Source: a virus | Lineage: Duplodnaviria > Caudoviricetes | Strand: one strand, 5' to 3' | DNA length: 64,000 nucleotides | IMG/VR virus record: IMGVR_UViG_3300031994_002623 | Span: 28,681 to 92,680 of that record | In this document: positions 1 through 64,000 of the stretch, one piece after another | How positions within the stretch are numbered: position 1 is the first letter of the stretch | Layout of the letters: each line of letters begins with the position of its first letter | Notes under the pieces: generated by a model | The model's input: the letters and a program-made list of their open reading frames with translations, nothing else | Told to the model about the DNA's origin: nothing | Database searches by the model: none | Made by a program: the position numbers and the translations under genes

Positions 1-130
1 CTATAAACCTTATAAAAGAGTATCTAATTTAGGTACTCTTTTTTTATACTCAAACTATTTATAATTAAAATAACAATTAAGCAAGTCCTTACTTGCTTTT
101 CTTAATAATCTATTTAGATAAAATAAAATT

Positions 131-2377
131 ATGGCAAAAGACAGAAGAAAAGTCCAACACATTCATAGTAGTGTGCCAGACAAACAGCCTACACCAGCCT
201 CACTTGAGGTGGGCGAGATTGCGGTTAACAATTCAAAAAACCAGGAATTCCTTTCAATTAAGAACTCAGAAGACAAAGTTGTAAGATTCTCTTCAGATGA
301 ACAAGTAATCACCATAATGGAGAGAAAAGAGGTCATGCCTTACGAGGGACTTGTAAGGGGTGCGGAAGGACCTGGCGGTAGCAAGGATTCTTACAATTCT
401 TATGGTATCACAGAGGGAGACCTTAAGACTAACAAATCAAATCTTATCATTAAGCTTAACCAGGTAGCAGCAGGTAATACAACCAAGCATGACAAGGTTA
501 ATGGTGCAAAGGATATATATAACAACCTAGTTAATCCAACTACTGATGGTGGACTTAACGACGGTGCAGGTTTCGCCATTGACATGTCACGTTATGCTAT
601 GAATGGTGCAAACCCTTCATTCAGTTCTGTAACCACAACATGTCATACTGAGCTTAACGGTAGAACTGAGATACTTGGTGGCAATGGTACAACAGGAGAC
701 TGTAGGAGTTACTTGAAGATTGACGTATTAACAGCCGACACCAAGGTAGGTAGTGCAAAAACTGGCATCAGTACGGCAACTACAGTGATTGGTACTAATG
801 ACACCACGATAAGTGGTAATACAACATTAAATGTTAGTGGTACTACAACTGAGAATCATTTACAGGATGTAACTATTAATAATAGTCAGAATTATACCAC
901 TCTTACAAGTGGTAACACCGTAATACATTCAAATGGTGCTGTTGGTATTAGTGCAAAGGAAGATATTACAGCAGTATCAACAGAGAATAATGTATATATC
1001 ACAGCAAATAAAAATCTTTGTGCAAGTGCTGGTGATAATGCAACTCTTTATGGTGAAGATGTAACTAACGTAGGTACAAACTGTAACGGCACTGGAGCAT
1101 CTACAAACACTAATATCAGTGGTAGCACAATTGGTATTGGCGGTGATACTCTTATTGAGACAATCAACCAAAACAGTACGGTTAATGTTGGTGGCAATTA
1201 CATAACCAATGTTACTGGAAACACGCAGATGTTCTCTACTGGAAAGACTTGTATTAATTCTAGTGATAATTTGAATATCGGTAGTGATGCTAATACTAAT
1301 GTCGGTGTTAATTGTGAAGGTAATGTTTACTCAAACAACGTAAATATCAGTGCAACCTCATCAATCAATGAAAGTGCTACAACTGTTAATGTTAAGGGTT
1401 CTAGTACCATTAATATTGAAGCACCAACAACCAACGTTACAGGTAATACAACTCTAAATCTTAAAGGAAACACTGTAAATGTATCAGCCAATACGTATTC
1501 TTCATATACAACAAGCAAGACTTGTATACTTGCAAACACTGATTTGAATATGGGTGGTAACACAAATACCAGAATTGGTACTGACTGTAACGGTAGTGTA
1601 TATTCAGATAATACTTTTATTGATGCAAGTAGTAGTGTGACAATAAATGCACCTGTAACAAATATTACTGGTGATACTAACATCAGTGGTGATACCATAA
1701 TAGAGGGTGACACTATCATTGATGGTAAATTGATTATATCTGGAACAGGTTTGAGCACAAAGCTTAGTTGGACATATGACAATGTATGTAATGCAACTGG
1801 CGATAGCACTAATTTCAAAACTGATAAGTCATTTAAGATTCCAAGCTCAGTAGCTCACATAAAGCGTGAAACTTTATCATGGTCATATGGTAGTGTTAGC
1901 GACAAAACAGCAGGAGCTTATGACCCAGGTAGCAACACTTCATCAAACTGTACACAGAATAGTAATACTAGCAAGATTACAATACCAAAGAGTATTGACC
2001 ATCTTGACGAGTGGAATGGAACTTGCTTTATGATTCCTCACAACCTTTGTGTTAGTGGAACAGTGACATCTACTGGTGGTATGTATACTTCTTCAGATGA
2101 AGTTCTTAAGGATGACATACATTATATAAGAGGCGAGGAGATTTCAAGAGCTAGGAAGGTTGAACTTAAGTCATTCTATTATAAGAGCGACCCTTCTAAG
2201 AGAAAAGTATATGGTGTTATAGCACAGGATTTGGAACGTCTTGGACTTGAGGAACTTGTACACCATGATGAAAATGGTATAAGGTCAGTTGACTATACTG
2301 GTCTTCTTCTGCTTAAGATTGCAGCACTTGAAAAGGAGATTTCAATACTCAAGAACAAATTTGATGAACAAAAATAA
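131..2377 (+). CDS. Tail fibre/spike protein with C-terminal intramolecular chaperone (peptidase S74-like)
   Basis: Thr/Asn/Gly-rich beta-repeat body; C-terminal SD..LK.DI, YGVIAQ and VDY..L motifs followed by a coiled coil. Confidence 0.8.
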   Translation: MAKDRRKVQHIHSSVPDKQPTPASLEVGEIAVNNSKNQEFLSIKNSEDKVVRFSSDEQVITIMERKEVMPYEGLVRGAEGPGGSKDSYNSYGITEGDLKTNKSNLIIKLNQVAAGNTTKHDKVNGAKDIYNNLVNPTTDGGLNDGAGFAIDMSRYAMNGANPSFSSVTTTCHTELNGRTEILGGNGTTGDCRSYLKIDVLTADTKVGSAKTGISTATTVIGTNDTTISGNTTLNVSGTTTENHLQDVTINNSQNYTTLTSGNTVIHSNGAVGISAKEDITAVSTENNVYITANKNLCASAGDNATLYGEDVTNVGTNCNGTGASTNTNISGSTIGIGGDTLIETINQNSTVNVGGNYITNVTGNTQMFSTGKTCINSSDNLNIGSDANTNVGVNCEGNVYSNNVNISATSSINESATTVNVKGSSTINIEAPTTNVTGNTTLNLKGNTVNVSANTYSSYTTSKTCILANTDLNMGGNTNTRIGTDCNGSVYSDNTFIDASSSVTINAPVTNITGDTNISGDTIIEGDTIIDGKLIISGTGLSTKLSWTYDNVCNATGDSTNFKTDKSFKIPSSVAHIKRETLSWSYGSVSDKTAGAYDPGSNTSSNCTQNSNTSKITIPKSIDHLDEWNGTCFMIPHNLCVSGTVTSTGGMYTSSDEVLKDDIHYIRGEEISRARKVELKSFYYKSDPSKRKVYGVIAQDLERLGLEELVHHDENGIRSVDYTGLLLLKIAALEKEISILKNKFDEQK

Positions 2378-2441
2378 ATAAAATAATAATGAGTCACATG
2401 GTTTTCTGTGTGGCTCTTACCAAAAAACTGAAATAAATAAA

Positions 2442-5400
2442 ATGAATTGTGAACCTTGTAATTCCCTTGAGATAACATGTAATCATAATGTTACAATTGG
2501 TTATCTTAAAGAGTTGGTGGCAGCTATTCCAGGAGCATGTTGTACAAGAATAACTGTTACTGGTAATGATTCATACTGCCCTACATATGGTGAGCTAACG
2601 GGTGGAACTCTAATTCCTAACTTCAGTGATGGTGGTAATTATGCTTGGTCAAATAACGTCGATGGTATTGTAGTAAGTCCTGGCTATTCTAACAACCAAT
2701 GTGTTGCAAAGAAAGACTTGAAACTGATATATACAGCGTTTGAGAGCCTTGTTGTATCAAATCCCTCTCCTATCGTATCAGAATGTGGAGGGTCAACAAC
2801 TACAACAAAGACACTCACCTTTAGAAAATATACTAAAGAATGCGATAAGGCTGTTACCTCTACAACACAAGTGGATACAACACTTAGAGTTACTTGGAGT
2901 GGAACGGATGGCAGTAATACTGGAACAAAGTCATACCCAATAAATAATAGCTTTACTGACACGCATCCATCTACTGTTTATTGCACAATTAACTGGAGGG
3001 GGTGTTCATATACCTCCAATTCTATAACAGTAAGCCAGAAAATAAGAGCGTTTAGCCATTATGATGACTATTCAAGGTCTAGTGGACAAAGTGTTGATGT
3101 ATCATGCTATCCATATAGCTTCGACTGTAAAGGTGGTACTTCAGAGGCAACTGCAACGTATTACTACACAACGTGGACTGAAAGGCATCATATTGACACA
3201 TGTAACAGGGATTATTACCAAGAAAATGTTAGCATAATAAGGGATAACACACTTGATGTTAGTAACTACCTTAATGCAACATCTTATACATATGAATGCC
3301 AGGTAACAACTGCTGATGAAAGTAGATTTACTTTCGAAGCAACATATGATGGTTTATATGGTAGTGATTCTTGTTGGCAAGTATGCTCTCAGTGTGCAGA
3401 TTGTCCTCCAAAACCATTCTCATCATATACAGATGTTGAGGTAGCTTGTAGCTCTCTTTCTGCAAGAGTAATAGTAAGTGCGTATACATTCAGTGGAGGT
3501 GAACTAGACGGTAGTGGTAACTGTACTGGATGGACATCCGCAGCAACAGATGCATCATATACAAGGGCGTGGACTTGTGATACTGACGGAGGATGGATAG
3601 ATGAACATATATATGTTACTGGAGCACCTTGTTGTCCAATAACTAGCGCATATACATATGATGATGTGACAATTCCTTGTGAAGCATCTAATAGTAAGAC
3701 AGTATCTGTTGGATGGACTTGTGAGGTACATAATGCTGACGGTTCAATAACTTATATAAGTGATACAAATCCTAATACTCCAATACCAGCTGTTGCATGT
3801 AACCCTACTACATCTACCAAAGAGATTCAATCAAGAATAGTTGCAGAGACACTTGAGCTTTCAAGACCTTTAGTTACACAGTTAGCTGGTCCTTGCTGCC
3901 CAGAAAGTGATACATTCAAATATGATGATGTGACTGTATCTTGTTCTGGAATACCTGCAACAACTATGAGTGTTGGATACACACAGTATCATATTGGACC
4001 TGATGGTAGCGAAACTGTTACAACCCATACTAACAATGTATCAATATCAGCTGTTGCATGTAATACATCCTCAACAACAATCATACTTCAGACAAATGAG
4101 AGTGGAACAACATTAGCTTCTGCAAGACCTGGTATAACACAAGAAGCAGGACCTTGTTGTCCAACAGGCGATACATTCAAATATGATGATATAACAATAC
4201 CTTGTTCTGGAACTCCAGCAACAACCCAAAGCGTCGGTTATACACGCTATCATTTGAATGCTGACGGAACAACAACTACAACAACTGGAACAAATCCTAA
4301 TACACCAATACCAGCTGTTACTTGTAACTCAGAGTCAACAACTGTAACTGTACAGACAAATCAGAGTGGAACAACTTTAGATTCAGCAAAACCTGGTATA
4401 ACACAGGCAGCAGGACCTTGTTGTTGTAACTGTGACAATTTGATAGTATGTGATAGTTATGAAGTAGGCTCAACTGGTGCTTTGAATGTACAGGTTGGAT
4501 ACTTCAATGCAGATACCTGTGTCACTGGACTTACAGTAACTTCATCAGAGAACTGGTTGCGTGGACTATCTGCAAATGCTAATGGTACAATAACTGGCTC
4601 TTATGATGATAACCCATCACCAAATCCAGAGAGGACAACAACTGTTACTGTTACAGGAAGTGATGGCACTAGAACTTGTACTAAGCAATATACGTTGAAA
4701 CAATTCGCAACAACGTGCGAAACTGATAGTTGTACTTGCTATGTTGTTTCAAATGCAACTGGTAGTACTAATTCAACAGCAACATCAACAAGTGTAACTT
4801 GGTCTTATACAGCAATAACTTGGACAACAGCTTCAACATGTGCGGTTTCAAGTTCAAAAACTGAAGGAACAAGTAGTACAACAGTTACATTTGCAGCAGC
4901 AACATGTAATAACTACACAAAGAATGGAAGCTTTGTATGGACAGGACATAAGTCTTGCGTAACTAGTGGCTGTAGTTCTAACGATATAACTGTTAATTGG
5001 AGTGTAGCACAGCAAAGACCAGCAGACTGTGATTGTGATTGCAGTGCATTGACTTTTAGTGAAGAAAGCTTATCTTGGACTTGGGATTTAACAACCCCTA
5101 AAACTGTGACTGCAACATCTTCACCATCTAATTGTGTAACCAACATGACATTTGGTAATCTTAATAATTTCACTGTTGAAGGTGAAGACGATAAGATAAT
5201 AATAACACCAAACGGTAGAAACACAACAAATTCAGTCATAACTGAAATATTGACTGTTTCATTTACATCTGGTACACATACAGATTGTACGAAGGTAATC
5301 AATTTGTCACAAACTGCTCCACCTTGTCAGTCAGCAAGCTGTATTTGCTATGCAATCACTAATTCTAGTACAAGTAGTACTGAATCCATTACATGTGATT

Positions 5401-5693
5401 CCACTGCGGTTACTTTGTCATGGAATTACGAAGAGCGTAGGATAACTAGTGGATATGATTGTTCTGTTTCATCACAGGTTATAAATACTGGAAGTGAAAG
5501 CGTTAGAGTTACATTTAGCCCTAATACAAATGGAACTTCATCTGTAACTAGAAATGGTAGCTATACATGGACTGGACATAATAAGTGTGGAAACAACTCA
5601 TGCACATCAGAGACAATAACAATACCTTGGTCTGTGACGCTTCCTCCATGTGGATGCGACTGTAGTGACATTAGACTAACTAAGGAAAGCTAA
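2442..5693 (+). CDS. Cys/Thr-rich virion surface/adhesin protein with internal repeats and a BACON-like domain
   Basis: 1083 aa; three G[A]PCCP..YDD.T..C repeats; SSENWL...N....RTTTVTV BACON-like segment. Confidence 0.6.
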   Translation: MNCEPCNSLEITCNHNVTIGYLKELVAAIPGACCTRITVTGNDSYCPTYGELTGGTLIPNFSDGGNYAWSNNVDGIVVSPGYSNNQCVAKKDLKLIYTAFESLVVSNPSPIVSECGGSTTTTKTLTFRKYTKECDKAVTSTTQVDTTLRVTWSGTDGSNTGTKSYPINNSFTDTHPSTVYCTINWRGCSYTSNSITVSQKIRAFSHYDDYSRSSGQSVDVSCYPYSFDCKGGTSEATATYYYTTWTERHHIDTCNRDYYQENVSIIRDNTLDVSNYLNATSYTYECQVTTADESRFTFEATYDGLYGSDSCWQVCSQCADCPPKPFSSYTDVEVACSSLSARVIVSAYTFSGGELDGSGNCTGWTSAATDASYTRAWTCDTDGGWIDEHIYVTGAPCCPITSAYTYDDVTIPCEASNSKTVSVGWTCEVHNADGSITYISDTNPNTPIPAVACNPTTSTKEIQSRIVAETLELSRPLVTQLAGPCCPESDTFKYDDVTVSCSGIPATTMSVGYTQYHIGPDGSETVTTHTNNVSISAVACNTSSTTIILQTNESGTTLASARPGITQEAGPCCPTGDTFKYDDITIPCSGTPATTQSVGYTRYHLNADGTTTTTTGTNPNTPIPAVTCNSESTTVTVQTNQSGTTLDSAKPGITQAAGPCCCNCDNLIVCDSYEVGSTGALNVQVGYFNADTCVTGLTVTSSENWLRGLSANANGTITGSYDDNPSPNPERTTTVTVTGSDGTRTCTKQYTLKQFATTCETDSCTCYVVSNATGSTNSTATSTSVTWSYTAITWTTASTCAVSSSKTEGTSSTTVTFAAATCNNYTKNGSFVWTGHKSCVTSGCSSNDITVNWSVAQQRPADCDCDCSALTFSEESLSWTWDLTTPKTVTATSSPSNCVTNMTFGNLNNFTVEGEDDKIIITPNGRNTTNSVITEILTVSFTSGTHTDCTKVINLSQTAPPCQSASCICYAITNSSTSSTESITCDSTAVTLSWNYEERRITSGYDCSVSSQVINTGSESVRVTFSPNTNGTSSVTRNGSYTWTGHNKCGNNSCTSETITIPWSVTLPPCGCDCSDIRLTKES

Positions 5694-5754
5694 TAACAAA
5701 AAGAAAGTAGCTTGCGTGGCTACTTTCTTTTAACTGAATTAATAATATATAAAC

Positions 5755-8700
5755 ATGATAAATGTAGATTTTACGACTAACTCTGGGGAAACTATATATA
5801 GTTATTCTTGGCAGAATTGCGGTGGTAATAAAAACGTTAATTTTGAACTTGAAAACCCTAGTTATACGTGGTGTACGGTTACACACACACCAGAGAATTC
5901 TAAGGTTAAGATTCATGCAGATGCAGTTCCAGAAAGGCAAAGAGACCCTAGGAGTGCTAAGGTGTTAATGAAAGTGAACGATGTAACATGTGATGAGTAC
6001 TTTTATGTCTCACAACCAGGACAACCATGTCACTGTTCAGCGTTTATTCCAATCGAGATTGGAGCTACATTTCCTTCATCTGGTGCTGCCGTAGGAACTG
6101 TTATAGGTTCATATTATAATGATACTACTTGCGACGCTAGCAAGATAACAATTACTGGTGACCTTCAAGCTGAAGCTGTTGGAGGACAAATAAAACTAAC
6201 ATCAGCAGTTGGTGCTTATAATGATGGTAGAACCTTTAATGTTATTTTCAATTATGATGGGTCTGAATGTACTAGAGGTACTTGTACCCAAAGTGCTGCT
6301 TCATGCCGTTGTACAACAATAACAGCAACGCCTTATACATTTGCAGCACCAGACACCTGTGGTGACATTAGACCAGTAACAGTATTAACAATTGATGGCT
6401 GTTGTTCAATTGTAACGGGAATAACTGGAACTGATAGTGATAAGTTTACCATAACAACCGCTACTTCTGGTGATTATAAAGTGGTTAAAGCGTGTCCTAG
6501 TTCAACAAATATTAGCACAAGTACCGATAGAAGAGCTACCGTATCGGTAACAGCTACTTGTGGAAATGATACTTGTTCTAGCTCAACAACTCTAACACAG
6601 GAGCATTCTGGATGTACCCCTAGTGAATGCACATGTTATACAGTATCTAACGCTAGTGTAGTTGATGGGTCAAATTTGACTTGTGAATCAACATCAGCAA
6701 CTGTTAGATGGAACTTTACTGGATATACTATAACTAAGAATGCAGATTGTACCACAGCAAAGACTCAAGTAGTCCAGTCTTATCAAGATGGAACAGTTAA
6801 CTTTTTGCCTAATACTGGAGGAGAAACTTCTGTAACAAGGAGCGGAGAAACTGAATGGTATAACCACTTAGCTTGTATTGGTAACACATGTGGGCAGTCT
6901 AATGTAAAAGTACCTTGGACTGTAGAATTACCAGCGTGTTCTAGTTGCGATTGTAACTGTTGGTATCTTTTAGGTTTTGAAAGATTTATAGAATATTTAC
7001 CAGCATCTGGAGTCACAAGCTCTCAATTGGTGGCTAAATATTATCATTCATTAGAAAAATTCACACCATCGTGTTATAACAGTATCGGATTAGGTAATCC
7101 TTATGTTATCTACCCAAGTGGTCAAGCAGTATCTATTAATTCGCATGTCACTGCTTATACTGGAACATATAATGGTCAGCCAGCAACAGTATTAGAACTA
7201 TGGGTAGATAATTTGGATGCAAATCCAGAAACTAATAAAATAAGAATAATAGATTATCCATTTAATATAGGTGGAAACTATTGTATCTCATTTACACTAC
7301 AACAAGAAGGAGCTGAAATTCAATGTACGTGTGAATACTTTGTTGAGTCTGGTTTAATTAGACCAATAAAAACAAAGATTCCAAATGCTGGTACTAGTGG
7401 ACAACTTGTTGAAATAGCTAGTGGTAATACGCATGGATGCGGAACTTTGGTTGGATACATAAACGCAACTACTATGATAGATAGTTTCTCAGCTCATACA
7501 ATAGAAAAAACAGAACGGATTGATGGTAAAGATGTAGTTGTAGACACTGACTACCATTGGTGGGCATCATTCACTGAAAATGATAGCCAAGGAGGTGTTC
7601 TAAGAACTTGTGCTCTTTCATTCCTATATTATGACAATGATAATGTTCTACAACCATGTAATCAAGATATTATAATAATGCAAAATCAAAACATATGCAC
7701 GTGTCCAAGTATAATATCAATAGATTCTACTTATGATATAGATGGAAAGGAACACGGAATTGGTATTCCAGAAACAGCCTATACTAGAAGAGCTACTTTA
7801 TCAACAAGCGATGGATATATGTGCCAGTTTGTTTTGGCAGAATCTGATTCTTCATGGTGTACTGCATATACTTCCTTTGAAAGGGATGAATATGGAAGTA
7901 GTGATTCTGGTGATTTATACATTGAGATAAAAACCACTCCAAACTTTAGCACCCAAACTAGAACTGCAAGAATTACTTATTTTGGAATTTCTAGTCCGCA
8001 AAATGGTAGTGGAAACCTTGTAATTAGACCTTATGAACGATATACTAAATCAGATGTGGATGCTATATGTACTTATGAAACATGTAAAAATGCAGGAACT
8101 GTAACAGTAAATCAAGCTCCATTTGGTCCTTGTAACTGTACCACTTCTGAATTTGAAGTATATTCCTCTGCTAGGACAGTTAATTATGATGACACAAGTT
8201 GGACATTCACATTCAGCAAGAACATATGCGGAGAAGCAACATACACATATCAATTTGTGGATGAAAATGGCAATTCAATTCAAATGTCAGACACCTTTGT
8301 AACTGGTGTTACCTTTAACACAACTTCATATAGTGATAGGATAGAGCTTACTTTAGAATTCGATTATAATGGAACTAGTGACCAAGATACAACGGCTAGA
8401 GAGGTATATGTTGTTGTTGTAATGACATTACATGATGATGTATATGGTGAAATTTATGTTTGTGAAAATAGGGTTATATTGACACAAAATGGTACTTGTA
8501 CGTGTGATAGAATGATTGTGGCTAATGGTTATATTTCAGTTGGTGACTCTATGCATGATGATTATGAGGTTAAATTAGCAGTTGTCGGTAAATGTGGCAT
8601 TATTGACAGTTCAGACATTTCATTTAGTTTTGACCAATATTATGATTGGATTTCACTTAACGGTTTATATGAGAGAGATGGATACATATGGGGTTCATTC

Positions 8701-9522
8701 AATATTTCTAGAAATACAGGTGGATATTCAAGAAGTGCAAGTTTCACCGTTTCAGTTTATGGTACTGACTGTAGCAAACAATGTACTGTAGAACAAGACC
8801 CTAGTGCTTGCTTAAATTGTGCTAAACTGATGAGAAAAATAATGCAAACCACTTCATTACAGTTTACTTGCTGCGAAACAGGTTCAAGTACCAAGACCAC
8901 AATTGCTAGGCTGCCATACGATTGTAGTGATGTTAGCCAGCTTAGTTATTCTATAAATGGCGGAGGTTGGTTGAGTGCTGGAAACGATACCGATGGTAGC
9001 GTATGGGTTATGATTGATAATGAAAACTCTTCTACTAGCGAAAGATATGATGATGTTAGAATTACTCCATTAGATTCAAACGGTCAACAAGTGATTAGTG
9101 ACTGTTATGTTAATTGCAGGGTTTACCAATCTGGAACTAATCCTCCAACTTGTAATTGTATGTCAGTAACAGATGATGATAGTAATCTACATATCACCGC
9201 TGATGAATGGAGTCTTGTTGAAAATGTGTATGTAATACAAGTCCATCGAGAACATCTTGGAACAACAATTCAAATCGGAACTATACAACTTGATGAAGAA
9301 TTACCATCTTGTTTAGAGTATATTGTAACTAATACACAAGAAAGCTATGCTAAATTGTGGTTGAGGAAAGAAGCTCCAAAAAATTACACTATTTTTGCAG
9401 ATTTTGGCAGCAATGCTTGTAATTCAGTAACAAGTGCAATTATTAGGGTTGATAATTCAACTAGTTCTATTAAAGAATGTTGGAATCAAATTATTAAGTT
9501 TAAATTCCCAGATGCATGTTAA
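5755..9522 (+). CDS. Cys-rich BACON-like repeat virion protein
   Basis: 1255 aa; repeated W..../N....R.A.I units ending in Q..C.C; shares a CTCY..W..H..C domain with the upstream gene. Confidence 0.6.
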   Translation: MINVDFTTNSGETIYSYSWQNCGGNKNVNFELENPSYTWCTVTHTPENSKVKIHADAVPERQRDPRSAKVLMKVNDVTCDEYFYVSQPGQPCHCSAFIPIEIGATFPSSGAAVGTVIGSYYNDTTCDASKITITGDLQAEAVGGQIKLTSAVGAYNDGRTFNVIFNYDGSECTRGTCTQSAASCRCTTITATPYTFAAPDTCGDIRPVTVLTIDGCCSIVTGITGTDSDKFTITTATSGDYKVVKACPSSTNISTSTDRRATVSVTATCGNDTCSSSTTLTQEHSGCTPSECTCYTVSNASVVDGSNLTCESTSATVRWNFTGYTITKNADCTTAKTQVVQSYQDGTVNFLPNTGGETSVTRSGETEWYNHLACIGNTCGQSNVKVPWTVELPACSSCDCNCWYLLGFERFIEYLPASGVTSSQLVAKYYHSLEKFTPSCYNSIGLGNPYVIYPSGQAVSINSHVTAYTGTYNGQPATVLELWVDNLDANPETNKIRIIDYPFNIGGNYCISFTLQQEGAEIQCTCEYFVESGLIRPIKTKIPNAGTSGQLVEIASGNTHGCGTLVGYINATTMIDSFSAHTIEKTERIDGKDVVVDTDYHWWASFTENDSQGGVLRTCALSFLYYDNDNVLQPCNQDIIIMQNQNICTCPSIISIDSTYDIDGKEHGIGIPETAYTRRATLSTSDGYMCQFVLAESDSSWCTAYTSFERDEYGSSDSGDLYIEIKTTPNFSTQTRTARITYFGISSPQNGSGNLVIRPYERYTKSDVDAICTYETCKNAGTVTVNQAPFGPCNCTTSEFEVYSSARTVNYDDTSWTFTFSKNICGEATYTYQFVDENGNSIQMSDTFVTGVTFNTTSYSDRIELTLEFDYNGTSDQDTTAREVYVVVVMTLHDDVYGEIYVCENRVILTQNGTCTCDRMIVANGYISVGDSMHDDYEVKLAVVGKCGIIDSSDISFSFDQYYDWISLNGLYERDGYIWGSFNISRNTGGYSRSASFTVSVYGTDCSKQCTVEQDPSACLNCAKLMRKIMQTTSLQFTCCETGSSTKTTIARLPYDCSDVSQLSYSINGGGWLSAGNDTDGSVWVMIDNENSSTSERYDDVRITPLDSNGQQVISDCYVNCRVYQSGTNPPTCNCMSVTDDDSNLHITADEWSLVENVYVIQVHREHLGTTIQIGTIQLDEELPSCLEYIVTNTQESYAKLWLRKEAPKNYTIFADFGSNACNSVTSAIIRVDNSTSSIKECWNQIIKFKFPDAC

Positions 9523-9699
9523 AAAATGGTACTGGAACAGTACAATGTGATTGTGATTCTTTAACTAATGATGGTAATTACTTGCGGTACGGCATCAAGT
9601 AATGTTATTAGACATTACGGCTCACAGACATGTTGGAATCAAACTATTGAGTTTATTGATTTACCTAAGTGCTAATAGAACTAAATCCTATAATATTAA

Positions 9700-9734
9700 A
9701 AGGAGTGACAACAGTGTTGTCGCTCTTTTTTTTT
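9700..9734 (+). terminator. Rho-independent terminator ending the structural-gene block
   Basis: GGAGTGACAAC/GTTGTCGCTCT hairpin followed by a T-run. Confidence 0.7.
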
Positions 9735-9765
9735 ATCATTTATTATATATTTTATTAGATAATAT

Positions 9766-9796
9766 TTTGTTTTTTAATATTTTTTATATATCTTTG
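9766..9796 (+). promoter_or_regulatory. Bacteroidetes primary-sigma promoter (representative of 22 copies)
   Basis: TTTG-N19-TATCTTTG. The -7 element recurs at 13955, 17856, 21070, 23502, 25295, 25961, 28024, 29291, 33320, 34168, 37735, 38161, 41573, 45074, 47362, 48152, 49405, 54195, 56662, 60398 and 60727. Confidence 0.85.
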
Positions 9797-9813
9797 CATA
9801 AAATTATTAAATA

Positions 9814-10656
9814 ATGACTATAAAGATAAATGGAGAACCTAAGATAGTAACAGATATTAGGAATAAGATATTAAAGGAATTTGATGGATTAGTATTCATT
9901 GAGGAAGGTCATAAGTATTTTCTAGATGGGGTACAGCTACCATCAGTCTCTGAGGTAACGCACAGGTTCTGTGCTTATCCATTTAATGAAAAGGAGCAGT
10001 CAGAGAGATATGCAGAGACTCATGGTGAGACAGCACAGTACTGGCTTGATAAGTGGAAGTTTACGAACCTTGTGGCAACAACATCTGGTACATTGACCCA
10101 TGAATATGGAGAAGGCCTTGGTTGGCTTAAGAATGGACATCCAGAGTTCCTTCCAGAATCATGTAAGCCAAAGTACGTAAAGGATAAGAACTGGCTAATA
10201 CCTACTAGACCAAAGGAGGAGGCTGTATTGAAGTTCTACAATGAATTGAACGAGAATCTTCATTTTGTGTTGGCTGAGACGAAAGTGTACACTGGAAAGA
10301 ACAAGGAGCTTACTAATCTAAAACAAGATTACTGCGGAACGTTTGATATATTGTTCTACTATAAAGACCCAGAGGATGATTCAAAGAGTGGGTTGTGTAT
10401 ATTCGACTTCAAGACAAATAAGGATTTAAGAAAAGATTTCAGCAGAGAGCATGGAAAAATGTTATTACCACCGTTTACGGATTTCTACGAAGAACCATTA
10501 AGCTACTATACAGCTCAGTTATCATGCTATCAGATACCGCTTGAGGATATAGGTTTAAAGGTGATAGCGAGAAGAATCGTATGGCTTAAAGATGATGGTA
10601 GTTATGAATTAATCGGATTACAGAATGTTACAGATAGATTGAGGAGTGTGTTATGA
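9814..10656 (+). CDS. PD-(D/E)XK nuclease (exonuclease-like)
   Basis: GT..H, E, GTFDIL, DFKT and QLSCYQ motifs. Confidence 0.75.
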   Translation: MTIKINGEPKIVTDIRNKILKEFDGLVFIEEGHKYFLDGVQLPSVSEVTHRFCAYPFNEKEQSERYAETHGETAQYWLDKWKFTNLVATTSGTLTHEYGEGLGWLKNGHPEFLPESCKPKYVKDKNWLIPTRPKEEAVLKFYNELNENLHFVLAETKVYTGKNKELTNLKQDYCGTFDILFYYKDPEDDSKSGLCIFDFKTNKDLRKDFSREHGKMLLPPFTDFYEEPLSYYTAQLSCYQIPLEDIGLKVIARRIVWLKDDGSYELIGLQNVTDRLRSVL

Positions 10657-10804
10657 CAAAGACAAAGAAGATTATCCTGGGAGGCATTGCTGGAATGATG
10701 CTGACCAGTTTTATTTCATCGACGTATTTCTATACGTTTTTTAGAAGAGCTATGAGAAAGCTAGATAATGGTTTCAAGGAGTGGGATTTTAATTTTTGAT
10801 GGTT

Positions 10805-11203
10805 ATGGAATTTGAGAACATTTATATAGAAAAAAGGTGGAGTAAGGAAGTAATAGAGAAGAGGTTGGAAAACCTAAAGAAGATAATACCACCAAGTATT
10901 GTTGATGCGGAAATTACGGTTGCAAAAATTAAGGCTGATGACGAACTTGATGCGTTATATCTTGCATATTACTCTCTGAAGGATAGTTACTGTAAGATTA
11001 AGAGAAAAACATTCGGTATACCAAAGAACGTTAAATATACGCCAAAACGTGTAGCATGGTATAGCAATGACTGGAGTGCTTGCTACGATAATACTGAATA
11101 CTTCTATCCTTCTACAACAGCAACTACAAGTGCCACGATATACACCTACAATGCAAATGACTATTTTAACACATGGGCAACAACAACTATATTAAACAGA
11201 TAA
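10805..11203 (+). CDS. Hypothetical protein
   Basis: ORF in an operon-like array; ATG start chosen. Confidence 0.5.
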   Translation: MEFENIYIEKRWSKEVIEKRLENLKKIIPPSIVDAEITVAKIKADDELDALYLAYYSLKDSYCKIKRKTFGIPKNVKYTPKRVAWYSNDWSACYDNTEYFYPSTTATTSATIYTYNANDYFNTWATTTILNR

Positions 11204-11206
11204 AAC

Positions 11207-11821
11207 ATGAAAGTAATAGTATTGTCTCATTATATATTTGATGAGAGGATGAAGAAGCTTGGAATCAATGATGAGAACGTAGAAGACACTGGAAACTTCT
11301 ATATATCCATCATAGGGACTCCAGAATGCCTTAATTACTACCTGGATGAAGGAGACACTAGACACTACTTTAAAGACCACCAGAACGTCTTAAATCTCGA
11401 TTTCGATGATATAGGGGATGATGTTAGGTATAATGGTCACCTGTTCAAGACGATTACTATGGAACAGGCTGAGAAGGCAGTGGATTTCATTCAGACAATG
11501 ATAGAAAAACATCCAGAGAATATATTTATACATTGTAGGGCTGGAATGAGCAGGTCTAGGGCATTTGCAGAATTTATATATAGGTTCTGTAGGGAACATG
11601 ACATACCTCTTGACTATGAGGACAGAAACGACTACACAACGATGTATAATCATGGTGTCCTTAACAGACTTAACCACGCCTACTGGAAGAAACACGGACT
11701 TGGTATGTATGAAAAGAAGGATACGGGGTATCCAGAAGAGTTTGTCAACACGCCAGTCGTAGAAATAAACAGGGAGAGAACAAGAGAAGCTTGGAAACTC
11801 AATAACCAGAAGAAGATATAA
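11207..11821 (+). CDS. Dual-specificity/tyrosine phosphatase-like protein
   Basis: HCRAGMSRS (CX5R) active-site motif. Confidence 0.8.
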   Translation: MKVIVLSHYIFDERMKKLGINDENVEDTGNFYISIIGTPECLNYYLDEGDTRHYFKDHQNVLNLDFDDIGDDVRYNGHLFKTITMEQAEKAVDFIQTMIEKHPENIFIHCRAGMSRSRAFAEFIYRFCREHDIPLDYEDRNDYTTMYNHGVLNRLNHAYWKKHGLGMYEKKDTGYPEEFVNTPVVEINRERTREAWKLNNQKKI

Positions 11822-12213
11822 TGGAAGAGCTTAAATCGTTTTATGACCTTGCAGAGAAGGTAGAACCTTGGAATCCATCAAAGGAGTTCCTAGAGGGCTT
11901 CAGCAAGTATATGGAGGAGTCCATAAGGCAATCGAGGATAAATATGGCAAAAGCTATTGAATCTGCAAGCAAAATCTTTATATTTTAATTATATGAATAA
12001 TTTCGATGTGAGAGATTACGAGGACGGTATGAATGTCCTCTATCACCAAGAGTCCCTTGAAGCCCAGAGAATGATGGAGGTTTATCTTGGTAGAAAAATT
12101 AAGAGAGATTCATGTACCAGTTGTTACAGATACCCTAACTGTAGGATATACAGGGAATGTGGAGATATTGGTATTAATTGTGACGAGTATTATAAGGAAG
12201 AGGAAGAAGAGTT

Positions 12214-12699
12214 ATGAGATACGAGGGAATTATAGATGAAATCCTCTATTATGGGGAGAGAAGTAAGGACGGAAGGTGGATAATCCCCATTGCAGTTGAC
12301 TGGGATTACACTATTACCAGTTGTTCATCATGGAAAGAAGGAACTATGGACATAAACTATAAGGCTTTCAAGGTGATGAAACGCTGGATTGAGGAGTACA
12401 ACGTAGGTTTCATCCTTGATACAATGAGACATGACGAGATACTTGTAGAACCTCTTAAGATACTAAAGGAAAACGGAATCGAGCTGTATGGTATTAGAAA
12501 GAATCCACAGCAGGATAAGGATGGTAATTCGGTAACTAAGGCATGGGCAGTATTTAGTATTGATGACCGTAACGTAGGTATTCCAGTAACTATGGCAGAA
12601 GGCTGTGACAGGCCTTGTGTTGACTGGGACAAGGTAGATGAAATAATGACACCGATTCTCGAAGAGATAAGTGCCACACTAAATAAAGTAAGACTATGA
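12214..12699 (+). CDS. HAD-superfamily hydrolase
   Basis: AVDWDYTI motif I; IDDRN motif IV. Confidence 0.7.
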   Translation: MRYEGIIDEILYYGERSKDGRWIIPIAVDWDYTITSCSSWKEGTMDINYKAFKVMKRWIEEYNVGFILDTMRHDEILVEPLKILKENGIELYGIRKNPQQDKDGNSVTKAWAVFSIDDRNVGIPVTMAEGCDRPCVDWDKVDEIMTPILEEISATLNKVRL

Positions 12700-12896
12700 A
12701 TGAAAAGTATGTTTTGATTAAACCATACGTATGTAACTACGGAACATTGCCAGAGGGTAGTGAGATAATCTATTTCAGAGGACAGTTCTACTTAAATGGA
12801 GGACCAATTCCACAGGTATGGAATAGTCTATTTAAGAAGATAATTGGTGATACTGAATATGTAAGGAAGGTAAAGATACAGAGAAATGAATTCTAA
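12696..12896 (+). CDS. Hypothetical protein
   Basis: ORF overlapping the upstream stop (ATGA). Confidence 0.5.
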   Translation: MNEKYVLIKPYVCNYGTLPEGSEIIYFRGQFYLNGGPIPQVWNSLFKKIIGDTEYVRKVKIQRNEF

Positions 12897-12898
12897 TT

Positions 12899-13141
12899 AT
12901 GGGTAATAACGATATTTTCTGGAATAAGATGAAAAAGTATAACATGGGCGAAGAAGGTGTATATGATTTATCAGATGCAACACCAAGCGAGCTTATGGAT
13001 ATACTTGCGGAAGATGAAAATAATCTAACAGATGAAGACCGCTCATTCCTAAATACCCTCTATGATAAACTCAAACAACTTGAAGGAAAAGAGGTTATTG
13101 ACAATAATGGAAAAATATACAAAATGATTGCAGAGAATTAA
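12899..13141 (+). CDS. Hypothetical protein
   Basis: Tightly packed ORF. Confidence 0.5.
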   Translation: MGNNDIFWNKMKKYNMGEEGVYDLSDATPSELMDILAEDENNLTDEDRSFLNTLYDKLKQLEGKEVIDNNGKIYKMIAEN

Positions 13142-13458
13142 TGGATAGTAAGAGATTTCTAAGAGATAGTGACAGTACTGGCAGGTTTATCGTTAAATCC
13201 AAGGCTACTGGTAAGAAATACTTCGTTGAGGTTATAGGTAACACTCATGCGGCAGATTGGGGAGACCTAGACCCAGCCACAAAGAAGATGACAGGTTCAT
13301 ATGGTGAGAGATATGAAGGCTGCGTACCAGAGAAGGATTCTCTAATAACAAAGGAAAACGGCTTTGATAAGATAACGATGCTAGACCCAGGAGTTTCCCC
13401 GTTCGATGAAATTGAGAGAAGGGACAGGGAATACGAAGAAAAAATGAAAAATAATTAA
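13141..13458 (+). CDS. Hypothetical protein
   Basis: TAATG-coupled ORF. Confidence 0.55.
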   Translation: MDSKRFLRDSDSTGRFIVKSKATGKKYFVEVIGNTHAADWGDLDPATKKMTGSYGERYEGCVPEKDSLITKENGFDKITMLDPGVSPFDEIERRDREYEEKMKNN

Positions 13459-13478
13459 TTAAAAAAAACTATATAGTT

Positions 13479-13892
13479 ATGAGTAAGATTAAGTATTTCC
13501 ATCTGTACGGAAATGCAGAAGGTGCAGATGGTAAGAACCACGTTGTTACGGTGGTAGGAAAGCTGGAACAGGGAAAGAAGACAGTAGAGTTTACTGAGAA
13601 TGTTCCAATTGAGGTTAAGGAGAATTCGTATGTCAACGGTGAGTTGAAGTATTCTCGTAGAATTATGAACAGAAAGCTGACAATTGGTGCGTCAATTTGT
13701 CATCCACTTGATAGATTCGACCTTGAAAAGGGTATTGAGATTGCTAAGGCAAGAATTGAGAAGGGTAATGACCTTGGTGTACTTGAGACATCATCTGTTA
13801 CCATGCTTACCGACGATGCTATTATGGCAGAACTTTTGGTGAAACTTCAGTATATGATTAACAATATTGATGAATATTTACCAGAGGAATAA
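13479..13892 (+). CDS. Hypothetical phage protein
   Basis: ORF with CHPLDRFD.EKG..IA..R motif; followed by a terminator. Confidence 0.55.
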   Translation: MSKIKYFHLYGNAEGADGKNHVVTVVGKLEQGKKTVEFTENVPIEVKENSYVNGELKYSRRIMNRKLTIGASICHPLDRFDLEKGIEIAKARIEKGNDLGVLETSSVTMLTDDAIMAELLVKLQYMINNIDEYLPEE

Positions 13893-13975
13893 TACTAATT
13901 ATTAAAAAAGTTTAAAAAAAAGTGGGATTATTTGCTAGTCTCACTTTTTTTTTATATCTTTGCACAAAAAATTAA

Positions 13976-14334
13976 GGCAATAATACAGCAGTTGGCACAA
14001 AAATATAATTATTACAACAATATAGTATGTTAAAGAAAGACAAAGAAATAGTTAAAAAGTATCTTGGCAGTAGCCTTTTTGAATTAATATCCCCCAAAAA
14101 GGATAGGAGGTGGTATAGTAATACCCTTATACAAGGGTATGTTAACTTTATTGTAATTCTTACAAAACAAGCAAAAGAAGAAGGTAACTGTATTAATGAA
14201 ATACTTTCATTACAAAAATCAGAAGGTTTTGAAATGAAAGCTATTGAGCATAGGCACGGTGATTCTTATGTTTATACATTTGAACTTGTTAACAAGCAAA
14301 ATAATTAATTTGTGCCATCTTCTATATCATTACC
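13976..14334. repeat. Cassette bounded by 26-bp imperfect inverted repeats, enclosing ORF 14027-14308
   Basis: 13976-14001 vs the reverse complement of 14309-14334: 21/26 identical. The same motif bounds 46091-46440. Confidence 0.7.
14027..14308 (+). CDS. Hypothetical protein inside the IR-bounded cassette
   Basis: 93-aa AT-rich ORF. Confidence 0.45.
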   Translation: MLKKDKEIVKKYLGSSLFELISPKKDRRWYSNTLIQGYVNFIVILTKQAKEEGNCINEILSLQKSEGFEMKAIEHRHGDSYVYTFELVNKQNN

Positions 14335-14458
14335 AAAATTAATGAATATGGACAAATTTATTAAAATTGCTAGTAGTATAGCTATACTTTCTGTTATGTT
14401 ATTTGGGTTGGCAGAATACAGAATAAGAAAAATAATTTCACGAGATTAGTATTAGGAT

Positions 14459-14791
14459 ATGGGTGCTTATATCAATTATTGGAAAGTAGAAGATAAAATA
14501 GCAAAAAACCATAGAGGTGAAAGTCCATACATATTCTCGTTTATTGGCGGCTCTTGGTCAATGAGTGAAATACGCAATAAAGCTAAGGAGCTATATGAGA
14601 AAAATGTTTGTGACGGTATCCTCTATAGGGTAATAAGAGAGAATCCTTGGGGAGAAACTATTAAATGCTACTTTATTTACTATGATGGTAAGGTATTTCA
14701 CAAACAAGATTACATAGACAATATTGGACTAATGTTTGAGCCATTTATTCAAGATGGTGAAGAAATTGTTCCAGCGTTACCAGTTTATTGA
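14459..14791 (+). CDS. Hypothetical protein
   Basis: ORF track. Confidence 0.5.
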   Translation: MGAYINYWKVEDKIAKNHRGESPYIFSFIGGSWSMSEIRNKAKELYEKNVCDGILYRVIRENPWGETIKCYFIYYDGKVFHKQDYIDNIGLMFEPFIQDGEEIVPALPVY

Positions 14792-14833
14792 AAAAAAATA
14801 CTATAACGTATAGTTTGGCACGGTTTTTGCAGT

Positions 14834-15100
14834 ATGGATAACGTGAAGGAAATATACGAATACAACCGTTTAGACCGTAAATATGTTCTCATGATAGGTG
14901 AGGATGGTTCTGTCAAGTTGACAGACTACAGTAAGACGGATGGTGTTGAAATGCACAAACCAACTATTGTAGACATTGCTGGAGGGAAGGGATGTAAGAG
15001 AATTGAATATGGTATTAATCCAACCGCAGGTAGGTCTTCAATTCCATTCAAGAACTGGGGAGACGGTGAGTTGGATAAACATTGGACACAGATAAAGTAA
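14834..15100 (+). CDS. Hypothetical protein (paralog of 15100-15360)
   Basis: Shared KY.L.I..DGS.KLT.Y..PT..EYG..SS.PF..DG.LD..W..IK pattern. Confidence 0.65.
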   Translation: MDNVKEIYEYNRLDRKYVLMIGEDGSVKLTDYSKTDGVEMHKPTIVDIAGGKGCKRIEYGINPTAGRSSIPFKNWGDGELDKHWTQIK

Positions 15101-15360
15101 TGGAGAAAAGAGTAAGAGAAATATATGAGGGTGACTGTGTTATGAAAGACGCAAAATACCTTTTACTAATATACGACGATGGGAGTTTAAAGTTAACATG
15201 GTACTGTGGTGAGAGGATTGTTGAGGAAAAGAATCCTACGCTTAGAGCAGCAGGTAGTGGTCTCAGACTGGAGTACGGGGAAGGGGATGTAAAATCTTCA
15301 ATGCCGTTTACCAAATATGCTGACGGAACTCTCGACGATAAATGGGTGAAAATAAAATAA
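15100..15360 (+). CDS. Hypothetical protein (tandem paralog)
   Basis: Aligns end to end with the upstream ORF. Confidence 0.65.
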   Translation: MEKRVREIYEGDCVMKDAKYLLLIYDDGSLKLTWYCGERIVEEKNPTLRAAGSGLRLEYGEGDVKSSMPFTKYADGTLDDKWVKIK

Positions 15361-15383
15361 CTTTGACATAAAAATTGTAGAAA

Positions 15384-17291
15384 ATGGGAAAAATTATTGG
15401 AATTGACCTTGGAACATCAAACTCATGTGTTTCGGTGTATGAAGGAAACGAGCCAACTGTTATTGTGAACAGTGAAGGTAAGCGCACAACCCCATCAGTA
15501 GTGGGTTTTGCTGAAAATGGTGAACGTAAGATTGGTGAGCCTGCTAAGAGACAGGCTATTACCAACCCTAAGAACACCGTTTACTCAATCAAGCGTTTCA
15601 TGGGTGAGACATATGAGCAGTCTAAGAAGGAAGCTGAGCGTGTTCCTTTCGAGGTTGTGAATGAGGGTGGTTACCCACGTGTGAATATTGATGGACGTAA
15701 ATTCACTCCACAGGAAATTTCAGCAATGATTCTCCAGAAGATGAAGAAGACTGCTGAGGACTACCTTGGACATGAGGTTACAGAAGCTGTTATTACTGTT
15801 CCTGCTTACTTCTCTGACTCACAACGTCAAGCAACTAAGGAGGCTGGACAGATTGCTGGTCTGGACGTTAAGCGTATTGTTAACGAGCCTACAGCTGCTG
15901 CTCTTGCCTATGGTATTGACAAGGCTGACAAGGACATGAAGATTGCCGTATTCGACGCTGGTGGTGGTACGTTCGATATCTCCATCCTGGAGTTCGGTGG
16001 TGGTGTCTTTGAGGTACTTTCTACCAATGGTGATACTCACCTGGGTGGTGATGACTTCGACCAGGTAATCATCGACTGGTTGGTACAGGAGTTCAAGAAC
16101 GATGAGGGTGCTGACCTTACGACTGACCCAATGGCTATGCAGCGTCTTAAGGAAGCTGCTGAGAAGGCTAAGTGCGAGCTTTCAGTAACCAATAGCACTG
16201 AGATTAACCTGCCTTACATCATGCCTGTGAACGGAACTCCTAAGCACATGGTGAAGGAAATTACTCGTGCTAAGTTTGAGCAGTTGTCAGATAGTTTGCT
16301 TAAGCGCCATATCGAGCCTTGTAAGAAGGCACTGGAGGACGCTAAGCTGACAGCAGCGGATATTGATGAGGTTATCCTTGTCGGTGGTTCTACACGTATT
16401 CCTGCATTGCAGCAGATTGTAAAGGATGTATTTGGACGTGAGCCATCCAAGGCTGTAAACCCAGACGAGGCAGTATCTATTGGTGCTTGCGTGCAAGGTG
16501 CTGTCCTTAACAAGGAAGGAGGAGTGGGAGATATCGTACTGCTTGACGTTACTCCATTGACACTGGGTATTGAGACAATGGGTGGTGTGATGACCAAGCT
16601 GATTGATGCTAACACCACTATTCCTTGCAAGAAGAGCGAGGTGTTCTCTACCGCAGCTGACAATCAGACTGAGGTAACTATCCATGTGCTCCAGGGTGAG
16701 CGTCCTATGGCTTCTCAGAATAAGAGTATCGGTAAGTTCAACCTTACTGGTATTATGCCAGCTCGTCGTGGTATTCCTCAGATTGAGGTATCATTTGACA
16801 TCGATGCCAACGGCATCCTCAAGGTTACTGCCAAGGATAAAGCTACTGGCAAGGAGCAGGCTATCCGTATTGAGGCTTCATCTGGACTTAGTAAGGAGGA
16901 GATTGAGCGCATGAAAGCTGAGGCTGAGAAGAATGCAGAGGCTGACAAGAAGGAACGTGAGGTTGCTGATGCAATCAACAAGGGTGACCAGCTTATTTTC
17001 GCCCAGGAGAAGCTTATTGAGGAGCAGAAGGACAACATTACCTCTGACGAGAAAACGAAGCTTGACGGGCTTGTAAATAGCCTTAGAGACGCTGTAGCTG
17101 CCAAGGATGTGAACAAGATTAATGAGATTGAGAAGTCCATCAACGATACATGGAACGAGGTATCTCAGAGAGTCTATGCTTCACAGCAAACGCAGCAGAC
17201 TTCACAGCAGGCATCTGACGAGGCAGCAGCATCAGAACCAGCCCAGGAGCAGCCTAATGTGCAGGATGCAGAGTTTGAGGAAGTTTCATAA
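15384..17291 (+). CDS. dnaK: Chaperone DnaK (Hsp70)
   Basis: [45 protein letters not shown]. Confidence 0.98.
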
Positions 17292-17294
17292 GTC

Positions 17295-17468
17295 ATGAAA
17301 AGAGACTCTTTCTATTTTGCACAGTTCAATTTCCATTGCCCTCATTGTGGTGGTAGTTTTCGTGGAGAGGTTCATAAAGCACCGCCATATCGCAATGGGC
17401 ATAGGGAGGTTTCAACAAACTGCCCACATTGTAGTGCAGTTGTAACAAAAGAAGTTACTAGTGTTTAA
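17295..17468 (+). CDS. Small zinc-ribbon protein (57 aa; not in the ORF track)
   Basis: MKRDSFY...CPHC...CPHC. Confidence 0.55.
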   Translation: MKRDSFYFAQFNFHCPHCGGSFRGEVHKAPPYRNGHREVSTNCPHCSAVVTKEVTSV

Positions 17469-17552
17469 ATGACTTGGCAAGGTTGATACATATTTCATTA
17501 ATAAGTCTGAGGAATTTCCCAACGATTCCTCAGATTTTTGTAGTTTTGTTTT

Positions 17553-17843
17553 ATGAGTGAAGAAGACGTTTTTGCTATAAAAGATATATTACAGAATAGA
17601 ATTGGGACTAATAAAATTGTTTTTAGAGACAAGAACGGTAAATTAGACCCTATTGTTTTTGACAATATTAGTATTGTTGGTTTATTCATTAGTGGTGGTG
17701 GAATATTATGGCTAGTGGATGATACTGAGGTTAAGCATGATATGTTTGGTGACATAAGACCTTGGTATTTTCATGACAAATACTATGCTTTAACGTTTCC
17801 GCATGACTGTGAACAGAAATTACTTGAAAAACTTGGAATTTAA
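17553..17843 (+). CDS. Hypothetical protein
   Basis: ORF track. Confidence 0.45.
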   Translation: MSEEDVFAIKDILQNRIGTNKIVFRDKNGKLDPIVFDNISIVGLFISGGGILWLVDDTEVKHDMFGDIRPWYFHDKYYALTFPHDCEQKLLEKLGI

Positions 17844-17889
17844 AAATAAAATATATATCTTTGCACTAAAATTATAACTTTTTCATAAT

Positions 17890-18957
17890 ATGAGAAAAGA
17901 TTACTACAATATTCTTGGTGTCAGCAAGGATGCATCAAAGGATGATATTAAGAAGGCTTTTAGAAAACTTAGTATCAAGTATCATCCAGACCGTAACCAA
18001 GGTGATAAGAAAGCCGAGGAGAAGTTCAAGGAGGTGGCTGAGGCTTATGAGGTTCTTGGTGATGATGAGAAGCGTAAGCAATATGATAATCCAGCATCTA
18101 ATTTTGACTTCAAAACCAGTGGCGGTCCAGACTTCGGTGGTATGAACATTGATGAGATACTGAGACATTTTGGTGGATTCGGTGGTTTTGGTGGATTTGA
18201 TTTTGGTGGTGAGAGAAAACCGAAACAGGTGGTAGGTAGTAGCATACAAATCACTTTTAAACTCACACTGAAAGAATTATTTGATGGTGTTACCAAGAAG
18301 ATTAAGTATAACCGTTATGAGCTTTGCGGTGAGTGTAACGGAACTGGTATGACATCTGAGAGCAAAAAAAGAACTTGTAAGTCATGCGGTGGAACTGGTA
18401 ATGTGTTCTCATCTAATGGATTTATGAGTATGACAAGCACTTGCCCTCAATGCGGTGGTAAAGGGCATATTATCGAGAATCCATGCAAGAAATGTAACGG
18501 TCACGGTATTGTATTAACATCAAAGGAGGTTGAACTGAAGTTTAACAGAGGGAGTTTTCATGGACAGGTATACCAGTTTGCAGGATTGGGAAATTTCCCA
18601 CCTCATGGAAATGGCTCTCCAGGAAATTTGATTGTTAACATCGCACAGATTCCAGATGAAAGATTTGACAGGGTGGGTGAAGACCTTTTCTTCACCCTAG
18701 AAATACCAGTGTTGAAGGGTATAATAGGCGGTGAAACGACTGTCGAAACAATTGATGGAAAAATTATAACGGCTAAAATACCACGGGGTACTGAGGATGG
18801 CACACAACTCAGATTCAAGGGTTATGGTATGCCAAAATTCAACACAAACAATAGGGGCAATATGATAGGAGTTGTGAAACTCGTAATGCCAAAAGCAATA
18901 ACAGAAGACGAAAGAAAACTATTGGAAGAACTTTGCGAAAAGGATAATTTTAAGTAA
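17890..18957 (+). CDS. dnaJ: Chaperone DnaJ
   Basis: J-domain with HPD, G/F region, four CxxCxGxG repeats. Confidence 0.97.
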
Positions 18958-18966
18958 CAATAATTT

Positions 18967-20061
18967 ATGGAAAGAGAAAGAAGTTTCACACGCTACGTGA
19001 AGAGCGAGAATACGTTTCAACCCATAGGAGAGACGAGGGACGTTCTTCCATCTGGCTTCTATGAGCCAGTTTACGATTCTTATCATGGAAAGGCATTCTT
19101 CAGCAGGAAGGAAATCATAATGCCTAAGTTGTATATCCTACCAAATGATATCCAGACAACGATTCTTGATGACATCAAGAGATTCTGGGAATCAGAGGAT
19201 AGGTACAGACAGTTTGGTAATGTTTATAAGAGGAACATACTCTTGTATTCATTGCCTGGTAATGGCAAAACATCACTTATTAATATTCTGGCACATAAGC
19301 TAATAGAAGAATACGATGGTGTTGTTATATTCATTGATAACACGCAGGCACTCAGTTCGTATCATGTGTGCATGGAGCGACTGAGGGATATTGAGCCTAA
19401 CAGGAAGATTGTAACAATCATTGAGGATTTCGAACGTCTGTCAAAGGATGACCACTATACAGCCATGCTGTTGCAGTTGCTTGATGGTAATACACAGTTT
19501 GATAATGTTGTTACTATTGCAACAACTAACTATCCGCAGATACTTGAGAAGAGATTTACTTGTAGACCAAGCAGATTCAACCTCGTTATCGAGTATAAGA
19601 AACCTACTGAGGATGTGAGGAGAGCTTACATCACTATGAAGTTAAAGGATGCTGGACTGGATGTTGAGGATGAGACAATTAAGAAGGACATAGAGAGGTA
19701 TACTGTAAAGACTGAAGGATTCACGTTTGACTTCTTGAAAGAAGTGATACAGGGTATTTACGTAGACCAGATACCAGAGGTGACACTGTTTGACAGACTC
19801 AATGAGATTATCAAGAAGAATGGTAGGATTACTGTTACTGAGGAAGAGACAAAGCAGATTGGCTTCTCTACTGGTGCAACACTATCAAACTCTGTCACAG
19901 AACCAACAGACCCAATAGGGGTTGAAGAAGCCGATGAAGTGTCTGAGGATTGGGCTGTAAAACCAGCTAAACAACGAGCAGCAAACTTAAAAATTAAAGG
20001 ATTTTATACACCTATTGCGAAAGAAATGGGTATAGGAGAGGAAGATGCTAAAAACGATTAA
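18967..20061 (+). CDS. AAA+ ATPase
   Basis: Walker A LPGNGKT, Walker B IIEDFE, ATTN and RPSRF. Confidence 0.85.
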   Translation: MERERSFTRYVKSENTFQPIGETRDVLPSGFYEPVYDSYHGKAFFSRKEIIMPKLYILPNDIQTTILDDIKRFWESEDRYRQFGNVYKRNILLYSLPGNGKTSLINILAHKLIEEYDGVVIFIDNTQALSSYHVCMERLRDIEPNRKIVTIIEDFERLSKDDHYTAMLLQLLDGNTQFDNVVTIATTNYPQILEKRFTCRPSRFNLVIEYKKPTEDVRRAYITMKLKDAGLDVEDETIKKDIERYTVKTEGFTFDFLKEVIQGIYVDQIPEVTLFDRLNEIIKKNGRITVTEEETKQIGFSTGATLSNSVTEPTDPIGVEEADEVSEDWAVKPAKQRAANLKIKGFYTPIAKEMGIGEEDAKND

Positions 20062-20653
20062 GGACGTAGACCTTTTCGAACATGTTAAGGAATATGACGT
20101 GGTGCTGATAGGAACTAATACCTATTGCACCATGTCTCAAGGTATACAGTTGAAGGTTATGCTCAACTACCATTACGTACAAGAGAAGAATATGGAAACC
20201 AAGTATGGAGACCCAGAGAAGCTTGGTACTATTCTAGAATGTACGGCAGATGGAGAGCCAACCTTCTGTCTGTGTTTTATCACGGCTGGTTATAATTTCA
20301 GACCAGACCTCCAAAAAGACTACTTATCCTATGAATCTCTTGAGAAATGCCTCAAACTTATTAATATTTTATATAAAGGGAAACGAGTTGCTTGTCCCTT
20401 ACTTGGTAATAGCAGGTTCGATGGTAATGGTGATAAGAATAGAATATTAGACATATTCACTAATACTATAACGGATGTTGACCTAGACATCTATGACTAC
20501 CATCAGAAGAGTAGGGCAGAGGAAATGAAGGAGATTAGAGAGAAGGAGCTTGAGGTTAAAGCTAAAGACAGGAAAGCGTACTACGAAATGGTTGCTAAGA
20601 GAAAGAAAGAAGCTGAGGAAAGATTTAAGAAAAACGGACATAGAAGATATTAG
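20045..20653 (+). CDS. Macro-domain-like (ADP-ribose binding/processing) protein
   Basis: DLF..VVLIG.N.YCTMSQGI...ACPLLG pattern. Confidence 0.55.
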   Translation: MLKTIKDVDLFEHVKEYDVVLIGTNTYCTMSQGIQLKVMLNYHYVQEKNMETKYGDPEKLGTILECTADGEPTFCLCFITAGYNFRPDLQKDYLSYESLEKCLKLINILYKGKRVACPLLGNSRFDGNGDKNRILDIFTNTITDVDLDIYDYHQKSRAEEMKEIREKELEVKAKDRKAYYEMVAKRKKEAEERFKKNGHRRY

Positions 20654-20657
20654 ATAT

Positions 20658-21026
20658 ATGGTAATACATTTACATTTAACTGAAGACCACTTGAAGCTGG
20701 TCAAATTCCTCAACATTGAGGATAAGGATGACGATATAATCGCCATTAACAAGAACGTCATGCTGACGTTGCAGACACACATTCTGGATGATGTGGCTAC
20801 AGTCCTTGGATATAGGGACAAGGCAATAAAAGGTACAGAGGAAGACCCAGATGGTGCTGCATATCCAGATGATGTGGAGAAATATCTACTGGATACCTAT
20901 CATTATGTATCAGACAATCTATATTACATAGAGACACTTATTCACCAGAGGTGTACACAAGGTGTAGTACCTGGTCATTATAAGGCCTTAGACAGAGACT
21001 TGTTATGGGAATATGTAGAGGGTTAA
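20658..21026 (+). CDS. Hypothetical protein
   Basis: ATG just after the upstream stop. Confidence 0.5.
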   Translation: MVIHLHLTEDHLKLVKFLNIEDKDDDIIAINKNVMLTLQTHILDDVATVLGYRDKAIKGTEEDPDGAAYPDDVEKYLLDTYHYVSDNLYYIETLIHQRCTQGVVPGHYKALDRDLLWEYVEG

Positions 21027-21338
21027 CAAAAATTAAGGATATTATTTTGGTTATGTCAGATAAATTCTGTAACTTTGCACCCGATAATGACTACGAAGAC
21101 CCAGTTGGGGCGTTGGCTACTGATGTGGGTAAGAACATCCCAGTACTTGAGGGTGAAGATGCTGAACGTTTTATCCTCATGATGGAAGAAAACGAGAGGA
21201 AGGCAGCTGAGCGTGCTAAACTCCCCCCAACGAAGGAGGAAATAGAGAGGAGACTAAGCTGCGCTAAGATTATGTATGACTTTCAGAAAAGACAACTTGA
21301 AGAATTAGAACAAGAAATAAAAAGGCTAGAAAAATTAA

Positions 21339-21866
21339 ATGCTGAAACCGAAGAAAAATGATTTGACCCAGAGGTTTAGGGTTAATGATGAGATTCGTTT
21401 CTCTGGTGACGTTAGAATCGTAGGTGAGGGTATCGAATCAAAGGTGGTCTCAATTAACGAGGCACGTAGAATTGCCGAGAGTATGGAATTAGACCTTGTG
21501 GAAATACAGGGTAGACTAGAGATTCCAGTTCTTAGGATATGTAACTACGAAAAGATGCTATATGAGATTAAGAAAATCGCAAAGAAGGCTAAACAAAATG
21601 CGAAACCTCTTAAAGAGATACAACTTAGCGTTAACATTGCTAAGCATGACCTCGAAACAAAGGTTAATAACGCAAGAAAGTTTATTGAGGAAGGCAGCAG
21701 AGTTAAAGTGGTACTTACCATGAAGGGCAGAGAACTGTCAAGACGTGAGGAGAACAAGAGGTCTATACTGGAGTTTATCGTCATGCTTGAAGACGTTGCT
21801 GTTCCAGAGGCAGCACCACGTGATGAGAACAATAAGACCACTGTCATATTGAAAAAAAAGAATTAA
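21339..21866 (+). CDS. infC: Translation initiation factor IF-3
   Basis: N.EIR, LDLVEI, KEIQL, HDLETK...RKFI..G.RVKV...KGRE. Confidence 0.92.
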   Translation: MLKPKKNDLTQRFRVNDEIRFSGDVRIVGEGIESKVVSINEARRIAESMELDLVEIQGRLEIPVLRICNYEKMLYEIKKIAKKAKQNAKPLKEIQLSVNIAKHDLETKVNNARKFIEEGSRVKVVLTMKGRELSRREENKRSILEFIVMLEDVAVPEAAPRDENNKTTVILKKKN

Positions 21867-21898
21867 CAATGTTACAAACAATAAAGGAATAAGAAAGA

Positions 21899-22861
21899 AT
21901 GGCTTTAGTAGTAAATTTGAAACAGACTGACACTGGTCTTGTTTGCCGTAGTGAAAACACCAAACGTTTCTACAACGACATCAGAAAGTACGATGTTCCA
22001 GACAAGGAAGAGGAAATCAAGATGTTCGCTGAATTTGCCAAGTACAGGAATCTACTGAATGAGGCAAAGGAGAATCATGATTTGGAGGCTATTAAGAGAT
22101 ACGAACCTAAGATGATTAAGGCTCGTGGTCTTATTATTGCCGCAAACCAGAGACTTTGTGTTGCAGCAGCGAAGAACTGGGCAACCACAGACACATTGAT
22201 GGACTACGTGAACGAGGCTAACATAGGTCTTGCAGAAGCTGTAGATAAGTTCGACCATACGAGGGGATTTAAGTTCGCCAGTTATGCTATGTGGTATGTG
22301 AAGAGAGCTATCGAAGAGTATCATCACAACGTCAAGCCAATAGTCCACAGAACCAACAACTCTAAGACATGGAGTATTGTTTCTAAGGCATCAAGCGAAT
22401 TTATGCAGGAGAACGAGCGTAACCCTAGCGCAGAGGAACTGTTGGATATTGTCAATAAGAAGCTCAAGAAGGGTATCAAAGACAAGAATGACCTGCTTAA
22501 CCTGCATGTTACGATGGTTGATGACTACTCTCCATCTGACGAGGAATCAACTGTAGGGTTTGCTGACCTCATGGATTACAACCGTGCAAGTTCCTCAGCC
22601 AATGACTATGAGGCTAAGTCTGAGAGTGATTTCCAGAAGACTATGGTTTCCTCGCTATTAGAGATACTAACACCACGTGAGCAGAAAGTTATTCAGATGC
22701 GCTTTGGTCTTATCGAGGTTAACGGCATTAAGAGGGAGTTTGAACTTTCTGAGGTGGCACTAGAACTTGGTTTGACATCTGAGAGAATCAGACAAATGGA
22801 GACTGCCATACTCGCAAAGCTGAAAAGAGAATATGAAGAGAGAATCTTCTCCTCCAAGTAA
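21899..22861 (+). CDS. RNA polymerase sigma-70 family factor
   Basis: Region 2 EANIGL..AVDKFD..RGFKFASYA.W; region 4 LTPREQ.VI.MRFG..LTSERIRQ. Confidence 0.92.
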   Translation: MALVVNLKQTDTGLVCRSENTKRFYNDIRKYDVPDKEEEIKMFAEFAKYRNLLNEAKENHDLEAIKRYEPKMIKARGLIIAANQRLCVAAAKNWATTDTLMDYVNEANIGLAEAVDKFDHTRGFKFASYAMWYVKRAIEEYHHNVKPIVHRTNNSKTWSIVSKASSEFMQENERNPSAEELLDIVNKKLKKGIKDKNDLLNLHVTMVDDYSPSDEESTVGFADLMDYNRASSSANDYEAKSESDFQKTMVSSLLEILTPREQKVIQMRFGLIEVNGIKREFELSEVALELGLTSERIRQMETAILAKLKREYEERIFSSK

Positions 22862-22869
22862 AAAAATAA

Positions 22870-22901
22870 TGGACTACTACCACGTGTAATAGTCCATTTT
22901 T
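22870..22901. terminator. Bidirectional terminator between convergent genes
   Basis: TGGACTA/TAGTCCA stem flanked by A and T runs. Confidence 0.6.
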
Positions 22902-22906
22902 ATTTG

Positions 22907-23407
22907 TTATGCCTTAACAGCCACCTGTCCACTTGAAATCATATCCTCAAGTTTCTGTGCAACCCTACTGGTCATAGGTCTCTCACCATTAAGTATCTTT
23001 CTAAGCTGTGACTGAGCACCCTCGTCAGTATGGTCTGGGAATATTTCCCTTGCAACTGCTGCAATATCTGTTTTCTCTGGGTCGATTCTGTCTGCAAGCT
23101 GTCTATAGTCACCAGCTGCAACGTCTCTGTTCTTCTCCTTATATCTTGTGAAGTTATATCTTTCACTACCTCCACCCTTCTTTTTACGCATTCTGTATTC
23201 AGCTTCTTTTTTCTTTTTAAGCTTTTCCTTGTACTTCTTTACTGCAAGGTCATGTGCTTCTTTATCGCTGAAACCTTTATTCTGGTATTTAAGCTGTAAC
23301 CTTCTGATGTTCTTATAGTGCTTCTCTTCCTCTGGGTTCTTATACACCCTTTCAGAGAGAATAGTCTTTTCCACTTCTTCACGTATGATTTGTGCTATAT
23401 AATCCAT
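22907..23407 (-). CDS. Hypothetical protein with a possible C-terminal HTH
   Basis: IAAVARE...QSQLRKILNGER helical pattern. Confidence 0.5.
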   Translation of the reverse strand: MDYIAQIIREEVEKTILSERVYKNPEEEKHYKNIRRLQLKYQNKGFSDKEAHDLAVKKYKEKLKKKKEAEYRMRKKKGGGSERYNFTRYKEKNRDVAAGDYRQLADRIDPEKTDIAAVAREIFPDHTDEGAQSQLRKILNGERPMTSRVAQKLEDMISSGQVAVKA

Positions 23408-23536
23408 AATATTTTAGTTAATAAACGTTATAATATACCTATAAATACATTTTTTTCTGAAAAAAGTTCTCTAATTATTTGGAATTAAAGAAAAAAATAT
23501 ATATCTTTGCACCACGATTCAAAAAAGTGAGAAAAT

Positions 23537-25213
23537 ATGAACACAAGAACAAGAACACAGACAACGAATAGGTTCGTTGAGACAGTAGGGTTTAGAGCAA
23601 CAACCCTTACAGAGAATGGAGCAGTTACTAACGTTACTACTGGTAGCCAGATAGTTGACCAGTTCGGTAAGGCAGGTAACTTCAGAGGTCGTCCTATCGC
23701 AGATGTGTTCACTGACCAGGCAAGAATCTGGGAGGAGAACGCTGAGGCAGCTCTCCGTTTCCCATTCTACCTTCGTATGGTTACACGTAAGGTGAAGGTT
23801 AACAAGGAGAACGAGACTGACAAGGTTCAGAACGGACAGGGTGCTCGTGATGAGTCATTCAAGCGTTTTCTTTGGATTGCCAAGGAACACCCATCAACCT
23901 TCTACAACAACGTATGGGCATTGCCTATTGTTGGTTCATGGAAGGACATTTGGACAATGTTGTTCTACGACATTCACGAGGGTACGAATGCGCTGAATCA
24001 TGAGGCGATGTTCGAAATCATTGCACAGGGTTTGCTTTGCGATACCCATGTTGACCTGGTGAAGAAATATATGCCTCGTATCAAGAGCGAGAGTAAGTGC
24101 AAGACTGAGTGGACTAAGACAACTAACAAGTTGGCTAAGGAGTTCGCTAACTTCATGAACCTGTCCTACAAGGAGTACAACAAGCTGAAGACCAGCGGTA
24201 ACGCACATGACTTCCAGAAGCTTATCTGTTCACGTAACTACGGTGAGTTGAACTGGAATCATATCCCAGGTCGTGCTCTGAATCTACTTGTAACCAGCAA
24301 GTTCCTTTCAAACCACAATTTGAAGGACGCTTACACCAAGTGGATAATGGGTAAGCCTGTGGCAAAGTTTACTGGATACGTCTTCGAGCTTGCCAAGAAG
24401 CTTCGTGATGCTGGTGTCTACAGAGGATATGCTCACAAGGCATTGTCTCCAGAGGTCAAGCACACTATCGATGCTCAGTTTATGGGCTTGGTAGAACAGG
24501 CACGTAAAAACGGTAAGATTACAGGTAACGTATGGTGCGCACTTGATACCAGCGGTTCAATGAGTACACGTGTGAATGGTCTGAATGACGTATCTTGTAG
24601 TGACGTTGCCAACTCTTTGGCAATCTTCTTCAGTGAACTTAACACTGGAGCGTTCCACAACAAGATTATCATGTTCGACAACAAGTCATACCCATACGAC
24701 CTCAAGGGTGATTCATTCTGCGACAAGGTGATGACACTACCAGGTGTTCCTTGTGGAGGTACTAACTTCCAGTCAATCGTAGAGGAGATTGTGAAGATTC
24801 GTAAGGAGCATCCAGAGATTCCTCTGGAGGACTACCCAAAGACCATCCTTGTGGTATCAGATATGCAGTTCAATCCTGCTGGTGGTGGCTACTATTCACG
24901 TCAGCGTACTGAGCCAACCAACTACGAGTACTCAAAGAAGACACTCAAGACTGTCTTCCCAGATGAGTTCGTTGAGAGTATGTCGTTCATCTGGTGGGAC
25001 GTAGCTGCAAGATACGGTAACACTCACTACGAGGGTGACTGCAACACTCCAGGTTGTTACTTCTTCTCTGGCTTCGATGGTAGTATTATATCGATGCTGC
25101 TTAACGAAGAGGCGGTGAAGGATGAGGTAACTGGTGAGGTTCGTAAGCCTACAGCCGAGGAGCTGGTAATGAAGGCTCTGTCACAGGAGATTCTGAATTA
25201 CATCAAGCTCTGA
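23537..25213 (+). CDS. DUF2828-type helical + VWA protein (Ro60/TROVE-like RNA-binding candidate)
   Basis: TENGA, GSWKD, KYMPR; MIDAS LDTSGSM, GGTNF, VSDMQF; own promoter and terminator. Confidence 0.75.
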   Translation: MNTRTRTQTTNRFVETVGFRATTLTENGAVTNVTTGSQIVDQFGKAGNFRGRPIADVFTDQARIWEENAEAALRFPFYLRMVTRKVKVNKENETDKVQNGQGARDESFKRFLWIAKEHPSTFYNNVWALPIVGSWKDIWTMLFYDIHEGTNALNHEAMFEIIAQGLLCDTHVDLVKKYMPRIKSESKCKTEWTKTTNKLAKEFANFMNLSYKEYNKLKTSGNAHDFQKLICSRNYGELNWNHIPGRALNLLVTSKFLSNHNLKDAYTKWIMGKPVAKFTGYVFELAKKLRDAGVYRGYAHKALSPEVKHTIDAQFMGLVEQARKNGKITGNVWCALDTSGSMSTRVNGLNDVSCSDVANSLAIFFSELNTGAFHNKIIMFDNKSYPYDLKGDSFCDKVMTLPGVPCGGTNFQSIVEEIVKIRKEHPEIPLEDYPKTILVVSDMQFNPAGGGYYSRQRTEPTNYEYSKKTLKTVFPDEFVESMSFIWWDVAARYGNTHYEGDCNTPGCYFFSGFDGSIISMLLNEEAVKDEVTGEVRKPTAEELVMKALSQEILNYIKL

Positions 25214-25319
25214 AGAAATAAAAGGTGCTAGTTAACGCTAGCACTTTTTTTGTTAAATAGAGTTAAGTAATTTTGATAATTCGCTTATTTTTTATATCTT
25301 TGCAGAAAAGATATTAATT

Positions 25320-25922
25320 ATGAAGGAATTTGTAAGATTGTTTAATTCATCAGCCCTGGCTGGTATTTGTATCGCTATGGGTGGTACTGCGTTTATGAAG
25401 GTAGGGGGTCTGTGGGGCGCTATACTCTTCTCATTTGGACTCATTACCGTAGTTCACTATGCTTTCAAACTTTATACTGGTACTGCTGGTTTCTTCAAGC
25501 CAGACAGTGTAAAGGAGTGGATAGAGCTGCTAGTTATCATTTTCGGTAACGCCATTGGTTGTGGACTCATGTCAATCCTCCTATGGAGTACTTCCCCAGA
25601 ACTGATAGAAGCATCAAGTCAGATTCTACATAAAAGATTAGATGCTGGTGCATTTAACTGTTTCCTTGCCGCAATCTGTTGCGGATTTATTATGACAACA
25701 GCGGTGCATTTTGCTAGAAAGAGACACTTCCTACCATTGCTATTCGGTGTACCTTTATTCATTATGTGTGGATTCACACACAGTATAGCCGATGCATTCT
25801 ATTTCCTATGTAGTAAGGAGTTTATAAGTGGAAGTGTTATTGCTATATGGATAGCTGAGATTCTTGGAAACTTCGTAGGTTGTAACCTGTACAGGATGGT
25901 AATTCCTAAACAGCCAGGTTAA
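25320..25922 (+). CDS. Formate/nitrite transporter (FNT) family membrane protein
   Basis: LAGICIAMGG, LYTG, GN..G, GFTHSIAD, GNFVG. Confidence 0.85.
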   Translation: MKEFVRLFNSSALAGICIAMGGTAFMKVGGLWGAILFSFGLITVVHYAFKLYTGTAGFFKPDSVKEWIELLVIIFGNAIGCGLMSILLWSTSPELIEASSQILHKRLDAGAFNCFLAAICCGFIMTTAVHFARKRHFLPLLFGVPLFIMCGFTHSIADAFYFLCSKEFISGSVIAIWIAEILGNFVGCNLYRMVIPKQPG

Positions 25923-26214
25923 AGCTTGTTAAATAATTTGGAAATATAATTTTTTTAATATATCTTTGCATCCGTAATGACCAGGGAAGAAATAATTCTT
26001 AGGACAATTATGTATTTTTTCAAAAAAAGTAAGAATAAGAGTAAGGGAAAAAGCAGCAGTAGGAAGAAGGGTGGAAACCCGAACTCCAGGCAGAAGAGGA
26101 AAGCTAGGATGGAAAGTATAACAGAGACACAGAGGCTTTCCATCGTTAATGCTGTCCTAAGTAAAAGAAGGCTGCTAGTATATACGGATAGTTTATAACA
26201 TTATATAAGATAAT

Positions 26215-27498
26215 ATGAATCCATTACTTAAAGAATTGAAAGAGAGAGGACTTATTGCAAGTCTCTCTGGCAACCTCGAAGAGTTGCTCAGTAAGCCAAC
26301 TGTATTTTATGTAGGTACTGACCCCACAGCGGACAGCCTACACCTTGGACATTTGCTGGCATTTACAACTGCCAAGCTTCTTCAGTCCTATGGCCATAAG
26401 CCTATCGTTCTGTTGGGAGGTGCTACGGCTTTCATTGGAGACCCATCGTTTAAGTCAGAAGAGCGCAAGCTTCTGAGTGCTGAAGTAGTCGAGCATAACA
26501 TCGAGGGTATCCGCAAACAGGTGAGTAGACTGCTTCACTTTGATAACAACGACCCAAAGGCTGCTATTCTGGTTAATAACTACGATTGGATGAAGAATTT
26601 CTCTTTCATCGATTTCGCACGTGAGGTTGGTAAGTGTATCACCGTTAACTACATGATGGCAAAGGACTCTGTAAAGAAGCGTCTTGAGCGTGAGGGTAGT
26701 GGTATGTCATTCACTGAGTTTACCTATCAGTTGTTACAGGGTTACGATTTCGTCGAGTTGTACCAGAACTATGACTGTAAGCTACAGATTGGTGGTAGTG
26801 ACCAGTATGGAAACGGTACTACTGGTATTGAACTGATACACAAGATGCTTGGAAAGGACGATGCTTGTATGTTGACATGGCCTTTGGTAACTAAGGCTGA
26901 TGGCACAAAGTTCGGTAAGTCAGAGAAGGGTAATATCTGGCTTGACCCAGAGAAGACGAGTCCATACGAGTTCTTCCAGTTCTGGATGAATCAGTCTGAC
27001 GAAGACTCAGAGCGTTTCATAAAGCTGTTCACCCTCATCCCTCTTGAAAACATCAAGACTATTATTGAGCAGCATCGTGAGAACCCAAGCAAACGTTACT
27101 TGCAGACTGTACTTGCTGAATACATGACTGAAATGATTCATGGTCATGATGCAGTGCTTGGTGTGAAACAGGCTACTGCATTCCTGTTTGGCGGTATTGG
27201 CCTTGACGAAATGGATATTAACGGATGGAAGTTCGTTGAGTCAGAGGTTGCTACTGTTGAGATACCAAAGGAACAGCTTGCCAGTGGTGTGACTGTTATC
27301 GACCTTGCAACCATGCATGACAAAGTGCCTTCAAAGTCCGAGGCTCGTAAGCTTATCAAGGCTAACGGTTTCTCCATCAACAGGGAGAAGGTTACCGACG
27401 AGAAGGTAGTTGTTGATGCTGGTAGTCTAATCAACGGCAAGTATCTACTTCTCCAAAAGGGTAAGAAAGATTATACGCTAATTGTGGCTAAATCCTAA
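26215..27498 (+). CDS. tyrS: Tyrosyl-tRNA synthetase
   Basis: DPTADSLHLGH, QIGGSDQ, KFGKS, C-terminal S4 domain. Confidence 0.97.
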   Translation: MNPLLKELKERGLIASLSGNLEELLSKPTVFYVGTDPTADSLHLGHLLAFTTAKLLQSYGHKPIVLLGGATAFIGDPSFKSEERKLLSAEVVEHNIEGIRKQVSRLLHFDNNDPKAAILVNNYDWMKNFSFIDFAREVGKCITVNYMMAKDSVKKRLEREGSGMSFTEFTYQLLQGYDFVELYQNYDCKLQIGGSDQYGNGTTGIELIHKMLGKDDACMLTWPLVTKADGTKFGKSEKGNIWLDPEKTSPYEFFQFWMNQSDEDSERFIKLFTLIPLENIKTIIEQHRENPSKRYLQTVLAEYMTEMIHGHDAVLGVKQATAFLFGGIGLDEMDINGWKFVESEVATVEIPKEQLASGVTVIDLATMHDKVPSKSEARKLIKANGFSINREKVTDEKVVVDAGSLINGKYLLLQKGKKDYTLIVAKS

Positions 27499-27510
27499 AC
27501 AATATATATC

Positions 27511-27975
27511 ATGGCAACTAGGAGTTGTATTATCGTAAAAGTTAGAAATTCTGATGTTGGGTCAACACAAAGATATTCTGACGAGAAGTCTAAGTCTCCA
27601 GCCAGTGATTGGGGTGGAGAAGCTTCTAATGACAAGTGTGAAGACGTGAAGATTGAGAAACCTTTCATTGGTGTATATTGCCATTGGAATGGTTATCCTA
27701 GCGGTGTTGGAGAGTCTCTTAAGTCTTTTGCGGACACCTATGAGAGGGCATTGAACCTTGTGTTAGGCGGTGATATGAGCAGCGTTGATAACGATGGCTT
27801 TACTCACTACGCAAACAGAGAAGGTGAAGTGTGGGAGCATATAGCGCCAAAACAGGGAGACACTGCAATCGATGTAAATTCACAGATTGATGAGGACTAC
27901 GCCTATGTTTTCGAAGAGAATAAGGGTGGATGGTTTCTTCTCAACAAGAAGACTGGAGAATTGGAAGAGTATTAA
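27511..27975 (+). CDS. Conserved phage hypothetical protein
   Basis: MATRS..I...YCHW.GYP motif. Confidence 0.6.
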   Translation: MATRSCIIVKVRNSDVGSTQRYSDEKSKSPASDWGGEASNDKCEDVKIEKPFIGVYCHWNGYPSGVGESLKSFADTYERALNLVLGGDMSSVDNDGFTHYANREGEVWEHIAPKQGDTAIDVNSQIDEDYAYVFEENKGGWFLLNKKTGELEEY

Positions 27976-28282
27976 ATGATGTTAAAAAACGGGGTAACTT
28001 TTGGCTATTCCGTTTTTTTTCTGTATCTTTGCACTCAAAATTACGATAATATGAAGAAAATTTGCTTACTTAATTGCTTTGGTGATATAATTAATGGTAT
28101 TCGCTTAGACAGCGGTGCTGCTACTGCTGGTAGCTATTCAGTTCCTAGTGTTATGGATTTAAGCGTACAGCATAGGAGTGAGATAGTAGTGAAGATTAAG
28201 AATATCAATTTACTACCACATGAGAAAGTAAAGTTTACGGAGTTGAAGAAATTAAAGTAAAACAAATAATAAATTAGGTATT

Positions 28283-29224
28283 ATGATAGAGACTTATCGT
28301 ACAGCACCTTTAAACTATGGTGAGGTGTTTAACAACTTGATTGAGGGAATCGTCGAGTATGTAGCCAACAACAACATTAAGTGTCTTGTCCTTGGTATTA
28401 GCGGTGGTATTGATTCTACTGTGTGCGCAGCATTGTGCAACAAGGCAATCGTTAGATTCAAGGCTAAGTATCCTGGTATTGACAGCCCTACGTTGGCTGG
28501 TTTCAGTCTTCCATGTTCAACCAACAAGGAGGATGAGGTTAGTGCTGCATCATTGGTCGGTAAAGAGTTCTGCACCACTTTCGACGAGATAAACCTTGAG
28601 GATGTCTACGAGACTGTAGAGGATTTCTGTAAGGGAACTATCCATAACATAGATGCCACGCCAATATCAAGAGGGAACATCAAGGCTCGTCTGCGTATGC
28701 TTACGCTGTATGACATCGCTTCTAGGACACGTGGTCTGGTGGTGGACACTGACAACCTCACAGAGCACTTCCTTGGCTTCTGGACTCTTCATGGTGATGA
28801 CGGTGATTTCAATCCAATCGGTGGTTTGTGGAAGCACGAGGTGTACGACCTAGCTAAGTGGATGAAGGAGAATGTGTTCAAGGATTCCAAGGCACTTGAG
28901 GCATCCATTGCACTTATGCCTACCGATGGTAACGGTGTGAAGGAAGGTGGAGACCTTGCTCAGATTGCCCCAGGAAAGACCTACGACGATGTGGATGAAA
29001 TCTTACATGCCTGGGTTGGTTTGGACTCTAGAATCAAACCAACTGTTGTGACAAGTGACTACGAGCATGGTGTGTTCAAGGGTCTGTGCCAGAAGCATGG
29101 TAAGGATACTGTGGAAATGGTCATAGAGCGTTGTATCAAGTCTGAGTACAAGCGCAAGCAGCGTCCTCTGGTCATTGACATTTTCAATGGAAATATTACC
29201 GAGAAAAACGGTAAACTGTTATAA
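28283..29224 (+). CDS. nadE: NH3-dependent NAD+ synthetase
   Basis: LGISGGIDS, GNIKARLRM, TDNLTE..GF.T..GD, LWKHEV. Confidence 0.92.
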   Translation: MIETYRTAPLNYGEVFNNLIEGIVEYVANNNIKCLVLGISGGIDSTVCAALCNKAIVRFKAKYPGIDSPTLAGFSLPCSTNKEDEVSAASLVGKEFCTTFDEINLEDVYETVEDFCKGTIHNIDATPISRGNIKARLRMLTLYDIASRTRGLVVDTDNLTEHFLGFWTLHGDDGDFNPIGGLWKHEVYDLAKWMKENVFKDSKALEASIALMPTDGNGVKEGGDLAQIAPGKTYDDVDEILHAWVGLDSRIKPTVVTSDYEHGVFKGLCQKHGKDTVEMVIERCIKSEYKRKQRPLVIDIFNGNITEKNGKLL

Positions 29225-29326
29225 GGAATGTTCATTTCTAAATAATTGTTAAAAATCTGGGATTACTTTGGTTATCTCAGATTTTTTCTGTAACTTTGCG
29301 CCATAAATTAAATAAAAAGTAAGACT

Positions 29327-29827
29327 ATGGATTTTTTGATTGTATTGACAGTATGTCTATTAATTTTTCTGGTACTATGTTTACTGGAAAGACGAAAAGA
29401 GAAGAAGGATTTCGGTAAGAAGGTTACCAAGTGTATGGAAGACGTAAAGAAGTATGCTAGGAAATTTAACTCTTCAATGTCGCACCTTAATGACATCAAG
29501 GATGCAGTCCATGAACTTGCTAGGTCTAATAAGTTGAAGTATCTGAAGCCATTTGAGGCATATAATATACCAACTAAGAACTACTACTTTAATTGTTTGT
29601 TCTACCTTCTTACGACAGAAAATCTTGAGTATCGGATTGTCATAACGAAGAGTCCATTATACAAGGAGGATAATACGAAAAAGGTAAAGTTACTTCTAGA
29701 GCATTCAATGACACTGGAAGAGTTCGATAAGTTTGTAGATGAATGCAAGGAAGAAAACTATAAGGCTGGGCTTGAGAGATACAGGCGTGAACAGATTGAC
29801 AGCATTCTTAATAAGGCTATAAAATAA
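29327..29827 (+). CDS. Hypothetical membrane-anchored protein
   Basis: N-terminal hydrophobic helix. Confidence 0.5.
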   Translation: MDFLIVLTVCLLIFLVLCLLERRKEKKDFGKKVTKCMEDVKKYARKFNSSMSHLNDIKDAVHELARSNKLKYLKPFEAYNIPTKNYYFNCLFYLLTTENLEYRIVITKSPLYKEDNTKKVKLLLEHSMTLEEFDKFVDECKEENYKAGLERYRREQIDSILNKAIK

Positions 29828-29859
29828 CAAGTATATTAATGACTAATTTCGATTAGAAT

Positions 29860-30372
29860 ATGAAAAAGTATTATGATTTTATTATCTCTATACCAGCACT
29901 TGGTATAAGAAAGGGCGACATTGTATACAAGGAGGATAAGGTATTCAAGTTTGAGAAGAATGGTTGTGAAGTGCCAAGTTACATTAAGATGGATGCCACC
30001 ACTATTTCTGAGCACCCTTATCTGAGAAAGTATGATAATGGAACTCCTGTAGTACCTAATGCAGGTGCTCTTTCTTCCAAGTTTCCAGGTGGACTGTATG
30101 TCATTACTGACTTTCTGGTGAAGGATAACAGATATGCCATTACATCTGTAAATGATAAGTCCAAGGTTGCTTATGTTTCTGATAAGAAATTCAAACTTGC
30201 TGACATCTATTACTTCCTTGATTCGAAGGGAAAAATTCAAATGTCATATACTGGTAAAGATGCAGAGGCTGATGAGTGGAGAAAGGTCAGTCATAACATG
30301 TTCAAATCCAAGGAGGATGCTGACAGTTATAAGAACGAAATTATTGCTAAGTGGGTAACTTGTATTGGATAA
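29860..30372 (+). CDS. Hypothetical protein
   Basis: ORF track. Confidence 0.55.
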   Translation: MKKYYDFIISIPALGIRKGDIVYKEDKVFKFEKNGCEVPSYIKMDATTISEHPYLRKYDNGTPVVPNAGALSSKFPGGLYVITDFLVKDNRYAITSVNDKSKVAYVSDKKFKLADIYYFLDSKGKIQMSYTGKDAEADEWRKVSHNMFKSKEDADSYKNEIIAKWVTCIG

Positions 30373-30934
30373 AGCCATGAGGGTAAAGGATAAAATTGAA
30401 AAATACATTGACAAACTGGTAAAACAGTATCCAGTTGTTTGCACAATTGTAGAAGCTAGTAAATCACGCTACTATAACGTTAATGGTAGGGTCTTGAGAA
30501 TATCAGACCACATCGGTGCTAACAGCAGTGGTGTTATGTCGATTATAATCCCAGGATTTTCCTCTGGAGGCAATTATATCCTTCATGCACACACATCTGG
30601 TCAGTTATCTATTATACCATACGAGAGTGTTAAGGAAGTAGTTCGCTCATTTTTCTTTATATCATCCATGATGAATGAGATTGTTCAGAACACATTCAAG
30701 TGGGAGTCTGAGAAGTGCGAAACTTTCAATACAAACGAGGAAATTAAGAAATTGAAAGCTCAGAATAAAAAGCTTGAAAACTATAAGAAAAAAATGGTTA
30801 AAGCTACAAAGGGAAAAGCTGACAAGAATCTTATCATGGGTATTGAAAGAGCTAAATTTGATGATAAACATCTTGATATTATCGATGCTATCTTGGATAA
30901 AATGAAACGAACAGGAGTTTTAAACGAAGAATAA
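30365..30934 (+). CDS. Hypothetical protein
   Basis: S.Y...LRISDH motif; TTG start. Confidence 0.5.
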   Translation: MDKAMRVKDKIEKYIDKLVKQYPVVCTIVEASKSRYYNVNGRVLRISDHIGANSSGVMSIIIPGFSSGGNYILHAHTSGQLSIIPYESVKEVVRSFFFISSMMNEIVQNTFKWESEKCETFNTNEEIKKLKAQNKKLENYKKKMVKATKGKADKNLIMGIERAKFDDKHLDIIDAILDKMKRTGVLNEE

Positions 30935-30936
30935 TT

Positions 30937-32301
30937 ATGTTAGAATTAAAAGGACAGTATTGTAAGGACTTAAAGGTCTTTACCGACAACGTTGAGGAGA
31001 CTGCGTTGTCAACGATATATCGCATTGCTGATTGTATTGCGTTCAAGGACAGGAAAATACGAATCATGCCAGACTGTCACGATGGTAAGGGCATTGTAGT
31101 TGGCTTCTCATGCCCTGTTAATATAGATAAAGACCACGTGAACCCAGAGCACGTTGGATGTGATATCGGGTGTACTATCTCTGCTACCTTCTTCGATAAG
31201 CCTATTATCGACGATAATATGAAGGAGTTCGAGCACAAGATTCGCAAGGAGATACCTTTCGGTTTCTCAATTAACGACAAGTCTAAGATTGAATGGAAGC
31301 GTATCACCAAGGCTGTTAACGCAGCTATGGACAGGTTATGCTCATTGTATCCTCAGTTCTCAGAATATGCTATTCGTTTTGGAAACGAAATGGATTTGGA
31401 GAAGTGGTGTACCAGGGTACGTATTGACTATGGTGACTTCATTAAGGCTATCGGCTCTGTAGGTGGTGGTAACCATTTCCTTGAGTATGATGTCAACGAG
31501 GAGTTGGGTAAGTATTGCGTATGCGTACACTGCGGCTCACGTAAGCTTGGTTTGGCTGTATTCAATTACTGGAACAAGATTGCCAAGAGCATGACTGTTT
31601 CCAGGGAAGAAATGAAGATGCTTGAGAATAACGTCAAGGCTAAGAACACCGATAAATCAAAGATGAAGGAAGAGCTAAAGGCTGCAAGGGAGGAATATCT
31701 CTCTCACAGGATTCCAGGTTACCTCTCTGGAGAACACCTTATGGGATACTTAGTAGATGTACTCATTGCCCAGACCTATGCACAGCTGAATCACGAGGTA
31801 ATTAACGAGCAGGTCGTTGAGATATATAGGAAGATGTCTGGAGGTGGAAAACCAGTTGACTTCATCAGTACTACGCACAACTATATTGATTACGACTTCA
31901 AGGCGTTGATGGGTGCTCCAAACATGATGATTCGTAAGGGTTCTATCCGTGCTTACGAGGGTGAGAGGGTGATTATTCCATTCAACATGAGGGATGGTAT
32001 CTCTATCTGCACAGGTAAGTCAAATCCAGACTGGAACTTTACAGCACCACACGGTGCTGGACGCATTATGTCACGTTCAAAGGCTTTCGAGAACCTGGAT
32101 GCTGAGGAGTTTAAGAAACAGATGGCTGATGCTGGCATCTATACCACCACTGCCGATGAGAAGACTCTTGATGAAGCACCAGATGCTTATAAGCCAATGG
32201 CAGAAATTGTAAAGCTTATTGAGCCAACTGTTAACATCGAGTTCTTCATGAAGCCAAAGATGAATATCAAGGCACAGGAAGATAAGATTAAGTTCTTTTA
32301 A
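30937..32301 (+). CDS. rtcB: RtcB RNA 2',3'-cyclic phosphate/3'-P:5'-OH ligase
   Basis: MPDCH, VGCDIGC, GGGNHFLE, HCGSR, HNY, RKG, HGAGR..SR, DEAP.AYK. Confidence 0.96.
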   Translation: MLELKGQYCKDLKVFTDNVEETALSTIYRIADCIAFKDRKIRIMPDCHDGKGIVVGFSCPVNIDKDHVNPEHVGCDIGCTISATFFDKPIIDDNMKEFEHKIRKEIPFGFSINDKSKIEWKRITKAVNAAMDRLCSLYPQFSEYAIRFGNEMDLEKWCTRVRIDYGDFIKAIGSVGGGNHFLEYDVNEELGKYCVCVHCGSRKLGLAVFNYWNKIAKSMTVSREEMKMLENNVKAKNTDKSKMKEELKAAREEYLSHRIPGYLSGEHLMGYLVDVLIAQTYAQLNHEVINEQVVEIYRKMSGGGKPVDFISTTHNYIDYDFKALMGAPNMMIRKGSIRAYEGERVIIPFNMRDGISICTGKSNPDWNFTAPHGAGRIMSRSKAFENLDAEEFKKQMADAGIYTTTADEKTLDEAPDAYKPMAEIVKLIEPTVNIEFFMKPKMNIKAQEDKIKFF

Positions 32302-32304
32302 ATT

Positions 32305-32760
32305 GTGCGACGTATGATTACAATCGATATTTTCAGCAAGAAAACTCTTAAAGGTAAAACTATCTATAGAGTCTTTAGGGTTGGACATGAAATACCAGCA
32401 ACTGTTAATGTACGTGTGTACACCAATTGTGAGGTTACTGGCTTATCTTATAGTGGAGGCTATTTCAAATACAACATATTTGGAACAGACGAAGATGGTA
32501 ATAGGGTATTTTTCATGGGGTTTGGTGCAAGAACGGATAAACCTTCTCACGATATAGAAGAACTATTCCTTTCAAAGGATGAAGCAGTTGCAAAGAGAGA
32601 AGAAATCCTTGACCAGATAGAGAAAGAGATAGAGGATTATACAGCAGCCAGTAGGGATAAAATCAAGGCATCAAAGGCGATACTTGGGGATGCCAGAAGA
32701 AATAATCCACTGGTTAGTGAGAAGGAATTACTTGAACTTGTAACATCTGCTGCTGAATAA
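32305..32760 (+). CDS. Hypothetical protein
   Basis: ORF track. Confidence 0.5.
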   Translation: MRRMITIDIFSKKTLKGKTIYRVFRVGHEIPATVNVRVYTNCEVTGLSYSGGYFKYNIFGTDEDGNRVFFMGFGARTDKPSHDIEELFLSKDEAVAKREEILDQIEKEIEDYTAASRDKIKASKAILGDARRNNPLVSEKELLELVTSAAE

Positions 32761-32790
32761 AGAAAAAAAAAATGAGGACCAACCGAGTCC

Positions 32791-33276
32791 TCATTTTTTT
32801 GCTATTAGTTTATCGTACAGGAATTTCGTGAAATATGGCCTTATTGGAGCACCATAATATTCCTTAGCAAGTTCACGCTTCCTTTTAAGTGTCAGTTTCT
32901 CAAATTCTTTCCACTGGTATGTTGCACCGTGCATGCAGTAGTCCCAATTATCTTGATTGAGGTATGCCTCTATTTCAATTGGTATAAACTTGTATGCGGC
33001 ATGGAATTTAATGAATATAAGAGGGATATTGCGAACCCATTCCCATGCATACCTTAGGTAGAAGAAGAACCATGAATCATGTGTTGATTCAGCCTGCCTT
33101 ACGTGAATGGTTTCATGAGATTCCAGCTGACTGTCAATGGTATCAGTTTCATTAATCTTGTCGGCATCCTCTCTTTTGTGACAATAAATGTAACCCTTCC
33201 AGGTTAATGCTTTGATATTCGATGGTAGAAACCATGCCTTTCTACCTCTTACTGTAACAAATTTACTTGGTTTCAT
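32791..33276 (-). CDS. HExxH-motif hypothetical protein (possible metallopeptidase)
   Basis: HETIH and E.EAY motifs. Confidence 0.55.
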   Translation of the reverse strand: MKPSKFVTVRGRKAWFLPSNIKALTWKGYIYCHKREDADKINETDTIDSQLESHETIHVRQAESTHDSWFFFYLRYAWEWVRNIPLIFIKFHAAYKFIPIEIEAYLNQDNWDYCMHGATYQWKEFEKLTLKRKRELAKEYYGAPIRPYFTKFLYDKLIAKK

Positions 33277-33347
33277 AATTTTTTTTCAATAAATACTTGT
33301 TTTTTTAAAATTTTTAATATATCTTTGCACTGTTAAACAGAAATCTT

Positions 33348-33605
33348 ATGAGTATAGACGATTTAAAGAATGTACTTGGGAATAATAAAGTAACGAAGTA
33401 TTCTATTACGGCTGCTGAGGTCTCAAATATAATGCAGTACACTAATGTATCTCTAGAACTTGATAGGGGTACTCTTGACTATTATTACTCAATTGACGTA
33501 CAGAGTTTATTGGATTCAGATATGCCAGTAGCTGACCTTGATGACTTGAAGAAACAGGGTTGGGCTTTTGTCGAAGATGACAAATATCTTATATTATATA
33601 TTTAA
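33348..33605 (+). CDS. Hypothetical protein
   Basis: Follows the promoter at 33320. Confidence 0.5.
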   Translation: MSIDDLKNVLGNNKVTKYSITAAEVSNIMQYTNVSLELDRGTLDYYYSIDVQSLLDSDMPVADLDDLKKQGWAFVEDDKYLILYI

Positions 33606-33638
33606 TTTATTTTACTAATCTAACAATTTTTTCATCGT

Positions 33639-34070
33639 ATGCTTAATATAGAGCTGATAGGAAGACTTGGTGCTGATTCGGAAATCAGAAACACCAAGAA
33701 TGGAAAGCAGATGGTATCCTTTAGGGTAGCAACTGATGATTTTAGCGGTGGTGAGAGAACTACCACTTGGGTAAACGTAATGTGGACTGGTGACAGAGCC
33801 ATCAAGATGCAGGAGCACTTGAAGAAGGGTAGCCACGTAGACGTTCGTGGTGTACTTCGTACATCAATCTACAAGACAAAGAGTGGTGAGAGTGCAATTT
33901 CGCACGATGTGTTTGCCGACAGGGTTGATTTCGTATCAAGCGGTTCTGGAACAACACAGTCAAATGATGCAGTGGTATCTACTGGAGCTGACTTCGGTAA
34001 TCTGAAGAGAGACAACACCGAGCAGGAAGTGTCAGCAGCAAGCACAGCAGCTGATGACTTACCATTCTAA
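33639..34070 (+). CDS. ssb: Single-stranded DNA-binding protein
   Basis: LIGRLGAD, F.VAT, W.NV..W, KGS.V.V.G.L; acidic DDLPF tail. Confidence 0.93.
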   Translation: MLNIELIGRLGADSEIRNTKNGKQMVSFRVATDDFSGGERTTTWVNVMWTGDRAIKMQEHLKKGSHVDVRGVLRTSIYKTKSGESAISHDVFADRVDFVSSGSGTTQSNDAVVSTGADFGNLKRDNTEQEVSAASTAADDLPF

Positions 34071-34213
34071 ACAAAAGAACTACTCAGAAATGGGTAGTTT
34101 TTTTATGACTTTAGTTTTTTTAACATAATATTATAGTCGATAATTTGTTTTTCTCAAAAAGTTTATATATCTTTGCACCACATTTGTTTTTATAACTTTA
34201 AAATGATAGAATA

Positions 34214-35566
34214 ATGGCTACAAGAACTAAAAGAGAAAAGCCCATTGTTGACGCTGAGTTCTCAGAGGGTGATGCTACAGAGACTGTAACTACTACTAGG
34301 ACTAGAAGGGCAAGGAGAACAACTACCCCTGCTCCAAAGCCAAAGGTTAATAGAAGTAGACGTGCTGCTGCTGAGATTGCTGCTGAGGCAGAGGCTGAAC
34401 TGAACGGAACTGCTGGTGTGCCACAGAAACGTATTGATGATGGCGGTGAGGTCAATATTGACAATATCCCAGCACAGAGACTGGCATATTACAGGGAAAT
34501 TGCATCTGTCCTTAATGAGAAGGATTTGACTAGTATCTCAAGCTATGGTTCTGATTTGCAACATGCTATGGACACCTATTCTAATGACTTCCTTACGCAG
34601 TCGTTTGAGTCACGTTCAAGCATTGAGTCAGCACAGCTTATTTCCAACCTGCTTGCAGAGCTACACGAGGTTAACATTGATGACCTCGAAGCACCTAGTG
34701 CAGTCAAAAGATTCCTGCGTAAGATTCCAGGACTTAAGAAGCTTATTATTTCAGTGGAACAGGTGAAGACCAAGTATAACACCATTGAGAAGAACATTGA
34801 CGGTATCGTTGACAAGCTTAAGGCTACACGCCAGATTGCTATCCGTGATAACAATCTGTTGCAGAAGCAGTTCGAGAATAACTGTGACTATGTAGACCAG
34901 CTTGAAGACCTTATTGTGGCAGGTAAGCTGAAGTCTAAGGAGTTGGAAACTTTGCTTGAGAACATGAAGGCAGAGGCTGGACAGTATGAGGATTACCAGA
35001 TTACCGATATAGAGGAGTACAAGAACTCTCTTGATAAGCGTGTAACTGACCTCATCATGTTGCGCTATGCATTCAAGCAGTCATTGACTCAGATTCGTAT
35101 CATCCAGCGTACCAACATCATGGATGCTAACAACACTGAGTCTCAGATTGCTATGACAATACCTCTCTGGAAGAACCAGTTGTCACTTGCTGTGGCATTG
35201 TACAACCAGAAGCAGAGTATTGAGGTAAGTAACAAGGTTACAGAAACTACCAACGAAATCTTCAGAAAGAACGCTGAGTTGATGAAGGTGCAAGCAATCG
35301 AGGTTGCCAAGCAGAACCAGCGCAGTGTGCTTGACATTGAGACACTTCGCAAGACCACACAGGAGCTTCTTGCAACTGTAGAGGGTGTACAGAAAGCTCA
35401 GCAGGAGGGTGCTCAGAAGCGTGCCGCAGCAGAGGCAGAGATTGCCAAGTTGGAGAAGGAAATGTCAATGAAGTCCATTGGCATTGGAGACTCCACTCAG
35501 AAAATCATTGCCAGAGAGCTACAGGGTAGACGTGACCATGACAGCCTTCTTCAGCTTGACTCGTAA
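34214..35566 (+). CDS. Toxic anion resistance protein (TelA/KlaA family)
   Basis: Coiled coil with KRVTDL, QIRIIQ.TN, TIPLWKNQ, TTNE....N, Q.SVLDIETL. Confidence 0.85.
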   Translation: MATRTKREKPIVDAEFSEGDATETVTTTRTRRARRTTTPAPKPKVNRSRRAAAEIAAEAEAELNGTAGVPQKRIDDGGEVNIDNIPAQRLAYYREIASVLNEKDLTSISSYGSDLQHAMDTYSNDFLTQSFESRSSIESAQLISNLLAELHEVNIDDLEAPSAVKRFLRKIPGLKKLIISVEQVKTKYNTIEKNIDGIVDKLKATRQIAIRDNNLLQKQFENNCDYVDQLEDLIVAGKLKSKELETLLENMKAEAGQYEDYQITDIEEYKNSLDKRVTDLIMLRYAFKQSLTQIRIIQRTNIMDANNTESQIAMTIPLWKNQLSLAVALYNQKQSIEVSNKVTETTNEIFRKNAELMKVQAIEVAKQNQRSVLDIETLRKTTQELLATVEGVQKAQQEGAQKRAAAEAEIAKLEKEMSMKSIGIGDSTQKIIARELQGRRDHDSLLQLDS

Positions 35567-36969
35567 TGGCAAGGGTTGGGCATCCGCATATACCAAAACC
35601 TACCGCCTCACTTGTTTCACATATTGTAACAAATGAGGAAGGTAGGTTGGTTATGCAATTTGATATTGATGGTAAATTAAATTTTCCGTTAGAACAATTA
35701 GTTGACACAACAAACGATATGTATTATCACGGTAGAAGTAATAGGGTCGGTTACCCTATGAGAGAACAGGAGAAAAAAGTAGAAAAAAGGTTCACTATAC
35801 CTAGTGACCTTTTTGAAGCTATTGATTTCTCTGAAATGGGTATACAGGAGGTAGAGGATAACTACGACTCTATGCCTAAATTCATCATAGGCGAGAAATA
35901 TGCCCTTAGGACTCCAGGCTGTGATGGATTCGAGGGTACTGAGAAGATATATAAACTTATCGGTTTCGATGACGAGTTCGGTGGTGTCAAGATTGATGCA
36001 CTGATTGTAAAACAGATTGCAGGAGAAATTGGCAACATCTATACTCTGTCTAAAAACGATTGTGATTATCTTGGTATCGAGTATGAGACTGGGTTGCAGT
36101 TGTTTCCGAAGAAACTGTCTTGGATTCACGTAAAGGACGTGGTTGATTTCGACAAGAACAACCTTGTAACAACTCCAACCAGTGATGTTGACAACACGAT
36201 TAGGCACATAGTGCTTAGACTTGATGGATTCACTGACTACTCTGACGGATATGTGTTATCCCCTAGTGGTAAGCTCATTAAGGAGGAACAGTTTGAGAGG
36301 TCTATCATGGTTGAGAGCAACGAGCCAATAGTATATGGTAATGGGTATATTATCCAAGACCACACTCCACTTGATGCTCATATCGTACACCCAAGTGAGT
36401 GTATATTTAATCATGGCAACTTTATTTCGTCAGATGATGAGGTATTCATTCACATTAATCTTAAGAAACATGACCAGTCATATTCATCATTCGATAACTG
36501 TTTTGGTGTAGAACCTAAGTATTTCGATGGTGTTAATCCTAACGAGTTCTTCACAGTAACATGGGATGAGCTTGGAGGTATGACAGTTGAGGAGTACGAA
36601 GAGCTTAAGAAGAAGAGAGCCAAGGAAGAGGAAGAGAGGGCAAAACGTGAAGAGGAGGAGAGAAAGCGCCAGATTGAGGAAGCTGAGAAGGCGATTGCTG
36701 AACAGAGGAGACTTGAGACGCTGGCTGTGGAGAGAATGAAGAAATTCAGAATCAGAGAACCAAAGCCAATACCAACTCCAACATTCAATATGTCGATAGA
36801 CCCAATCGTTGGTATTGGAAAGTATATCGATGACCTTGATGACTACTTCAATGCTATAAACGATAATTTGTTGTCTATCAATAACGACCTAATTAATATG
36901 AGGGTAAAGCCATTCGACTTCTTTGGGTCTAATAGACGTAGTTTGGTAGAATTTTTAGAAGAAAGATAA
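35566..36969 (+). CDS. Hypothetical protein
   Basis: 467 aa, translationally coupled to the TelA-like gene. Confidence 0.6.
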   Translation: MARVGHPHIPKPTASLVSHIVTNEEGRLVMQFDIDGKLNFPLEQLVDTTNDMYYHGRSNRVGYPMREQEKKVEKRFTIPSDLFEAIDFSEMGIQEVEDNYDSMPKFIIGEKYALRTPGCDGFEGTEKIYKLIGFDDEFGGVKIDALIVKQIAGEIGNIYTLSKNDCDYLGIEYETGLQLFPKKLSWIHVKDVVDFDKNNLVTTPTSDVDNTIRHIVLRLDGFTDYSDGYVLSPSGKLIKEEQFERSIMVESNEPIVYGNGYIIQDHTPLDAHIVHPSECIFNHGNFISSDDEVFIHINLKKHDQSYSSFDNCFGVEPKYFDGVNPNEFFTVTWDELGGMTVEEYEELKKKRAKEEEERAKREEEERKRQIEEAEKAIAEQRRLETLAVERMKKFRIREPKPIPTPTFNMSIDPIVGIGKYIDDLDDYFNAINDNLLSINNDLINMRVKPFDFFGSNRRSLVEFLEER

Positions 36970-36970
36970 G

Positions 36971-37414
36971 ATGAGAATAGTAAACGAACCAGAGACTATC
37001 GATGGAATAAGGGTAGTCCAGGACAGCGAGGAAATCGCTGAGGCACTCAAACATGGTGAGACGGTTTATCACTGGGAGGCTGGTGATTCAATGAGACCAT
37101 TAATCAACCATATGGAGTACTGCAAGATTGTTCCTATCAACCATGAAGTAATACAACGTGGTGATGCGGTGTTCTGCAAGATGACCAGTGAACAGGGTGA
37201 CTACTACATGGTACACCAGGTATGGGAAATTTCCGATTGCGGACATGACAGAAAGACTTGGTATAAGATTGGAAGTACTGGTACTTCCGTATTCGGATGG
37301 TCTTGTGAAATCCTTGGTAAAGCCTATGGAACTGACATCTACCAGGAAGTAACTCAAGAGATTCAAGATGCTTGGGCAGCTGAGTGGGCAATGAGAAATG
37401 CACAGGAGAATTAA
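36971..37414 (+). CDS. S24/S26 peptidase-like protein
   Basis: GDSMRP...GD.V...H motif; paralog at 62945. Confidence 0.6.
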   Translation: MRIVNEPETIDGIRVVQDSEEIAEALKHGETVYHWEAGDSMRPLINHMEYCKIVPINHEVIQRGDAVFCKMTSEQGDYYMVHQVWEISDCGHDRKTWYKIGSTGTSVFGWSCEILGKAYGTDIYQEVTQEIQDAWAAEWAMRNAQEN

Positions 37415-37482
37415 AAAAATCCTGTAAAGACTTGTTTTTTTTAAGAATATCATTATATTTATAATAAACACATATTACGATT

Positions 37483-37680
37483 ATGAACTTATCAATAATA
37501 CTACACGGAATAGAAGAGCAGCCTAGACAGCATGGGTACGAGCAGTATCCAGGCGAAGGCCGTCGTGCAGGTATTTTTGGTGTAGTAGATTAATTGTGAT
37601 GTAAGCTTAAGAGAAGGACTCTTTAGAGAGCAAGTCAAACCATATGGGTGGGTAATCTACGCAGATTATCCACCTTTTTT
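37483..37680 (+). promoter_or_regulatory. Putative leader-peptide attenuator (36-aa ORF 37483-37593 plus terminator 37647-37680)
   Basis: ORF end GTAGATTA can pair with TAATCTAC in the terminator 5' strand. Confidence 0.55.
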
Positions 37681-37746
37681 GTTAATAAATGTAAAAAAAT
37701 TAGGATAAAATTTGGAATTCTCGAAAAAAATGTGTATCTTTGCACC

Positions 37747-38133
37747 ATGAAACGAGAAGAGCTTGAAAAGATAAAGCAGAAGCTTCTTGCTAAGAGGGCT
37801 GCTGAGGAGAGGGACAGAGAGAAGCGGTGGAATGAAATGAAACCGTTTGAAACTCCAGACGATATTCCAGATATTCCTATAATAAAGGATAAAGACCTCT
37901 ACAATAGAATGGTGGTTAAGAACCTAATAAGGTGTGGGGCAATACCCAAGGATAGGCTTGAGGTTGGCGCAACTTACGAAGGTACTTGCAGGAACTTTAG
38001 CAAAGCCACATGGGACGGTAAGGTATTCTGGGGCAAACGTTACAAGTTCGGAGAGTGGCAGGACGATAAGATTAATCACTTTCAAGATGATAATGGATAC
38101 GATTTATTTGTTCCGATAAAAAAAATTGGTTGA
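37747..38133 (+). CDS. Hypothetical protein
   Basis: ATG directly after the promoter at 37735. Confidence 0.55.
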   Translation: MKREELEKIKQKLLAKRAAEERDREKRWNEMKPFETPDDIPDIPIIKDKDLYNRMVVKNLIRCGAIPKDRLEVGATYEGTCRNFSKATWDGKVFWGKRYKFGEWQDDKINHFQDDNGYDLFVPIKKIG

Positions 38134-38209
38134 AAATTTTGATTTAATAAAAAAAATATATATCTTTGCACCGTATGGAAGAAGAATTTGAATATATAGA
38201 AACGTAAAT

Positions 38210-38283
38210 GGCGGTATAGGCGAACTGATTAAGCCGTTACCCTCTCAAGGTAAAGATTGCGAGTTTGAGCCTCGCTACCGCTA
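38210..38283 (+). tRNA. tRNA-Glu(CTC)
   Basis: Cloverleaf; TTACC-CTCTCAA-GGTAA. Confidence 0.85.
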
Positions 38284-38305
38284 CGACAAGGCAAGTCCTA
38301 AAGAC

Positions 38306-38393
38306 GCTGCATTCGACTAGTGGCTTAGGTCAACAGACTTTCAATCTGTTTGGGTGAAAACCACCCACAGGGGTTCGAATCCCCTATGCAGTA
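38306..38393 (+). tRNA. tRNA-Glu(TTC) with a long variable arm
   Basis: ACAGA-CTTTCAA-TCTGT; TGGGTG/CACCCA variable stem. Confidence 0.85.
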
Positions 38394-38400
38394 CAAGCAT

Positions 38401-38472
38401 GGCGTATTCGTATATCGGCTAGTACATCAGATTTTCATTCTGGGAAGAGGAGTTCGATTCTCCTATACGCTA
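38401..38472 (+). tRNA. tRNA-Glu(TTC)
   Basis: TCAGA-TTTTCAT-TCTGG. Confidence 0.85.
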
Positions 38473-38493
38473 CGAAAAAAAAAAAGCAATGAT

Positions 38494-38581
38494 GTTGCGG
38501 ATAGCTTAATGGCGCACGTGTCAAGATTCAAAGCAGCCAGATGTTAACTGGTGTATATGGGTTCGATTCCCACAAGTAACA
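38494..38581 (+). tRNA. Degenerate tRNA-Asn(GTT)-like gene with an enlarged D-loop
   Basis: GCCAG-ATGTTAA-CTGGT and a T-loop; weak acceptor stem. Confidence 0.45.
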
Positions 38582-38660
38582 AACATGCTTCAAGTATATG
38601 CGTTTCTTAGTCCTAGGACTAAGTGGCATACAAATACGCCTCTATACTTGTTTTTAATAT

Positions 38661-38733
38661 GGTCCCATCCTCTAACAGGTTAGGAGGCCTGCCTCTCACG
38701 CAGATAATGGGGGTCCGAGTCCCCCTGGGACTA
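38661..38733 (+). tRNA. tRNA-Glu(CTC)
   Basis: GGTCCCA/TGGGACT; loop CTCTCAC. Confidence 0.85.
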
Positions 38734-38736
38734 CAA

Positions 38737-38893
38737 AGCAGAAAGTACTGGGACAGTCTCAAGAACGGACAAGAATTAAATCAGTGCGAGCCTGGTTAGT
38801 GGGTTAATTAGGTTTCTTTAAGTACCATGTGTACGGTGCATGCAGATACGTTCAATGTGTAAAGTCGTTTGAGTGAAATCCAGCAACCCTGCT
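38737..38893 (+). ncRNA. Rod-shaped RNA with a central bubble (6S-like candidate)
   Basis: Nested pairings AGCAG/CTGCT, CTGG/CCAG, CTCAA/TTGAG and GAC/GTC around an unpaired bubble. Confidence 0.35.
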
Positions 38894-38903
38894 ATCAAAC
38901 AGT

Positions 38904-38978
38904 GGGAACATACAGCAAGTATTTCTATTAACAGGTAATTAAAAATTGGGTTTTAAGAGTACAGTTAAAAATGTTCCC
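38904..38978 (+). ncRNA. CAGCA-stem (Y-like) RNA 1, AT-rich cargo
   Basis: GGGAACAT-ACAGCAA...ATGTTCCC. Confidence 0.7.
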
Positions 38979-39137
38979 TTTGCATAAAAAGGTCATCATT
39001 CGAGGATGATAGTTAGGTTACGAGACGCATGGTGTACAACATGTCTCACTTGGAAAAAATAGTGCCTCACGTGAGGGTAGTGTAATTCCGAATCGTGAAA
39101 ACGAGATTATCTATGGTGCTCTGACCTTTTACAACAT

Positions 39138-39210
39138 TGGGGTTTAGTATAATGGTAGTACGCAAGATTCTGGCTCTTGGTCTGTAGGGGTTCGATTCCC
39201 TTAATCCCAA
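39138..39210 (+). tRNA. tRNA-Gln(CTG)
   Basis: CAAGA-TTCTGGC-TCTTG. Confidence 0.85.
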
Positions 39211-39216
39211 CAAAAT

Positions 39217-39335
39217 TGGTCAATGGTGTAATGGTAGCACACCCTCAATTGGGCAGGGAGGTTCTGAGTTATAATGCACGTGTAAAGGCTCAGAGACGTT
39301 GAAAAACGGTGGTAGTTCGATTCTATCTTGACCGA
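39217..39335 (+). tRNA. tRNA-Gln-like gene with a ~50-nt structured variable-region insertion
   Basis: TGGTCAA/TTGACCG acceptor; normal D and T arms; TCTGAG/CTCAGA and CGTT-GAAA-AACG hairpins inserted. Confidence 0.55.
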
Positions 39336-39337
39336 CT

Positions 39338-39778
39338 ATGAATATAGAGAAAAGTTTCGACAGGGCATTTGAGAGAATGCACCAACGTAATTGGGAGAAG
39401 ATATATGTTTTGGTTGACATCCATGACACAATCTTCGAAGCTTGTTACCACAACAAAGAGGAACACAAGTGGTATCCTTTTGCGAAGGAAGCATTGGAAC
39501 TTATGAGCTATGCTAGCAATATTAGTCTCATTCTCTGGACATCATCTTACAGGGATACAATTGAAAGAGAATACGGAAAAGTGTTTGAAGAGAGCTATAT
39601 TAAGTTCGACTACATCAACATCAATCCAGAGACCAAGAACAATGACCTGTCATGCTTCGATGAGAAAACTTACTTTAATGTAGGTATCGATGATAAGTTT
39701 GGTTTTGATGCTGAAACAGATTGGGAAATATTGTATAACTACCTTGTCGAAGGAATTAGACTTGGTAAATTTAAGTAA
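39338..39778 (+). CDS. HAD-like hydrolase
   Basis: VDIHDTI, LILWTS, IDDK. Confidence 0.6.
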   Translation: MNIEKSFDRAFERMHQRNWEKIYVLVDIHDTIFEACYHNKEEHKWYPFAKEALELMSYASNISLILWTSSYRDTIEREYGKVFEESYIKFDYININPETKNNDLSCFDEKTYFNVGIDDKFGFDAETDWEILYNYLVEGIRLGKFK

Positions 39779-39781
39779 ACT

Positions 39782-40183
39782 ATGGAACTCGTTACGAAAG
39801 AACATCTGAATGCCAAAGACCCTTGCGGTATGGGTATTTATTTAAAGTGTGACATTCCTATTTGGGAAGAGTTTGCATTAGGACTCATTACAAGTGGAGG
39901 TATTGCTATAAACAATAACTTTAGGGGCATGAGGGCAATGTTCTGTCATACGGAAGATAACTCACTGCAAAAGGTGATTTGTATTGTCACACAGAATCCA
40001 AAAGAGCTAAAAATATATCGCTCATTTGAGGATGGATTCAGACTCGATGAAGAGAAAGGACGTATTGAGAATCTTAACATAACAAGATTCGATAGAAGAG
40101 ATAAAAATGTGTTTATAATTGAATATAAATATAAGCAAAAATACAAGGGAACTAACAGCAAGCGTTTAAACAATGAACTGTAA
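39782..40183 (+). CDS. Hypothetical protein
   Basis: ORF track. Confidence 0.45.
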   Translation: MELVTKEHLNAKDPCGMGIYLKCDIPIWEEFALGLITSGGIAINNNFRGMRAMFCHTEDNSLQKVICIVTQNPKELKIYRSFEDGFRLDEEKGRIENLNITRFDRRDKNVFIIEYKYKQKYKGTNSKRLNNEL

Positions 40184-40215
40184 ATTCGTATTAGTTGAAA
40201 AAAGTTCCCGTAAAT

Positions 40216-40309
40216 CGGAGGGTAACGGCAGCAGACTGTAAATCTGCCCTGCTTTAACAAATTGTCGTACTGGTCTCGCAGTAGGGGGGTTCGAATCCCT
40301 CCCCTCCGA
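40216..40309 (+). tRNA. tRNA-Tyr(GTA) with an internally permuted D-arm
   Basis: CGGAGGG/CCCTCCG; GCAGA-CTGTAAA-TCTGC; ACGGCA (40225) pairs with TGTCGT (40263) in the variable-arm loop. Confidence 0.7.
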
Positions 40310-40421
40310 CAAAGTGCGCATCATAGTAATATGAGTCTTTAGGCAACCTCTCTAAGAGCAGCATAAGACTATAGAGGTAATAATGCAAGAATTCTAAAAT
40401 ATTGGTTATGGTGGTACAAAT

Positions 40422-40495
40422 CTAGGTGTCAGCTAATTGGTTAAGCCTCTACGTTTGGAGCGTAGGAAGTGGGGGTTCGAGTCCCTCTACCTAGA
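40422..40495 (+). tRNA. tRNA-Pro(TGG)
   Basis: CTACG-TTTGGAG-CGTAG. Confidence 0.85.
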
Positions 40496-40502
40496 CAAAA
40501 AT

Positions 40503-40583
40503 CGAGTGATATCCCAGCCAAGGTTCTACAAAATTGGGGTAGTGGTATAGTAGAAAATGGTGGTTCGACTCCACCTCACTCGA
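40503..40583 (+). ncRNA. Anticodon-less tRNA-like RNA with a permuted D-arm pseudoknot
   Basis: CGAGTGA/TCACTCG and a T-arm; interleaved TCCCAG/TTGGGG and TTCTAC/GTAGAA stems. Confidence 0.6.
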
Positions 40584-40585
40584 CA

Positions 40586-40700
40586 AGGAATCTAGCAGCA
40601 GTCTAAGAAACTCCAGGCGAGTAGCTTAGTGGACTAAAGCCCTGGATTTTCCAGGAGACGTAGGTTCGAATCCTGCCTCATCTTAGTTGAAACGATTCCT
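40586..40700 (+). ncRNA. CAGCA-stem (Y-like) RNA 2 with tRNA-like D/T-arm cargo
   Basis: AGGAATC-TAGCAGCAG...GATTCCT. Confidence 0.7.
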
Positions 40701-40706
40701 GTATAT

Positions 40707-40780
40707 GGTGTACGTGGCCGAGAGGCTTAGGCGCAAGTTTGTGGCACTTGTATACGCAGGTTCGAATCCTGTCGTACACC
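40707..40780 (+). tRNA. tRNA-His(GTG)
   Basis: G-1:C73; CAAGT-TTGTGGC-ACTTG. Confidence 0.88.
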
Positions 40781-40781
40781 C

Positions 40782-40873
40782 AACACTAGTTTACAAGGGG
40801 TGTGATGGCAGCATGCGGAGGTGAGTGCCGAGGAACTGTTCGATTCAGCTTGTATGTGCGCATGGCTAGTGTT
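40782..40873 (+). ncRNA. tRNA-elbow mimic on an extended stem
   Basis: AACACTAG/CTAGTGTT and TACAAG/CTTGTA enclosing a D-like loop and CTG-TTCGATT-CAG. Confidence 0.45.
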
Positions 40874-40877
40874 AATT

Positions 40878-40950
40878 CGGGAAGTAGTTCAGTAGGTAGA
40901 ATACGTGCTTTGGGAGCATGGGGTCGCAGGTTCGAGTCCTGTTTTCCCGA
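40878..40950 (+). tRNA. tRNA-Pro(TGG)
   Basis: CGTGC-TTTGGGA-GCATG. Confidence 0.9.
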
Positions 40951-40952
40951 CA

Positions 40953-41097
40953 AGGAAACTTGCAGCAATTGACTTAGTTTCATTTTGCATCATAAGCGAG
41001 AGGTCGTGGGTTCGAGTCCCATCCCCGCAACAAGTTAGTATTAAATTGCGGGGTAGCTCAGTTGGTAGAGCTTTTTAGTAAACAACAAAGGTTTCCT
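40953..41097 (+). ncRNA. CAGCA-stem (Y-like) RNA 3 with a circularly permuted tRNA-Met(CAT)
   Basis: AGGAAAC...GTTTCCT; order anticodon arm, T arm, CCCCGCAA/TTGCGGGG, D arm. Confidence 0.8.
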
Positions 41098-41130
41098 GTT
41101 ATGGTAGCCCATTACCTTAAGTGGGTAAAT

Positions 41131-41203
41131 CGGGGTGTAGCTCAGTAGGTAGAGCACGGCATTTGGGATGCTGAGGTCGCACGTTCGAGCCGTGTCGCCC
41201 CGA
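41131..41203 (+). tRNA. tRNA-Pro(TGG)
   Basis: CGGCA-TTTGGGA-TGCTG. Confidence 0.9.
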
Positions 41204-41222
41204 CAACATTAATAAGATAAAC

Positions 41223-41537
41223 ATGGGAGAGTATAAGAAGATAACGAAGTATGATGTCGATTTCCCAGCCTATTGCTTATTCTTTATTAAAAGGATATTA
41301 GCAAATATAGATGAGGCTGAAATGGATGATGAGACAACCATGACTTTAATAATCAACACTCCAGACCACCCATATTGTTATGACGCATTTGAACTGGTGG
41401 TTAGGACACTTGAGAGAAAGGGGTTTCAAACAAGAATCCCTGGATTTAAAAGGGAGAAAACCGAAGGTAAACCAGATATGTTTCAGTATAAGTGGACAGT
41501 TAAAAAGATAAAAAATTGCGATGATTTACCATTTTAA
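41223..41537 (+). CDS. Hypothetical protein with an SSB-like DDLPF tail
   Basis: ORF track. Confidence 0.5.
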   Translation: MGEYKKITKYDVDFPAYCLFFIKRILANIDEAEMDDETTMTLIINTPDHPYCYDAFELVVRTLERKGFQTRIPGFKREKTEGKPDMFQYKWTVKKIKNCDDLPF

Positions 41538-41621
41538 TTGAAAAAAAATTTGGAATTAAGAAAAAAAATATATATCTTTGCACAGTAAAATTTTTCAAAA
41601 TAATAATTTTAAATAATAGTT

Positions 41622-42653
41622 ATGAAGAAAATTCTTTTAATGTTGACACTCTTGGCGAGTGTCGTTGTGAGTGCAAATGCACAGATTGCTACCGAGAATA
41701 GCAAGTTGTTTGATAACGTTGGCGTAGGTATCACCGCTGGTGCTTCAACACCCCTTGATTTCAACTCAATGTTCCCTGTTAACCCAAACGTGGGTTTGAA
41801 GGTGACAAAGGACATTACTCCTGTTGTTGGTTTCCAACTTGAGGGCTTGGCTGTTCTGAATGACAACCATTTCTCTGACCTTAAGACTGCTGTAAAGGCA
41901 ACAAATGTGGGACTTAATGGAGTATTGAATCTCTCTAATTTCATTTGGGGATACAGAGGTACTCCACGAGTATTCGAGGTTGGTGCAGTTGCTGGTATTG
42001 GATGGCTTCATGGATGGGACACGTCGGCTAATAGTTTGACAGCTAAGACAGGTCTTGACTTCGCATTTAACTTAGGTAATAAGAAGGCACATAGTTTGGT
42101 ACTAACGCCAGCAGTGTATTGGAATTTACGAAAGTTCGATGCAATCCAGTTCAACAAGAAAGGTGCGCAGCTAGCACTTAACTTGACTTACATCTATCAC
42201 TTCAAGACATCTAATGGTACACATCACTTCAAGACATACGATGTTGGTGCAATGATTGGAGAGATTGACCGTTTGAACGAAGAGCTTGCTAAGAAACCTA
42301 CAGAGGTGGAGGTTATCAAGTACGTCGAGAAGGAAGTACCTGCCAAGACAGATAATGTAGCAGTGGCAACAACTAACGGTGACACATGGATTGTAGCATT
42401 TAGTCTTGGTAGTGCAAAGTTGACTGAGGAATCTAAGTTCATCCTTAATCAGATTGGTAACGACGCAATTGTAGATGTAACTGCGACAGCATCACAGGAA
42501 GGTACTAAGGCATTCAACCAGAAACTCTCTGAGAAGCGTGCAAAGGCTGTTGCTGATTATCTCACCAATCGTGGTGTGAAGGTTAACAGTGCAGTCGGAA
42601 AGGGCGTAGACACTGTTAAGGGTAAGACAGCAGTTGTAACTACGCTTCAGTAA
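41622..42653 (+). CDS. OmpA-family outer-membrane protein
   Basis: Signal peptide, beta-barrel, C-terminal F..GSA.L...NQKLSEKRA.AVADYL domain. Confidence 0.88.
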   Translation: MKKILLMLTLLASVVVSANAQIATENSKLFDNVGVGITAGASTPLDFNSMFPVNPNVGLKVTKDITPVVGFQLEGLAVLNDNHFSDLKTAVKATNVGLNGVLNLSNFIWGYRGTPRVFEVGAVAGIGWLHGWDTSANSLTAKTGLDFAFNLGNKKAHSLVLTPAVYWNLRKFDAIQFNKKGAQLALNLTYIYHFKTSNGTHHFKTYDVGAMIGEIDRLNEELAKKPTEVEVIKYVEKEVPAKTDNVAVATTNGDTWIVAFSLGSAKLTEESKFILNQIGNDAIVDVTATASQEGTKAFNQKLSEKRAKAVADYLTNRGVKVNSAVGKGVDTVKGKTAVVTTLQ

Positions 42654-42845
42654 CAACATTTAGGAGAATATAGCTTATGCTTTGGCGGTGTCATGCAGAA
42701 AAACCGCAAGTTTATCAATCATCATCTGTCTACATTCTCCTTTTAAAAGATGATTAGGTAAACGGTTGCTGCGAATCGGTAAACAGCTCAGAACTAATAC
42801 CAAACCAGGTTTACTGCAATGGTAAATCATGAAGTTAGTTCACTT

Positions 42846-42917
42846 GCGGCAGTAGCTCAATGGTAGAATGCCACCTTGCCAAGGTGGAGGTTGCGGGTTC
42901 GAGTCCCGTCTGCCGCT
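42846..42917 (+). tRNA. tRNA-Gly(GCC)
   Basis: CCACC-TTGCCAA-GGTGG. Confidence 0.9.
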
Positions 42918-42924
42918 CAAATTT

Positions 42925-43005
42925 ACGAGTGTCGTATAACGGTGCATTTGCATATTATACCTGCTTGCCATGCAGGAGACGAGGGTTCGACTCCCTTCAT
43001 TCGCT
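42925..43005 (+). tRNA. tRNA-Gly(GCC) with a D-loop hairpin insertion
   Basis: CCTGC-TTGCCAT-GCAGG; TGCA-TT-TGCA in the D-loop. Confidence 0.8.
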
Positions 43006-43014
43006 CAAGATAGT

Positions 43015-43145
43015 GGAAACTTACAGCAAGATTTTTCTATTACTTCAAACTAAATGTGGATTAGTCAAAACGTAGGTTCGATTCCTACCCTCCCGACTAT
43101 TAATTAAAGCAACGGGAGGTTGAAATGTTGGATACTTTAGTTTCC
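43015..43145 (+). ncRNA. CAGCA-stem (Y-like) RNA 4 with a permuted tRNA-His(GTG)-like module
   Basis: GGAAACT...AGTTTCC; ACTAA-ATGTGGA-TTAGT, T arm, CCTCCCG/CGGGAGG. Confidence 0.8.
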
Positions 43146-43155
43146 TTTTCTTAAT

Positions 43156-43237
43156 CGGGATATAGCTCAGTGGTTAGAGCGGCCTCCGCAAGAGGTGATT
43201 CTAGATACAGGCGTTGGTTCGAATCCATCTATCCCGA
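43156..43237 (+). tRNA. Atypical tRNA-like gene with a 5-nt anticodon loop
   Basis: CGGGATA/TATCCCG; GCCTC-CGCAA-GAGGT; long variable region. Confidence 0.55.
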
Positions 43238-43243
43238 CACAAT

Positions 43244-43301
43244 CACTGGACTGGTTGCCCATGCCTAGGGTGGGATGGTGGTTCGAATCCATCACCAGTG
43301 A
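43244..43301 (+). ncRNA. 58-nt D-armless tRNA-like RNA
   Basis: CACTGG/CCAGTG, CCCAT-GCCTAGG-GTGGG, canonical T arm. Confidence 0.45.
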
Positions 43302-43422
43302 CATCAAAAGAGATTTGAGGCTCAACGTAACGTCAGTAGTCCCTGGAAGTCGCCAAGCGTCTCCAAACTAGCTGCCTAAACGTATGTGTAGGTATAGTGG
43401 TAACGGTTACAATCCACTCTAT

Positions 43423-43503
43423 GCGAGTGTCGTATAACGGTGCGTCAGCGTATTATACCTGCCTTCCAAGCAGGGGACGAGGGTTCGACTCCCTTCATTC
43501 GCT
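43423..43503 (+). tRNA. tRNA-Gly(TCC) with a D-loop hairpin insertion
   Basis: CCTGC-CTTCCAA-GCAGG; paralog of 42925. Confidence 0.82.
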
Positions 43504-43537
43504 CGATATTTAATAATCTATATTAAAACAAATCGTT

Positions 43538-43849
43538 ATGGAACTAACAACATTATTCACGACTGAGTTCTGGTATTATGCACCAATCCTCAGTATGCTA
43601 ACAGTTACGATTGCAGGGGCAATCAATGGTAAATTTAACATCACAGAAGGCTTCTGGCCTCAGTTGGTTGCCTGGATTACAGGTTCAGTCCTTACAGTTG
43701 CAGGCTGGTTCATCGGTCTCATTCCACTTGGTACACCAACATGGTTGGCAGTTGTTTGCCTTTGTGGAGTAGTAGGACTTAGCAGTAACGGTATCTACGA
43801 CATTCCTTTCATTAAGAGTATCATAGATAAGTTACTACCTGGTAAGTAA
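43538..43849 (+). CDS. Small membrane protein (holin-like)
   Basis: Three hydrophobic helices; GL.SNGIYD motif. Confidence 0.55.
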   Translation: MELTTLFTTEFWYYAPILSMLTVTIAGAINGKFNITEGFWPQLVAWITGSVLTVAGWFIGLIPLGTPTWLAVVCLCGVVGLSSNGIYDIPFIKSIIDKLLPGK

Positions 43850-43889
43850 GAATAATCATCAAACTGGGTGCAGGATGCACCCTTTATAT

Positions 43890-43960
43890 GCGGGTATAGC
43901 ACAACGGCAGTGCATGAGATTTCCAATCTTAGGATGAGGGTTCGATTCCCTTTACCCGCT
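43890..43960 (+). tRNA. tRNA-Gly(TCC)
   Basis: TGAGA-TTTCCAA-TCTTA. Confidence 0.88.
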
Positions 43961-43966
43961 CAACGT

Positions 43967-44112
43967 GGAAACGTACAGCAATAGTTATCGTTTAGAAAAG
44001 CATTCCAAGCTAGGGGTCGCAGGTTCGAGTCCTGCCCACGCTACAAGACTATAATAACATGGCGTGGTAGCTCAGTTGGCAGAGCACTAAAAAATAAACA
44101 ACAAACGTTTCC
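43967..44112 (+). ncRNA. CAGCA-stem (Y-like) RNA 5 with a permuted tRNA-Gly(TCC)-like module
   Basis: GGAAACGT...ACGTTTCC; AGC-ATTCCAA-GCT, T arm, CCACGCTA/TGGCGTGG, D arm. Confidence 0.8.
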
Positions 44113-44120
44113 TTTTTCTT

Positions 44121-44193
44121 GCGGTTATAGCTCAGAAGGGAGAGCATTTGTCTTCCAGACAAAGGGTCGGAGTCTCGAAATCTCCTAACCGCT
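44121..44193 (+). tRNA. tRNA-Gly(TCC) with an atypical T-loop
   Basis: TTTGT-CTTCCAG-ACAAA. Confidence 0.75.
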
Positions 44194-44197
44194 CAAA

Positions 44198-44486
44198 TAG
44201 ACACACGCTGGAAAAGTTGGCTTGGAAGCAGCCATCTTCTAAGGAGTGGGCAAAAAGTTCCCTGTGAGCCTTAAGCAACCAGGAGTCAGAAAGTAGCCTG
44301 GGAGATATTGACTGTGAGGGGGTAATCAACAACATGACATTGTAAACTCAATGGTCTGCCGCCTACATTTGGGTAAAAGTCCACCCTAAGAGAGTAGGTG
44401 CTGGCAGTATGGCGGGGTTATGAACCCAGTTTTCGGTAGGACACACGGGACTCCTTTGGCGTAACAGCACATCTGGCTAATGTCTA
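44198..44486 (+). ncRNA. ncRNA containing a 23S rRNA H43/H44 (uL11-binding) mimic split by a ~200-nt insertion
   Basis: GTTGGCTTGGAAGCAGCCATC (44216) and GCGTAACAGC (44459), closed by GCTGGA/TCTGGC. Confidence 0.7.
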
Positions 44487-44512
44487 TTAATTTTTAACTA
44501 AACAACTTCATT

Positions 44513-44725
44513 ATGGAACTGAAATGTATGCGATGTGGACATGACCTCATTATTGGGGGCAATTTCATGCTAAGTGATATTTACGGAGACGAGGTAGAAA
44601 CGGAAGAAGACGATGCAATGGTTACAAATGCATCATGCCCTTACTGTGGTGCTTCATACGAGCTGTATGACACGCCAGAATCTGAAAAAGAATACTATCC
44701 ATACTGGAATCATATCGAAGTATAA
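44513..44725 (+). CDS. Small zinc-ribbon protein
   Basis: CMRC...CPYC. Confidence 0.6.
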   Translation: MELKCMRCGHDLIIGGNFMLSDIYGDEVETEEDDAMVTNASCPYCGASYELYDTPESEKEYYPYWNHIEV

Positions 44726-44728
44726 TTA

Positions 44729-44807
44729 ACTGGGGTATCGTAGCAGTCTTATACACTGACATTAACCACGTAATTGGTGTATGTGGGTTCAAGTCCCACC
44801 CCCAGTA
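44729..44807 (+). tRNA. tRNA-Ile(TAT)-like gene with an internally permuted D-arm
   Basis: ACTGGGG/CCCCAGT; CAGT-CTTATAC-ACTG; D-loop-like AATTGGT after the anticodon arm. Confidence 0.6.
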
Positions 44808-44810
44808 CTA

Positions 44811-44940
44811 AGGAAACATCCAGCACTATAATCTGTTTAAAAGGAATTGCTGCCTTCGGGCTTCGTGGGTTCGAATCCCACACGTCCTTTGGGCGTTGGT
44901 GGAGTGGCTAAACACGGCTATTGAAAAAACAATGTTTCCT
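44811..44940 (+). ncRNA. CAGCA-stem (Y-like) RNA 6 with a permuted class-II-tRNA module
   Basis: AGGAAACAT...ATGTTTCCT; GCC-TTCG-GGC, T arm, ACGTCC-TTT-GGGCGT, D arm. Confidence 0.8.
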
Positions 44941-44946
44941 GTCTAT

Positions 44947-45023
44947 GCGCTTGTGGGCAAACTGGTAAAGTCACTACACTTAGGATGTAGGTTATTTTGT
45001 GAGTTCGAATCTCACCAGGCGCA
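44947..45023 (+). tRNA. tRNA-Leu(TAG) with a short variable region
   Basis: CTACA-CTTAGGA-TGTAG. Confidence 0.82.
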
Positions 45024-45269
45024 CTTTTTTCTTAAAAAGGTTTAAAAAATTTGGTTTTTAATTAGATTTTATGTATCTTTGCATCGTTAATTTAAACGAA
45101 TAAGTAAATGGGACGTATATTGTTTATACTTTTCGCTTGTTTAGCCATCTTCTTGATTATGGTGCTTGCATCCAAGTTGATTGAGAAATCTCAACCTAAG
45201 TCTAAGGAAGACTTTATGAGCGACATAGAGGAGGTTTCCAAGCGAGTCAAGGATTTAAAGTAATAGAAT

Positions 45270-45548
45270 ATGTTAGTAGCTTTAATTATATTTATTGCTT
45301 TTGCGCTGATTTCAGTTGGTCTTATAGCATATGAGGCTAAACATTCAGTAGCAGTAGACCCGAAAGCGCCATTTCTTCATGGAGACTACGATGAGGATAA
45401 TGACCCTACAGCTAGACACCAGGAGGTGTTCTGTAAGCATTGTCAGTTTTCCAAGGATGGTATAGTGTGCTTAAAGGATATAGTTACTGAAATAACAGAT
45501 GAAAGGGTTGCACACTGTAAGAGAGACAGCATGTTTCTCGCTAAATAA
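45270..45548 (+). CDS. Hypothetical membrane-anchored protein
   Basis: N-terminal TM helix; CxxC. Confidence 0.5.
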   Translation: MLVALIIFIAFALISVGLIAYEAKHSVAVDPKAPFLHGDYDEDNDPTARHQEVFCKHCQFSKDGIVCLKDIVTEITDERVAHCKRDSMFLAK

Positions 45549-45554
45549 TATGAT

Positions 45555-45628
<74 letters not shown>

Positions 45629-45635
45629 CATAAAT

Positions 45636-45708
45636 GCACCTATGGTCGAGTGGATTAGGCAACTGTCTTCTAAGCAGTATTAGGTGGGTTCGAGTCCTAC
45701 TAGGTGTA
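45636..45708 (+). tRNA. tRNA-Arg(TCT)
   Basis: ACTGT-CTTCTAA-GCAGT. Confidence 0.88.
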
Positions 45709-45712
45709 CAAC

Positions 45713-45840
45713 GTGAGATTTAGAAATATCACTACGGAGAGGAAATCCCTCCTGCGAAGGAGGAAATACACGGTCAAGTGGTGCGAGTCCACTCAATACG
45801 GATGGCACGTAGTGGTAAGTTGCAACTTTCTACTTCTCAC
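45713..45840 (+). ncRNA. 128-nt palindromic-bulge RNA A
   Basis: GTGAGA/TCTCAC, TATCACTACG/CGTAGTGGTA, GTTGCAAC bulge. Confidence 0.55.
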
Positions 45841-45938
45841 ATCATATCTCTGCGTTGGAATCGATTTGGAACGGGGGAGCACATAAACACAGCTTACCGT
45901 CGCAAGGTTAAACTCCGAGCACGACGCAGAGTCATTCT

Positions 45939-46083
45939 AAGGAACGTACAGCAGTCTAAGAAAAATTTAAACATTTGTATTTTATTTGTATTATTTTCGG
46001 ACAGGACTGAAGAAGCGTTAATCCCGAAAGGGGCGTGAAGCATCAGTTAACAGTCTGCCAGGACTTTAAACTGGTCGTTCCTT
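45939..46083 (+). ncRNA. CAGCA-stem (Y-like) RNA 7, non-tRNA structured cargo
   Basis: AAGGAACG-TACAGCAG...CGTTCCTT. Confidence 0.7.
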
Positions 46084-46090
46084 TTTAATA

Positions 46091-46440
46091 GGTAATGATA
46101 TAGAAGATGTCACAAGAAAATAAACAAAAAGTTGAAAAGGTTTTCCTACAAAATAGGTAAAGAAGTTATTCGCCTTTACTGAGGAAGTACTGACAAGAGA
46201 AAACACCTCAATGCACCGAGAATCTACCATACAATATAATTATGTGTGGCAAAAGTGAAAAGGAGTAGGACCGTAGTGGTCACACGTTAACCGTCTCTAC
46301 AGTTATTATTAATTAGTAGGGAAAATGCCTAGAATTAGAGGCATTTGTACAACTCTGAGATTATTGATAACGATGTTAAAAAGACTGCATATACATCTAT
46401 GACTTATTATTGTTTATGCGCCATCTTCTATATTATCACC
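46091..46440. repeat. IR-bounded ~350-bp cassette with structured non-coding content
   Basis: GGTAATGATATAGAAGATG...CATCTTCTATATTATCACC; homologous to the IRs at 13976/14309. Confidence 0.7.
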
Positions 46441-46449
46441 TTTTAATAT

Positions 46450-46538
46450 GTAGGGGTAAAACGTAATTGGATGACCGTCCTGGTCTACGAAACCAGTCTA
46501 TCGAGAGGTAGTTGTGGGTTCGAATCCCACCCCCTATA
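46450..46538 (+). tRNA. tRNA-Arg(ACG) with a long variable arm
   Basis: CTGGT-CTACGAA-ACCAG; CTATC-GAGA-GGTAG. Confidence 0.8.
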
Positions 46539-46572
46539 CAAAAAAAATTGTTTAATTTAAAAACTAAAGGAA

Positions 46573-46908
46573 ATGGTTGTAAAGACTAGTATTGGTAAAC
46601 TACTGGATATTCCAGAAGGTCATTTAATCATCAAGGATAATAGGCTCTTCAACACCAAGACAGGAGAGTTTGAAGCTGTTGATGGTGACATCATAGAGTT
46701 CATTACCAAGACTAATGATATTAAACTCTGGCATCGTGGGTTTGTTGATGGTTACACCAATGGAAATAACATAAGGCTGAGAGGCGTGGCTACAACGGAG
46801 TATAATAACATCATTCATAAGGACATTGAACATATATCAGTTGTTACATACTCAGACGGTATGACATTCGAACAGAAGGAACTTCTTGCAGCAACAGAAG
46901 CACTATGA
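46573..46908 (+). CDS. Hypothetical protein
   Basis: ORF track. Confidence 0.5.
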   Translation: MVVKTSIGKLLDIPEGHLIIKDNRLFNTKTGEFEAVDGDIIEFITKTNDIKLWHRGFVDGYTNGNNIRLRGVATTEYNNIIHKDIEHISVVTYSDGMTFEQKELLAATEAL

Positions 46909-47336
46909 ACTATTACGAAGGAAATAAACCATTCTCCCTGGAGAGTGAAGAATTTTATAAGTCGATTATAAGGGTCATCTATTCTCCAATGGAGAAAGTT
47001 ACATGGGTGACACCATATCGTAGGAAGGGTGATGTAATATATAGGAGGAATCTTTTTACCTTGTTCAAGAAAAAGGTAAAGGAGGTTGTCCAGGAAGACA
47101 TTATCAGAGAAGTTGGATGGGGGGGTGACTATTACTACTCTACCATAAGTGAGTATGCGAAGAAAAACAACCACCTTATTATTGATGGTGTTCTCTATAC
47201 CAAACCACGAGTTCTTATTGAAACCAATGTTAAAGACGGAAATAGAATAGTGAAATTCGAAACAGAGGCTGAGGCAATGAATTATATAACGTCTCTGAAA
47301 GAAAATTGTAAAAAATGCGGAAATAATCTGCTATAA
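46905..47336 (+). CDS. Hypothetical protein (paralog of 47374)
   Basis: Shared KGD.IY.R..F and C-terminal AM......K..C..CGN.LL. Confidence 0.6.
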   Translation: MNYYEGNKPFSLESEEFYKSIIRVIYSPMEKVTWVTPYRRKGDVIYRRNLFTLFKKKVKEVVQEDIIREVGWGGDYYYSTISEYAKKNNHLIIDGVLYTKPRVLIETNVKDGNRIVKFETEAEAMNYITSLKENCKKCGNNLL

Positions 47337-47373
47337 ATTTGTTTTTTACAAAAAAAATATATATCTTTGCACT

Positions 47374-47802
47374 ATGGAAGAGAGATATAAGGAACAGACT
47401 CTTAAATCTAGCGAATATTACGCAAATGTAGTTAATGTTAGTTTTGTCCCAGAGTTCGAACTACCAGAACTCAAGAAAGTAGTGTCTAAGGGAGACCCGA
47501 TATATGAACGTCGTGGGTTATTCATACGCAGGATGGTAGAGATTGGCAAGGAAGATAATGATAGGTACGATTTCCATGACCCTAAACATTATTACTGGGG
47601 GTACAGGAAAACATTGGAAGAACTTGCCGACATTGGTCAACACAGGATTACCAAGAAAGGTAAAATCTATAGACAGTCTAAGGTAACTGTTGCAACTAAG
47701 TCTGGTACTGACACCAACTGGTTCAATACAAATGAGGATGCCATGAAGTTCATGGAGGATGTTAAATCCAAGTGTTCCTCATGTGGAAATAAACTACTTT
47801 AA
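47374..47802 (+). CDS. Hypothetical protein (paralog of 46905)
   Basis: Shares the motifs of 46905; own promoter at 47362. Confidence 0.6.
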   Translation: MEERYKEQTLKSSEYYANVVNVSFVPEFELPELKKVVSKGDPIYERRGLFIRRMVEIGKEDNDRYDFHDPKHYYWGYRKTLEELADIGQHRITKKGKIYRQSKVTVATKSGTDTNWFNTNEDAMKFMEDVKSKCSSCGNKLL

Positions 47803-47885
47803 AAAAAAATTCACAAAAAAATTGTGTATTTTAGGTACTTTTGAAATTTATTGTATAATTATAGAAAAATCAAGTCATTAAAATT

Positions 47886-48097
47886 ATGAACACAACTATT
47901 AATAATATTGCTAAGACATTTGCTGCATTTGCTACATCAAGTAAATGGAGTGATTTTGTTGTGTCTAATTTTGATACAGGAGGAGGACAGCTTAGAGGTT
48001 ATACAGAGATATAATGAAAATGCGAAAGGCACTTACTTCACTATATATTTCCCAAGCTGTTGAAGAACTCCAAAAAAGTATTCAGCAGCTTTTTTTT
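47886..48097 (+). promoter_or_regulatory. Putative leader-peptide attenuator (42-aa ORF 47886-48014 plus terminator 48054-48097)
   Basis: GACAGCTT in the ORF pairs with AAGCTGTT of the terminator stem. Confidence 0.55.
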
Positions 48098-48183
48098 GTG
48101 AATAATCGTTAAAAAATTGGTCAAAAATTTGGAATTCTCAATTTTTTTATGTATCTTTGCACCGTGATTCAAAAACAGGGAAT

Positions 48184-48468
48184 ATGAAGGTAAGATGTAT
48201 AGAGCAGTTGCAGACCAAGCACATCACATTCAGACCAGGTGAAGATTACTTTGGTAGTGAGGTGAACAAGCAGTGGTGGGTAGTAGACTCTGTAGGAGTT
48301 GAGACTGATAACTTCCACCTTCATTTCGAGGTGATTGAGGAGGAAACTCCAGAAGAGGTATTTACTGAGGAAGAGGCATCTGCTGAGGTTGTTGAAGAGA
48401 AGAAAGAAGAAGAGGTTGAAGAGAAGCCTAAGTGGTATGAGAGATTAAGAGATTATATATTCGCTTAA
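48184..48468 (+). CDS. Hypothetical acidic protein
   Basis: Follows the promoter at 48152. Confidence 0.5.
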   Translation: MKVRCIEQLQTKHITFRPGEDYFGSEVNKQWWVVDSVGVETDNFHLHFEVIEEETPEEVFTEEEASAEVVEEKKEEEVEEKPKWYERLRDYIFA

Positions 48469-48469
48469 T

Positions 48470-48542
48470 GGGGCGGTAGCAAAGATGGTCAATGCACCAG
48501 ACTGAAAATCTGGCTATGGTGGTTCGAGTCCACCCCGCCCCA
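48470..48542 (+). tRNA. tRNA-Phe(GAA)
   Basis: CCAGA-CTGAAAA-TCTGG. Confidence 0.88.
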
Positions 48543-48566
48543 CGAACAAATAGGTGACAGATATTT

Positions 48567-48641
48567 GGTCCTGTAGTAGAATTGGTTACAATGCCACGTT
48601 GTCAGCGTGTGTGGATGTGGGTTCGAGTCCCACCTGGACCG
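48567..48641 (+). tRNA. tRNA-Asp(GTC)
   Basis: CACG-TTGTCAG-CGTG. Confidence 0.82.
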
Positions 48642-48785
48642 CAAAGTTGTTCGAAAAGGTGTAGTTCGAAATGCACTGAAGTAGATTAAATGTGGAAAAT
48701 CGTACCCTGCCAGTAGTTGTGATGAACGATAGTACTGGGACAACAGAGGATGAGAATTCACGACCTCAACACAACAACTTTACTT

Positions 48786-48858
48786 GGGGTATAGGTCAAA
48801 CGGTTAAGATGTCTGCCTGTCACGCAGCACGGAGCGAGTTCAACTCTCGTATACCCCG
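48786..48858 (+). tRNA. tRNA-Asp(GTC)
   Basis: CTGC-CTGTCAC-GCAG. Confidence 0.82.
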
Positions 48859-48997
48859 CAAGGGCTAGCTAGAAGGTAAGTACAAGGCTTTCAAGAGTTT
48901 GTTGTTTTATTGAGGGAAGCTAGAAACAGAACATAGTGGCTTGAAACGCTATGCTAGTGGTTCGATAATTACTGAAGGTTACACTAGGTTTTTACTT

Positions 48998-49070
48998 GTG
49001 GGAGTAGCTGAGAGGTTTAGCGGTGGGTTGAAGCCCCACGACAACGGTGGTTCGATTCCATCTTCTCACA
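48998..49070 (+). tRNA. tRNA-Phe(GAA)
   Basis: GTGGG-TTGAAGC-CCCAC. Confidence 0.85.
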
Positions 49071-49071
49071 C

Positions 49072-49199
49072 AAAGACCAGATTCAGAGTGGGGCATTAGG
49101 AGGGCTACGAGGAGGAGGCTATGACACTGAATTCATGAGCAGTTGAGCCGAATGCTAACTAAGTAAGTCCGCATCTGTGAGTTGCAACATCTGGTCTTT
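49072..49199 (+). ncRNA. 128-nt palindromic-bulge RNA B
   Basis: AAAGACCAGAT/ATCTGGTCTTT with a GTTGCAAC bulge. Confidence 0.55.
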
Positions 49200-49204
49200 A
49201 CTTT

Positions 49205-49280
49205 GGGTGCATAGCTTTTTAACGGTTAGAGCGACGGCCTGTTAAGCCGAGGGTTGGAGGTTCGAATCCTTCTGCGCCCG
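49205..49280 (+). tRNA. tRNA-Asn(GTT)
   Basis: CGGC-CTGTTAA-GCCG. Confidence 0.85.
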
Positions 49281-49287
49281 CAAACAT

Positions 49288-49360
49288 TGGGGAGTAGCGC
49301 AGCGGTTAGCGCAGTAGACTGTTAATCTATTGGTCGTGGGTTCGAATCCCACCTCCCCAG
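49288..49360 (+). tRNA. tRNA-Asn(GTT)
   Basis: GTAGA-CTGTTAA-TCTAT. Confidence 0.92.
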
Positions 49361-49608
49361 CGAAAAAAGTTCTTTGAAAATTTTGATTTCTTAGATATTT
49401 TATATATCTTTGCATCGACTTAAGAATATTCCCAGACGTGGGTCTCAAACAACACTCAAAGATGTACATATGAGTGGCTAGAGTTGTTAGACTGTGAAGT
49501 GGGACGAAGTAACCCACAACGTTAGCCATACGTCCGTTCAAGGTAGCAGCCATTTTATCTAGCCGTAAGGAAGCACTAAGCCAACGATACTGCTGCTGTG
49601 CATTGCTT

Positions 49609-49680
49609 GGGGTTTGTAGTGTAATGGCTAGCACCAGTCCTTTGCAAGGATTTAGAGGGGTTCGAATCCCACAGACTCCA
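49609..49680 (+). tRNA. tRNA-Ala(TGC) with an apparent 8/4 acceptor/T fold
   Basis: GGGGTTTG/CAGACTCC with G3:U70; AGTCC-TTTGCAA-GGATT. Confidence 0.78.
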
Positions 49681-49752
49681 CGTAAAAAAGTTTATTCGAA
49701 TACTTGATTTTTTAGTAACTTTCATTATATTTATTATAAAGGAAGTTCGAAA

Positions 49753-50355
49753 ATGAAAGTAAATTGGATTAACGAGAAGGAAGCTCTTGAGAAACTGATT
49801 AGTGAGGGAGTATCATATGAGCGCATTGGCAGACAGTATGGCGTTACTGGTGCTTCTGTGAAGAAGGCTGCAAGGAAAATGGGTATTGAGCTTGAACAAA
49901 GGCGAGAAATAAACCCAGATGAACATTTCAATAAAGGTAATCGCAAAACTCATATTTGTGCCAATTGTGGCAAAGAATTTGAACATAGATATACCTCTGA
50001 TAATAAATATTGTTCATTTAATTGCCAGCACGAACATGAATATAAATTATTTATTGAACGTTGGAAAAATGGTGATGAATCTGGAGTTACTGGTAAGTAT
50101 GGAATATCAATGCACATACGTAGGTATCTCTTCGAAAAGAATAATGGTAAATGTCAAATATGTGGATGGGGAGAGGAAAACCCAGTAACACATAAAATTC
50201 CATTACAAATTCATCACATAGATGGAGATTGCACAAACAACAAGGAGGAGAATCTTCAACTGTTATGCCCAAACTGTCATTCGTTAACGGATACATTCGG
50301 TAATCTTAACGAGAACTCTAAAAGGATATACAGGAAACAGAAGGGCAACTTGTAA
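49753..50355 (+). CDS. HNH (homing) endonuclease
   Basis: N-terminal HTH, CxxC zinc finger, C..CG...LQIHHIDGD..NN...NLQLLCPNCH. Confidence 0.9.
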   Translation: MKVNWINEKEALEKLISEGVSYERIGRQYGVTGASVKKAARKMGIELEQRREINPDEHFNKGNRKTHICANCGKEFEHRYTSDNKYCSFNCQHEHEYKLFIERWKNGDESGVTGKYGISMHIRRYLFEKNNGKCQICGWGEENPVTHKIPLQIHHIDGDCTNNKEENLQLLCPNCHSLTDTFGNLNENSKRIYRKQKGNL

Positions 50356-50385
50356 GGGTCGTGGGTTCGAGTCCCACTAGCTCCA
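50356..50385 (+). pseudogene. Orphan 3' half of a tRNA-Ala
   Basis: GGGTC-GTGGG-TTCGAGT-CCCAC-TAGCTCC-A with no 5' half. Confidence 0.6.
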
Positions 50386-50395
50386 CAAGTATTTT

Positions 50396-50482
50396 GGAGG
50401 TATGTGATAATTGGTAGTCGGACTGTCTTGAAAACAGTTGGTCGCTGATAACGGCTTGGGGGTTCGAGTCCCTCTACCTCCG
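50396..50482 (+). tRNA. tRNA-Ser(TGA)
   Basis: ACTGT-CTTGAAA-ACAGT; long variable arm. Confidence 0.88.
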
Positions 50483-50510
50483 CAATGTTTAACTCATATA
50501 ATTAAGAATA

Positions 50511-50900
50511 ATGTTAGATTACGACATCGTAGTAGTTACTGACTACAACCAGAAATGTATTGTTCCGAAACTGAAGGAAGACGGGCGCAGTATGGGGTCT
50601 TTGGTTATCCAGGACGGTTCTTCTAAATACTATAACAGGTTTGCGGAATACTGTAACGGAAATGGTAAGCTGATGATAATAAAGTTGCTGCTGGTACATC
50701 AGAAATACGCAGGCAATGGAATTGCAACAGCTCTTATCAAAAAGGCGTTAGAGGTTTATAAGGACTACAACTTAGTATTACTGGTACATCCATGCGCACA
50801 TATGGCAATGAGTGGAGACCAGCTTCAACAGTTCTATAGCAAGTTCGGCTTTGTAAGAACTGGAGAACTACAGAGAACGATGGTCAGAAAGGCAATATAG
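50511..50900 (+). CDS. GNAT acetyltransferase
   Basis: V...YAGNGIATAL...L..FYSKFGF. Confidence 0.8.
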   Translation: MLDYDIVVVTDYNQKCIVPKLKEDGRSMGSLVIQDGSSKYYNRFAEYCNGNGKLMIIKLLLVHQKYAGNGIATALIKKALEVYKDYNLVLLVHPCAHMAMSGDQLQQFYSKFGFVRTGELQRTMVRKAI

Positions 50901-50946
50901 TCCTTCCCTGTTGGGGGCGATAATATCACAGGGTGGCGGCTAATAT

Positions 50947-51270
50947 ATGACGAAGAAATTTTGGAATGATTGGCAAAAAAGAATTGGTGAGACAAAACAG
51001 GTCTACTTGTCTTATGATTTTTTTGGGAGAAAGATGAATGGTAGATGTAACTGTAGACGCTTACTGACTTACCGTCTTACTGATGATGGTAATGATAAGG
51101 TCATCTCAGTTAAATTCAATGGTGATACGGTTAGTATGGTAATCGAGAGAAAAACTTGTGTGACAGACCTATCAAGTAGAAGAGGTTATCACTATCACTC
51201 TGAGAATGAACATATCACCTTGAATAGGGAGGATATTATTACTGTAGAGTTCTTTGAAAATAAGGCATAA
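50947..51270 (+). CDS. Hypothetical protein
   Basis: ORF track. Confidence 0.5.
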   Translation: MTKKFWNDWQKRIGETKQVYLSYDFFGRKMNGRCNCRRLLTYRLTDDGNDKVISVKFNGDTVSMVIERKTCVTDLSSRRGYHYHSENEHITLNREDIITVEFFENKA

Positions 51271-51396
51271 GATACAGAAGGAAACGCCAGGAACACCAAC
51301 CTGGAGAAGTTACCGTAGGCAACGAGTTAGTTAGTATCATCCAATCAAGGCTAACGACTACAGTTGTACGGGATAGTGGAATGTAAGTATTACAAT

Positions 51397-51484
51397 GGAG
51401 AGTTACCCAAGTTGGTGAAGGGGAGACATTGCTAACGTCTTAGGTCTGTAACAGGGCGCAGGGGTTCGAGTCCCTTACTCTCCG
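51397..51484 (+). tRNA. tRNA-Ser(GCT)
   Basis: Loop TTGCTAA; long variable arm. Confidence 0.88.
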
Positions 51485-51508
51485 CTTTAATTTTAAAGTT
51501 ACAATGTT

Positions 51509-51811
51509 ATGAAATTAGTACTTTTATTTCTTTTAATCCTTTCAATAGCTACGTTATTTACAAGTAGCACTAAAGGTAGGTTGTTAAATTCAACCATCAA
51601 CTTTTTCCTTATGTCGCTATTGGCTATAAAGGATTACGGAACAGAACCTACGTGGCTCTGGGTGTTATCTCTCATACTAGCAATTATAGATGCGGTATTT
51701 GTGGTAATATACCTAAAAATGTACATTGATGAAAAAAATGGTAAGGAAGCCATTAAGATTAATAACAGAGATAAGTTTTTAAGTGATATAAAAAGGAAAT
51801 ATGGTAGTTAA
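51509..51811 (+). CDS. Hypothetical membrane protein
   Basis: Hydrophobic segments. Confidence 0.45.
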   Translation: MKLVLLFLLILSIATLFTSSTKGRLLNSTINFFLMSLLAIKDYGTEPTWLWVLSLILAIIDAVFVVIYLKMYIDEKNGKEAIKINNRDKFLSDIKRKYGS

Positions 51812-52046
51812 CGATATAAAGCCACTTGTTAAGGGTATTGCACAGCTCCAGTATGTAATGGCTGGTGGTATAGCAGTTTACCACATTATCTCAGTGGATG
51901 ACAAGAAGTATCAACTTGAGATTAACCTTAGCAACAAACAGGATGTTGGCGAAACGGCAGCATTCAAGCCGACTGAAAAGGCACTCTTATTCATGAGGTG
52001 GATTAGAAGGGCGAATGAACAAGACGAATTAATCGAGATAAGATAA
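51801..52046 (+). CDS. Hypothetical protein
   Basis: D.G...F...EKA..FMRWIR motif. Confidence 0.55.
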   Translation: MVVNDIKPLVKGIAQLQYVMAGGIAVYHIISVDDKKYQLEINLSNKQDVGETAAFKPTEKALLFMRWIRRANEQDELIEIR

Positions 52047-52047
52047 G

Positions 52048-52302
52048 ATGGGCAGACGTGGTGAGACATACGCTGACGGACTTGTTAAGGGTCATAGAAT
52101 TGGTTTCGAGAGAGGCAGGAAGGAAGCCCTTGTAGAACTCCAGAAGAATAATCCGAACAAGGATTTACCCTCTAACGAGGTCCTGTACAGGATATTCAAG
52201 CTCCTGTTTGAGTGTGAAGAGAATGATAGAAAGTCTAGTAGTTGCTACATGAATCAATATGAGCACTATGCAAATTATATAACAAAAAATTGGAATAAAT
52301 AA
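52048..52302 (+). CDS. Hypothetical protein
   Basis: ORF track. Confidence 0.5.
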   Translation: MGRRGETYADGLVKGHRIGFERGRKEALVELQKNNPNKDLPSNEVLYRIFKLLFECEENDRKSSSCYMNQYEHYANYITKNWNK

Positions 52303-52311
52303 AAATAGCAT

Positions 52312-52395
52312 ATGAAGACTGTAATGAGATATAAACGTCAGAAACGAAAGTGACGCTCTATTAGCTGGTCAACTCAGTTGAAGCTTCGAGCGTCA
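52312..52395 (+). promoter_or_regulatory. Lys/Arg-rich 13-aa leader ORF plus hairpin upstream of the tRNA-Lys cluster
   Basis: MKTVMRYKRQKRK*; TGACGCTC/GAGCGTCA stem starting at the stop codon. Confidence 0.45.
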
Positions 52396-52414
52396 TAGGA
52401 AAGATACAACAAAT

Positions 52415-52487
52415 GCGCTTGTAGCTTAGCTGGTAGAGCACGTGTCTCTTAAACATGGGGTCGTGGGTTCGAATCCCACCAGGCGCA
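52415..52487 (+). tRNA. tRNA-Lys(CTT)
   Basis: CGTGT-CTCTTAA-ACATG. Confidence 0.9.
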
Positions 52488-52512
52488 CTAAGGTATTCTA
52501 TATCGGTTCAAT

Positions 52513-52586
52513 GCGCTCATAGCTCAGTAGGTAGATGCACGTGACTTTTAATCATGGGGTCGAGGGTTCGAGTCCCTCTGGGCGCA
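52513..52586 (+). tRNA. tRNA-Lys(TTT)
   Basis: CGTGA-CTTTTAA-TCATG. Confidence 0.9.
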
Positions 52587-52596
52587 CACAGATAAC

Positions 52597-52687
52597 GCTT
52601 CCATCGTATATCGGTAAGTGCCTGGAGACAGACGGATTACATCGGTCTTTTAAACCGAATAGCAGGGTTCGACTCCCTGTGGAAGCA
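52597..52687 (+). tRNA. tRNA-Lys(TTT) with an enlarged D-loop
   Basis: TCGGT-CTTTTAA-ACCGA; CTG-GAGA-CAG insertion in the D-loop. Confidence 0.78.
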
Positions 52688-52701
52688 CACAGTTTTTATA
52701 T

Positions 52702-52786
52702 GCGTCGTTGGCAGAGAGGTTATGCAACAGACTCTTAATCTGTACTGGAAACGGTGACGTGGGTTCGAGTCCTACACGACGCACCA
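52702..52786 (+). tRNA. tRNA-Lys(CTT) with a long variable arm and encoded CCA
   Basis: ACAGA-CTCTTAA-TCTGT; ACTG-GAAA-CGGT. Confidence 0.85.
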
Positions 52787-52806
52787 AACTTTTAAATAAT
52801 GTTACG

Positions 52807-53229
52807 ATGGCAAGATTTAGTGAAGAGTATATACGTAAGTCTCTGAAGGAATACTGGGACGAGGTTGACTACAAAGTAGGAGACTGGGTTGAAACTTGTA
52901 ATCTCCTCCCTGGCATTGTCCAGGAGATAGAGATAAGGTACGACAGAGAACAGGAATACTTCGTTGAAGAGACTAGAATCTTCTACCCACACATGGCGTT
53001 CGACGAGAAGAACGAGCATAAGTATCATGGTGGTAGTTGCTGTTCAGTTCACCATTGTGGAGTGCACAAGATAACTCCAGAGTATGCATGCAAGCTCATG
53101 GCTCTTGGCGAGGAAAGACTCAAGAAGCTCTGGGAAAAGGGCTGCAAGATGACTCCAGAAGGCGAGGCTATGAAATGGGAGAAACTTGTGGAAGATGAAT
53201 ACGATGAGGTGTTCAAAGAAGAAAGATAA
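52807..53229 (+). CDS. Hypothetical protein
   Basis: VETC..LPG...CS..HCGV motif. Confidence 0.55.
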   Translation: MARFSEEYIRKSLKEYWDEVDYKVGDWVETCNLLPGIVQEIEIRYDREQEYFVEETRIFYPHMAFDEKNEHKYHGGSCCSVHHCGVHKITPEYACKLMALGEERLKKLWEKGCKMTPEGEAMKWEKLVEDEYDEVFKEER

Positions 53230-53241
53230 AGAGATATTTGT

Positions 53242-53369
53242 GGGTACATACAGCAAGATAATATTACATTCGAGCAAACTTTTAATTTGTGTGTAACGTG
53301 GGTTCGACTCCCACCCCCTCCGCAATTTAATACAACATGGAGGGGTTGAAATGACGGTTTAGTGTACCC
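53242..53369 (+). ncRNA. CAGCA-stem (Y-like) RNA 8 with a permuted tRNA-Lys(TTT)-like module
   Basis: GGGTACA...TGTACCC; GCAAA-CTTTTAA-TTTGT, T arm, CCCCTCCG/TGGAGGGG. Confidence 0.8.
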
Positions 53370-53375
53370 TTATTT

Positions 53376-53447
53376 GGCTCGATAGTTTAGTTGGCAAAAT
53401 ACTAGATTTGTAATCTTGAGTCCCCAGGTCGGAGCTGGGCCGAGCCT
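53376..53447 (+). tRNA. tRNA-Thr(TGT) with an atypical T-loop
   Basis: Loop TTTGTAA; CCCAG-GTCGGAG-CTGGG. Confidence 0.7.
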
Positions 53448-53459
53448 CTAATTATATTC

Positions 53460-53543
53460 GCCTTCGTGGGACAGTGAACGACTCCACTTGACTTGTAATC
53501 AAGATGCTTATGCGCACCGTTGGTTTGAATCCAACCGAAGGCT
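53460..53543 (+). tRNA. tRNA-Thr(TGT) with a long variable arm
   Basis: CTTGA-CTTGTAA-TCAAG. Confidence 0.8.
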
Positions 53544-53563
53544 CAAAAAAAAAGGAGAATGTT

Positions 53564-53983
53564 ATGAAATACGAGATTGGGAAAACGGTAGACTTCAATT
53601 GGGAGATATGGGAGTACTATTGTAATACTGATTTGCAGTACGAAGGTACTGAACGTCTTACTGGTATGATAGAGTCATATGATGAAGAAAAGAATTCTTA
53701 TTCGATAAGAGTTGGTGACATTCTATATCAAGGTGTAAAAGAGCATGAGATAATCAATAAGGCTGCTGAATTTAAGCATAATCTCACGGATATGAAGATT
53801 AAGATTGCAAATGCAGCACTTAAAATGAGGGATGCATTATTTGGTTGTGACCACCCAACTCATCATGAAGAATGCTATAAGGAGTATGATAAACGAAAGG
53901 ATGAGTTATATGACCTTATGAGTGAATATGATGAACTTGAAGACGAGTATATTATGCTTGGTGGGGAGAAAACAACATATTGA
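53564..53983 (+). CDS. Hypothetical protein
   Basis: ATG after the tRNA. Confidence 0.5.
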   Translation: MKYEIGKTVDFNWEIWEYYCNTDLQYEGTERLTGMIESYDEEKNSYSIRVGDILYQGVKEHEIINKAAEFKHNLTDMKIKIANAALKMRDALFGCDHPTHHEECYKEYDKRKDELYDLMSEYDELEDEYIMLGGEKTTY

Positions 53984-53987
53984 AAAT

Positions 53988-54059
53988 GCCTTATTAGCTC
54001 AATGGTAGAGCACCACTGTGGTATTGTGGGGGTTGTCAGTCCGATTCTGGCATAAGGCT
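53988..54059 (+). tRNA. tRNA-Thr(GGT)
   Basis: CCAC/GTGG stem; loop GTGGTAT. Confidence 0.78.
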
Positions 54060-54065
54060 CTTTTT

Positions 54066-54136
54066 GGCTCTATAGTTAAGTGGTATAATGATACCCTCGT
54101 AAAGTATAGTCCCCAGTCCAACTCTGGGTAGAGCCT
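54066..54136 (+). tRNA. tRNA-Thr(CGT)
   Basis: Loop CTCGTAA; GGCTCTA/TAGAGCC. Confidence 0.78.
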
Positions 54137-54223
54137 CAAGTATTAAAAATATTAAAAAATAGAGGTAAAATTTGGATATTTCATTTTTTTTCTGTATCTT
54201 TGCCACATGAAACTATTTGTATT

Positions 54224-54361
54224 ATGACTAAGGTAAATTGCATACGATGCGGTGGAGAGGTTGAAATCAATATCGCTAACGCTCAAGACGAGAATGGTGA
54301 GGTATTCGTTTGTCCTCATTGCGGTTTTAAATTCAGATATACAGACCAGGTATATGGATAA
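54224..54361 (+). CDS. Small zinc-ribbon protein (45 aa; not in the ORF track)
   Basis: MTKVNCIRCGG...CPHCG. Confidence 0.55.
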   Translation: MTKVNCIRCGGEVEINIANAQDENGEVFVCPHCGFKFRYTDQVYG

Positions 54362-54740
54362 TGTACAGGAAGAATTCACAGCTGATAAATTAAGACAGTT
54401 GGCTGAGAGTGTCAAGAAGCAGAAGGGTGATGCTGTCTCACAACTCTACGATGAGATTTACGAGTATGTGAAGAGTAAATACAAGGAACTTACACAGAAA
54501 GAGGTCATGCGTTGCGCTGATTCTGATAGAGTTAAATTTAGGCTTCCAAAACATCTGACAAGGAAATTAAAGAAGCTAGATAGAGATTCACATTGTAGCA
54601 TTACTAATAGGCTTGAAAATAGTATGAAGAGGCTTGGCTTCACTGTTCGCATCATAGACACTAAGTGGAGTTGTGAATACTGTAGTTTTCAATTCCTGTG
54701 TAATAAGATGTATACGGTATTAATTACATGGGCTACATAA
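54354..54740 (+). CDS. Hypothetical protein
   Basis: ATG overlapping the upstream stop. Confidence 0.5.
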   Translation: MDNVQEEFTADKLRQLAESVKKQKGDAVSQLYDEIYEYVKSKYKELTQKEVMRCADSDRVKFRLPKHLTRKLKKLDRDSHCSITNRLENSMKRLGFTVRIIDTKWSCEYCSFQFLCNKMYTVLITWAT

Positions 54741-54750
54741 AAGATTTGTT

Positions 54751-55455
54751 ATGATATTAGCATTTGATACATATTATTACGATGGATATTCATATACGGT
54801 ATGTGCTGCATTTGACAACTGGGCTTCAGAGAAAGCCAAGTTTCACGTAGCCAACAGAAGAAAGGGTATTGACGCAGAGTACGTTCCAGGAGAATTGTAT
54901 AAGCGTGAGTTGCCTTGTATAATGCAGTGTCTTTCACGTGTCAACGTAAATAATGTGACATCAATCATAGTTGATGGTTTCTCATGGGTTGTTGATGAAG
55001 ACGGTAAGCAAGTTCCTGGTCTTGGTAAGAGACTACAGGATGCAATACTGGACAAATATGGGCATTACCTCTCAGTGATTGGCGTTGCTAAGAATCCATA
55101 CCATAAAGAGATACCATTCTGTCATAAGGTATTCAGAGGTGAATCAAGTAAGCCACTGTATGTAACATGTACTGAGAATGAGTTTGCAGAGCACTATGCT
55201 GTTGAGATAAAACTCATGCATGGAAAATACAGGATACCAGACATTCTGAAAGAGGTAGACACCAGAACAAGGTCATACTGTGAGGAAATTGAGAACGATT
55301 GTAGTTATATTGACAGACTGATTAGAGAAAACAACAAACTTGCAAGCAAGGAAGAGGAGGATAAGTCACACGACCCTTCCATTGATTTCAGTGCGTTTGA
55401 TAAGTGGGTTGCTGAGACAGAGAAAAATGGTTTTGTTTACAGGGATGTGACATAA
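54751..55455 (+). CDS. Endonuclease V family protein
   Basis: D.YY, YVPGELYKRELP, IIVDG, IGVAK, PLYVT, RIP. Confidence 0.85.
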   Translation: MILAFDTYYYDGYSYTVCAAFDNWASEKAKFHVANRRKGIDAEYVPGELYKRELPCIMQCLSRVNVNNVTSIIVDGFSWVVDEDGKQVPGLGKRLQDAILDKYGHYLSVIGVAKNPYHKEIPFCHKVFRGESSKPLYVTCTENEFAEHYAVEIKLMHGKYRIPDILKEVDTRTRSYCEEIENDCSYIDRLIRENNKLASKEEEDKSHDPSIDFSAFDKWVAETEKNGFVYRDVT

Positions 55456-55463
55456 TCATATAT

Positions 55464-55539
55464 TCGTCGGTAAATGAAAGTGGTCTAATCTGCTAGACTC
55501 CAAATCTAGTGTACGTGTGTTCGAATCGCACCCGACGAG
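55464..55539 (+). tRNA. tRNA-Trp(CCA)
   Basis: CTAGA-CTCCAAA-TCTAG. Confidence 0.8.
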
Positions 55540-55557
55540 CTTAAAGAAAAAAGTGTT

Positions 55558-55770
55558 ATGGATATAGGTTGTATTGCAAGTGCCATCTACCTAGTTGTAG
55601 GTTTGTTGTTAGCCCGAAAGTGGTTCAACGACGAGTATAAGGATGAATACGATGAACTCAAGAAAAACGGAGAAGTTCAGCCAGCAATGGCATGTATTTT
55701 ACTTATGGTAATGGCTATATTCTGGCCAATTAAACTAACGTACAATCTAATTAAGTATGGGGAAATATGA
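55558..55770 (+). CDS. Small membrane protein
   Basis: Two hydrophobic helices; FWP motif. Confidence 0.5.
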   Translation: MDIGCIASAIYLVVGLLLARKWFNDEYKDEYDELKKNGEVQPAMACILLMVMAIFWPIKLTYNLIKYGEI

Positions 55771-56160
55771 ATTTACCAAAATCGTTTATAAGGAACAGAG
55801 TATTTGAGATAGGGATTGCAATTGTAAGAAAACCTAAAGAGAAACTCATTGAGTTCTTCCATAAGAGGGTGGACTGGTGGCTAAACATATATGGCATTAG
55901 AATCAAGCAATACAGTTGCTACCTTATGTGGAAGAAAGTTTGTTTTTAATGAAATATGACAGGAAATAAATTACTTCAACTGGTGATGCCCTATACGTAT
56001 AGACAAGGGTTCACTTATCGGACGAAAGACCATAACTCACATCCTGGAAACAAGAAGCACAAGAGTCTTGGTCATTGCGGACACGTTATCAAAAAGGCTG
56101 GTCAAACCATGCTTAGGAGAACGTTAAAGAGAGAAATGTTAAACCAAATAGAGAAAGATA

Positions 56161-56613
56161 ATGAGTAAGATAGCATTATTCCCAGGAAGTTTTGACCCAT
56201 TCCATAAGGGTCATAGGTATGTGGTAAATGCAGCATTACAACTGTTTGACGAGGTATATGTCTGTGTTGCGGTGAATCCACAGAAGAAAGGCTACTTTGA
56301 GCCTAATGCACGAGTAAGTATGATTGAGACAATCTTTCGTGAAGAGCCTCGTGTGAAGGTTATCAGTACTGATGGACTGGTATTCAAGAAAGCCCAGGAG
56401 ATTGGTGCTTCATTCATCATCAAGGGTGCAAGAAACGGCAGTGATTTTACTGATGAAGTAGCACAAGCCGATATAAACTGGAATATTGGGAAGATGCCTA
56501 CAATAGTGATTCCAACACCTAATACATTATCCTATATAAGTAGTACTGCAATAAGGAGTATACTTCAGACTTGTAAGGGTGATTCTAGCCTAGTAAAAGA
56601 CCTAGTGTGTTAA
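56161..56613 (+). CDS. coaD: Phosphopantetheine adenylyltransferase
   Basis: FPGSFDPFHKGH, NPQKK, KGARN..DF..E, ISST. Confidence 0.88.
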   Translation: MSKIALFPGSFDPFHKGHRYVVNAALQLFDEVYVCVAVNPQKKGYFEPNARVSMIETIFREEPRVKVISTDGLVFKKAQEIGASFIIKGARNGSDFTDEVAQADINWNIGKMPTIVIPTPNTLSYISSTAIRSILQTCKGDSSLVKDLVC

Positions 56614-57939
56614 CAAAATAAAAAAATTAGCTGAAAATTTGGAATTACGAAAAAAAATATATATCTTTGCACCGTGATTCAGAAACAGTAAGTTTAACGA
56701 ATAAATTAACGACAATGATTGAAGGAGCAATTTTAGTGGCAATCGGTTGGTTTGGTCACAAGTATAAAGACCCCATCGTCAAGACAGTCAAGAACTGGAT
56801 GGGTAAGTAAACCGACAAAGGATATGGCATCGAGCCTGTCGGTGAAACATATGTTGGATTAAAATACACTTCGTAAACCGTGAGTGAGAATATAGTTTAG
56901 GTGAAAACATCTGTTGACAGGAAGTTCATGCCAAAGTTATAAGTGGGAGGAGAGAACCGTAATAGTAGGTTGGAAACAACCTTCGGGTCTCCTTGAAAGG
57001 CCGAGTCACACTTTCAATAACAAACGGTCCCAATTTTTTAAGAGATTATCAGTCAAGCGGCTTTAAGCCCCGTACCATGCATAGGTTAGTATGGCGTATA
57101 TTGGTCTTAACAACGTTAGTGCAAGACAAGTGCTCGATGGCTTGTAAATAATTATGGGTACAGAGTGCGAAGCATGCTTGAGAAGTTTAATAGGTATAAA
57201 CGCAGGCAGAGGCTGACAACAGCCGAACTGAGACAGAAGGTTCAAATCCTCTCCGCAAGCACAATACAGAAATATATGACACTGACTTCGGAACGTGTAT
57301 GAAAGCTGTAGAAAAGGTTCACATAGAGTGTCGCAAGGCATTGAAAGGGTTACGTAACCTATGTGAATCCATAGATGACACTTCGGAAGAGACGGAGTAC
57401 TTTACTCGTGGTCTAGTAACGAGTCGGATTTTCCACTCCAAGTTAGGGAGAAACTGGGGGATGTATGAGAAAACATACTTTACAACATTCTCACGCAAGT
57501 AAGACTAGTATCTATATGGTTGAACTTGCATCATCCTTGAAAGGCGAATGGGTAACGCACCAGCACACAAGGCTTCGGATGTAATCTGCGGCAGTGGTTG
57601 GAAAAAGTAGGTTCGAATCCTCACTGCAAGGGCAACGGTAGTCTATACATTTCGGACTTCGGGAAGAAGTTGATGGCTATCTAAGGGTGGGTTTCTAGAG
57701 TAAAACATAAGGCGGTACATCCCACTACTCGAATGGCACTGTGGAATAGACATGGCGTGACCCAAGCTACGAGGAAGACTGGGAGACGGTTTACGATTTT
57801 TATAATACTAAAAAAATTGGAGGCAACTTTTAGCCCTCATTTGGCTACTGGTTGTGACACGTGGTTATAATTCCACCCTAAGAAGGTAAGGCAAGCTTGT
57901 CCAATGACAGGCAGTTTCGAGTGATACCACGTATTTTAT

Positions 57940-58015
57940 AGGACATTAGCTCAGCTGGTTCAGAGCGTCTGGTTTACACCCAGAAGGTTCGTGGGTTCGA
58001 ATCCCTCATGTCCTA
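57940..58015 (+). tRNA. tRNA-Val(TAC)
   Basis: TCTGG-TTTACAC-CCAGA. Confidence 0.88.
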
Positions 58016-58034
58016 CAACGGGGAGACATCCCCA

Positions 58035-58099
58035 GGGCAGTTAGTTCATGTGGTAGAACATCGGATGCGAAGAATGGGATTCAAACGCCTTACTGTCCA
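58035..58099 (+). pseudogene. Degenerate tRNA-like gene (truncated anticodon arm)
   Basis: GGGCAGT/ACTGTCC, normal D arm, TCG-GATG-CGA. Confidence 0.45.
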
Positions 58100-58103
58100 C
58101 AAA

Positions 58104-58167
58104 GGAAGCATACAGCAAAATTCTATAGGACTCAACTTGTAAGTGATAATTCTAGAAAACTGCTTCC
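58104..58167 (+). ncRNA. CAGCA-stem (Y-like) RNA 9, minimal
   Basis: GGAAGCA-TACAGCAA...TGCTTCC. Confidence 0.7.
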
Positions 58168-58198
58168 GATTTTAAAAGAAATATATAAAGGAAAATAT

Positions 58199-58759
58199 AT
58201 GGCAGAAAAAGTAGGTGTAATTATAGCACGTTTACAGCCTATACATAATGGGCATCTGGAACTGATACGCCAAGCACTTAATGAGAACGACAAGGTTCTT
58301 GTACTGGTAGGTTCAGCTGACAAGCTTAATAAGAGGAATCCTATTCCTATCAATATGAGAATGGAAATGGCATGTGATGCAATAGTCACTACCTTCAGTG
58401 AAGATAAGGACAGGATAAACGTGCAGCCTCTAGATGACCTTACTGATGAGTCTGATAATTCTCATGACTGGGGATTCTATCTCTACAGTAAAATTGTAGG
58501 ACTTACAAGGTCTCCAGAGTTTACCATCTATTATTCAGATGGATTCGAAATCATTATGCTCTGGTTTCCACCATTCATCACAAGAAACTATGTGTCATTT
58601 AAGTTGAATGCCAGGGGAACGATTGCTGAGAATATCTCAGCGACTTCAGTCAGACATATGATTATGAATAAAGATGATGAAGCACTTAAGAAATTCGTGC
58701 CAGATAGCGTCTTCGAAAAAAGAGACATATTGAGACAGTTCATAGGTGCTTATCAATAA
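58199..58759 (+). CDS. NMN adenylyltransferase-like (NadM-type) nucleotidyltransferase
   Basis: ARLQPIHNGH, VGSA, RNP, ISAT.VR. Confidence 0.8.
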   Translation: MAEKVGVIIARLQPIHNGHLELIRQALNENDKVLVLVGSADKLNKRNPIPINMRMEMACDAIVTTFSEDKDRINVQPLDDLTDESDNSHDWGFYLYSKIVGLTRSPEFTIYYSDGFEIIMLWFPPFITRNYVSFKLNARGTIAENISATSVRHMIMNKDDEALKKFVPDSVFEKRDILRQFIGAYQ

Positions 58760-58767
58760 AAGATAGT

Positions 58768-59010
58768 ATGAATTACGATGTAGGACAACCATTCATTGAG
58801 GTTACGTTCCCAACTAGGGGTACTAAAAAGGCTCTGTTTAGGCGTGAGGATATTCTCAGAGTTACAGAAACAATAACTCCAGATGGAGACCCTCTTGTGA
58901 CTATCTTTGTAAAGCCTTTGAGTAGTAATTGCTGCAAAGAATATCTAGAGTGGTATTTCGACGGTACTATGGAGAAATTTAGGGAGTCTACAAAGACCGT
59001 GTATATGTAG
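58768..59010 (+). CDS. Hypothetical protein
   Basis: ORF track. Confidence 0.45.
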   Translation: MNYDVGQPFIEVTFPTRGTKKALFRREDILRVTETITPDGDPLVTIFVKPLSSNCCKEYLEWYFDGTMEKFRESTKTVYM

Positions 59011-59028
59011 TACGTTGGTGATATTAAT

Positions 59029-59108
59029 CGGGGTGTATCTCCTCTCGCTGATACCGAGTAGAAAGAGTAGTAGGTTGCACGCAGGTTCGACTCCTGCCGC
59101 CCCGACCA
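59029..59108 (+). tRNA. tRNA-Ile(GAT) with an internally permuted D-arm and encoded CCA
   Basis: CGGGGTG/CGCCCCG-ACCA; CTCG-CTGATAC-CGAG; GAGTAGTAGGTT after the anticodon arm. Confidence 0.7.
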
Positions 59109-59111
59109 ATT

Positions 59112-59225
59112 TGAAGGATACCAGAGGAGAACTAGGGCAACCTAGATGTAGACAAATGGGCATTACTTTCGTGAGTAATGTGCTCTTAGGAGCTTCGGTG
59201 TGTGCAAATCCACCTCCTTCAACCA
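59112..59225 (+). ncRNA. Giant-D-loop tRNA-like RNA, copy A (encoded CCA)
   Basis: TGAAGGA/TCCTTCA-ACCA; GAGGAGAA-hairpin-ATGTAGACAAA. Confidence 0.8.
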
Positions 59226-59284
59226 GTTTAAAAGGAGTTCTTTGATATTTTTACATATTAGGATATATTTATCTTACAACAAAT

Positions 59285-59656
59285 GGGCTTGAAACGGAAT
59301 AGACAGCTATACATTTGGTAGGAGACAAGCAGTGGGCATACACTAGAAATAGCGAAAAAATATAAATGGCGAGATAGATTTCTCTCCTGCTTACGAGTAC
59401 GCTGTAGCAGCTTAAAGTGAGCCGAGAGACCAGGCTCTTAGGAACAGAACATCCTGGTAACTTGTTTCTTGGTGTCATGAAACCAAGTGGTGGCTATGAC
59501 CGATTGACATCCAGTCAATCCCCCAATGTTTTCCTCGTTTTCTCAAAATGAGGTGGTCCCAAAGACGGTGGCGCAAGCCATTGCACATTTTGGAAAGCTT
59601 GTATAATCTCTTATGGGATGGTAGTTTGGACCGCAGTTCGACTCTGCGCAAGTCCA
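59285..59656 (+). ncRNA. ssrA: tmRNA; tag (A)GEIDFSPAYEYAVAA*
   Basis: GGGCTTG/CAAGTCC-A acceptor with G3:U; T-loop; tag ORF 59368-59415. Confidence 0.9.
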
Positions 59657-59680
59657 CGTAAGAATCTGATAATCAGATAG

Positions 59681-60256
59681 TTACACGATAAGATTAGATG
59701 TATAAACAGATATTTCTTTTAGGAATTTTCTGACCTCTATATCTGATTTAGTACTTTTCATTAGGTTAATAGGTGTTGATATAAACTGTATATTACCCTT
59801 TACATACCCCAATGAGGAATCAATCCTATCCAAAGAGGCTCTGTGAAAAAAATCAATTTCATTCACATTAGAATTTTCTGGTAGGATTAGGCTCAAACCT
59901 GTATAAGGACAGATACCATTCTGTTTTTCCCAGGTTTCTTTTAAATCATCTAGGGTTATATCAACATCTTTGAAACGTCTTGTTACGCACCTGTAGGTAT
60001 ATCTAAATGGAGTATATTCATCCCTATGATTTCTGCAAATGTGTTTTAAATGTTCCAACATTTTGTCTGAAGCTGGCTTATATGGCATTTCCTTTCGGAC
60101 TTTAGACGTTCCTTTGCTAACGCATTCACGACAGCAGTAAAGATGTCTACCTTTTGATTTAATTCGTGTGACTTCTTTTAGTGGACGTTCAAATTCTTTT
60201 CCACAGTTATCGCAGATAACTTTCACTAATTTACCTTGATTTTTATATTTATTCAT
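59681..60256 (-). CDS. HNH-type endonuclease with a zinc finger
   Basis: CDNCGKEF...YCCRECV; GICPYTG...SLDRIDSSLGYVKGN...N. Confidence 0.8.
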   Translation of the reverse strand: MNKYKNQGKLVKVICDNCGKEFERPLKEVTRIKSKGRHLYCCRECVSKGTSKVRKEMPYKPASDKMLEHLKHICRNHRDEYTPFRYTYRCVTRRFKDVDITLDDLKETWEKQNGICPYTGLSLILPENSNVNEIDFFHRASLDRIDSSLGYVKGNIQFISTPINLMKSTKSDIEVRKFLKEISVYTSNLIV

Positions 60257-60429
60257 AATGTATATGTATTTTATTATAAATATCTGGTAAGGTGGAGAAA
60301 TACGGAGTTTAATAGGTTTTCTTTCCGTTATTGTCCACTTGAAAAAAAAAAATGAAAAATTTCTTCTGAAAAATTTGGATTTTACGAAAAAAATATATAT
60401 CTTTGCACCGTCAATTAAAAACAATAATT

Positions 60430-60681
60430 ATGGAGAAGATATTAGAAAGTGAATTCAGAAACAACCTGTATAAGTCTCTAGTAGACGCAGGATACGAGAA
60501 GAAAGAGGCTCAGAAAATTGTAGGTGTGAAGTATCACGGAGCACTGAAGGCTGACCTTAAGCAAAGGCTGGAAACACTATCAGCCCTGGTAGAGGACGAA
60601 ACTTATGATGGTTTAGTCTTCAACGGAGAAGAACTTAATGGTCTAGTAGATGAGCTTAAAAAGGTCAAAGGTGTAATTTAA
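60430..60681 (+). CDS. Hypothetical protein
   Basis: Follows the promoter at 60398. Confidence 0.5.
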   Translation: MEKILESEFRNNLYKSLVDAGYEKKEAQKIVGVKYHGALKADLKQRLETLSALVEDETYDGLVFNGEELNGLVDELKKVKGVI

Positions 60682-60847
60682 TAAAAAAAAGTTCCTAAAA
60701 AATTTGGAATTACGAAAAAAAATATATATCTTTGCACCGTGAAAATATAAACATGTTGATAACAAGTACCACTGTTAAGCTAAGACTGCTGAAATGATTG
60801 CAGAGTGTTGATGAAGCTTCATACGGATGAACAACATGTTTCAATAT

Positions 60848-60931
60848 AGTGGGATAGTGTAATGGTAACATGCTAGGCTCATAACCTAGAGACATTAATT
60901 GCTAGCGTTGGTTCGAATCCAACTCCCGCTA
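60848..60931 (+). tRNA. tRNA-Met(CAT) with a long variable region
   Basis: CTAGG-CTCATAA-CCTAG. Confidence 0.8.
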
Positions 60932-60936
60932 CTCTT

Positions 60937-61046
60937 TGAGAGATACCAGAGGAGAACAGTCGCAAGGCTGATGTAGACAAATGGGCAGTACGGTAAGTAT
61001 TGTGTTACTTCGGTAACTTCGTGGTGTGCAAATCCCACTCTCTCAA
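60937..61046 (+). ncRNA. Giant-D-loop tRNA-like RNA, copy B
   Basis: TGAGAGA/TCTCTCA; same conserved motifs as copy A. Confidence 0.8.
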
Positions 61047-61053
61047 CTATATT

Positions 61054-61165
61054 TGGTAGATACGAGAGGAGAACTGGAATAATCCAGATGTAGACAAATC
61101 GGCATTAAGTTCGTGCTTAATGTGCCTCTTAGGAGGCTTCGGTAGTGCAAATCTACCTCTACCAA
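61054..61165 (+). ncRNA. Giant-D-loop tRNA-like RNA, copy C
   Basis: TGGTAGA/TCTACCA; D-stem CGA/TCG covariation. Confidence 0.8.
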
Positions 61166-61357
61166 CAAATTGGTAAAGGGATAAAGCGGGACTAAGGTAG
61201 TCTAAAGCCCTTGAATCATAGAAAGCGAACGATACCCAAAGGTGTAAAAAGTGTTCCATGTTGAACTACCATAGGAAGGAGCGTATACGTGCTGACGTGG
61301 AAGTGTACAGCCACAACTGAGCGACTCGCAAGCTTTCGTGAACCAATAAACTTCTTT

Positions 61358-61467
61358 TGAAGGATACCAGAGGAGAACAGTCGCAAGGCTGATGTAGACA
61401 AATGGGCAACATGGTAAGTGTTGTGCTCTTTCGAGAGCTTCGGTGTGTGCAAATCCACCTCCTTCAA
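61358..61467 (+). ncRNA. Giant-D-loop tRNA-like RNA, copy D
   Basis: TGAAGGA/TCCTTCA. Confidence 0.8.
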
Positions 61468-61662
61468 CATTGAATCTCGCAGCTAAAACAGTAGTGATGA
61501 GGCTAGTGTTTACTAGAACAATGCGCAAAATGTCTAGGAAGCTGTGGGTAGGTCTTCAAGTTAGTCTAGAATGATTTGTTGATTCGAAAAATCCTCATCA
61601 ACAATACGTTAATTCTTAACGCAAAGAGTTTTTGCGGTGGACAAAGTAAAAAAACCACCTTT

Positions 61663-61774
61663 TGGTAAGTACCAGAGGAGAACTAGGGAAACCTAGATGT
61701 AGACAAATGGGCATCAAGTTCGTGCTTGATGTGTCGCTAAGGCGGCTTCAGTAGTGCAAATCTACTCTTACCAA
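61663..61774 (+). ncRNA. Giant-D-loop tRNA-like RNA, copy E
   Basis: TGGTAAG/CTTACCA. Confidence 0.8.
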
Positions 61775-61789
61775 CTACTTCTCACGTTA

Positions 61790-62648
61790 TAGGCTTCGGC
61801 TGAAAACGAGGAAGATGGCTAGCTTTCGTAGCCATAAGGATAATCCAGTGATGGGATAAATGTGATGGGTTTAATCAACTACTCCGTCGCAGATGTTTGG
61901 AAACAGGCATTTCACAGAAAAGGACAAGGTGCGGTATCTTGTTCTGGTAACACAGTGCAGGGTGCTATCGAGGCTAAAAGGCTTCGGTTGAGTGGAAACA
62001 CAATAGAGTCCGAGTCGAATTCGATGCAATACTCACCAGGTGGCGTGTTGGATTCAGTTAATTTCTCAGCTTCACAGTGAATTAATAAGCTGAAAGCAGT
62101 GTGAGGGGCTTGCCCCAAGCATACGAGGTTTTAATAGCAGAGTAGACTTGTGGTGAGTCTGGTGCAGGATGGCGATTTAGTGGGCTGTGCTCAAAAGGCA
62201 CGGATGCTAAGGGTCGCACCTCGTCATCCAGTAGTTGGGAGTTGTAGCTCAAGTGGTAGAGCAGCCGACTTGAAATCAGCGTGTTATAGGTTCGATTCCT
62301 ATCGATTCAGTTAAAATAATTTGAATTAAAGCAAAAGTGTGCGACACTGGGCAGATAAAATGCACTTATCGCTCCTGCAATATGGAGGCATCGGGGACTC
62401 GCAAGGAATCCGATGAACGAGTAAGAGTAGTCATCTGAGTCAGCTGGAGGCATCCAGTGAGTCTGCAAGAGCTTGGTGGTGAAATGAATGTTATGATTCT
62501 GTACCGAAAGGTTTAAACCAGTAAGAGTTTGGTGGTTTTCGCAAAACCATCGTGCATGGTGTCTACGGCTATCGTAAGGTAGCGTGTGAACAACAACGTC
62601 CAACCGTTGTGAAAGGGCATCTACAATAAGACAACGTTCTCAGTCTTT
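61790..62648 (+). ncRNA. Large ornate RNA (GOLLD-like) with an embedded tRNA-like gene
   Basis: ~860 nt with no credible CDS; many GNRA/UUCG hairpins; long-range AATCCAGT/GTTGGATT pairing; GOLLD identity from recall only. Confidence 0.5.
62238..62310 (+). tRNA. tRNA with a TGA (Ser) anticodon but a short variable loop
   Basis: Canonical D/T arms; loop CTTGAAA; weak acceptor stem. Confidence 0.6.
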
Positions 62649-62658
62649 TGTATTTTAT

Positions 62659-62779
62659 GGGGTTATAGTTTAGCGGTTAAAATAATTTGTTACGAGCTAG
62701 TACTATACGCACTGACTTCGGGAAGTGTTGACGTGCTAGTAAATGATAAACGACGTTGGTTCGAATCCTTCTAGCCCTG
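62659..62779 (+). tRNA. tRNA-like gene whose anticodon arm is replaced by a long hairpin
   Basis: GGGGTTA/TAGCCCT, D and T arms; CTAGTAC/GTGCTAG extension. Confidence 0.55.
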
Positions 62780-62782
62780 CAA

Positions 62783-62910
62783 ATTGAGATTTACATAGTA
62801 GAAAAGCGAAGCACGTGTGAATCGGAGGTAACCAGTTCTAGTAGAAGCCTTCATCGGTGGGCTGGGCATAAATGAGGAGATACTACTATGTAGCTTGCAA
62901 GAATCTCAAT
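62783..62910 (+). ncRNA. 128-nt palindromic-bulge RNA C
   Basis: ATTGAGATT/AATCTCAAT, TACATAGTAG/CTACTATGTA, CTTGCAAG bulge. Confidence 0.55.
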
Positions 62911-62944
62911 CTTTTTAGGTAAGAGAATCTAATTTTTACAATAT

Positions 62945-63271
62945 ATGAAAGATTTTACTTACAGCGGTTTTGAGAACCAGGAAACATGTAATCACCTCAA
63001 AGGAGGAGAAACATGTAAGGTGACTGGTATTGGAAATTCCATGACACCTATTTTGAAATCAAGGCAACCAGTTATATGTGAGCCTGTGACTGATGAGACC
63101 ACACTAAAGAAGAGAGACATAGTTCTCTGTAAGGTGAGAGGACATCATTACTTACACTTGATACACGCCATACGGAACGATAAAGAGTTCTTAATTGGTA
63201 ATAATCATGGTCACATGAATGGCTGGGTTGGCAGAAACCAGATTTACGGTAAAGTCGTAGAAATTCTTTAA
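62945..63271 (+). CDS. S24/S26 peptidase-like protein
   Basis: GNSMTP...DIVLCKV.G..YLH...GNN.G..NGW. Confidence 0.6.
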   Translation: MKDFTYSGFENQETCNHLKGGETCKVTGIGNSMTPILKSRQPVICEPVTDETTLKKRDIVLCKVRGHHYLHLIHAIRNDKEFLIGNNHGHMNGWVGRNQIYGKVVEIL

Positions 63272-63412
63272 GGTCAAATGGTTGTATGAGGGTTCGATTC
63301 CCTTGTGACTGGCAAATGAAACAGATGGATGGATGGTCACTAAACAATCTGTTTTCATTGTATGCTCTTCATGGTATGCAGTTTGTTAGTTCTGTGCAAA
63401 AACTAACACTTT

Positions 63413-63484
63413 GGGGTTTGTAGTGTAATGGCTAGCACAAGTCCTTTGCAAGGATTTAGAGGGGTTCGAATCCCACATTCTCCA
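63413..63484 (+). tRNA. tRNA-Ala(TGC), near-duplicate of 49609 with a mismatched acceptor
   Basis: Nearly identical body; 3' strand CATTCTCC gives two U-U mismatches. Confidence 0.7.
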
Positions 63485-63485
63485 C

Positions 63486-63559
63486 AGTGACAGAGTGAAA
63501 CGGCTTACACGCTAGGCTCATAACCTAGAAACACCAGGTTCGACTCCTGGGTGTCGCTA
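63486..63559 (+). tRNA. tRNA-Met(CAT)
   Basis: CTAGG-CTCATAA-CCTAG. Confidence 0.78.
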
Positions 63560-63594
63560 CAAAACCACTCTGCTGCAAAAGCAGAAAAAACCAA

Positions 63595-63661
63595 GGAAGC
63601 TAACAGCAAGTCTCCTTTAGGCGGTAGAAATGCCGCTGTCACATAAACAGGAATGGCTTCC
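63595..63661 (+). ncRNA. CAGCA-stem (Y-like) RNA 10, GNRA-hairpin cargo
   Basis: GGAAGCT-AACAGCAA...GGCTTCC; GCGGTA-GAAA-TGCCGC. Confidence 0.7.
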
Positions 63662-63843
63662 GATTTTTAATAACAATTTAAATTTTAAGTATTATGAAGA
63701 AAAACAGTTTTTGGTAGGTTTCTAACCAGTTCTGGTAGCTGAAACTGATTCGTGGTCCCGATGTATGTTTTTAATTCTGAGAGGGAAAATAGTGAAGTAT
63801 TAACTAAATTATTAATAACAATCAAATTAAAAAACATACAACA

Positions 63844-64000
63844 ATGGAAAAGAAAATTTTTACAAATACAGAGACCACAAAAGAGCAGTATCTTAAGTTT
63901 AAGGAATTCATTAAGTCAGACGCAGAGAAAGACCATTCTGACTATGTAGCTTATTACATCTTCAAGCACAGGATAACTGGCGAGGAGCGTGACAAATACT
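63844..64000 (+). CDS. Partial hypothetical protein (runs off the window)
   Basis: ATG with an open frame to the window end. Confidence 0.45.
   Translation, partial: MEKKIFTNTETTKEQYLKFKEFIKSDAEKDHSDYVAYYIFKHRITGEERDKY

Follow-up and report, generated by a model that had tools for sequence, protein, structure and literature searches.

Why should a giant rumen phage intersperse its tRNA genes with small RNAs that share one closing structure and enclose different contents? The window, by which we mean the whole 64,000-nt stretch of DNA that was analysed, holds at least eleven such RNAs, all on the + strand. Common to all eleven is a handle, defined as a short closing stem plus ACAGCAA. An earlier reading of this DNA (the sequence-only reading) had listed ten elements and proposed a Y-RNA-like repertoire. 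All ten were recovered on the + strand with the same starts, and an extra copy at 40147–40209 raised the count to eleven.

A family of handle RNAs in the tRNA island

Directly after the 5′ strand of the closing stem stands an invariant CAGCA (mostly UACAGCAA), which starts 8–10 nt from the 5′ end of the element; the single-stranded (U)ACAGCAA(G) faces an A-rich 3′ strand. The pattern GGNANCNNNCAGCA had 9 matches in the window, on the + strand only, against 0.33 expected and a shuffle maximum of 3. The closing stem, P1, was then quantified over 31 short members of the family, drawn from ten related phage records. Overall, 93% of the cells were paired, and two-sided changes appeared in 36 cells versus 12.5 ± 3.9 after shuffling (0 of 500 shuffles as high). 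Sliding the partner strand by 1–3 columns as a control lowered pairing to 15–60%. The stem was consistent over 7 bp only, the eighth pair failing in 16 of the 31 members; the covariation claimed for the terminal stem was confirmed, with 7 consistent pairs for a claimed length of 7–9 bp.

Five complete or near-complete (95–100%) huge-phage relatives contained 6–14 motif matches each. In these genomes 53 matches shared the Ro-like gene's strand and 1 was opposite to it, with 3 for a reversed control pattern, and the Ro-like protein was present in all five together with handle RNAs. Because of the motif excess, the one-strand bias and the P1 covariation, the handle RNA family is real and is selected as RNA.

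tRNA-like cargo of the handle RNAs

The handle encloses permuted tRNA-like modules, one unpermuted tRNA-like body, anticodon-arm look-alikes or other hairpins. Together with the conserved, covarying handle, this modular cargo supports the idea of a constant handle with interchangeable tRNA-mimic interiors. Among the shorter elements (all coordinates are on the + strand), Handle RNA 1 (38904–38978, 75 nt; P1 GGGAACAT/ATGTTCCC, motif ACAGCAAG) carries a small hairpin with a Pro-like loop (TTGGGT) and scored 48.1 bits (E 6e-8) with CM R1 as a copy belonging to the training set. Handle RNA 2 (40147–40209, 63 nt; P1 GGGAACT/AGTTCCC, motif AACAGCAAG; CM R1 58.8 bits) encloses an anticodon-arm-like hairpin, ATGAA-CTGTAAA-TTCGT, whose loop reads CTGCAAC in the orthologue of the relative G001. 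Handle RNA 10 (58104–58167, 64 nt; CM R1 50 bits) has minimal cargo and lies 31 nt upstream of a cytidylyltransferase-like ORF, and Handle RNA 11 (63595–63661, 67 nt; CM R1 38.7 bits) holds a G+C-rich hairpin. The longer Handle RNA 8 (45939–46083, 145 nt; P1 AAGGAACG/CGTTCCTT) contains a conserved non-tRNA hairpin and was fully covered by error-free contigs in two RNA libraries of one sample. In Handle RNA 3 (40586–40700, 115 nt), P1 AGGAATC/GATTCCT surrounds the unpermuted body at 40615–40684, which reached 47.3 bits with the Rfam tRNA model and has an anticodon loop of 5 nt; Rfam tRNA matches inside handles recurred for this subfamily in seven relatives.

The other elements follow a permuted order. 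In Handle RNA 4 (40953–41097, 145 nt; CM R1 21.1 bits as a copy outside the training set), a hairpin with loop AUCAUAA is followed by a T arm, a 7-bp acceptor with a 17-nt closing loop and a D arm. Handle RNA 6 (43967–44112, 146 nt), the best YrlA-like module, runs from a mini-hairpin (loop AUUCCAA) through a T arm and a closed covarying acceptor to a D arm, and its T and acceptor stems showed compensatory changes in a five-orthologue consensus. Handle RNA 7 (44811–44940, 130 nt), with the motif variant UCCAGCAC, has a T arm, a 5–6-bp acceptor closed by TTT and a class-II-like D arm. A hairpin, a T arm and a closed acceptor also make up the His-like Handle RNA 5 (43015–43145, 131 nt; hairpin loop AUGUGGA, 7-bp acceptor) and the Lys-like Handle RNA 9 (53242–53369, 128 nt; P1 GGGTACA/TGTACCC, hairpin loop CUUUUAA). 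Five permuted tRNAs had been claimed; the permuted modules stood, whereas these last two of the five are without a D arm and have the conserved TTGAAATGNNGG there, which in Handle RNA 5 takes the form TTGAAATGTTGG.

When compared with Rfam, three modules matched YrlA over the region of T arm, closed acceptor and D arm: 43993–44117 (40.2 bits; full model, E 8.5e-6, at Handle RNA 6), 40998–41077 (38.8 bits) and 44840–44945 (25.4 bits), all below the gathering score of 69. The likeness to YrlA lay in this part of the cargo and not in the handle, which matched neither the YrlA stems in the model comparison nor any family in Rfam. ARAGORN, run on handle-free sequences rotated in silico, most commonly called Met-CAT (Met-cat for Handle RNA 4), His-GTG, Gly-TCC and Lys-TTT, a weak line of evidence given the many junctions tried. 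Canonical phage tRNAs with all four of those anticodons are already present.

The sequence-only reading had also suggested decoys for host anticodon nucleases. Orthologous modules differ in their “anticodon” (TTT, GTT, GTC), as in the Handle RNA 9 loops CTGTTAA, CGGTTAA and CTGTCAA, and U33 is sometimes missing, being A33 or G33 in modules of G001. Furthermore, the modules turned out to be no closer to cognate phage tRNAs than to others. The decoy idea is weakened by these three observations.

A Ro60-like protein and its linkage to the handle

Upstream of the RNAs, the window encodes a 558-aa protein (23537–25213, + strand) with DUF2828 and DUF7788/vWA domains in Pfam, assigned to PHROG 850 “RNA-binding protein”. 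A protein model of moderate quality (pLDDT 67.5; TM 0.27–0.35 against Ro60) was searched against the PDB with Foldseek, and the best eleven matches were all Ro60/Rsr/TROVE structures (520–579 columns, E 1.7e-6 to 6e-4). Only Ro60/TROVE structures matched over the full length. VIA-align gave Z 12.4–16.1 for nine Ro60/TROVE entries and Z ≤ 10 for generic vWA domains. At the sequence level, the protein matched neither TROVE (Pfam PF05731) nor solved Ro60 structures. The model indicates a Ro60-like fold in a divergent protein. Its gene is not adjacent to the handle RNAs, the first of which lies 13.7 kb away. An RtcB RNA ligase (30937–32301, + strand, 454 aa; Pfam PF01139, E 1.5e-56) is encoded 5.7 kb downstream of it and is a possible functional companion; the placement recalls the Salmonella rsr-yrlBA-rtcBA operon (PMC4201824, PMC7790460).

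Homologues of the DUF2828 protein were found in 574 cultured phage records. In all five of the distant cultured phages inspected, RNAs of the form stem + ACAGCAA lay beside the DUF2828 gene or in an adjacent tRNA array, against a shuffle expectation of 0.4–0.6 per locus, which supports the co-occurrence that the sequence-only reading had raised. Their distance to the gene was 11–510 nt, with the strand shared, in VpaE1 (an E. coli Felixounavirus) and in the phages of Leptolyngbya, Enterococcus and Campylobacter (CP8); Vibrio phage D490 has them in a tRNA array 4–7 kb from it. Some of these RNAs have permuted tRNA-like cargo as well. The handle stays with the gene even at loci that have few tRNAs or none close by, and the Leptolyngbya phage has five tandem copies immediately 3′ of it. 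Handle–gene linkage is therefore conserved across very different phages; linkage through a tRNA array could also reflect joint membership in a translation/RNA module.

With a conserved and covarying handle, a Ro60-like fold and the DUF2828 linkage in its favour, we regard a Y-RNA-like repertoire, docked by the divergent Ro60-like protein, as the fairly probable reading. Since the same handle adjoins the gene of a Ro60-shaped protein in very different phages, the system probably represents a type of Ro/Y-RNA particle not described before; we found no published description of the phage handle in the literature. The eleven elements would be small non-coding RNAs excised from a long phage tRNA transcript, each closed by the 7-bp helix formed by both RNA ends. 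The handle would serve as docking site for the ring protein (DUF2828 + vWA), much as Y RNAs bind Ro60 through their terminal helix and a conserved loop motif. The exchangeable interior of each RNA is built mostly of tRNA parts, either as T arm, loop-closed acceptor and D arm in the YrlA layout, as a complete tRNA-like body whose anticodon loop is crippled, or as bare anticodon-arm look-alikes, beside a few unrelated hairpins, and from such interiors the particle would present tRNA-shaped surfaces. A role in the fight between phage and host over tRNAs is likely, whether in quality control or repair alongside RtcB or by titrating host factors that bind tRNA.

The proposed particle has known counterparts. 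Like YrlA (RF02553; Chen et al. 2014) and the Y RNAs of Thermus phage phiLo, the phage RNAs have a 5′/3′ terminal stem beside a conserved unpaired motif, a tRNA-like domain ordered T arm, loop-closed acceptor, D arm, several paralogues per genome, a Ro60-fold protein (helical ring + vWA) and RtcB nearby. The motif was expected to differ from that of YrlA, and it does: YrlA has GNCGAAN0-1G near the 5′ end (PMC4201824), and the phiLo Yrl1 and Yrl2 RNAs, encoded with a Ro60, combine the same layout with CGAA (PMC12135203), in contrast to (U)ACAGCAA. Other differences are a DUF2828/DUF7788 protein lacking a TROVE sequence match, at least 11 RNAs across a tRNA array instead of 1–2 beside the gene, modules scoring 25–40 bits against the gathering score of 69, and more varied cargo (anticodon-arm-like hairpins, whole tRNA-like bodies, minimal 41–65-nt forms).

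A further likeness concerns the Class I RNAs of Dictyostelium, reportedly the subject of work by Aspegren (2004) and Avesson (2011). These have an 11-nt motif, CCTTACAGCAA, right after the 5′ strand (Kjellin et al. 2021, PMC7919456), with which the phage consensus xCnUACAGCAA agrees at 8–9 of 11 positions. Both have a covarying short stem in which the 5′ end pairs with the 3′ end, a variable interior, an A-rich stretch ahead of the 3′ strand, a conserved 5′-end G and tens of paralogues, and supplement sequences such as GTTGACCTTACAGCAA...GTCAACTG resemble the minimal phage elements (PMC7919456). On the other hand, Class I RNAs are eukaryotic, with their own promoters (DUSE), 42–65 nt long and without tRNA-like cargo, and are reported to be confined to Dictyostelia (PMC7919456). 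Compared by motif and layout, the two appear alike without any implied common descent.

Other explanations for the handle RNAs

It seems unlikely that the handle acts as a cassette for processing or stability without involving the Ro-like protein, and that its cargo is decaying tRNA debris. P1 and ACAGCAA would then mark cut sites of host or phage RNases in a polycistronic tRNA transcript, or protect its pieces or downstream mRNAs. This would suit elements that fill tRNA-like slots 2–10 nt from the flanking tRNAs, a P1 as long as an acceptor stem (7 bp) with U-A after it, recalling U8-A9, and two minimal copies (58104 and 63595), each immediately 5′ of an ORF; across the island, sites resembling promoters or terminators were at chance frequency, so processing is needed. 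Nevertheless, the cargo is conserved from phage to phage, its T and acceptor stems changing in a compensatory way, and is therefore not debris, the handle keeps to the DUF2828 gene where nearby tRNAs are few or absent, as in the Leptolyngbya phage, and an invariant 6–7-nt single-stranded motif fits a protein-binding site better than a substrate of RNase P or RNase Z. Tight same-strand adjacency to DUF2828 in 4 of the 5 distant phages also makes it quite improbable that the handle binds another factor (RtcB, an Rnp1A-like RRM protein or a host tRNA-processing enzyme) and that the DUF2828 protein is a mere neighbour. RtcB is encoded in the window; it shows no parallel adjacency and is not annotated in the 17-kb VpaE1, CP8, Enterococcus and Leptolyngbya loci. 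Class I RNAs, which share the motif, are reported to bind the RRM protein Rnp1A directly, not a Ro-like protein (PMC7919456).

We give little credence to the permuted modules as precursors of working tRNAs, as in Cyanidioschyzon merolae; on this view P1 would place the ends side by side, RtcB, for example, would circularise the RNA, and the acceptor loop would then be opened by RNase P and 3′ processing. Such modules occur in only 4–5 of 11 copies, their “anticodon” varies with loss of U33, a D arm is absent from the Lys- and His-like ones, the anticodon stem of the Gly-like one is only 3 bp long, the phage has canonical tRNAs for all four anticodons, and a circle would retain the handle as a large insert between D and anticodon arms. 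As for the enzymes, ends left by RNase P or RNase Z are, by established enzymology, not RtcB substrates, and no splicing endonuclease (PF01974) was found in the five complete relatives. The permuted tRNA genes of C. merolae and other algae likewise place the 3′ half before the 5′ half, with a spacer loop joining the acceptor strands; the phage modules, however, break at the D/anticodon junction instead of a bulge-helix-bulge site, some parts of their cloverleaf are absent or degenerate, and cargo unlike tRNA is closed by the same handle too. Precursors would agree with an RtcB in the window, the ARAGORN calls after rotation, 7-bp acceptors whose closing loops start N-C(A/U) like neighbouring tRNA trailers, a back-joined contig for another RNA of the island in one RNA library, and a Mycobacterium smegmatis YrlA with a 7-bp acceptor that is cleaved by RNase P and gains CCA (PMC4201824). 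Hardly credible at all are DNA-level repeats (miniature inverted-repeat elements, recombination or homing sites) in place of RNAs, for which one might cite terminal inverted repeats of 7–9 bp and homing endonuclease genes in the region (HNH, 49753–50355). Mobile elements keep identical ends, whereas the inverted repeats here vary among copies and stay complementary. Moreover, the elements are strictly co-directional with the tRNAs, their cargo is unrelated among copies, and the internal T-arm and acceptor helices covary.

Structure and distribution of the handle RNAs

The sequence-only reading had described ten RNA elements with paired ends and a shared CAGCA. All ten are present where it placed them (starting at 38904, 40586, 40953, 43015, 43967, 44811, 45939, 53242, 58104 and 63595), on the + strand and with ends that pair in each, and a pattern search added an eleventh copy at 40147-40209. 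We call the shared part the handle: a 7-bp terminal helix (P1) formed by the 5' and 3' ends, with an unpaired (U)ACAGCAA(G) after the 5' strand. The interior between the two strands is called the cargo. The sequence GGNANCNNNCAGCA occurs 9 times in the window compared with 0.33 expected. A scan of the entire 92.7-kb source record, which IMG/VR judges 37% complete and of which the window is the final 64 kb, found stem-plus-CAGCA elements confined to the tRNA island, which runs from 38.2 kb to the window end and holds 37 tRNAs and a tmRNA according to ARAGORN. At the gathering threshold, Rfam returned only tRNAs and tmRNA in the window, and the handle matched no Rfam family even in permissive scans. 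Our literature searches found no published description of the handle RNA family.

For the handle profile, 106 distinct elements were aligned on CAGCA. The positions G(-8), C(-4), A(-1), CAGCA and A(+5) were invariant or nearly so, as were the pairing C and G of the 3' strand; CAGCA itself was invariant, usually in the form UACAGCAA(G), and the 3' side of the internal loop was A-rich. In a 31-sequence alignment, 93% of the cells in P1 were paired and three of its pairs covaried, with two-sided changes in 36 cells compared with 12.5 +/- 3.9 after shuffling (none of 500 shuffles reached 36). The covariation signal was lost when the partner columns were slid, and an eighth pair was inconsistent. 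The compensatory changes and the strict orientation of the copies exclude a repeat acting at the DNA level. The smallest member, of 41 nt, consists of P1, AACAGCAA opposite GAAAAAA, and a 4-bp hairpin. A pairing between CAGCA and UGUUG, suggested by RNAalifold for the subgroup lacking a D arm, was found in 4 of 6 sequences there and in no other subgroup, and was rejected as a general feature.

The close relatives of the window phage are huge phages of 295-413 kb, and metagenomes from sheep, cattle and goat gut or rumen contain DNA near-identical to the window. A near-identity search of cultured phages with this region gave matches of tRNA size only. Three relatives, found via the DUF2828 protein encoded upstream of the island, carry 7-10 copies each, all on one strand, and a reversed control pattern gave none; eleven further loci, reached via an OmpA-like gene within the island, supplied dozens more copies. 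Across five relatives that are complete or nearly so (95-100%), 53 motif occurrences share the strand of the DUF2828 gene and one lies on the opposite strand, with the majority of matches within the tRNA island of about 40 kb. Five more distant loci found via the OmpA-like gene (L051-L055) have no GG-type handles; since they have no tRNAs either, this absence is uninformative. One of the five has a distant DUF2828 gene with an ACAGCAA handle 3.1 kb from it. With an E cutoff of 1, a covariance model built from short family members recovered 7 of the 11 window copies and added none; it misses copies because long cargo is penalised.

A Ro60-shaped protein and its linkage to the RNAs

Ro60 and its Y RNAs form a classic, poorly understood RNA-surveillance particle. 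Two genes upstream of the tRNA island bear on a possible counterpart in the window phage: an RtcB gene at 30937-32301 and the gene at 23537-25213, whose product of 558 aa contains DUF2828 plus DUF7788 and nothing else in Pfam, and belongs to PHROGs family 850, annotated as 'RNA-binding protein'. The TROVE domain (PF05731) had no match in the entire 92.7-kb record, and neither phmmer nor a profile search of PDB sequences matched the protein to a solved structure. An AlphaFold model of it, for which 18 homologues were used, is of moderate quality (pLDDT 67.5). The best eleven Foldseek matches in PDB were all Ro60, Rsr or TROVE entries, with alignments of 520-579 columns and E values between 1.7e-6 and 6e-4. 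VIA-align gave Z of 12.4-16.1 for nine Ro60/TROVE entries (255-398 aligned residues); generic vWA domains did not exceed a Z of 10. These scores and the exclusively Ro60, Rsr or TROVE top matches argue for a Ro60 layout: the protein is predicted to have a helical ring followed by a vWA domain as in Ro60, with no sequence membership in TROVE.

Homologues of the protein were found by tblastn in 574 cultured phage records, with hosts including Escherichia, Salmonella, Vibrio, Listeria, Campylobacter, Enterococcus, Staphylococcus, Bacillus and Aeromonas. We scanned five very different phage loci for copies of ACAGCAA whose upstream flank can pair with a downstream strand; shuffled loci gave 0.4-0.6 matches apiece. 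In the E. coli Felixounavirus VpaE1, copies lie 340, 508 and 993 nt after the gene, in a tRNA array beginning there. In a Leptolyngbya phage, the gene is followed at 11-309 nt by five tandem copies, with a stem that differs in each. Two copies precede the gene in an Enterococcus phage (by 129 and 442 nt) and in Campylobacter phage CP8 (by 25 and 111 nt), and in Vibrio phage D490 the copies sit within a tRNA array 4-7 kb from the gene. Gene and RNA are thus linked in all five distant phages, and the T arm, closed acceptor and D arm recur in several of these RNAs. P1 in these phages begins with letters other than GG, which leaves the helix and (U)ACAGCAA as the universal parts. With hosts in four bacterial phyla, this conserved neighbourhood argues more strongly than any other result that RNA and protein may work together, and it is indirect evidence for a putative physical association.

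Cargo, likeness to Y RNAs and competing explanations

The cargo is modular and built chiefly of tRNA parts. In elements 40953 and 43967, a hairpin whose loop has 7 nt is followed by a T arm, an acceptor of 7 bp with a closing loop of 17-18 nt, and a D arm. In element 44811 a T arm precedes a short acceptor, closed by UUU, and a D arm of class-II-like form; elements 43015 and 53242 have a hairpin, T arm and closed acceptor, with a conserved TTGAAATGNNGG in place of the D arm. Element 40586 holds an unpermuted tRNA-like body (Rfam tRNA, 47.3 bits) with an anticodon loop of 5 nt, or 6 nt in one orthologue, and in seven relatives its subfamily likewise shows tRNA matches inside handles. Short members often contain just an anticodon-arm look-alike, with a 4-5-bp stem and a 7-nt loop (for example CUGUAAA, CUUUUAA or UUUGGGU). 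Overall, hairpins bearing a tRNA-type loop of 7 nt, of which many are T arms, are present in 64 of the 106 elements, compared with 21.7 +/- 3.7 in shuffles. Among five orthologues of 43967, the T and acceptor helices are kept by compensatory changes and the closing loop varies freely. The shape of the module loop is conserved and the anticodon is not: orthologues of the Lys-like module carry GTT, GTT and GTC, and position 33 is A or G in two orthologues. Modules were no more similar to phage tRNAs of the same anticodon than to other tRNAs, and on this ground a recent origin from the adjoining Gly and Lys genes was rejected. Handle RNA 8 (45939-46083) has a non-tRNA cargo kept between phages, GAAGCGTTAAT...GGGGCGTGA(A/G)GCATCAGTTAACAG, for example at L035:1738-1876 and L047:6613-6783 in two related loci; by eye it may resemble rRNA-like hairpins.

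The same reading had likened the elements to YrlA, the bacterial Y RNA, and had proposed a comparison with Rfam YrlA, a covariation analysis and a search for co-occurrence with DUF2828 genes. The YrlA model (RF02553) scored 40.2 bits for 43967, 38.8 for 40953 and 25.4 for 44811, all below the gathering threshold of 69, which no match in seven related loci reached; the other two checks gave the covarying P1 and the linkage in five of five phages. The YrlA match falls in the tRNA-like core, and the stems of the model do not align to the handle. The YrlA order of T arm, loop-closed acceptor and D arm is found in 40953 and 43967 and loosely in 44811, and neither in 43015 and 53242, which have no D arm, nor in the other six. 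YrlA also carries the Ro-binding motif GNCGAAN0-1G near its 5' end (PMC4201824), where the handle RNAs have the invariant CAGCA; and its partner is a TROVE-domain Ro60 orthologue, whereas the window phage lacks PF05731 and encodes the DUF2828 protein with its predicted Ro60 fold instead. In the broad sense, however, Y RNAs dock Ro60 through a helix formed by their ends and an adjoining motif (PMC4201824, PMC12135203), which is GGUCCGA in animals, GNCGAA in YrlA and, placed in a bulge, CGAA in the Yrl RNAs of Thermus phage phiLo (PMC4201824, PMC12135203). The handle RNAs likewise have a terminal 5'/3' helix, the covarying 7-bp P1, with a conserved motif beside it. The system is akin to Ro60 and YrlA-type Y RNAs, yet membership by sequence fails for both the RNA and the protein. 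Given the same plan, another motif and a divergent Ro-shaped protein, we read the handle RNAs as most likely a Y-RNA-like repertoire with a putative Ro-like partner. This much of the earlier interpretation, namely a constant handle, modular tRNA-mimic cargo and a Ro-like partner, is supported by the covariation, the predicted fold and the linkage; its suggestion that the RNAs are putative decoys for anticodon nucleases is possible.

Two other explanations address the same RNAs. If the handle were purely a processing or stability signal, the conservation of the cargo would be left unexplained, as would the location next to DUF2828 genes in places with few tRNAs. Alternatively, the permuted modules could circularise and mature into working tRNAs as in C. 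merolae. ARAGORN does call tRNAs once the window modules are stripped of their handles and rotated, most frequently Met-CAT, His-GTG, Gly-TCC and Lys-TTT in four modules. Such maturation is nevertheless unlikely, because most copies have no tRNA module, the cloverleaf is incomplete (two modules lack the D arm and one permuted module has an anticodon stem of 3 bp), the anticodon drifts between orthologues with U33 lost in some, the phage already has canonical tRNAs for the same anticodons, and a search of five complete relatives found no splicing endonuclease (PF01974). In C. merolae that endonuclease cuts a bulge-helix-bulge, whereas the junction here consists of a 7-bp helix and an internal loop about 20 nt from the tRNA-like core.

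For the Y-RNA-like repertoire, the enzymes that process the flanking tRNAs would probably release the handle RNAs from the tRNA transcript, since spacers measure only 2-10 nt and scans of the island for promoters and terminators gave chance-level results. The Salmonella rsr-yrl-rtcBA operon responds to damaged tRNAs (PMC7790460); together with the tRNA-shaped cargo and the phage RtcB, this points to a particle that may serve in tRNA quality control or repair, or in titrating tRNA-binding host factors. Part of the region is present in six metatranscriptome runs. Contigs of RNA libraries cover the island, and two such libraries from one sheep sample gave mismatch-free contigs over 45713-46497 (with element 8) and 57725-58462 (with element 10), at a depth several-fold above other phage contigs of the same run; as contigs show no RNA ends and prove no transcription, this coverage is only a weak hint of expression. 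The assembled contigs of public runs hold neither RNA ends nor strand information, and among the joints listed for them none involves a handle element.

In one metatranscriptome run from sheep rumen, a 271-nt contig of depth 58 joins 44479 back to 44199, a step back of 281 nt whose shorter side spans 120 nt; the joints listed for the DNA run include no counterpart. The structured RNA immediately downstream of the tRNA at 44121-44193 may thus occur as a circle of 281 nt or in tandem form; RtcB is phage-encoded.

Class I RNAs, wider implications and the gene setting

The phage handle has the stem-plus-motif plan that is the hallmark of Dictyostelium Class I RNAs. In these, the ends are held together by a short covarying stem and the 11-nt CCTTACAGCAA comes directly after the 5' strand, as in GTTGACCTTACAGCAA...GTCAACTG; the interior varies, with an A-rich stretch before the 3' strand (PMC7919456). 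The phage profile, with C at -4, U at -2 and A at -1 followed by CAGCAA, agrees with 8-9 of the 11 positions. Class I RNAs differ in being 42-65 nt long, with their own upstream DUSE promoter and a dictyostelid host; the window phage RNAs are 63-146 nt long and lie within a tRNA operon, with no promoter signal above chance. Class I RNAs are described as unique to dictyostelids and bound by an RRM protein (PMC7919456). The outgroup search in the supplement of that paper (file 56) lists an Arabidopsis candidate, TGTTTTCATTACAGCAATC...GAAAACTG, with a CM score of 40, and a Capsaspora candidate that also has the stem and ACAGCAA layout. DUF2828 proteins have been reported in plants. It is conceivable, if on balance doubtful, that the stem with ACAGCAA and the DUF2828 Ro60-like protein form one ancient RNP family spanning phages of many bacterial phyla and eukaryotes. 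The Class I RNAs would then be its eukaryotic members and the DUF2828 protein their missing partner, and in phages the particle would present interchangeable pieces of tRNA, serving as renewable baits or adaptors in tRNA conflict, with RtcB resealing cut baits. In the Leptolyngbya phage Lbo-JY46, the five handle RNAs (L057:6925-7274; 52-90 nt) stand head to tail right after the DUF2828 gene, and CTGATA follows four of the five, recalling the CUG(U) 3' tail of the Class I RNAs.

If the Y-RNA-like reading is true, the handle RNAs would represent a second branch of the Ro60 particle, with a Ro60-shaped but sequence-unrelated protein, another docking motif and a much richer modular RNA set. They would give a concrete account of part of the unannotated space within phage tRNA arrays, and a molecular lead for the social-amoeba Class I RNAs, whose function has been open since 2004. 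Should the tRNA-shaped cargo counter host defences that cut tRNAs, it would be a new type of RNA-based counter-defence. The system has a wide distribution, is undescribed and lends itself to direct tests in model phages: members of the protein family are encoded in hundreds of cultured phage records, among them Felix O1-type coliphages and phages of Listeria, Enterococcus, Staphylococcus, Campylobacter and Vibrio, so the idea can be examined in standard laboratory systems.

Several further features of the region were noted. Upstream of the island, 17890-37414 packs together many host-like translation and stress genes, including those for DnaJ, an AAA ATPase, IF3, a sigma-70-type factor, a formate/nitrite-transporter-like protein, TyrRS, NAD synthase, SSB and TelA. 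Within the island are two nucleotidyltransferase (NMNAT-like) genes (56161-56613 and 58199-58759). Glu, Arg, Lys, Thr and Met tRNAs (38306-38394, 46450-46539, 52702-52786, 53460-53544 and 60848-60932) are 85-90 nt long though normally of short-armed types; their extra sequence is not a handle insertion, because none contains CAGCA. The phage tmRNA lies at 59285-59657 (and 59047-59415), with the tag GEIDFSPAYEYAVAA, and a permuted-tmRNA model gives a weak match overlapping it (38.3 bits; gathering score 47). At 62167-62646 there is a full-model match to a GOLLD-like RNA (Rfam RF02032, 70 bits compared with a gathering score of 150, E 1.8e-16), inside which sits the tRNA at 62238-62310.

Follow-up and report, generated by a model that had tools for sequence, protein, structure and literature searches.

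We describe a 289-nt non-coding RNA gene in a large uncultured phage (window positions 44198-44486, + strand; the window is the whole 64,000-nt stretch of DNA analyzed, taken from an IMG/VR virus record of 92.7 kb), the two ends of which rebuild the GTPase-associated center (GAC; about Escherichia coli 1050-1109) of 23S rRNA and close on themselves, while a 207-nt structured insert and a UUUG linker are placed between U1090 and G1091 of H44. Bases of the mimic are numbered as in E. coli 23S rRNA throughout. The GAC of bacterial 23S rRNA, consisting of the top of H42, H43, and H44 (1051-1108), is the 58-nt domain that binds uL11 and thiostrepton and that translational GTPases contact. The element belongs to a phage-specific family that is under purifying selection and tied to tRNA arrays, and we favor, with somewhat better than even confidence, the view that it is a stable trans-acting GAC mimic with host uL11 as its most likely direct partner, the RNA serving as a decoy or sponge.

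When 461 nt were searched against Rfam, positions 44214-44260 matched model positions 1098-1143 of the bacterial LSU rRNA (LSU_rRNA_bacteria, RF02541) at 20.3 bits (E = 3e-4), i.e., below the gathering score of 50, and no family was found at its gathering score. The 21-mer from G1059 to C1079 (44216-44236) is identical to two real 23S genes at 20 of 21 positions. No similarity to the rest of 23S rRNA was found in the window element, which is flanked by a tRNA and a phage ORF. The strings quoted in the original prediction of GAC mimicry are all present at their positions, and the mimicry itself is borne out by the LSU match together with the identity in H43.

The RNA opens and ends with an outer 6-bp stem, TAGACA/TGTCTA (44198-44203/44481-44486), which was seen in this window only and is absent from the related locus L131. 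Inside it lies the closing stem GCTGGA/TCTGGC (44207-44212/44472-44477), equivalent to 1050-1055 at the top of H42 and to 1104-1109; the helix closes at 1055:1104 next to a non-canonical 1056·1103, and in the window a compensated A1055-U1104 replaces G-C and is followed by A1056·A1103. The H43 copy (1057-1081; 44214-44238) carries the hairpin with the conserved 9-nt loop (U1065...A1073, with G1071 and C1072), position 1067 (44224) being G rather than A. It leads into the junction CUAAG-GAGU (44239-44247), in which the lone pair C1082-G1086 encloses the UAA turn and is followed by G1087-U1090, with A1088 free for U1060. The lineage-specific insert (44248-44454) then exits H44 between U1090 and G1091, is made up of a 5' subdomain (44248-44336) and a conserved 3' subdomain (44337-44454), and starts, as it does family-wide, with a helix directly after U1090 (G44248-C44454, G44249-C44453, and G44250-U44452). 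It is followed by the family-specific UUUG linker (44455-44458) and by the H44 apical hairpin GC-GUAACA-GC (1091-1100; 44459-44468; GCGTAACAGC, the hairpin letters also being GCGUAACAGC), which has a GUAAUA-type hexaloop with A1095 at 44463. The hairpin is succeeded by ACAU, A1101, C1102, and A1103 running to 44471. The minimum free energy calculated for the full-length RNA does not surpass that of shuffled sequences (z = +0.45), so that support for the structure comes from covariation rather than from energy.

Compared with the GAC of 23S rRNA, the mimic family has the same secondary structure and a near-identical sequence at conserved positions, and the same pairs covary. G1055-C1104 and G1056·A1103 are retained in the family, as are the H43 loop UURRRRGCA, the 1082:1086 pair with its UAA, and the GUARNA hexaloop with A1095. 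However, the mimic is a separate small phage gene outside the ribosome with its own variable closing stem, and it has an extra helix and the UUUG linker at 1090/1091. Its position 1101 is A, which is able to pair with U1090, and H44 can thereby stay intact and gain a branch. In addition, positions 1067, 1096, and 1097 are relaxed in the mimic, 1067 being G in the window lineage. The stem below G1055-C1104 has no conserved sequence in the family, which means that the mimic lacks the uL10 site of H42; the suggested uL10-bL12 stalk site is thus not supported.

Relatives were collected from viral contigs, giving at least 143 unique elements, of which 99 non-redundant ones with unrelated inserts were kept. 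Exact matches to the H43 21-mer were found in 103 viral contigs; about 100 are stand-alone elements of one build (stem, H43, UAAdGAGU, variable insert, UUUGGCGUARNAGCACAC, stem), and since only L075 and L088 among the 103 are real 23S rRNA, contamination by rRNA was rejected. A scan with the 3' 18-mer returned at least 120 stretches, at least 93 of them at new loci, and an H43-like hairpin lies upstream in all but six of the new loci listed, five of the six ending at the locus edge. The window element has all the features that define the family, i.e., the covarying stem, H43, GAGU, an insert after U1090, UUUG, and H44 with A1101, and it likewise comes from a large phage and sits in an array of tRNA genes that run in its own direction. 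Additional pattern matches in the 92.7-kb record, considered as second copies, are coding DNA without H43.

Conservation was assessed by scoring each half of the element in a set picked by the other half alone. G1059, U1060, G1063, C1064, C1072, A1073, G1074, and C1075 were kept in 47/47 elements and G1071 in 46/47. In the set chosen by H43, G1091-A1095 and A1098-C1102 were each kept in at least 51 of 52 (A1095 in 51/52), and the linker read U (52/52), U (52/52), U (50/52), and G (47/52), the last base being A in 5/52. Partners in tertiary contacts of the GAC, which we take from crystal structures of the 58-nt L11-RNA to be U1060/A1088, G1071/G1091-C1100, and C1072/C1092-G1099, are essentially invariant, and U1061, which is known for its tolerance of change, varies freely. 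Position 1096 is A in 36 and G in 15 elements, 1097 can be any base, and 1067 is A in 42, G in 3, and C in 2 (A = 89%); in the Rfam consensus, 1067 and 1096 are both a conserved A.

When covariation in the 99 relatives was tested against 1000 column shuffles, every proposed helix (1057:1081, 1058:1080, 1082:1086, the closing stem, and the first three insert pairs) exceeded all of them. The 1058:1080 pair is UA in 31, AU in 26, GC in 23, and CG in 5 elements, 100% canonical compared to at most 60% in shuffles, and 1082:1086 is UA in 45, CG in 23, and AU in 9, followed by GAGU (1087-1090) in 88/88. Within the closing stem (1047-1055:1104-1112), eight to nine pairs scored above all shuffles, with 1055:1104 being GC in 90 and AU in 5 elements, and 1056·1103 being G·A in 60 and A·A in 31. 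This covariation rules out chance or a pseudogene. Together with the compensated A1055-U1104 of the window, it also confirms that the two halves pair across the insert and that the element is, as first proposed, a stand-alone, self-closed mimic of H42 (top), H43, and H44. GAGU is kept even in gamma-proteobacterial phages, whereas the 23S rRNA of L075 and L088 reads GAAA, which argues for one spreading family rather than repeated capture. At ten loci (L162, L188, L135, L143, L161, L164, L182, L187, L200, and L113) a different segment takes the place of UCnnUAAAGAGU, which otherwise follows GCCA (1077); this suggests a sub-class with a second insertion point or a remodeled junction.

Eleven metagenome relatives share the lineage of the window, and all nine that have intact GAC loops carry G1067. 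The window insert is 96% identical in L131, and in L130b its 3' subdomain reaches 92% identity; despite the near-identical insert, the closing stem of L131 has been rewritten by several compensatory changes. Loops of the 3' subdomain are nearly invariant in the 11 relatives while the flanks diverge, and three of its helices, including CCUAC/GUAGG and two GGG/CCC hairpin pairs, show compensatory changes (RNAalifold, which mispaired the H43 region of the lineage, was used for insert helices only). The 7-bp pairing AAGGAGT/ACTCCTT (44241-44247/44450-44456), thought at first to close the insert, is indeed present, with one compensatory change in L209, but it is specific to this lineage, the insert helix of the family starting after U1090 instead. 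This 7-bp helix would compete with the GAC junction contacts G1087-C1102 and U1060-A1088.

A 409-kb phage encodes a syntenic orthologue of the window element (L130b; L130 4735-4942, - strand, = L204; also L207) with the same zinc-ribbon ORF downstream. In this orthologue the H43 loop is cut to 7 nt and H44 reads CCUUGAAAGG, while the scaffold and the 3' subdomain are kept, and at a distance of about 650 nt there is a second mimic, which is intact and has another insert (L130 3775-4074). Since the GAC loops were lost and the insert kept, the insert appears to have a function of its own and the GAC surface to be dispensable there, though the genome retains one intact GAC copy in its second mimic. 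The G1067 lineage, the conserved 3' half of the insert, the orthologue lacking GAC loops, and a Y-RNA-like tRNA mimic upstream are new observations for this window.

No stem-closed hairpin of the sarcin-ricin type (AGUA-C-GNRA-G-GA) was found in the window insert, the best 14-mer having five mismatches, nor were any rRNA-like parts, and the proposed recruitment of GTPases by the insert was therefore not upheld. A DUF805b match in the Rfam search (E = 0.3) was taken as chance. Stem-closed hairpins of this type do occur in the long inserts of L076, L023, and L141 (AGUACGAAAGGAAC, AGUACGGGAGGAAA, and GGUACGAGAGGAAG), although in only 3-4 of the 99 inserts of the family. In a relative phage genome, L202 (G032:3000-3700, minus strand) contains a repeated structured element of about four tandem units of about 100 nt, each with ACCAGAGGAGAAC...GAUGUAGACAAAUGGGCA and hairpins.

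The record is estimated to be only 37% complete at 92.7 kb, which points to a large phage. The + strand of the window carries over 37 tRNA genes as well as a tmRNA, and beside the tRNA array are encoded Hsp70/DnaK (15384-17291), tyrosyl-tRNA synthetase (26215-27498), RtcB RNA ligase (30937-32301), and the tmRNA itself (59285-59657; tag GEIDFSPAYEYAVAA). TelA and a BACON-domain protein are also encoded, the latter hinting at a Bacteroidota host. The mimic directly follows a tRNA-Gly, as had been noted: a tRNA-Gly(UCC) without encoded CCA (44121-44193, + strand; Rfam tRNA, 52.2 bits) ends 4 nt upstream. ARAGORN made no call for this tRNA, the T arm of which is unusual (CUCGAAA loop and two mismatched pairs); it is the second tRNA-Gly(UCC), a canonical one being present at 43890-43961. 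A scan for promoters and terminators gave nothing above shuffles, and ATAGACACA, checked as a recurring signal, was not enriched.

Between the two tRNA-Gly genes lies a match to the Y-RNA-like family YrlA (RF02553; 43993-44117, + strand; 40.2 bits vs. a gathering score of 69, E = 1e-7), with a tRNA-like domain in which the T arm, an acceptor-like stem, and the D arm follow each other in permuted order. The Ro-binding stem was not matched in this module, the record yielded no TROVE/Ro60 gene, and a PDB search with a DUF2828 protein was without result. The order tRNA, YrlA-like module, tRNA, mimic recurs in L212. On the other side, a 70-aa zinc-ribbon ORF (CxxC...CxxC; 44513-44725, + strand) begins 27 nt 3' of the mimic; homologues are located near the mimics in L130, L131, L054, and L007, loci that are all of the G1067 type, and the ORF recurs in five related loci only. 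It matched no Pfam or PHROG family, and its Atlas clusters are viral only.

Across the family, a tRNA lies no more than 2 kb away in 64/99 cases, and all 317 such tRNAs are on the same strand, with 0 on the opposite one; in 39/99 a tRNA abuts within 30 nt. Homologues with variable inserts in phage tRNA arrays, which the original prediction had proposed to look for, are thus plentiful. Co-orientation and abutment argue for co-transcription with the tRNAs and release by tRNA-processing enzymes. No neighbor protein is conserved, the commonest cluster occurring in 8/143 loci, and features downstream of the mimics are heterogeneous and often tRNAs. No phage uL11 gene was found in the 50 mimic-bearing virus records, 26 of which are at least 90% complete. 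With no common neighbor and no phage uL11, a family-wide protein partner is more likely to be a host protein. RtcB is encoded in 10 of the 50 records, so that a link to the mimic is not general.

The 3' 18-mer gave 88 matches in 185,579 species genomes, about half of which represent genuine elements, located for the most part on MAG contigs; the other half were discarded as chance 18-mers in coding DNA. Cultured carriers include Aeromonas 4_4572, Pseudomonas pf16, Milchi, Astolliot, UNO-G1W1, Ralstonia RSP15, Paenibacillus Pd_22F, Cronobacter GAP32, Pectobacterium CBB, Serratia BF, several Erwinia phages, Xanthomonas XacN1 and XbC2, Vibrio 2.275.O, and Acinetobacter ME3. In none of them is the mimic annotated as RNA; the locus is blank or a "hypothetical protein." In GAP32 (JN882285.1, 289488-289778) and its kin (CBB, BF, the Erwinia pEa_SNUABM phages, and Kaldavass), such a "hypothetical protein" overlaps the mimic and is probably a mis-annotation. 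The host side has also encountered the element, as a type I-F-like CRISPR spacer (AUUUGGCGUAGCAGCACACCACCGAUGGUUUU) in L226 (Thiothrix fructosivorans, ~5941) matches a mimic 3' half and closing strand, which indicates that a host has sampled the mimic locus of a phage.

In the mechanism we propose, the mimic is probably transcribed together with the tRNA array and would be excised by tRNA-processing enzymes, with 3' processing of tRNA-Gly presumably creating its 5' end. The two ends would then fold into a free copy of the GAC (closing stem, H43, 1082-1086 turn, and H44), from the H44 of which the lineage-specific structured domain would branch. Off the ribosome, such a mimic would present a surface for uL11, for factors, and for GAC-directed ligands, and it may bind the C-terminal domain (CTD) of host uL11 as a decoy or sponge. 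Host uL11 fits best because the partner has to be present across the many phyla that these phages infect and does not come from the phage, and the GAC fold is the common denominator of the family. The nucleotides building the uL11-binding fold are retained in the window mimic, for which uL11 binding is plausible from the sequence, and the relaxation of 1067 and 1096 suggests selection on the fold and on uL11 more than on GTPase contacts. Damping of the stringent response, as originally proposed, is at this stage a guess from sequence. Against uL11 stands the retention of A1095, since binding of the uL11-CTD should not need this base; another ligand, in place of uL11 or in addition to it, is hinted at. 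Nor is it known to be possible to remove uL11 from ribosomes already present in the course of a single infection cycle. A broader formulation, which we rate at somewhat less than even, is that large phages of many bacterial phyla encode an off-ribosome GAC replica that captures either the uL11 of the host or enzymes and factors directed at the GAC, a few of them adding a hairpin of the sarcin-ricin type.

Among the alternatives, the best survivor, though unlikely, is that the mimic is a decoy for weapons aimed at the GAC (Tre23-like ADP-ribosyltransferases, nucleases, methyltransferases, or thiopeptides), sparing the ribosomes. Present in abundance, the mimic would absorb the toxin, as phage tRNAs do in the case of anticodon nucleases. 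A1095 is kept in nearly all elements while 1096 and 1097 vary, and the combination of RtcB, tyrosyl-tRNA synthetase, tmRNA, and the tRNAs in the window phage represents an investment in RNA repair and translation back-up. In XacN1, moreover, the mimic adjoins a 2'-5' RNA ligase gene, and the few inserts with a sarcin-ricin-type hairpin would display another toxin target. However, RtcB is restricted to a fifth of the carrier records, and phages of many phyla carry the family, a distribution easier to reconcile with a universal partner than with a sporadic toxin. We also know of no anti-phage defense directed at the GAC, which counts against this explanation. On the favorable side, Tre23 ADP-ribosylates H44 within 1095-1098 and blocks the GTPase of EF-G (PMC8661411).

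Less probable still is an off-ribosome dock that titrates or redirects EF-G, EF-Tu, IF2, RF3, RelA-type GTPases, or release factors. A1067 and A1095, the two bases that contact factors (1067 also contacting thiostrepton), are mostly retained (89% and 98%, respectively), and the long inserts of L076, L023, and L141 contribute a sarcin-ricin-like (SRL) hairpin. Munishkin and Wool reportedly observed in 1997 that isolated GAC and SRL oligonucleotides bind EF-G. Yet the window lineage has G1067 throughout and no SRL-like element, positions 1067, 1096, and 1097 are under less constraint than their rRNA counterparts, and the uL10-bL12 site that recruits factors is absent.

We consider it similarly improbable that the GAC fold mainly serves as a stable scaffold shielded by protein, much like a tRNA scaffold, with the insert as the active part. 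This would account for the 92-96% conservation of the 3' subdomain with compensatory pairs between differing flanks, for its survival in L130b/L207 without GAC loops, and for the GAP32 jumbo-phage clade, in which the whole element including the clade's own insert is 81-90% conserved. What the family shares, however, is the GAC and not the insert: the 99 unrelated inserts have no common motif, and the conserved halves can be as close as 22 nt, leaving almost no insert in some members.

A dead remnant of host 23S rRNA, an intron-split piece of rRNA, or a cis leader of the downstream gene is very improbable: the insert follows U and the linker ends in G, as in group I introns, and the zinc-ribbon ORF lies just downstream, but the covariation and conservation across 99 elements, the lack of any group I (Intron_gpI) or other intron match with E below 10, the short distance between the halves in some members, the replacement of the linker G by A, the variable downstream features, and the presence of the GAC domain only all speak against it. 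An r-protein leader was rejected as well, with no r-protein gene nearby and uL11 absent from the 50 carriers.

Returning to the trans-acting GAC mimic, it can be set beside several known systems. Leaders of r-protein mRNAs (the L10 leader RF00557 and the L1, S8, and L20 sites) also mimic an rRNA site off the ribosome, but they are cis-regulators before cellular r-protein genes and usually loose mimics, whereas the phage mimic is near-exact, is located in tRNA arrays without an r-protein gene, and has no Rfam leader match. With phage tRNA arrays, tmRNA, and ToxI-like pseudo-antitoxin RNA it shares the niche and strand of tRNAs and tmRNA, likely processing from the same transcript, and a possible protective or decoy role, but it copies rRNA and not tRNA. 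GOLLD, ROOL, and YrlA Y-RNA-like tRNA mimics are likewise structured phage ncRNAs beside tRNA genes, and in the window the YrlA-like module is found about 80 nt upstream of the mimic; the mimic is nonetheless smaller, has a copy of rRNA as its core, and matches none of them in sequence or model. We found no description of a viral mimic of an rRNA domain in the literature or in Rfam 15, and we know of no virus encoding a stand-alone copy of a functional rRNA center. This very large phage RNA family is thus apparently undescribed.

If the mimic binds uL11 or other GAC ligands, it would give phages an RNA-based means of reshaping or protecting the factor-binding site of the host ribosome, with altered RelA activation, altered thiopeptide action, and protection from toxins as possible consequences. 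Annotation can be corrected already, in that the "hypothetical protein" of GAP32-like phages is probably the RNA element. Cultured carriers on tractable hosts (Cronobacter, Pectobacterium, Serratia, Pseudomonas putida, and Aeromonas) make the proposal directly testable. Should off-ribosome capture prove true, the family would represent a new class of RNA-based takeover or counter-defense aimed at the translation machinery, to which the lineage-specific inserts would add functions.

Follow-up and report, generated by a model that had tools for sequence, protein, structure and literature searches.

Three hairpin elements in the tRNA array

The source sequence is a 92.7-kb virus contig of a rumen giant phage, and the window (the whole stretch of DNA that was analysed, 64 kb) contains three elements, R1, R2, and R3, which adjoin tRNAs on the transcribed strand (Table 1). 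All three elements listed in the first-pass annotation were found where it had placed them, and a closing helix with a self-complementary bulge on its 3' side was confirmed in each. That they start a few nucleotides after a tRNA 3' end also agrees with our results: R1 begins 3 nt past tRNA-Arg(TCT), R2 follows tRNA-Phe without a gap and ends 5 nt before tRNA-Asn, and R3 begins 3 nt past a 121-nt tRNA-like RNA, so that the distance to the preceding tRNA or tRNA-like RNA is 0-3 nt. Measured between helix ends, each element is 128 nt long; this length holds for R1-R3 and two near-identical orthologs but is not conserved, relatives having 88, 130, 133, and 161 nt.

The closing helix consists of two parts (P1 and P2), whose sequences are unrelated among the elements. 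In MFE folds, P1 has 10-12 bp (6 + 6 with a 2x2 loop in R1), the 3' bulge has 8-9 nt, and P2, irregular in R2, has about 10 bp in the other two elements. The bulge octamer is GUUGCAAC in R1 and R2 and CUUGCAAG in R3, with the palindrome GTTGCAAC at 45819-45826 and 49181-49188 and CTTGCAAG at 62894-62901. MFE and consensus folds of the elements leave the self-complementary stretch unpaired in the monomer, within the 8-9-nt bulge. RNA-library contigs spanning R1 run on into the adjacent genes, with no processed ends visible in them. R3 was also considered as part of a GOLLD RNA, which was rejected because the sub-threshold match to this RNA extends only to 62646 and so stops 137 nt short of R3; RNA fragment ends suggest that the abundant RNA stops near 62617.

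Table 1. Features of R1, R2, and R3 and the adjacent tRNAs (positions in the window).
Feature	Position	Strand	Basis
tRNA-Arg(TCT), directly 5' of R1	45636..45709	+	ARAGORN; Rfam tRNA
R1, whole element, 128 nt	45713..45840	+	Fold z = -4.1; rank 2 of 559 palindromes
R1 P1, 5' strand (6 bp, 2-nt loop, 6 bp)	45713..45726	+	Fold
R1 P2, 5' strand	45727..45736	+	Fold
R1 insert: GCGA-tetraloop hairpin and T-arm-like hairpin	45737..45807	+	Fold
R1 P2, 3' strand	45808..45817	+	Fold
R1 3' bulge: A and self-complementary GUUGCAAC	45818..45826	+	Fold, palindrome scan
R1 P1, 3' strand	45827..45840	+	Fold
tRNA-Phe, directly 5' of R2	48998..49071	+	ARAGORN
R2, whole element, 128 nt	49072..49199	+	Fold, palindrome ranking, orthologs
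R2 P1, 5' strand, 11 bp	49072..49082	+	Fold
R2 self-complementary bulge GUUGCAAC	49181..49188	+	Fold, palindrome scan
R2 P1, 3' strand	49189..49199	+	Fold
tRNA-Asn, 3' of R2	49205..49281	+	ARAGORN
tRNA-like RNA, 121 nt, 5' of R3	62659..62779	+	Rfam tRNA, 34.6 bits
R3, whole element, 128 nt	62783..62910	+	Fold, orthologs
R3 P1, 5' strand	62783..62792	+	Family alignment
R3 P2, 5' strand	62793..62801	+	Family alignment
R3 P2, 3' strand	62883..62891	+	Family alignment
R3 3' bulge: AG and self-complementary CUUGCAAG	62892..62901	+	Palindrome scan, family alignment
R3 P1, 3' strand; first G shared with palindrome	62901..62910	+	Family alignment

The handles are not due to chance

Whole-molecule folds gave z-scores against shuffled sequences of -4.1 for R1, -0.7 for R2, and -0.9 for R3, and only R1 folds better than its shuffles. 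Without the bulge, the 3' strand and a 5' strand form one unbroken helix (-28, -30, and -27 kcal/mol for R1, R2, and R3). When every perfect 8-nt palindrome of the 92.7-kb contig (559 on the two strands) was ranked by its flanking helix, R1-R3 took ranks 1-3, and the handle also heads the 249 TTGCAA sites taken from four related records. The handle of R1-R3 is not a chance structure. The motif STTGCAAS has nine occurrences in the window where 4.7 would be expected, a count reached in 4 of 100 shuffles.

Conservation of handle and bulge in related phages

Orthologs of R2 (like many of the hairpins, they were found by patterns that include the palindrome) are present in L154 (128 nt) and L160 (88 nt), both complete phage records of 412 kb, where they follow tRNA-Phe. 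The handle and bulge are kept in these phages, with P1 compensated (one compensatory and one wobble change in L160) and the insert shortened; the irregular P2 of R2 is further weakened in one ortholog. For R3, G001 and L081 contain orthologs of 133 and 128 nt, respectively. In the four-sequence alignment of the R3 family, P1 (10 bp) contains two compensatory pairs, the bulge is invariant, P2 has 9 bp, and the inner hairpin has been replaced, with four compensatory pairs. The homologs of R2 and R3 therefore retain the bulge, as the annotation would lead one to expect, and its proposal of an RNA family made of a handle and a variable insert is borne out by the compensatory changes in handles whose inserts have been replaced or shortened. 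No homolog of R1 or of its insert was found in our searches, so the R1 handle rests on a single sequence.

The same module in group I introns of phage tRNA genes

Sequence and structure comparisons identify the R1-R3 module as homologous to the extended P8 arm of Azoarcus-like group I introns, 500-830 nt long, located in the anticodon loops of phage tRNAs. Like R1-R3, the P8 arm of these introns (IC3, Azoarcus or bacterial tRNA type) comprises a helix, a linker of 1-2 nt, a self-complementary octamer bulged on the 3' side, a second helix that covaries, and an insert that differs between copies. ARAGORN runs that allowed introns assigned the hairpin-spanning inserts (467-833 nt) to tRNA-Arg(UCU), Leu(UAA), Met, Ser, and Ile of related phages, and removing the insert from the anticodon loop restores a canonical tRNA. 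In most intron calls the exon ends in U and the intron in G, and the guide triplet varies along with the exon (Arg, Leu, Met). The 41 named pairs of the core, including the P3-P7 pseudoknot, are 96.9% paired, compared with 31-49% when slid; compensatory changes affect 10 pairs, three of them in P7, and P8 lies between P3' and P7'. The Rfam model Intron_gpI (RF00028) gave no match to these introns at E up to 10; none of its seed sequences is bacterial (10.1101/2020.01.27.920355). Many introns of this phage family, which comes from IMG/VR giant-phage contigs, have a short P8 without the module.

R1, R2, and R3 were rejected as parts of such introns, as complete tRNAs flank them and neither the receptor base nor a downstream intron block is present; the intron core motif is absent from the whole window. 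Thus, R1-R3 differ from the intron P8 in having neither the CCUAAG/UAUGG receptor-like base nor an intron core, and R1 and R2 differ further in that their P1 is of unrelated sequence and their octamer is GUUGCAAC, whereas the differences between R3 P1 and intron P8a are compensated changes. Free-standing copies that directly abut tRNAs were also seen in other phages, namely L160 (between tRNA-Asp and tRNA-Phe), L144, and L076, and the L160 copy shares an insert family with an intron-context copy in G001. Recognition of the bulge module both as an intron P8 arm and as a free hairpin, on the basis of these comparisons, is new here.

It is possible, although unlikely, that R1-R3 are functionless fossils, namely decaying P8 arms of group I introns lost from the adjacent tRNA genes. 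Such an origin would fit L066, where the R3 hairpin with the same insert (130 nt; 95% identical, insert included) lies in an intron-like, partly degenerate context, as well as the R1 locus of the relatives G001-G003, where an intron-type hairpin stands beside a tRNA-Arg 3' half, and the patchy presence of the elements among relatives. However, decay would not be expected to leave P1 maintained by compensation and the bulge unchanged in the R2 and R3 families, nor R2 retained after tRNA-Phe in the distant 412-kb phages despite shrinkage of its insert. The element ends match tRNA borders exactly, and the missing core, the lack of shared sequence between R1 or R2 and P8a, and the different octamer of these two elements also speak against it.

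Covariation within the bulge octamer

Sampling of hairpins without regard to the bulge, using the 5' strand only or the intron 3' block only, yielded 73 distinct hairpins, all of them carried by introns and sharing a single conserved P8a sequence. Every one of them (73/73) has, directly 5' of the 3' strand, a self-complementary 8- or 10-mer, which comes in nine sequence types; GUUGCAAC of R1 and R2 is a tenth version. Within near-isogenic pairs, a symmetric double change converts CUUGCAAG to CCUGCAGG (hairpins 93% identical) and CUUGCAAG is replaced by CUUUGAAG (96% identical), the latter being able to self-pair only via two G.U pairs. Central positions 4/5 are G-C, C-G, A-U, or U.G. Complementarity of this central pair points to an intermolecular duplex, because an intramolecular mini-hairpin could not demand it. 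TTGCAA is present only once in 15 of 18 intron pre-tRNAs, and no second conserved copy was found near the variant octamers CCTGCAGG and CTTTGAAG; judged from these sequences, the octamer is without a pairing partner in cis. The second helix (P2/P8b) averages 6.5 contiguous pairs over 63 distinct 5' strands versus 2.35 with mismatched partners, and the excess of G.U over A.C (43 vs 8) in this variable helix points to selection on the RNA strand. Dimerisation, one of the roles first suggested for the palindrome, is thus strongly backed by covariation that extends to the central pair.

A proposed RNA-RNA pairing handle

R1-R3 are probably free-standing members of a portable hairpin module, whose self-complementary bulge octamer would pair two RNA copies or different RNAs sharing the octamer. 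The tRNA array may be transcribed as a long precursor, from which RNase P and tRNA 3' processing would free hairpins of approximately 90-160 nt with both ends buried in P1; the 5' end of R1 would be set by 3' processing of tRNA-Arg(TCT) and the 3' end of R2 by RNase P cleavage at tRNA-Asn. The octamer, preceded by a 1-2-nt linker but followed by none, could then form an 8-bp intermolecular helix, probably stacked on P1, resulting in a symmetric dimer with two insert arms. Predicted stability of the isolated octamer duplex is about -9.5 kcal/mol; secondary-structure programs cannot represent kissing between bulges, and the cofolded dimers are trivial domain swaps. Different octamers may act as orthogonal pairing codes, with R1 and R2 using one and R3 another. 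Our best guess at a role is that pairing makes the structured RNAs of the array, namely intron-bearing pre-tRNAs, excised introns, and free hairpins, more stable or joins them in common assemblies. A wider and rather speculative scenario is that giant rumen phages use sequence-coded RNA-RNA pairing, in which tRNA-gene group I introns dimerise via the P8 bulge, free hairpins with the same octamer dock on introns or on each other, and pairing either controls pre-tRNA folding or splicing or builds defined RNA particles.

Work on natural RNA-only quaternary structure is advancing rapidly (GOLLD, ROOL, OLE, HYER), and a natural dimerising group I intron appears neither in a 2026 review of RNA-only assemblies (PMC12990946) nor in the literature that we searched. 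If the wider scenario is true, the phage introns would be the first group I introns in nature shown to form homodimers, and they would have partners acting in trans. The comparative evidence for intermolecular pairing is unusually clean for a compact module of about 30 nt, with ten octamers that are all self-complementary, and its setting comprises both self-splicing tRNA introns and stand-alone RNAs from the tRNA arrays of uncultured giant phages. The module could account for part of the non-tRNA "dark matter" of phage tRNA arrays, and it would give RNA engineering and cryo-EM a set of natural, mutually orthogonal dimerisation tags.

Other explanations of the palindrome

Still less probable than intron decay is a protein-binding handle resembling that of Y RNAs, in which a phage protein (e.g., a Ro-like DUF2828-VWA protein) binds the bulged closing helix and the insert serves as the effector module. 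Genes for RtcB and for a DUF2828/DUF7788 protein (phrog_850, "RNA-binding protein") are present in this phage genome, and YrlA/Y RNA models match weakly at three other loci of the array; YrlA (RF02553), which acts with Ro/Rsr, resembles R1-R3 in its closing stem of 5' and 3' ends, asymmetric bulge, and variable or effector module, and bulged terminal stems are found in Y RNAs generally. However, R1-R3 do not match the YrlA or Y RNA models (RF02553, RF00019; E up to 5), do not have the module of T arm and D arm, and differ in handle sequence and in having a palindromic rather than a Ro-type bulge, while the YrlA-like RNAs of this phage carry another conserved handle and the TROVE domain (PF05731) was not detected in the contig. 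A single-stranded palindrome offers a protein no symmetry to read, and ten different octamers that are all self-complementary are not expected of a sequence-specific protein site, which makes protein binding an unlikely reason for the palindrome.

We consider it very improbable that the octamer functions in DNA, as the site of a dimeric enzyme (homing or restriction endonuclease, or recombinase), with the hairpin being a mobile element with inverted-repeat ends. The differing contexts of the module (intron P8 and inter-tRNA spacers), conservation of P8a in the manner of a terminal inverted repeat, and an HNH endonuclease gene at 49753-50355 could be taken in its favour, but ten octamers would demand ten enzyme specificities, one variant is self-complementary as RNA only, every copy is on the transcribed strand, and the variable helix prefers G.U over A.C. 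Finally, the early remark that the bulge resembles the tRNA-Ala(TGC) anticodon loop is rejected, and mimicry of or pairing with this loop has hardly any likelihood: UUGCAA equals positions 33-38 of the phage tRNA-Ala(UGC) loops (49609-49681 and 63413-63485), but mimicry needs no palindrome, and the bulges CUAGCUAG, CCUGCAGG, CUCAUGAG, and CUCGCGAG are palindromic yet do not fit genuine anticodon loops (position 37 being a pyrimidine or G).

Comparison with known RNA systems

The kissing loop of the HIV-1 DIS is a palindromic RNA dimerisation element. Other precedents for palindromic intermolecular pairing are the D3 palindrome of HYER1 and the bulged 12-bp P10 of ARRPOF RNA (PMC12990946). These three share with R1-R3 an unpaired self-complementary stretch on a structured RNA, whose variants stay self-complementary, and in ARRPOF the intermolecular helix likewise arises from a bulge. 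They have no sequence or structural homology to R1-R3. In the phage module, two stacked helices flank the bulge on the 3' side, the carrier is a small hairpin or a group I intron arm, and the dimer is a prediction. In phi29 pRNA, which binds the portal, two different complementary loops close a ring. Similar to R1-R3, it is encoded by a phage, measures about 120 nt, and has its 5' and 3' ends paired, and it oligomerises by intermolecular pairing with a bulge loop as one partner; in contrast, the single self-complementary site of R1-R3 would allow dimers only, and they have no link to packaging. The phi29 prohead RNA is also listed among RNA assemblies (PMC12990946).

The stable RNAs rnaD (species 2, 119 nt) and rnaC (species 1, 139 nt) of phage T4 have no sequence similarity to R1-R3, and their folds contain no two-part closing helix or palindromic bulge, rnaC ending in a tRNA-like T arm. 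Nevertheless, they are similar in position, lying directly after tRNA-Arg in a tRNA cluster at 1 and 6 nt from their neighbours, and R1 likewise follows tRNA-Arg(UCU).

Three hairpin RNAs in the tRNA array

The window makes up the final 64 kb of an IMG/VR virus contig that is 92.7 kb long and 37% complete by estimate. Sheep and cattle gut (rumen) samples have yielded near-identical contigs, from both DNA and RNA libraries. From ~38 kb onward the window carries a dense tRNA array, with 36 tRNAs detected by ARAGORN and one tmRNA. The genes for Hsp70, TyrRS, RtcB, TelA, and a DUF2828/DUF7788 protein all lie 5' of this array; the last of these proteins is possibly Ro-like, and no TROVE domain was detected anywhere in the contig. 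A neighboring 143-aa protein has no relatives in IMG/VR.

R1, R2, and R3 were found where the first-pass annotation had placed them, each beginning 0-3 nt after the 3' end of a tRNA or tRNA-like RNA, and the next tRNA starts 5 nt past the end of R2. In all three folds, a closing helix (P1) is followed by a second helix (P2), which encloses an interior of ~70 nt; between the two helices, a bulge of 8-9 nt is confined to the 3' strand. The bulge octamer is GUUGCAAC in R1 and R2 and CUUGCAAG in R3.

Features of the contig end discussed in the text (window coordinates)
Feature	Position	Remarks
DUF2828/DUF7788 protein gene	23537-25213	PHROGs phrog_850, 'RNA-binding protein'; upstream of array
RtcB RNA ligase gene	30937-32301	Upstream of array
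YrlA-like match	40998-41077	Weak (25-40 bits)
YrlA-like match	43993-44117	Weak (25-40 bits)
YrlA-like match	44840-44945	Weak (25-40 bits)
Small ORF	45704-45886	Overlaps a hairpin
R1	45713-45840	3' of tRNA-Arg(TCT)
Small ORF	45778-46038	Overlaps a hairpin
Rejected candidate region	48860-48997	CTAGCTAG on 5' side
Small ORF	48941-49099	Overlaps a hairpin
R2	49072-49199	3' of tRNA-Phe
HNH endonuclease gene	49753-50355	Free-standing; inside array, 550 nt 3' of R2
GOLLD-like RNA (suggested extent)	61794-62617	~820 nt
GOLLD Rfam match	62167-62646	70 bits, E 2e-16; below gathering score 150
tRNA-Ser(UGA)	62238-62310	Embedded within GOLLD match
tRNA-shaped RNA	62659-62779	121 nt; Rfam tRNA 34.6 bits
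R3	62783-62910	3' of the tRNA-shaped RNA
CACGUG	62812-62817	Second palindrome, inside R3

When whole molecules were compared with shuffled controls, the fold of R1 stood out (z -4.1) and those of R2 and R3 did not (z -0.7 and -0.9), so the handle, i.e., P1 and P2 with the bulge, was tested directly. Its energy was calculated by pairing the 3' strand, with the bulge taken out, to the 5' strand 80-130 nt upstream. With the bulge removed in this way, the two strands pair continuously in all three hairpins. When both contig strands are considered, there are 559 perfect 8-nt palindromes, of which the three take ranks 1-3 by this energy; together with one R3 ortholog, they also come first among 249 TTGCAA sites from four records of related phages. 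Since random positions give a heavy-tailed distribution (1% at -24.9 kcal/mol), handle energy alone is a weak criterion, and the argument is carried by the palindrome rank and by covariation.

No Rfam family matched at R1-R3, either at the gathering threshold or at E values up to 5. No meaningful MAFFT alignment of the three could be obtained, as they have unrelated interiors; for the same reason, homologs were sought with our own descriptor and duplex scans rather than with a covariance model. A first, strict contiguous-helix version of the scan recovered R3 only. Several other readings were rejected: TTGCAA as a -35 box lacks a suitably spaced -10 box, no terminator was found on the + strand at any of R1-R3, and the candidate region upstream of R2 does not form the handle architecture (z = +0.5). 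Paired GTTGCAAC sites in two 412-kb genomes (G004 and G005) were coding-region coincidences. A coding role of the small overlapping ORFs found no support, the covariation of the handle being RNA-like.

Free-standing relatives in other phages

Related phage records (G001-G003) were reached via the Ro-like protein. R3 is covered by an 80%-identical stretch in G001; a second ortholog is found in locus L081, and locus L066 has a copy in another context. In the alignment of these four sequences, P1 comprises 10 bp with two compensatory pairs, the bulge is unchanged, and P2 comprises 9 bp; the inner hairpin has been exchanged for another with four compensatory pairs. The CACGUG palindrome inside R3 is invariant in all four and, if exposed, could be a second self-pairing site. 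Two phage records of 412 kb, both complete, have an R2 ortholog directly 3' of tRNA-Phe; one ortholog measures 128 nt and the other 88 nt. In the shorter one the insert is reduced, and P1 shows a C-G to U-A exchange with the neighboring pair changed to U.G. For R1, the pattern search gave chance hits only, and BLAST against all fetched loci gave no homolog.

A 412-kb phage has another free-standing copy (161 nt), with tRNA-Asp on one side and tRNA-Phe on the other; the insert of this copy belongs to the same family as that of a copy found in an intron context at the G001 counterpart of the R1 locus. More free-standing copies adjoin tRNAs in other contigs. The proposed handle-plus-insert family is a real and widespread RNA module, apparently undescribed so far; the length of 128 nt shared by R1-R3 is no property of it (88-161 nt among relatives). 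In G001, the R1 locus (G001:C1:15850-16960, minus strand; loci L008/L011) has an intron-type hairpin and, directly after it, an apparent 3' half of tRNA-Arg without a clear 5' half; this could be an intron-bearing tRNA that has degenerated or been rearranged.

The module in group I introns of phage tRNA genes

An IMG/VR search with the R3-type 3' end returned >100 loci, ~45 of them with the same architecture and many with strongly conserved flanks. With introns allowed in ARAGORN, these hairpins proved to sit within inserts of 467-833 nt that interrupt the anticodon loops of phage tRNA genes which are otherwise normal, namely those for Arg(UCU), Leu(UAA), Met, Ser, and Ile. The inserts have the features expected of group I introns: U is the last base of the exon and G that of the intron, the guide triplet varies with the exon, and a structure of intron P1, P2, P3-P7 pseudoknot, P8, P9.0-like helix, and GUAA-capped hairpin is 96.9% paired in 12 sequences, compared with 31-49% for slid partners. 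Compensatory change was seen in ten base pairs of this structure, three of them in P7. As the hairpin is located between the 3' strands of P3 and P7, it represents an extended P8. The P8 base is CCUAAG...UAUGG, which would correspond to the 11-nt GAAA-tetraloop receptor in P8 of the Azoarcus intron.

Many introns of this family have only a short P8 and lack the module. Locus L079:6758-7333 and ~70 other IMG/VR loci (e.g., L089, L036, L042, L128, and L052) are ORF-less, Azoarcus-like introns in giant-phage tRNA genes, whose P8 is either short or bears the palindromic-bulge module. The L066 copy, 95% identical to the R3 hairpin and insert, has an intron-like context (receptor base and downstream intron blocks); no intron core motif occurs in the window. 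Rfam Intron_gpI did not detect these introns, and none of its seeds is bacterial (preprint 10.1101/2020.01.27.920355). The exact intron-hairpin 3' end also occurs in three contigs of 219-409 kb (L297, L298, and L301) binned as Bacilli, Alphaproteobacteria, and Anaerolinea MAGs, which are probably mis-binned giant-phage contigs.

Self-complementarity of the bulge

To guard against circularity, hairpins were sampled blind to the bulge, either by their 5' strand only or by a conserved intron block ~200 nt downstream. In every one of the 73 distinct extended P8 hairpins, a self-complementary stretch of 8 or 10 nt lies directly 5' of the 3' strand of P8a (the counterpart of P1), with a 1-2-nt linker before it; self-complementarity is obligatory. 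The commonest bulge is CUUGCAAG (61 of the 73), the rarer octamers are CUUCGAAG, CUAGCUAG, CUCAUGAG, CCUGCAGG, CUCGCGAG, and CUUUGAAG, and the 10-mers are CUUGCGCAAG and CUUGUACAAG; GUUGCAAC of R1 and R2 is a further version. Two near-isogenic pairs display the changes directly: one (93% identical hairpins) differs by U2C and A7G, and the other (96% identical) by G4U and C5G, where self-pairing is kept only via two G.U pairs and in RNA only.

Both helices of the handle covary. The second helix is hypervariable, with 63 different 5' strands, and has 6.5 contiguous pairs on average versus 2.35 with mismatched partners; its G.U pairs outnumber A.C by 43 to 8, indicating selection on the transcribed strand. 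Positions 4 and 5 of the bulge are adjacent and unable to pair within one bulge, yet they are complementary in every variant, which requires an antiparallel second copy. The hexamer is present only once in most intron pre-tRNAs, and there is no partner in cis. The comparative evidence that the bulge would pair with a second RNA copy is strong; the first-pass annotation had raised dimerization as one possible role of the palindrome.

Proposed role of the module

R1-R3 are free-standing members of a module that would belong to two known kinds of element, palindromic RNA dimerization and the peripheral arms of group I introns. They could be read as remains of intron P8 arms, which explains their origin but leaves their compensatory maintenance and their conservation in distant phages unexplained. 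A Y-RNA-like handle for a protein and a palindrome acting at the DNA level are both at odds with the way the octamers vary, and so is anticodon mimicry; the first-pass annotation had noted that TTGCAA resembles the tRNA-Ala(TGC) anticodon loop.

For a self-pairing module, we propose that the hairpins would be released by RNase P and tRNA 3' processing and that the octamers of two copies would then form an 8-bp intermolecular helix; the isolated octamer duplex is predicted at ~-9.5 kcal/mol. As no linker separates this helix from the 3' strand of P1, it would probably stack on P1, and different octamers would serve as orthogonal pairing codes. RNAcofold dimers were domain swaps and uninformative on kissing. 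The module may serve to stabilize free hairpins, excised introns, and pre-tRNAs that still bear an intron, or to bring them together in joint assemblies. There are precedents in other phage RNAs that self-assemble, and HYER1 and ARRPOF dimerize by palindromic pairing (PMC12990946). T4 rnaC and rnaD occupy an equivalent position after tRNA-Arg, but their folds differ from the module.

Expression and neighboring RNAs

RNA-library contigs of two studies cover R1 and start exactly at its first base. As a third (X19; cattle rumen) joins this base to a different upstream tRNA end, the start is more likely due to branching of the assembly between strains than to the 5' end of an RNA, and R1 seems to follow another tRNA in another strain, as if moved as a unit. 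Processed 3' ends were not seen in these contigs, which cannot show ends; transcription of R1 is thus plausible.

The YrlA-like RNAs share a closing stem of their own (GGAAAC../..GUUUCC) and a CAGCA motif and form a family separate from R1-R3. In four rumen RNA libraries, the GOLLD-like stretch reaches a contig depth of ~5000 versus ~15 for its neighbors, and adapter read-through at both of its ends suggests the extent given in the table. Between it and R3 lies the tRNA-shaped RNA, in which a long branched insert replaces the anticodon arm and which is conserved in G001 and L081.
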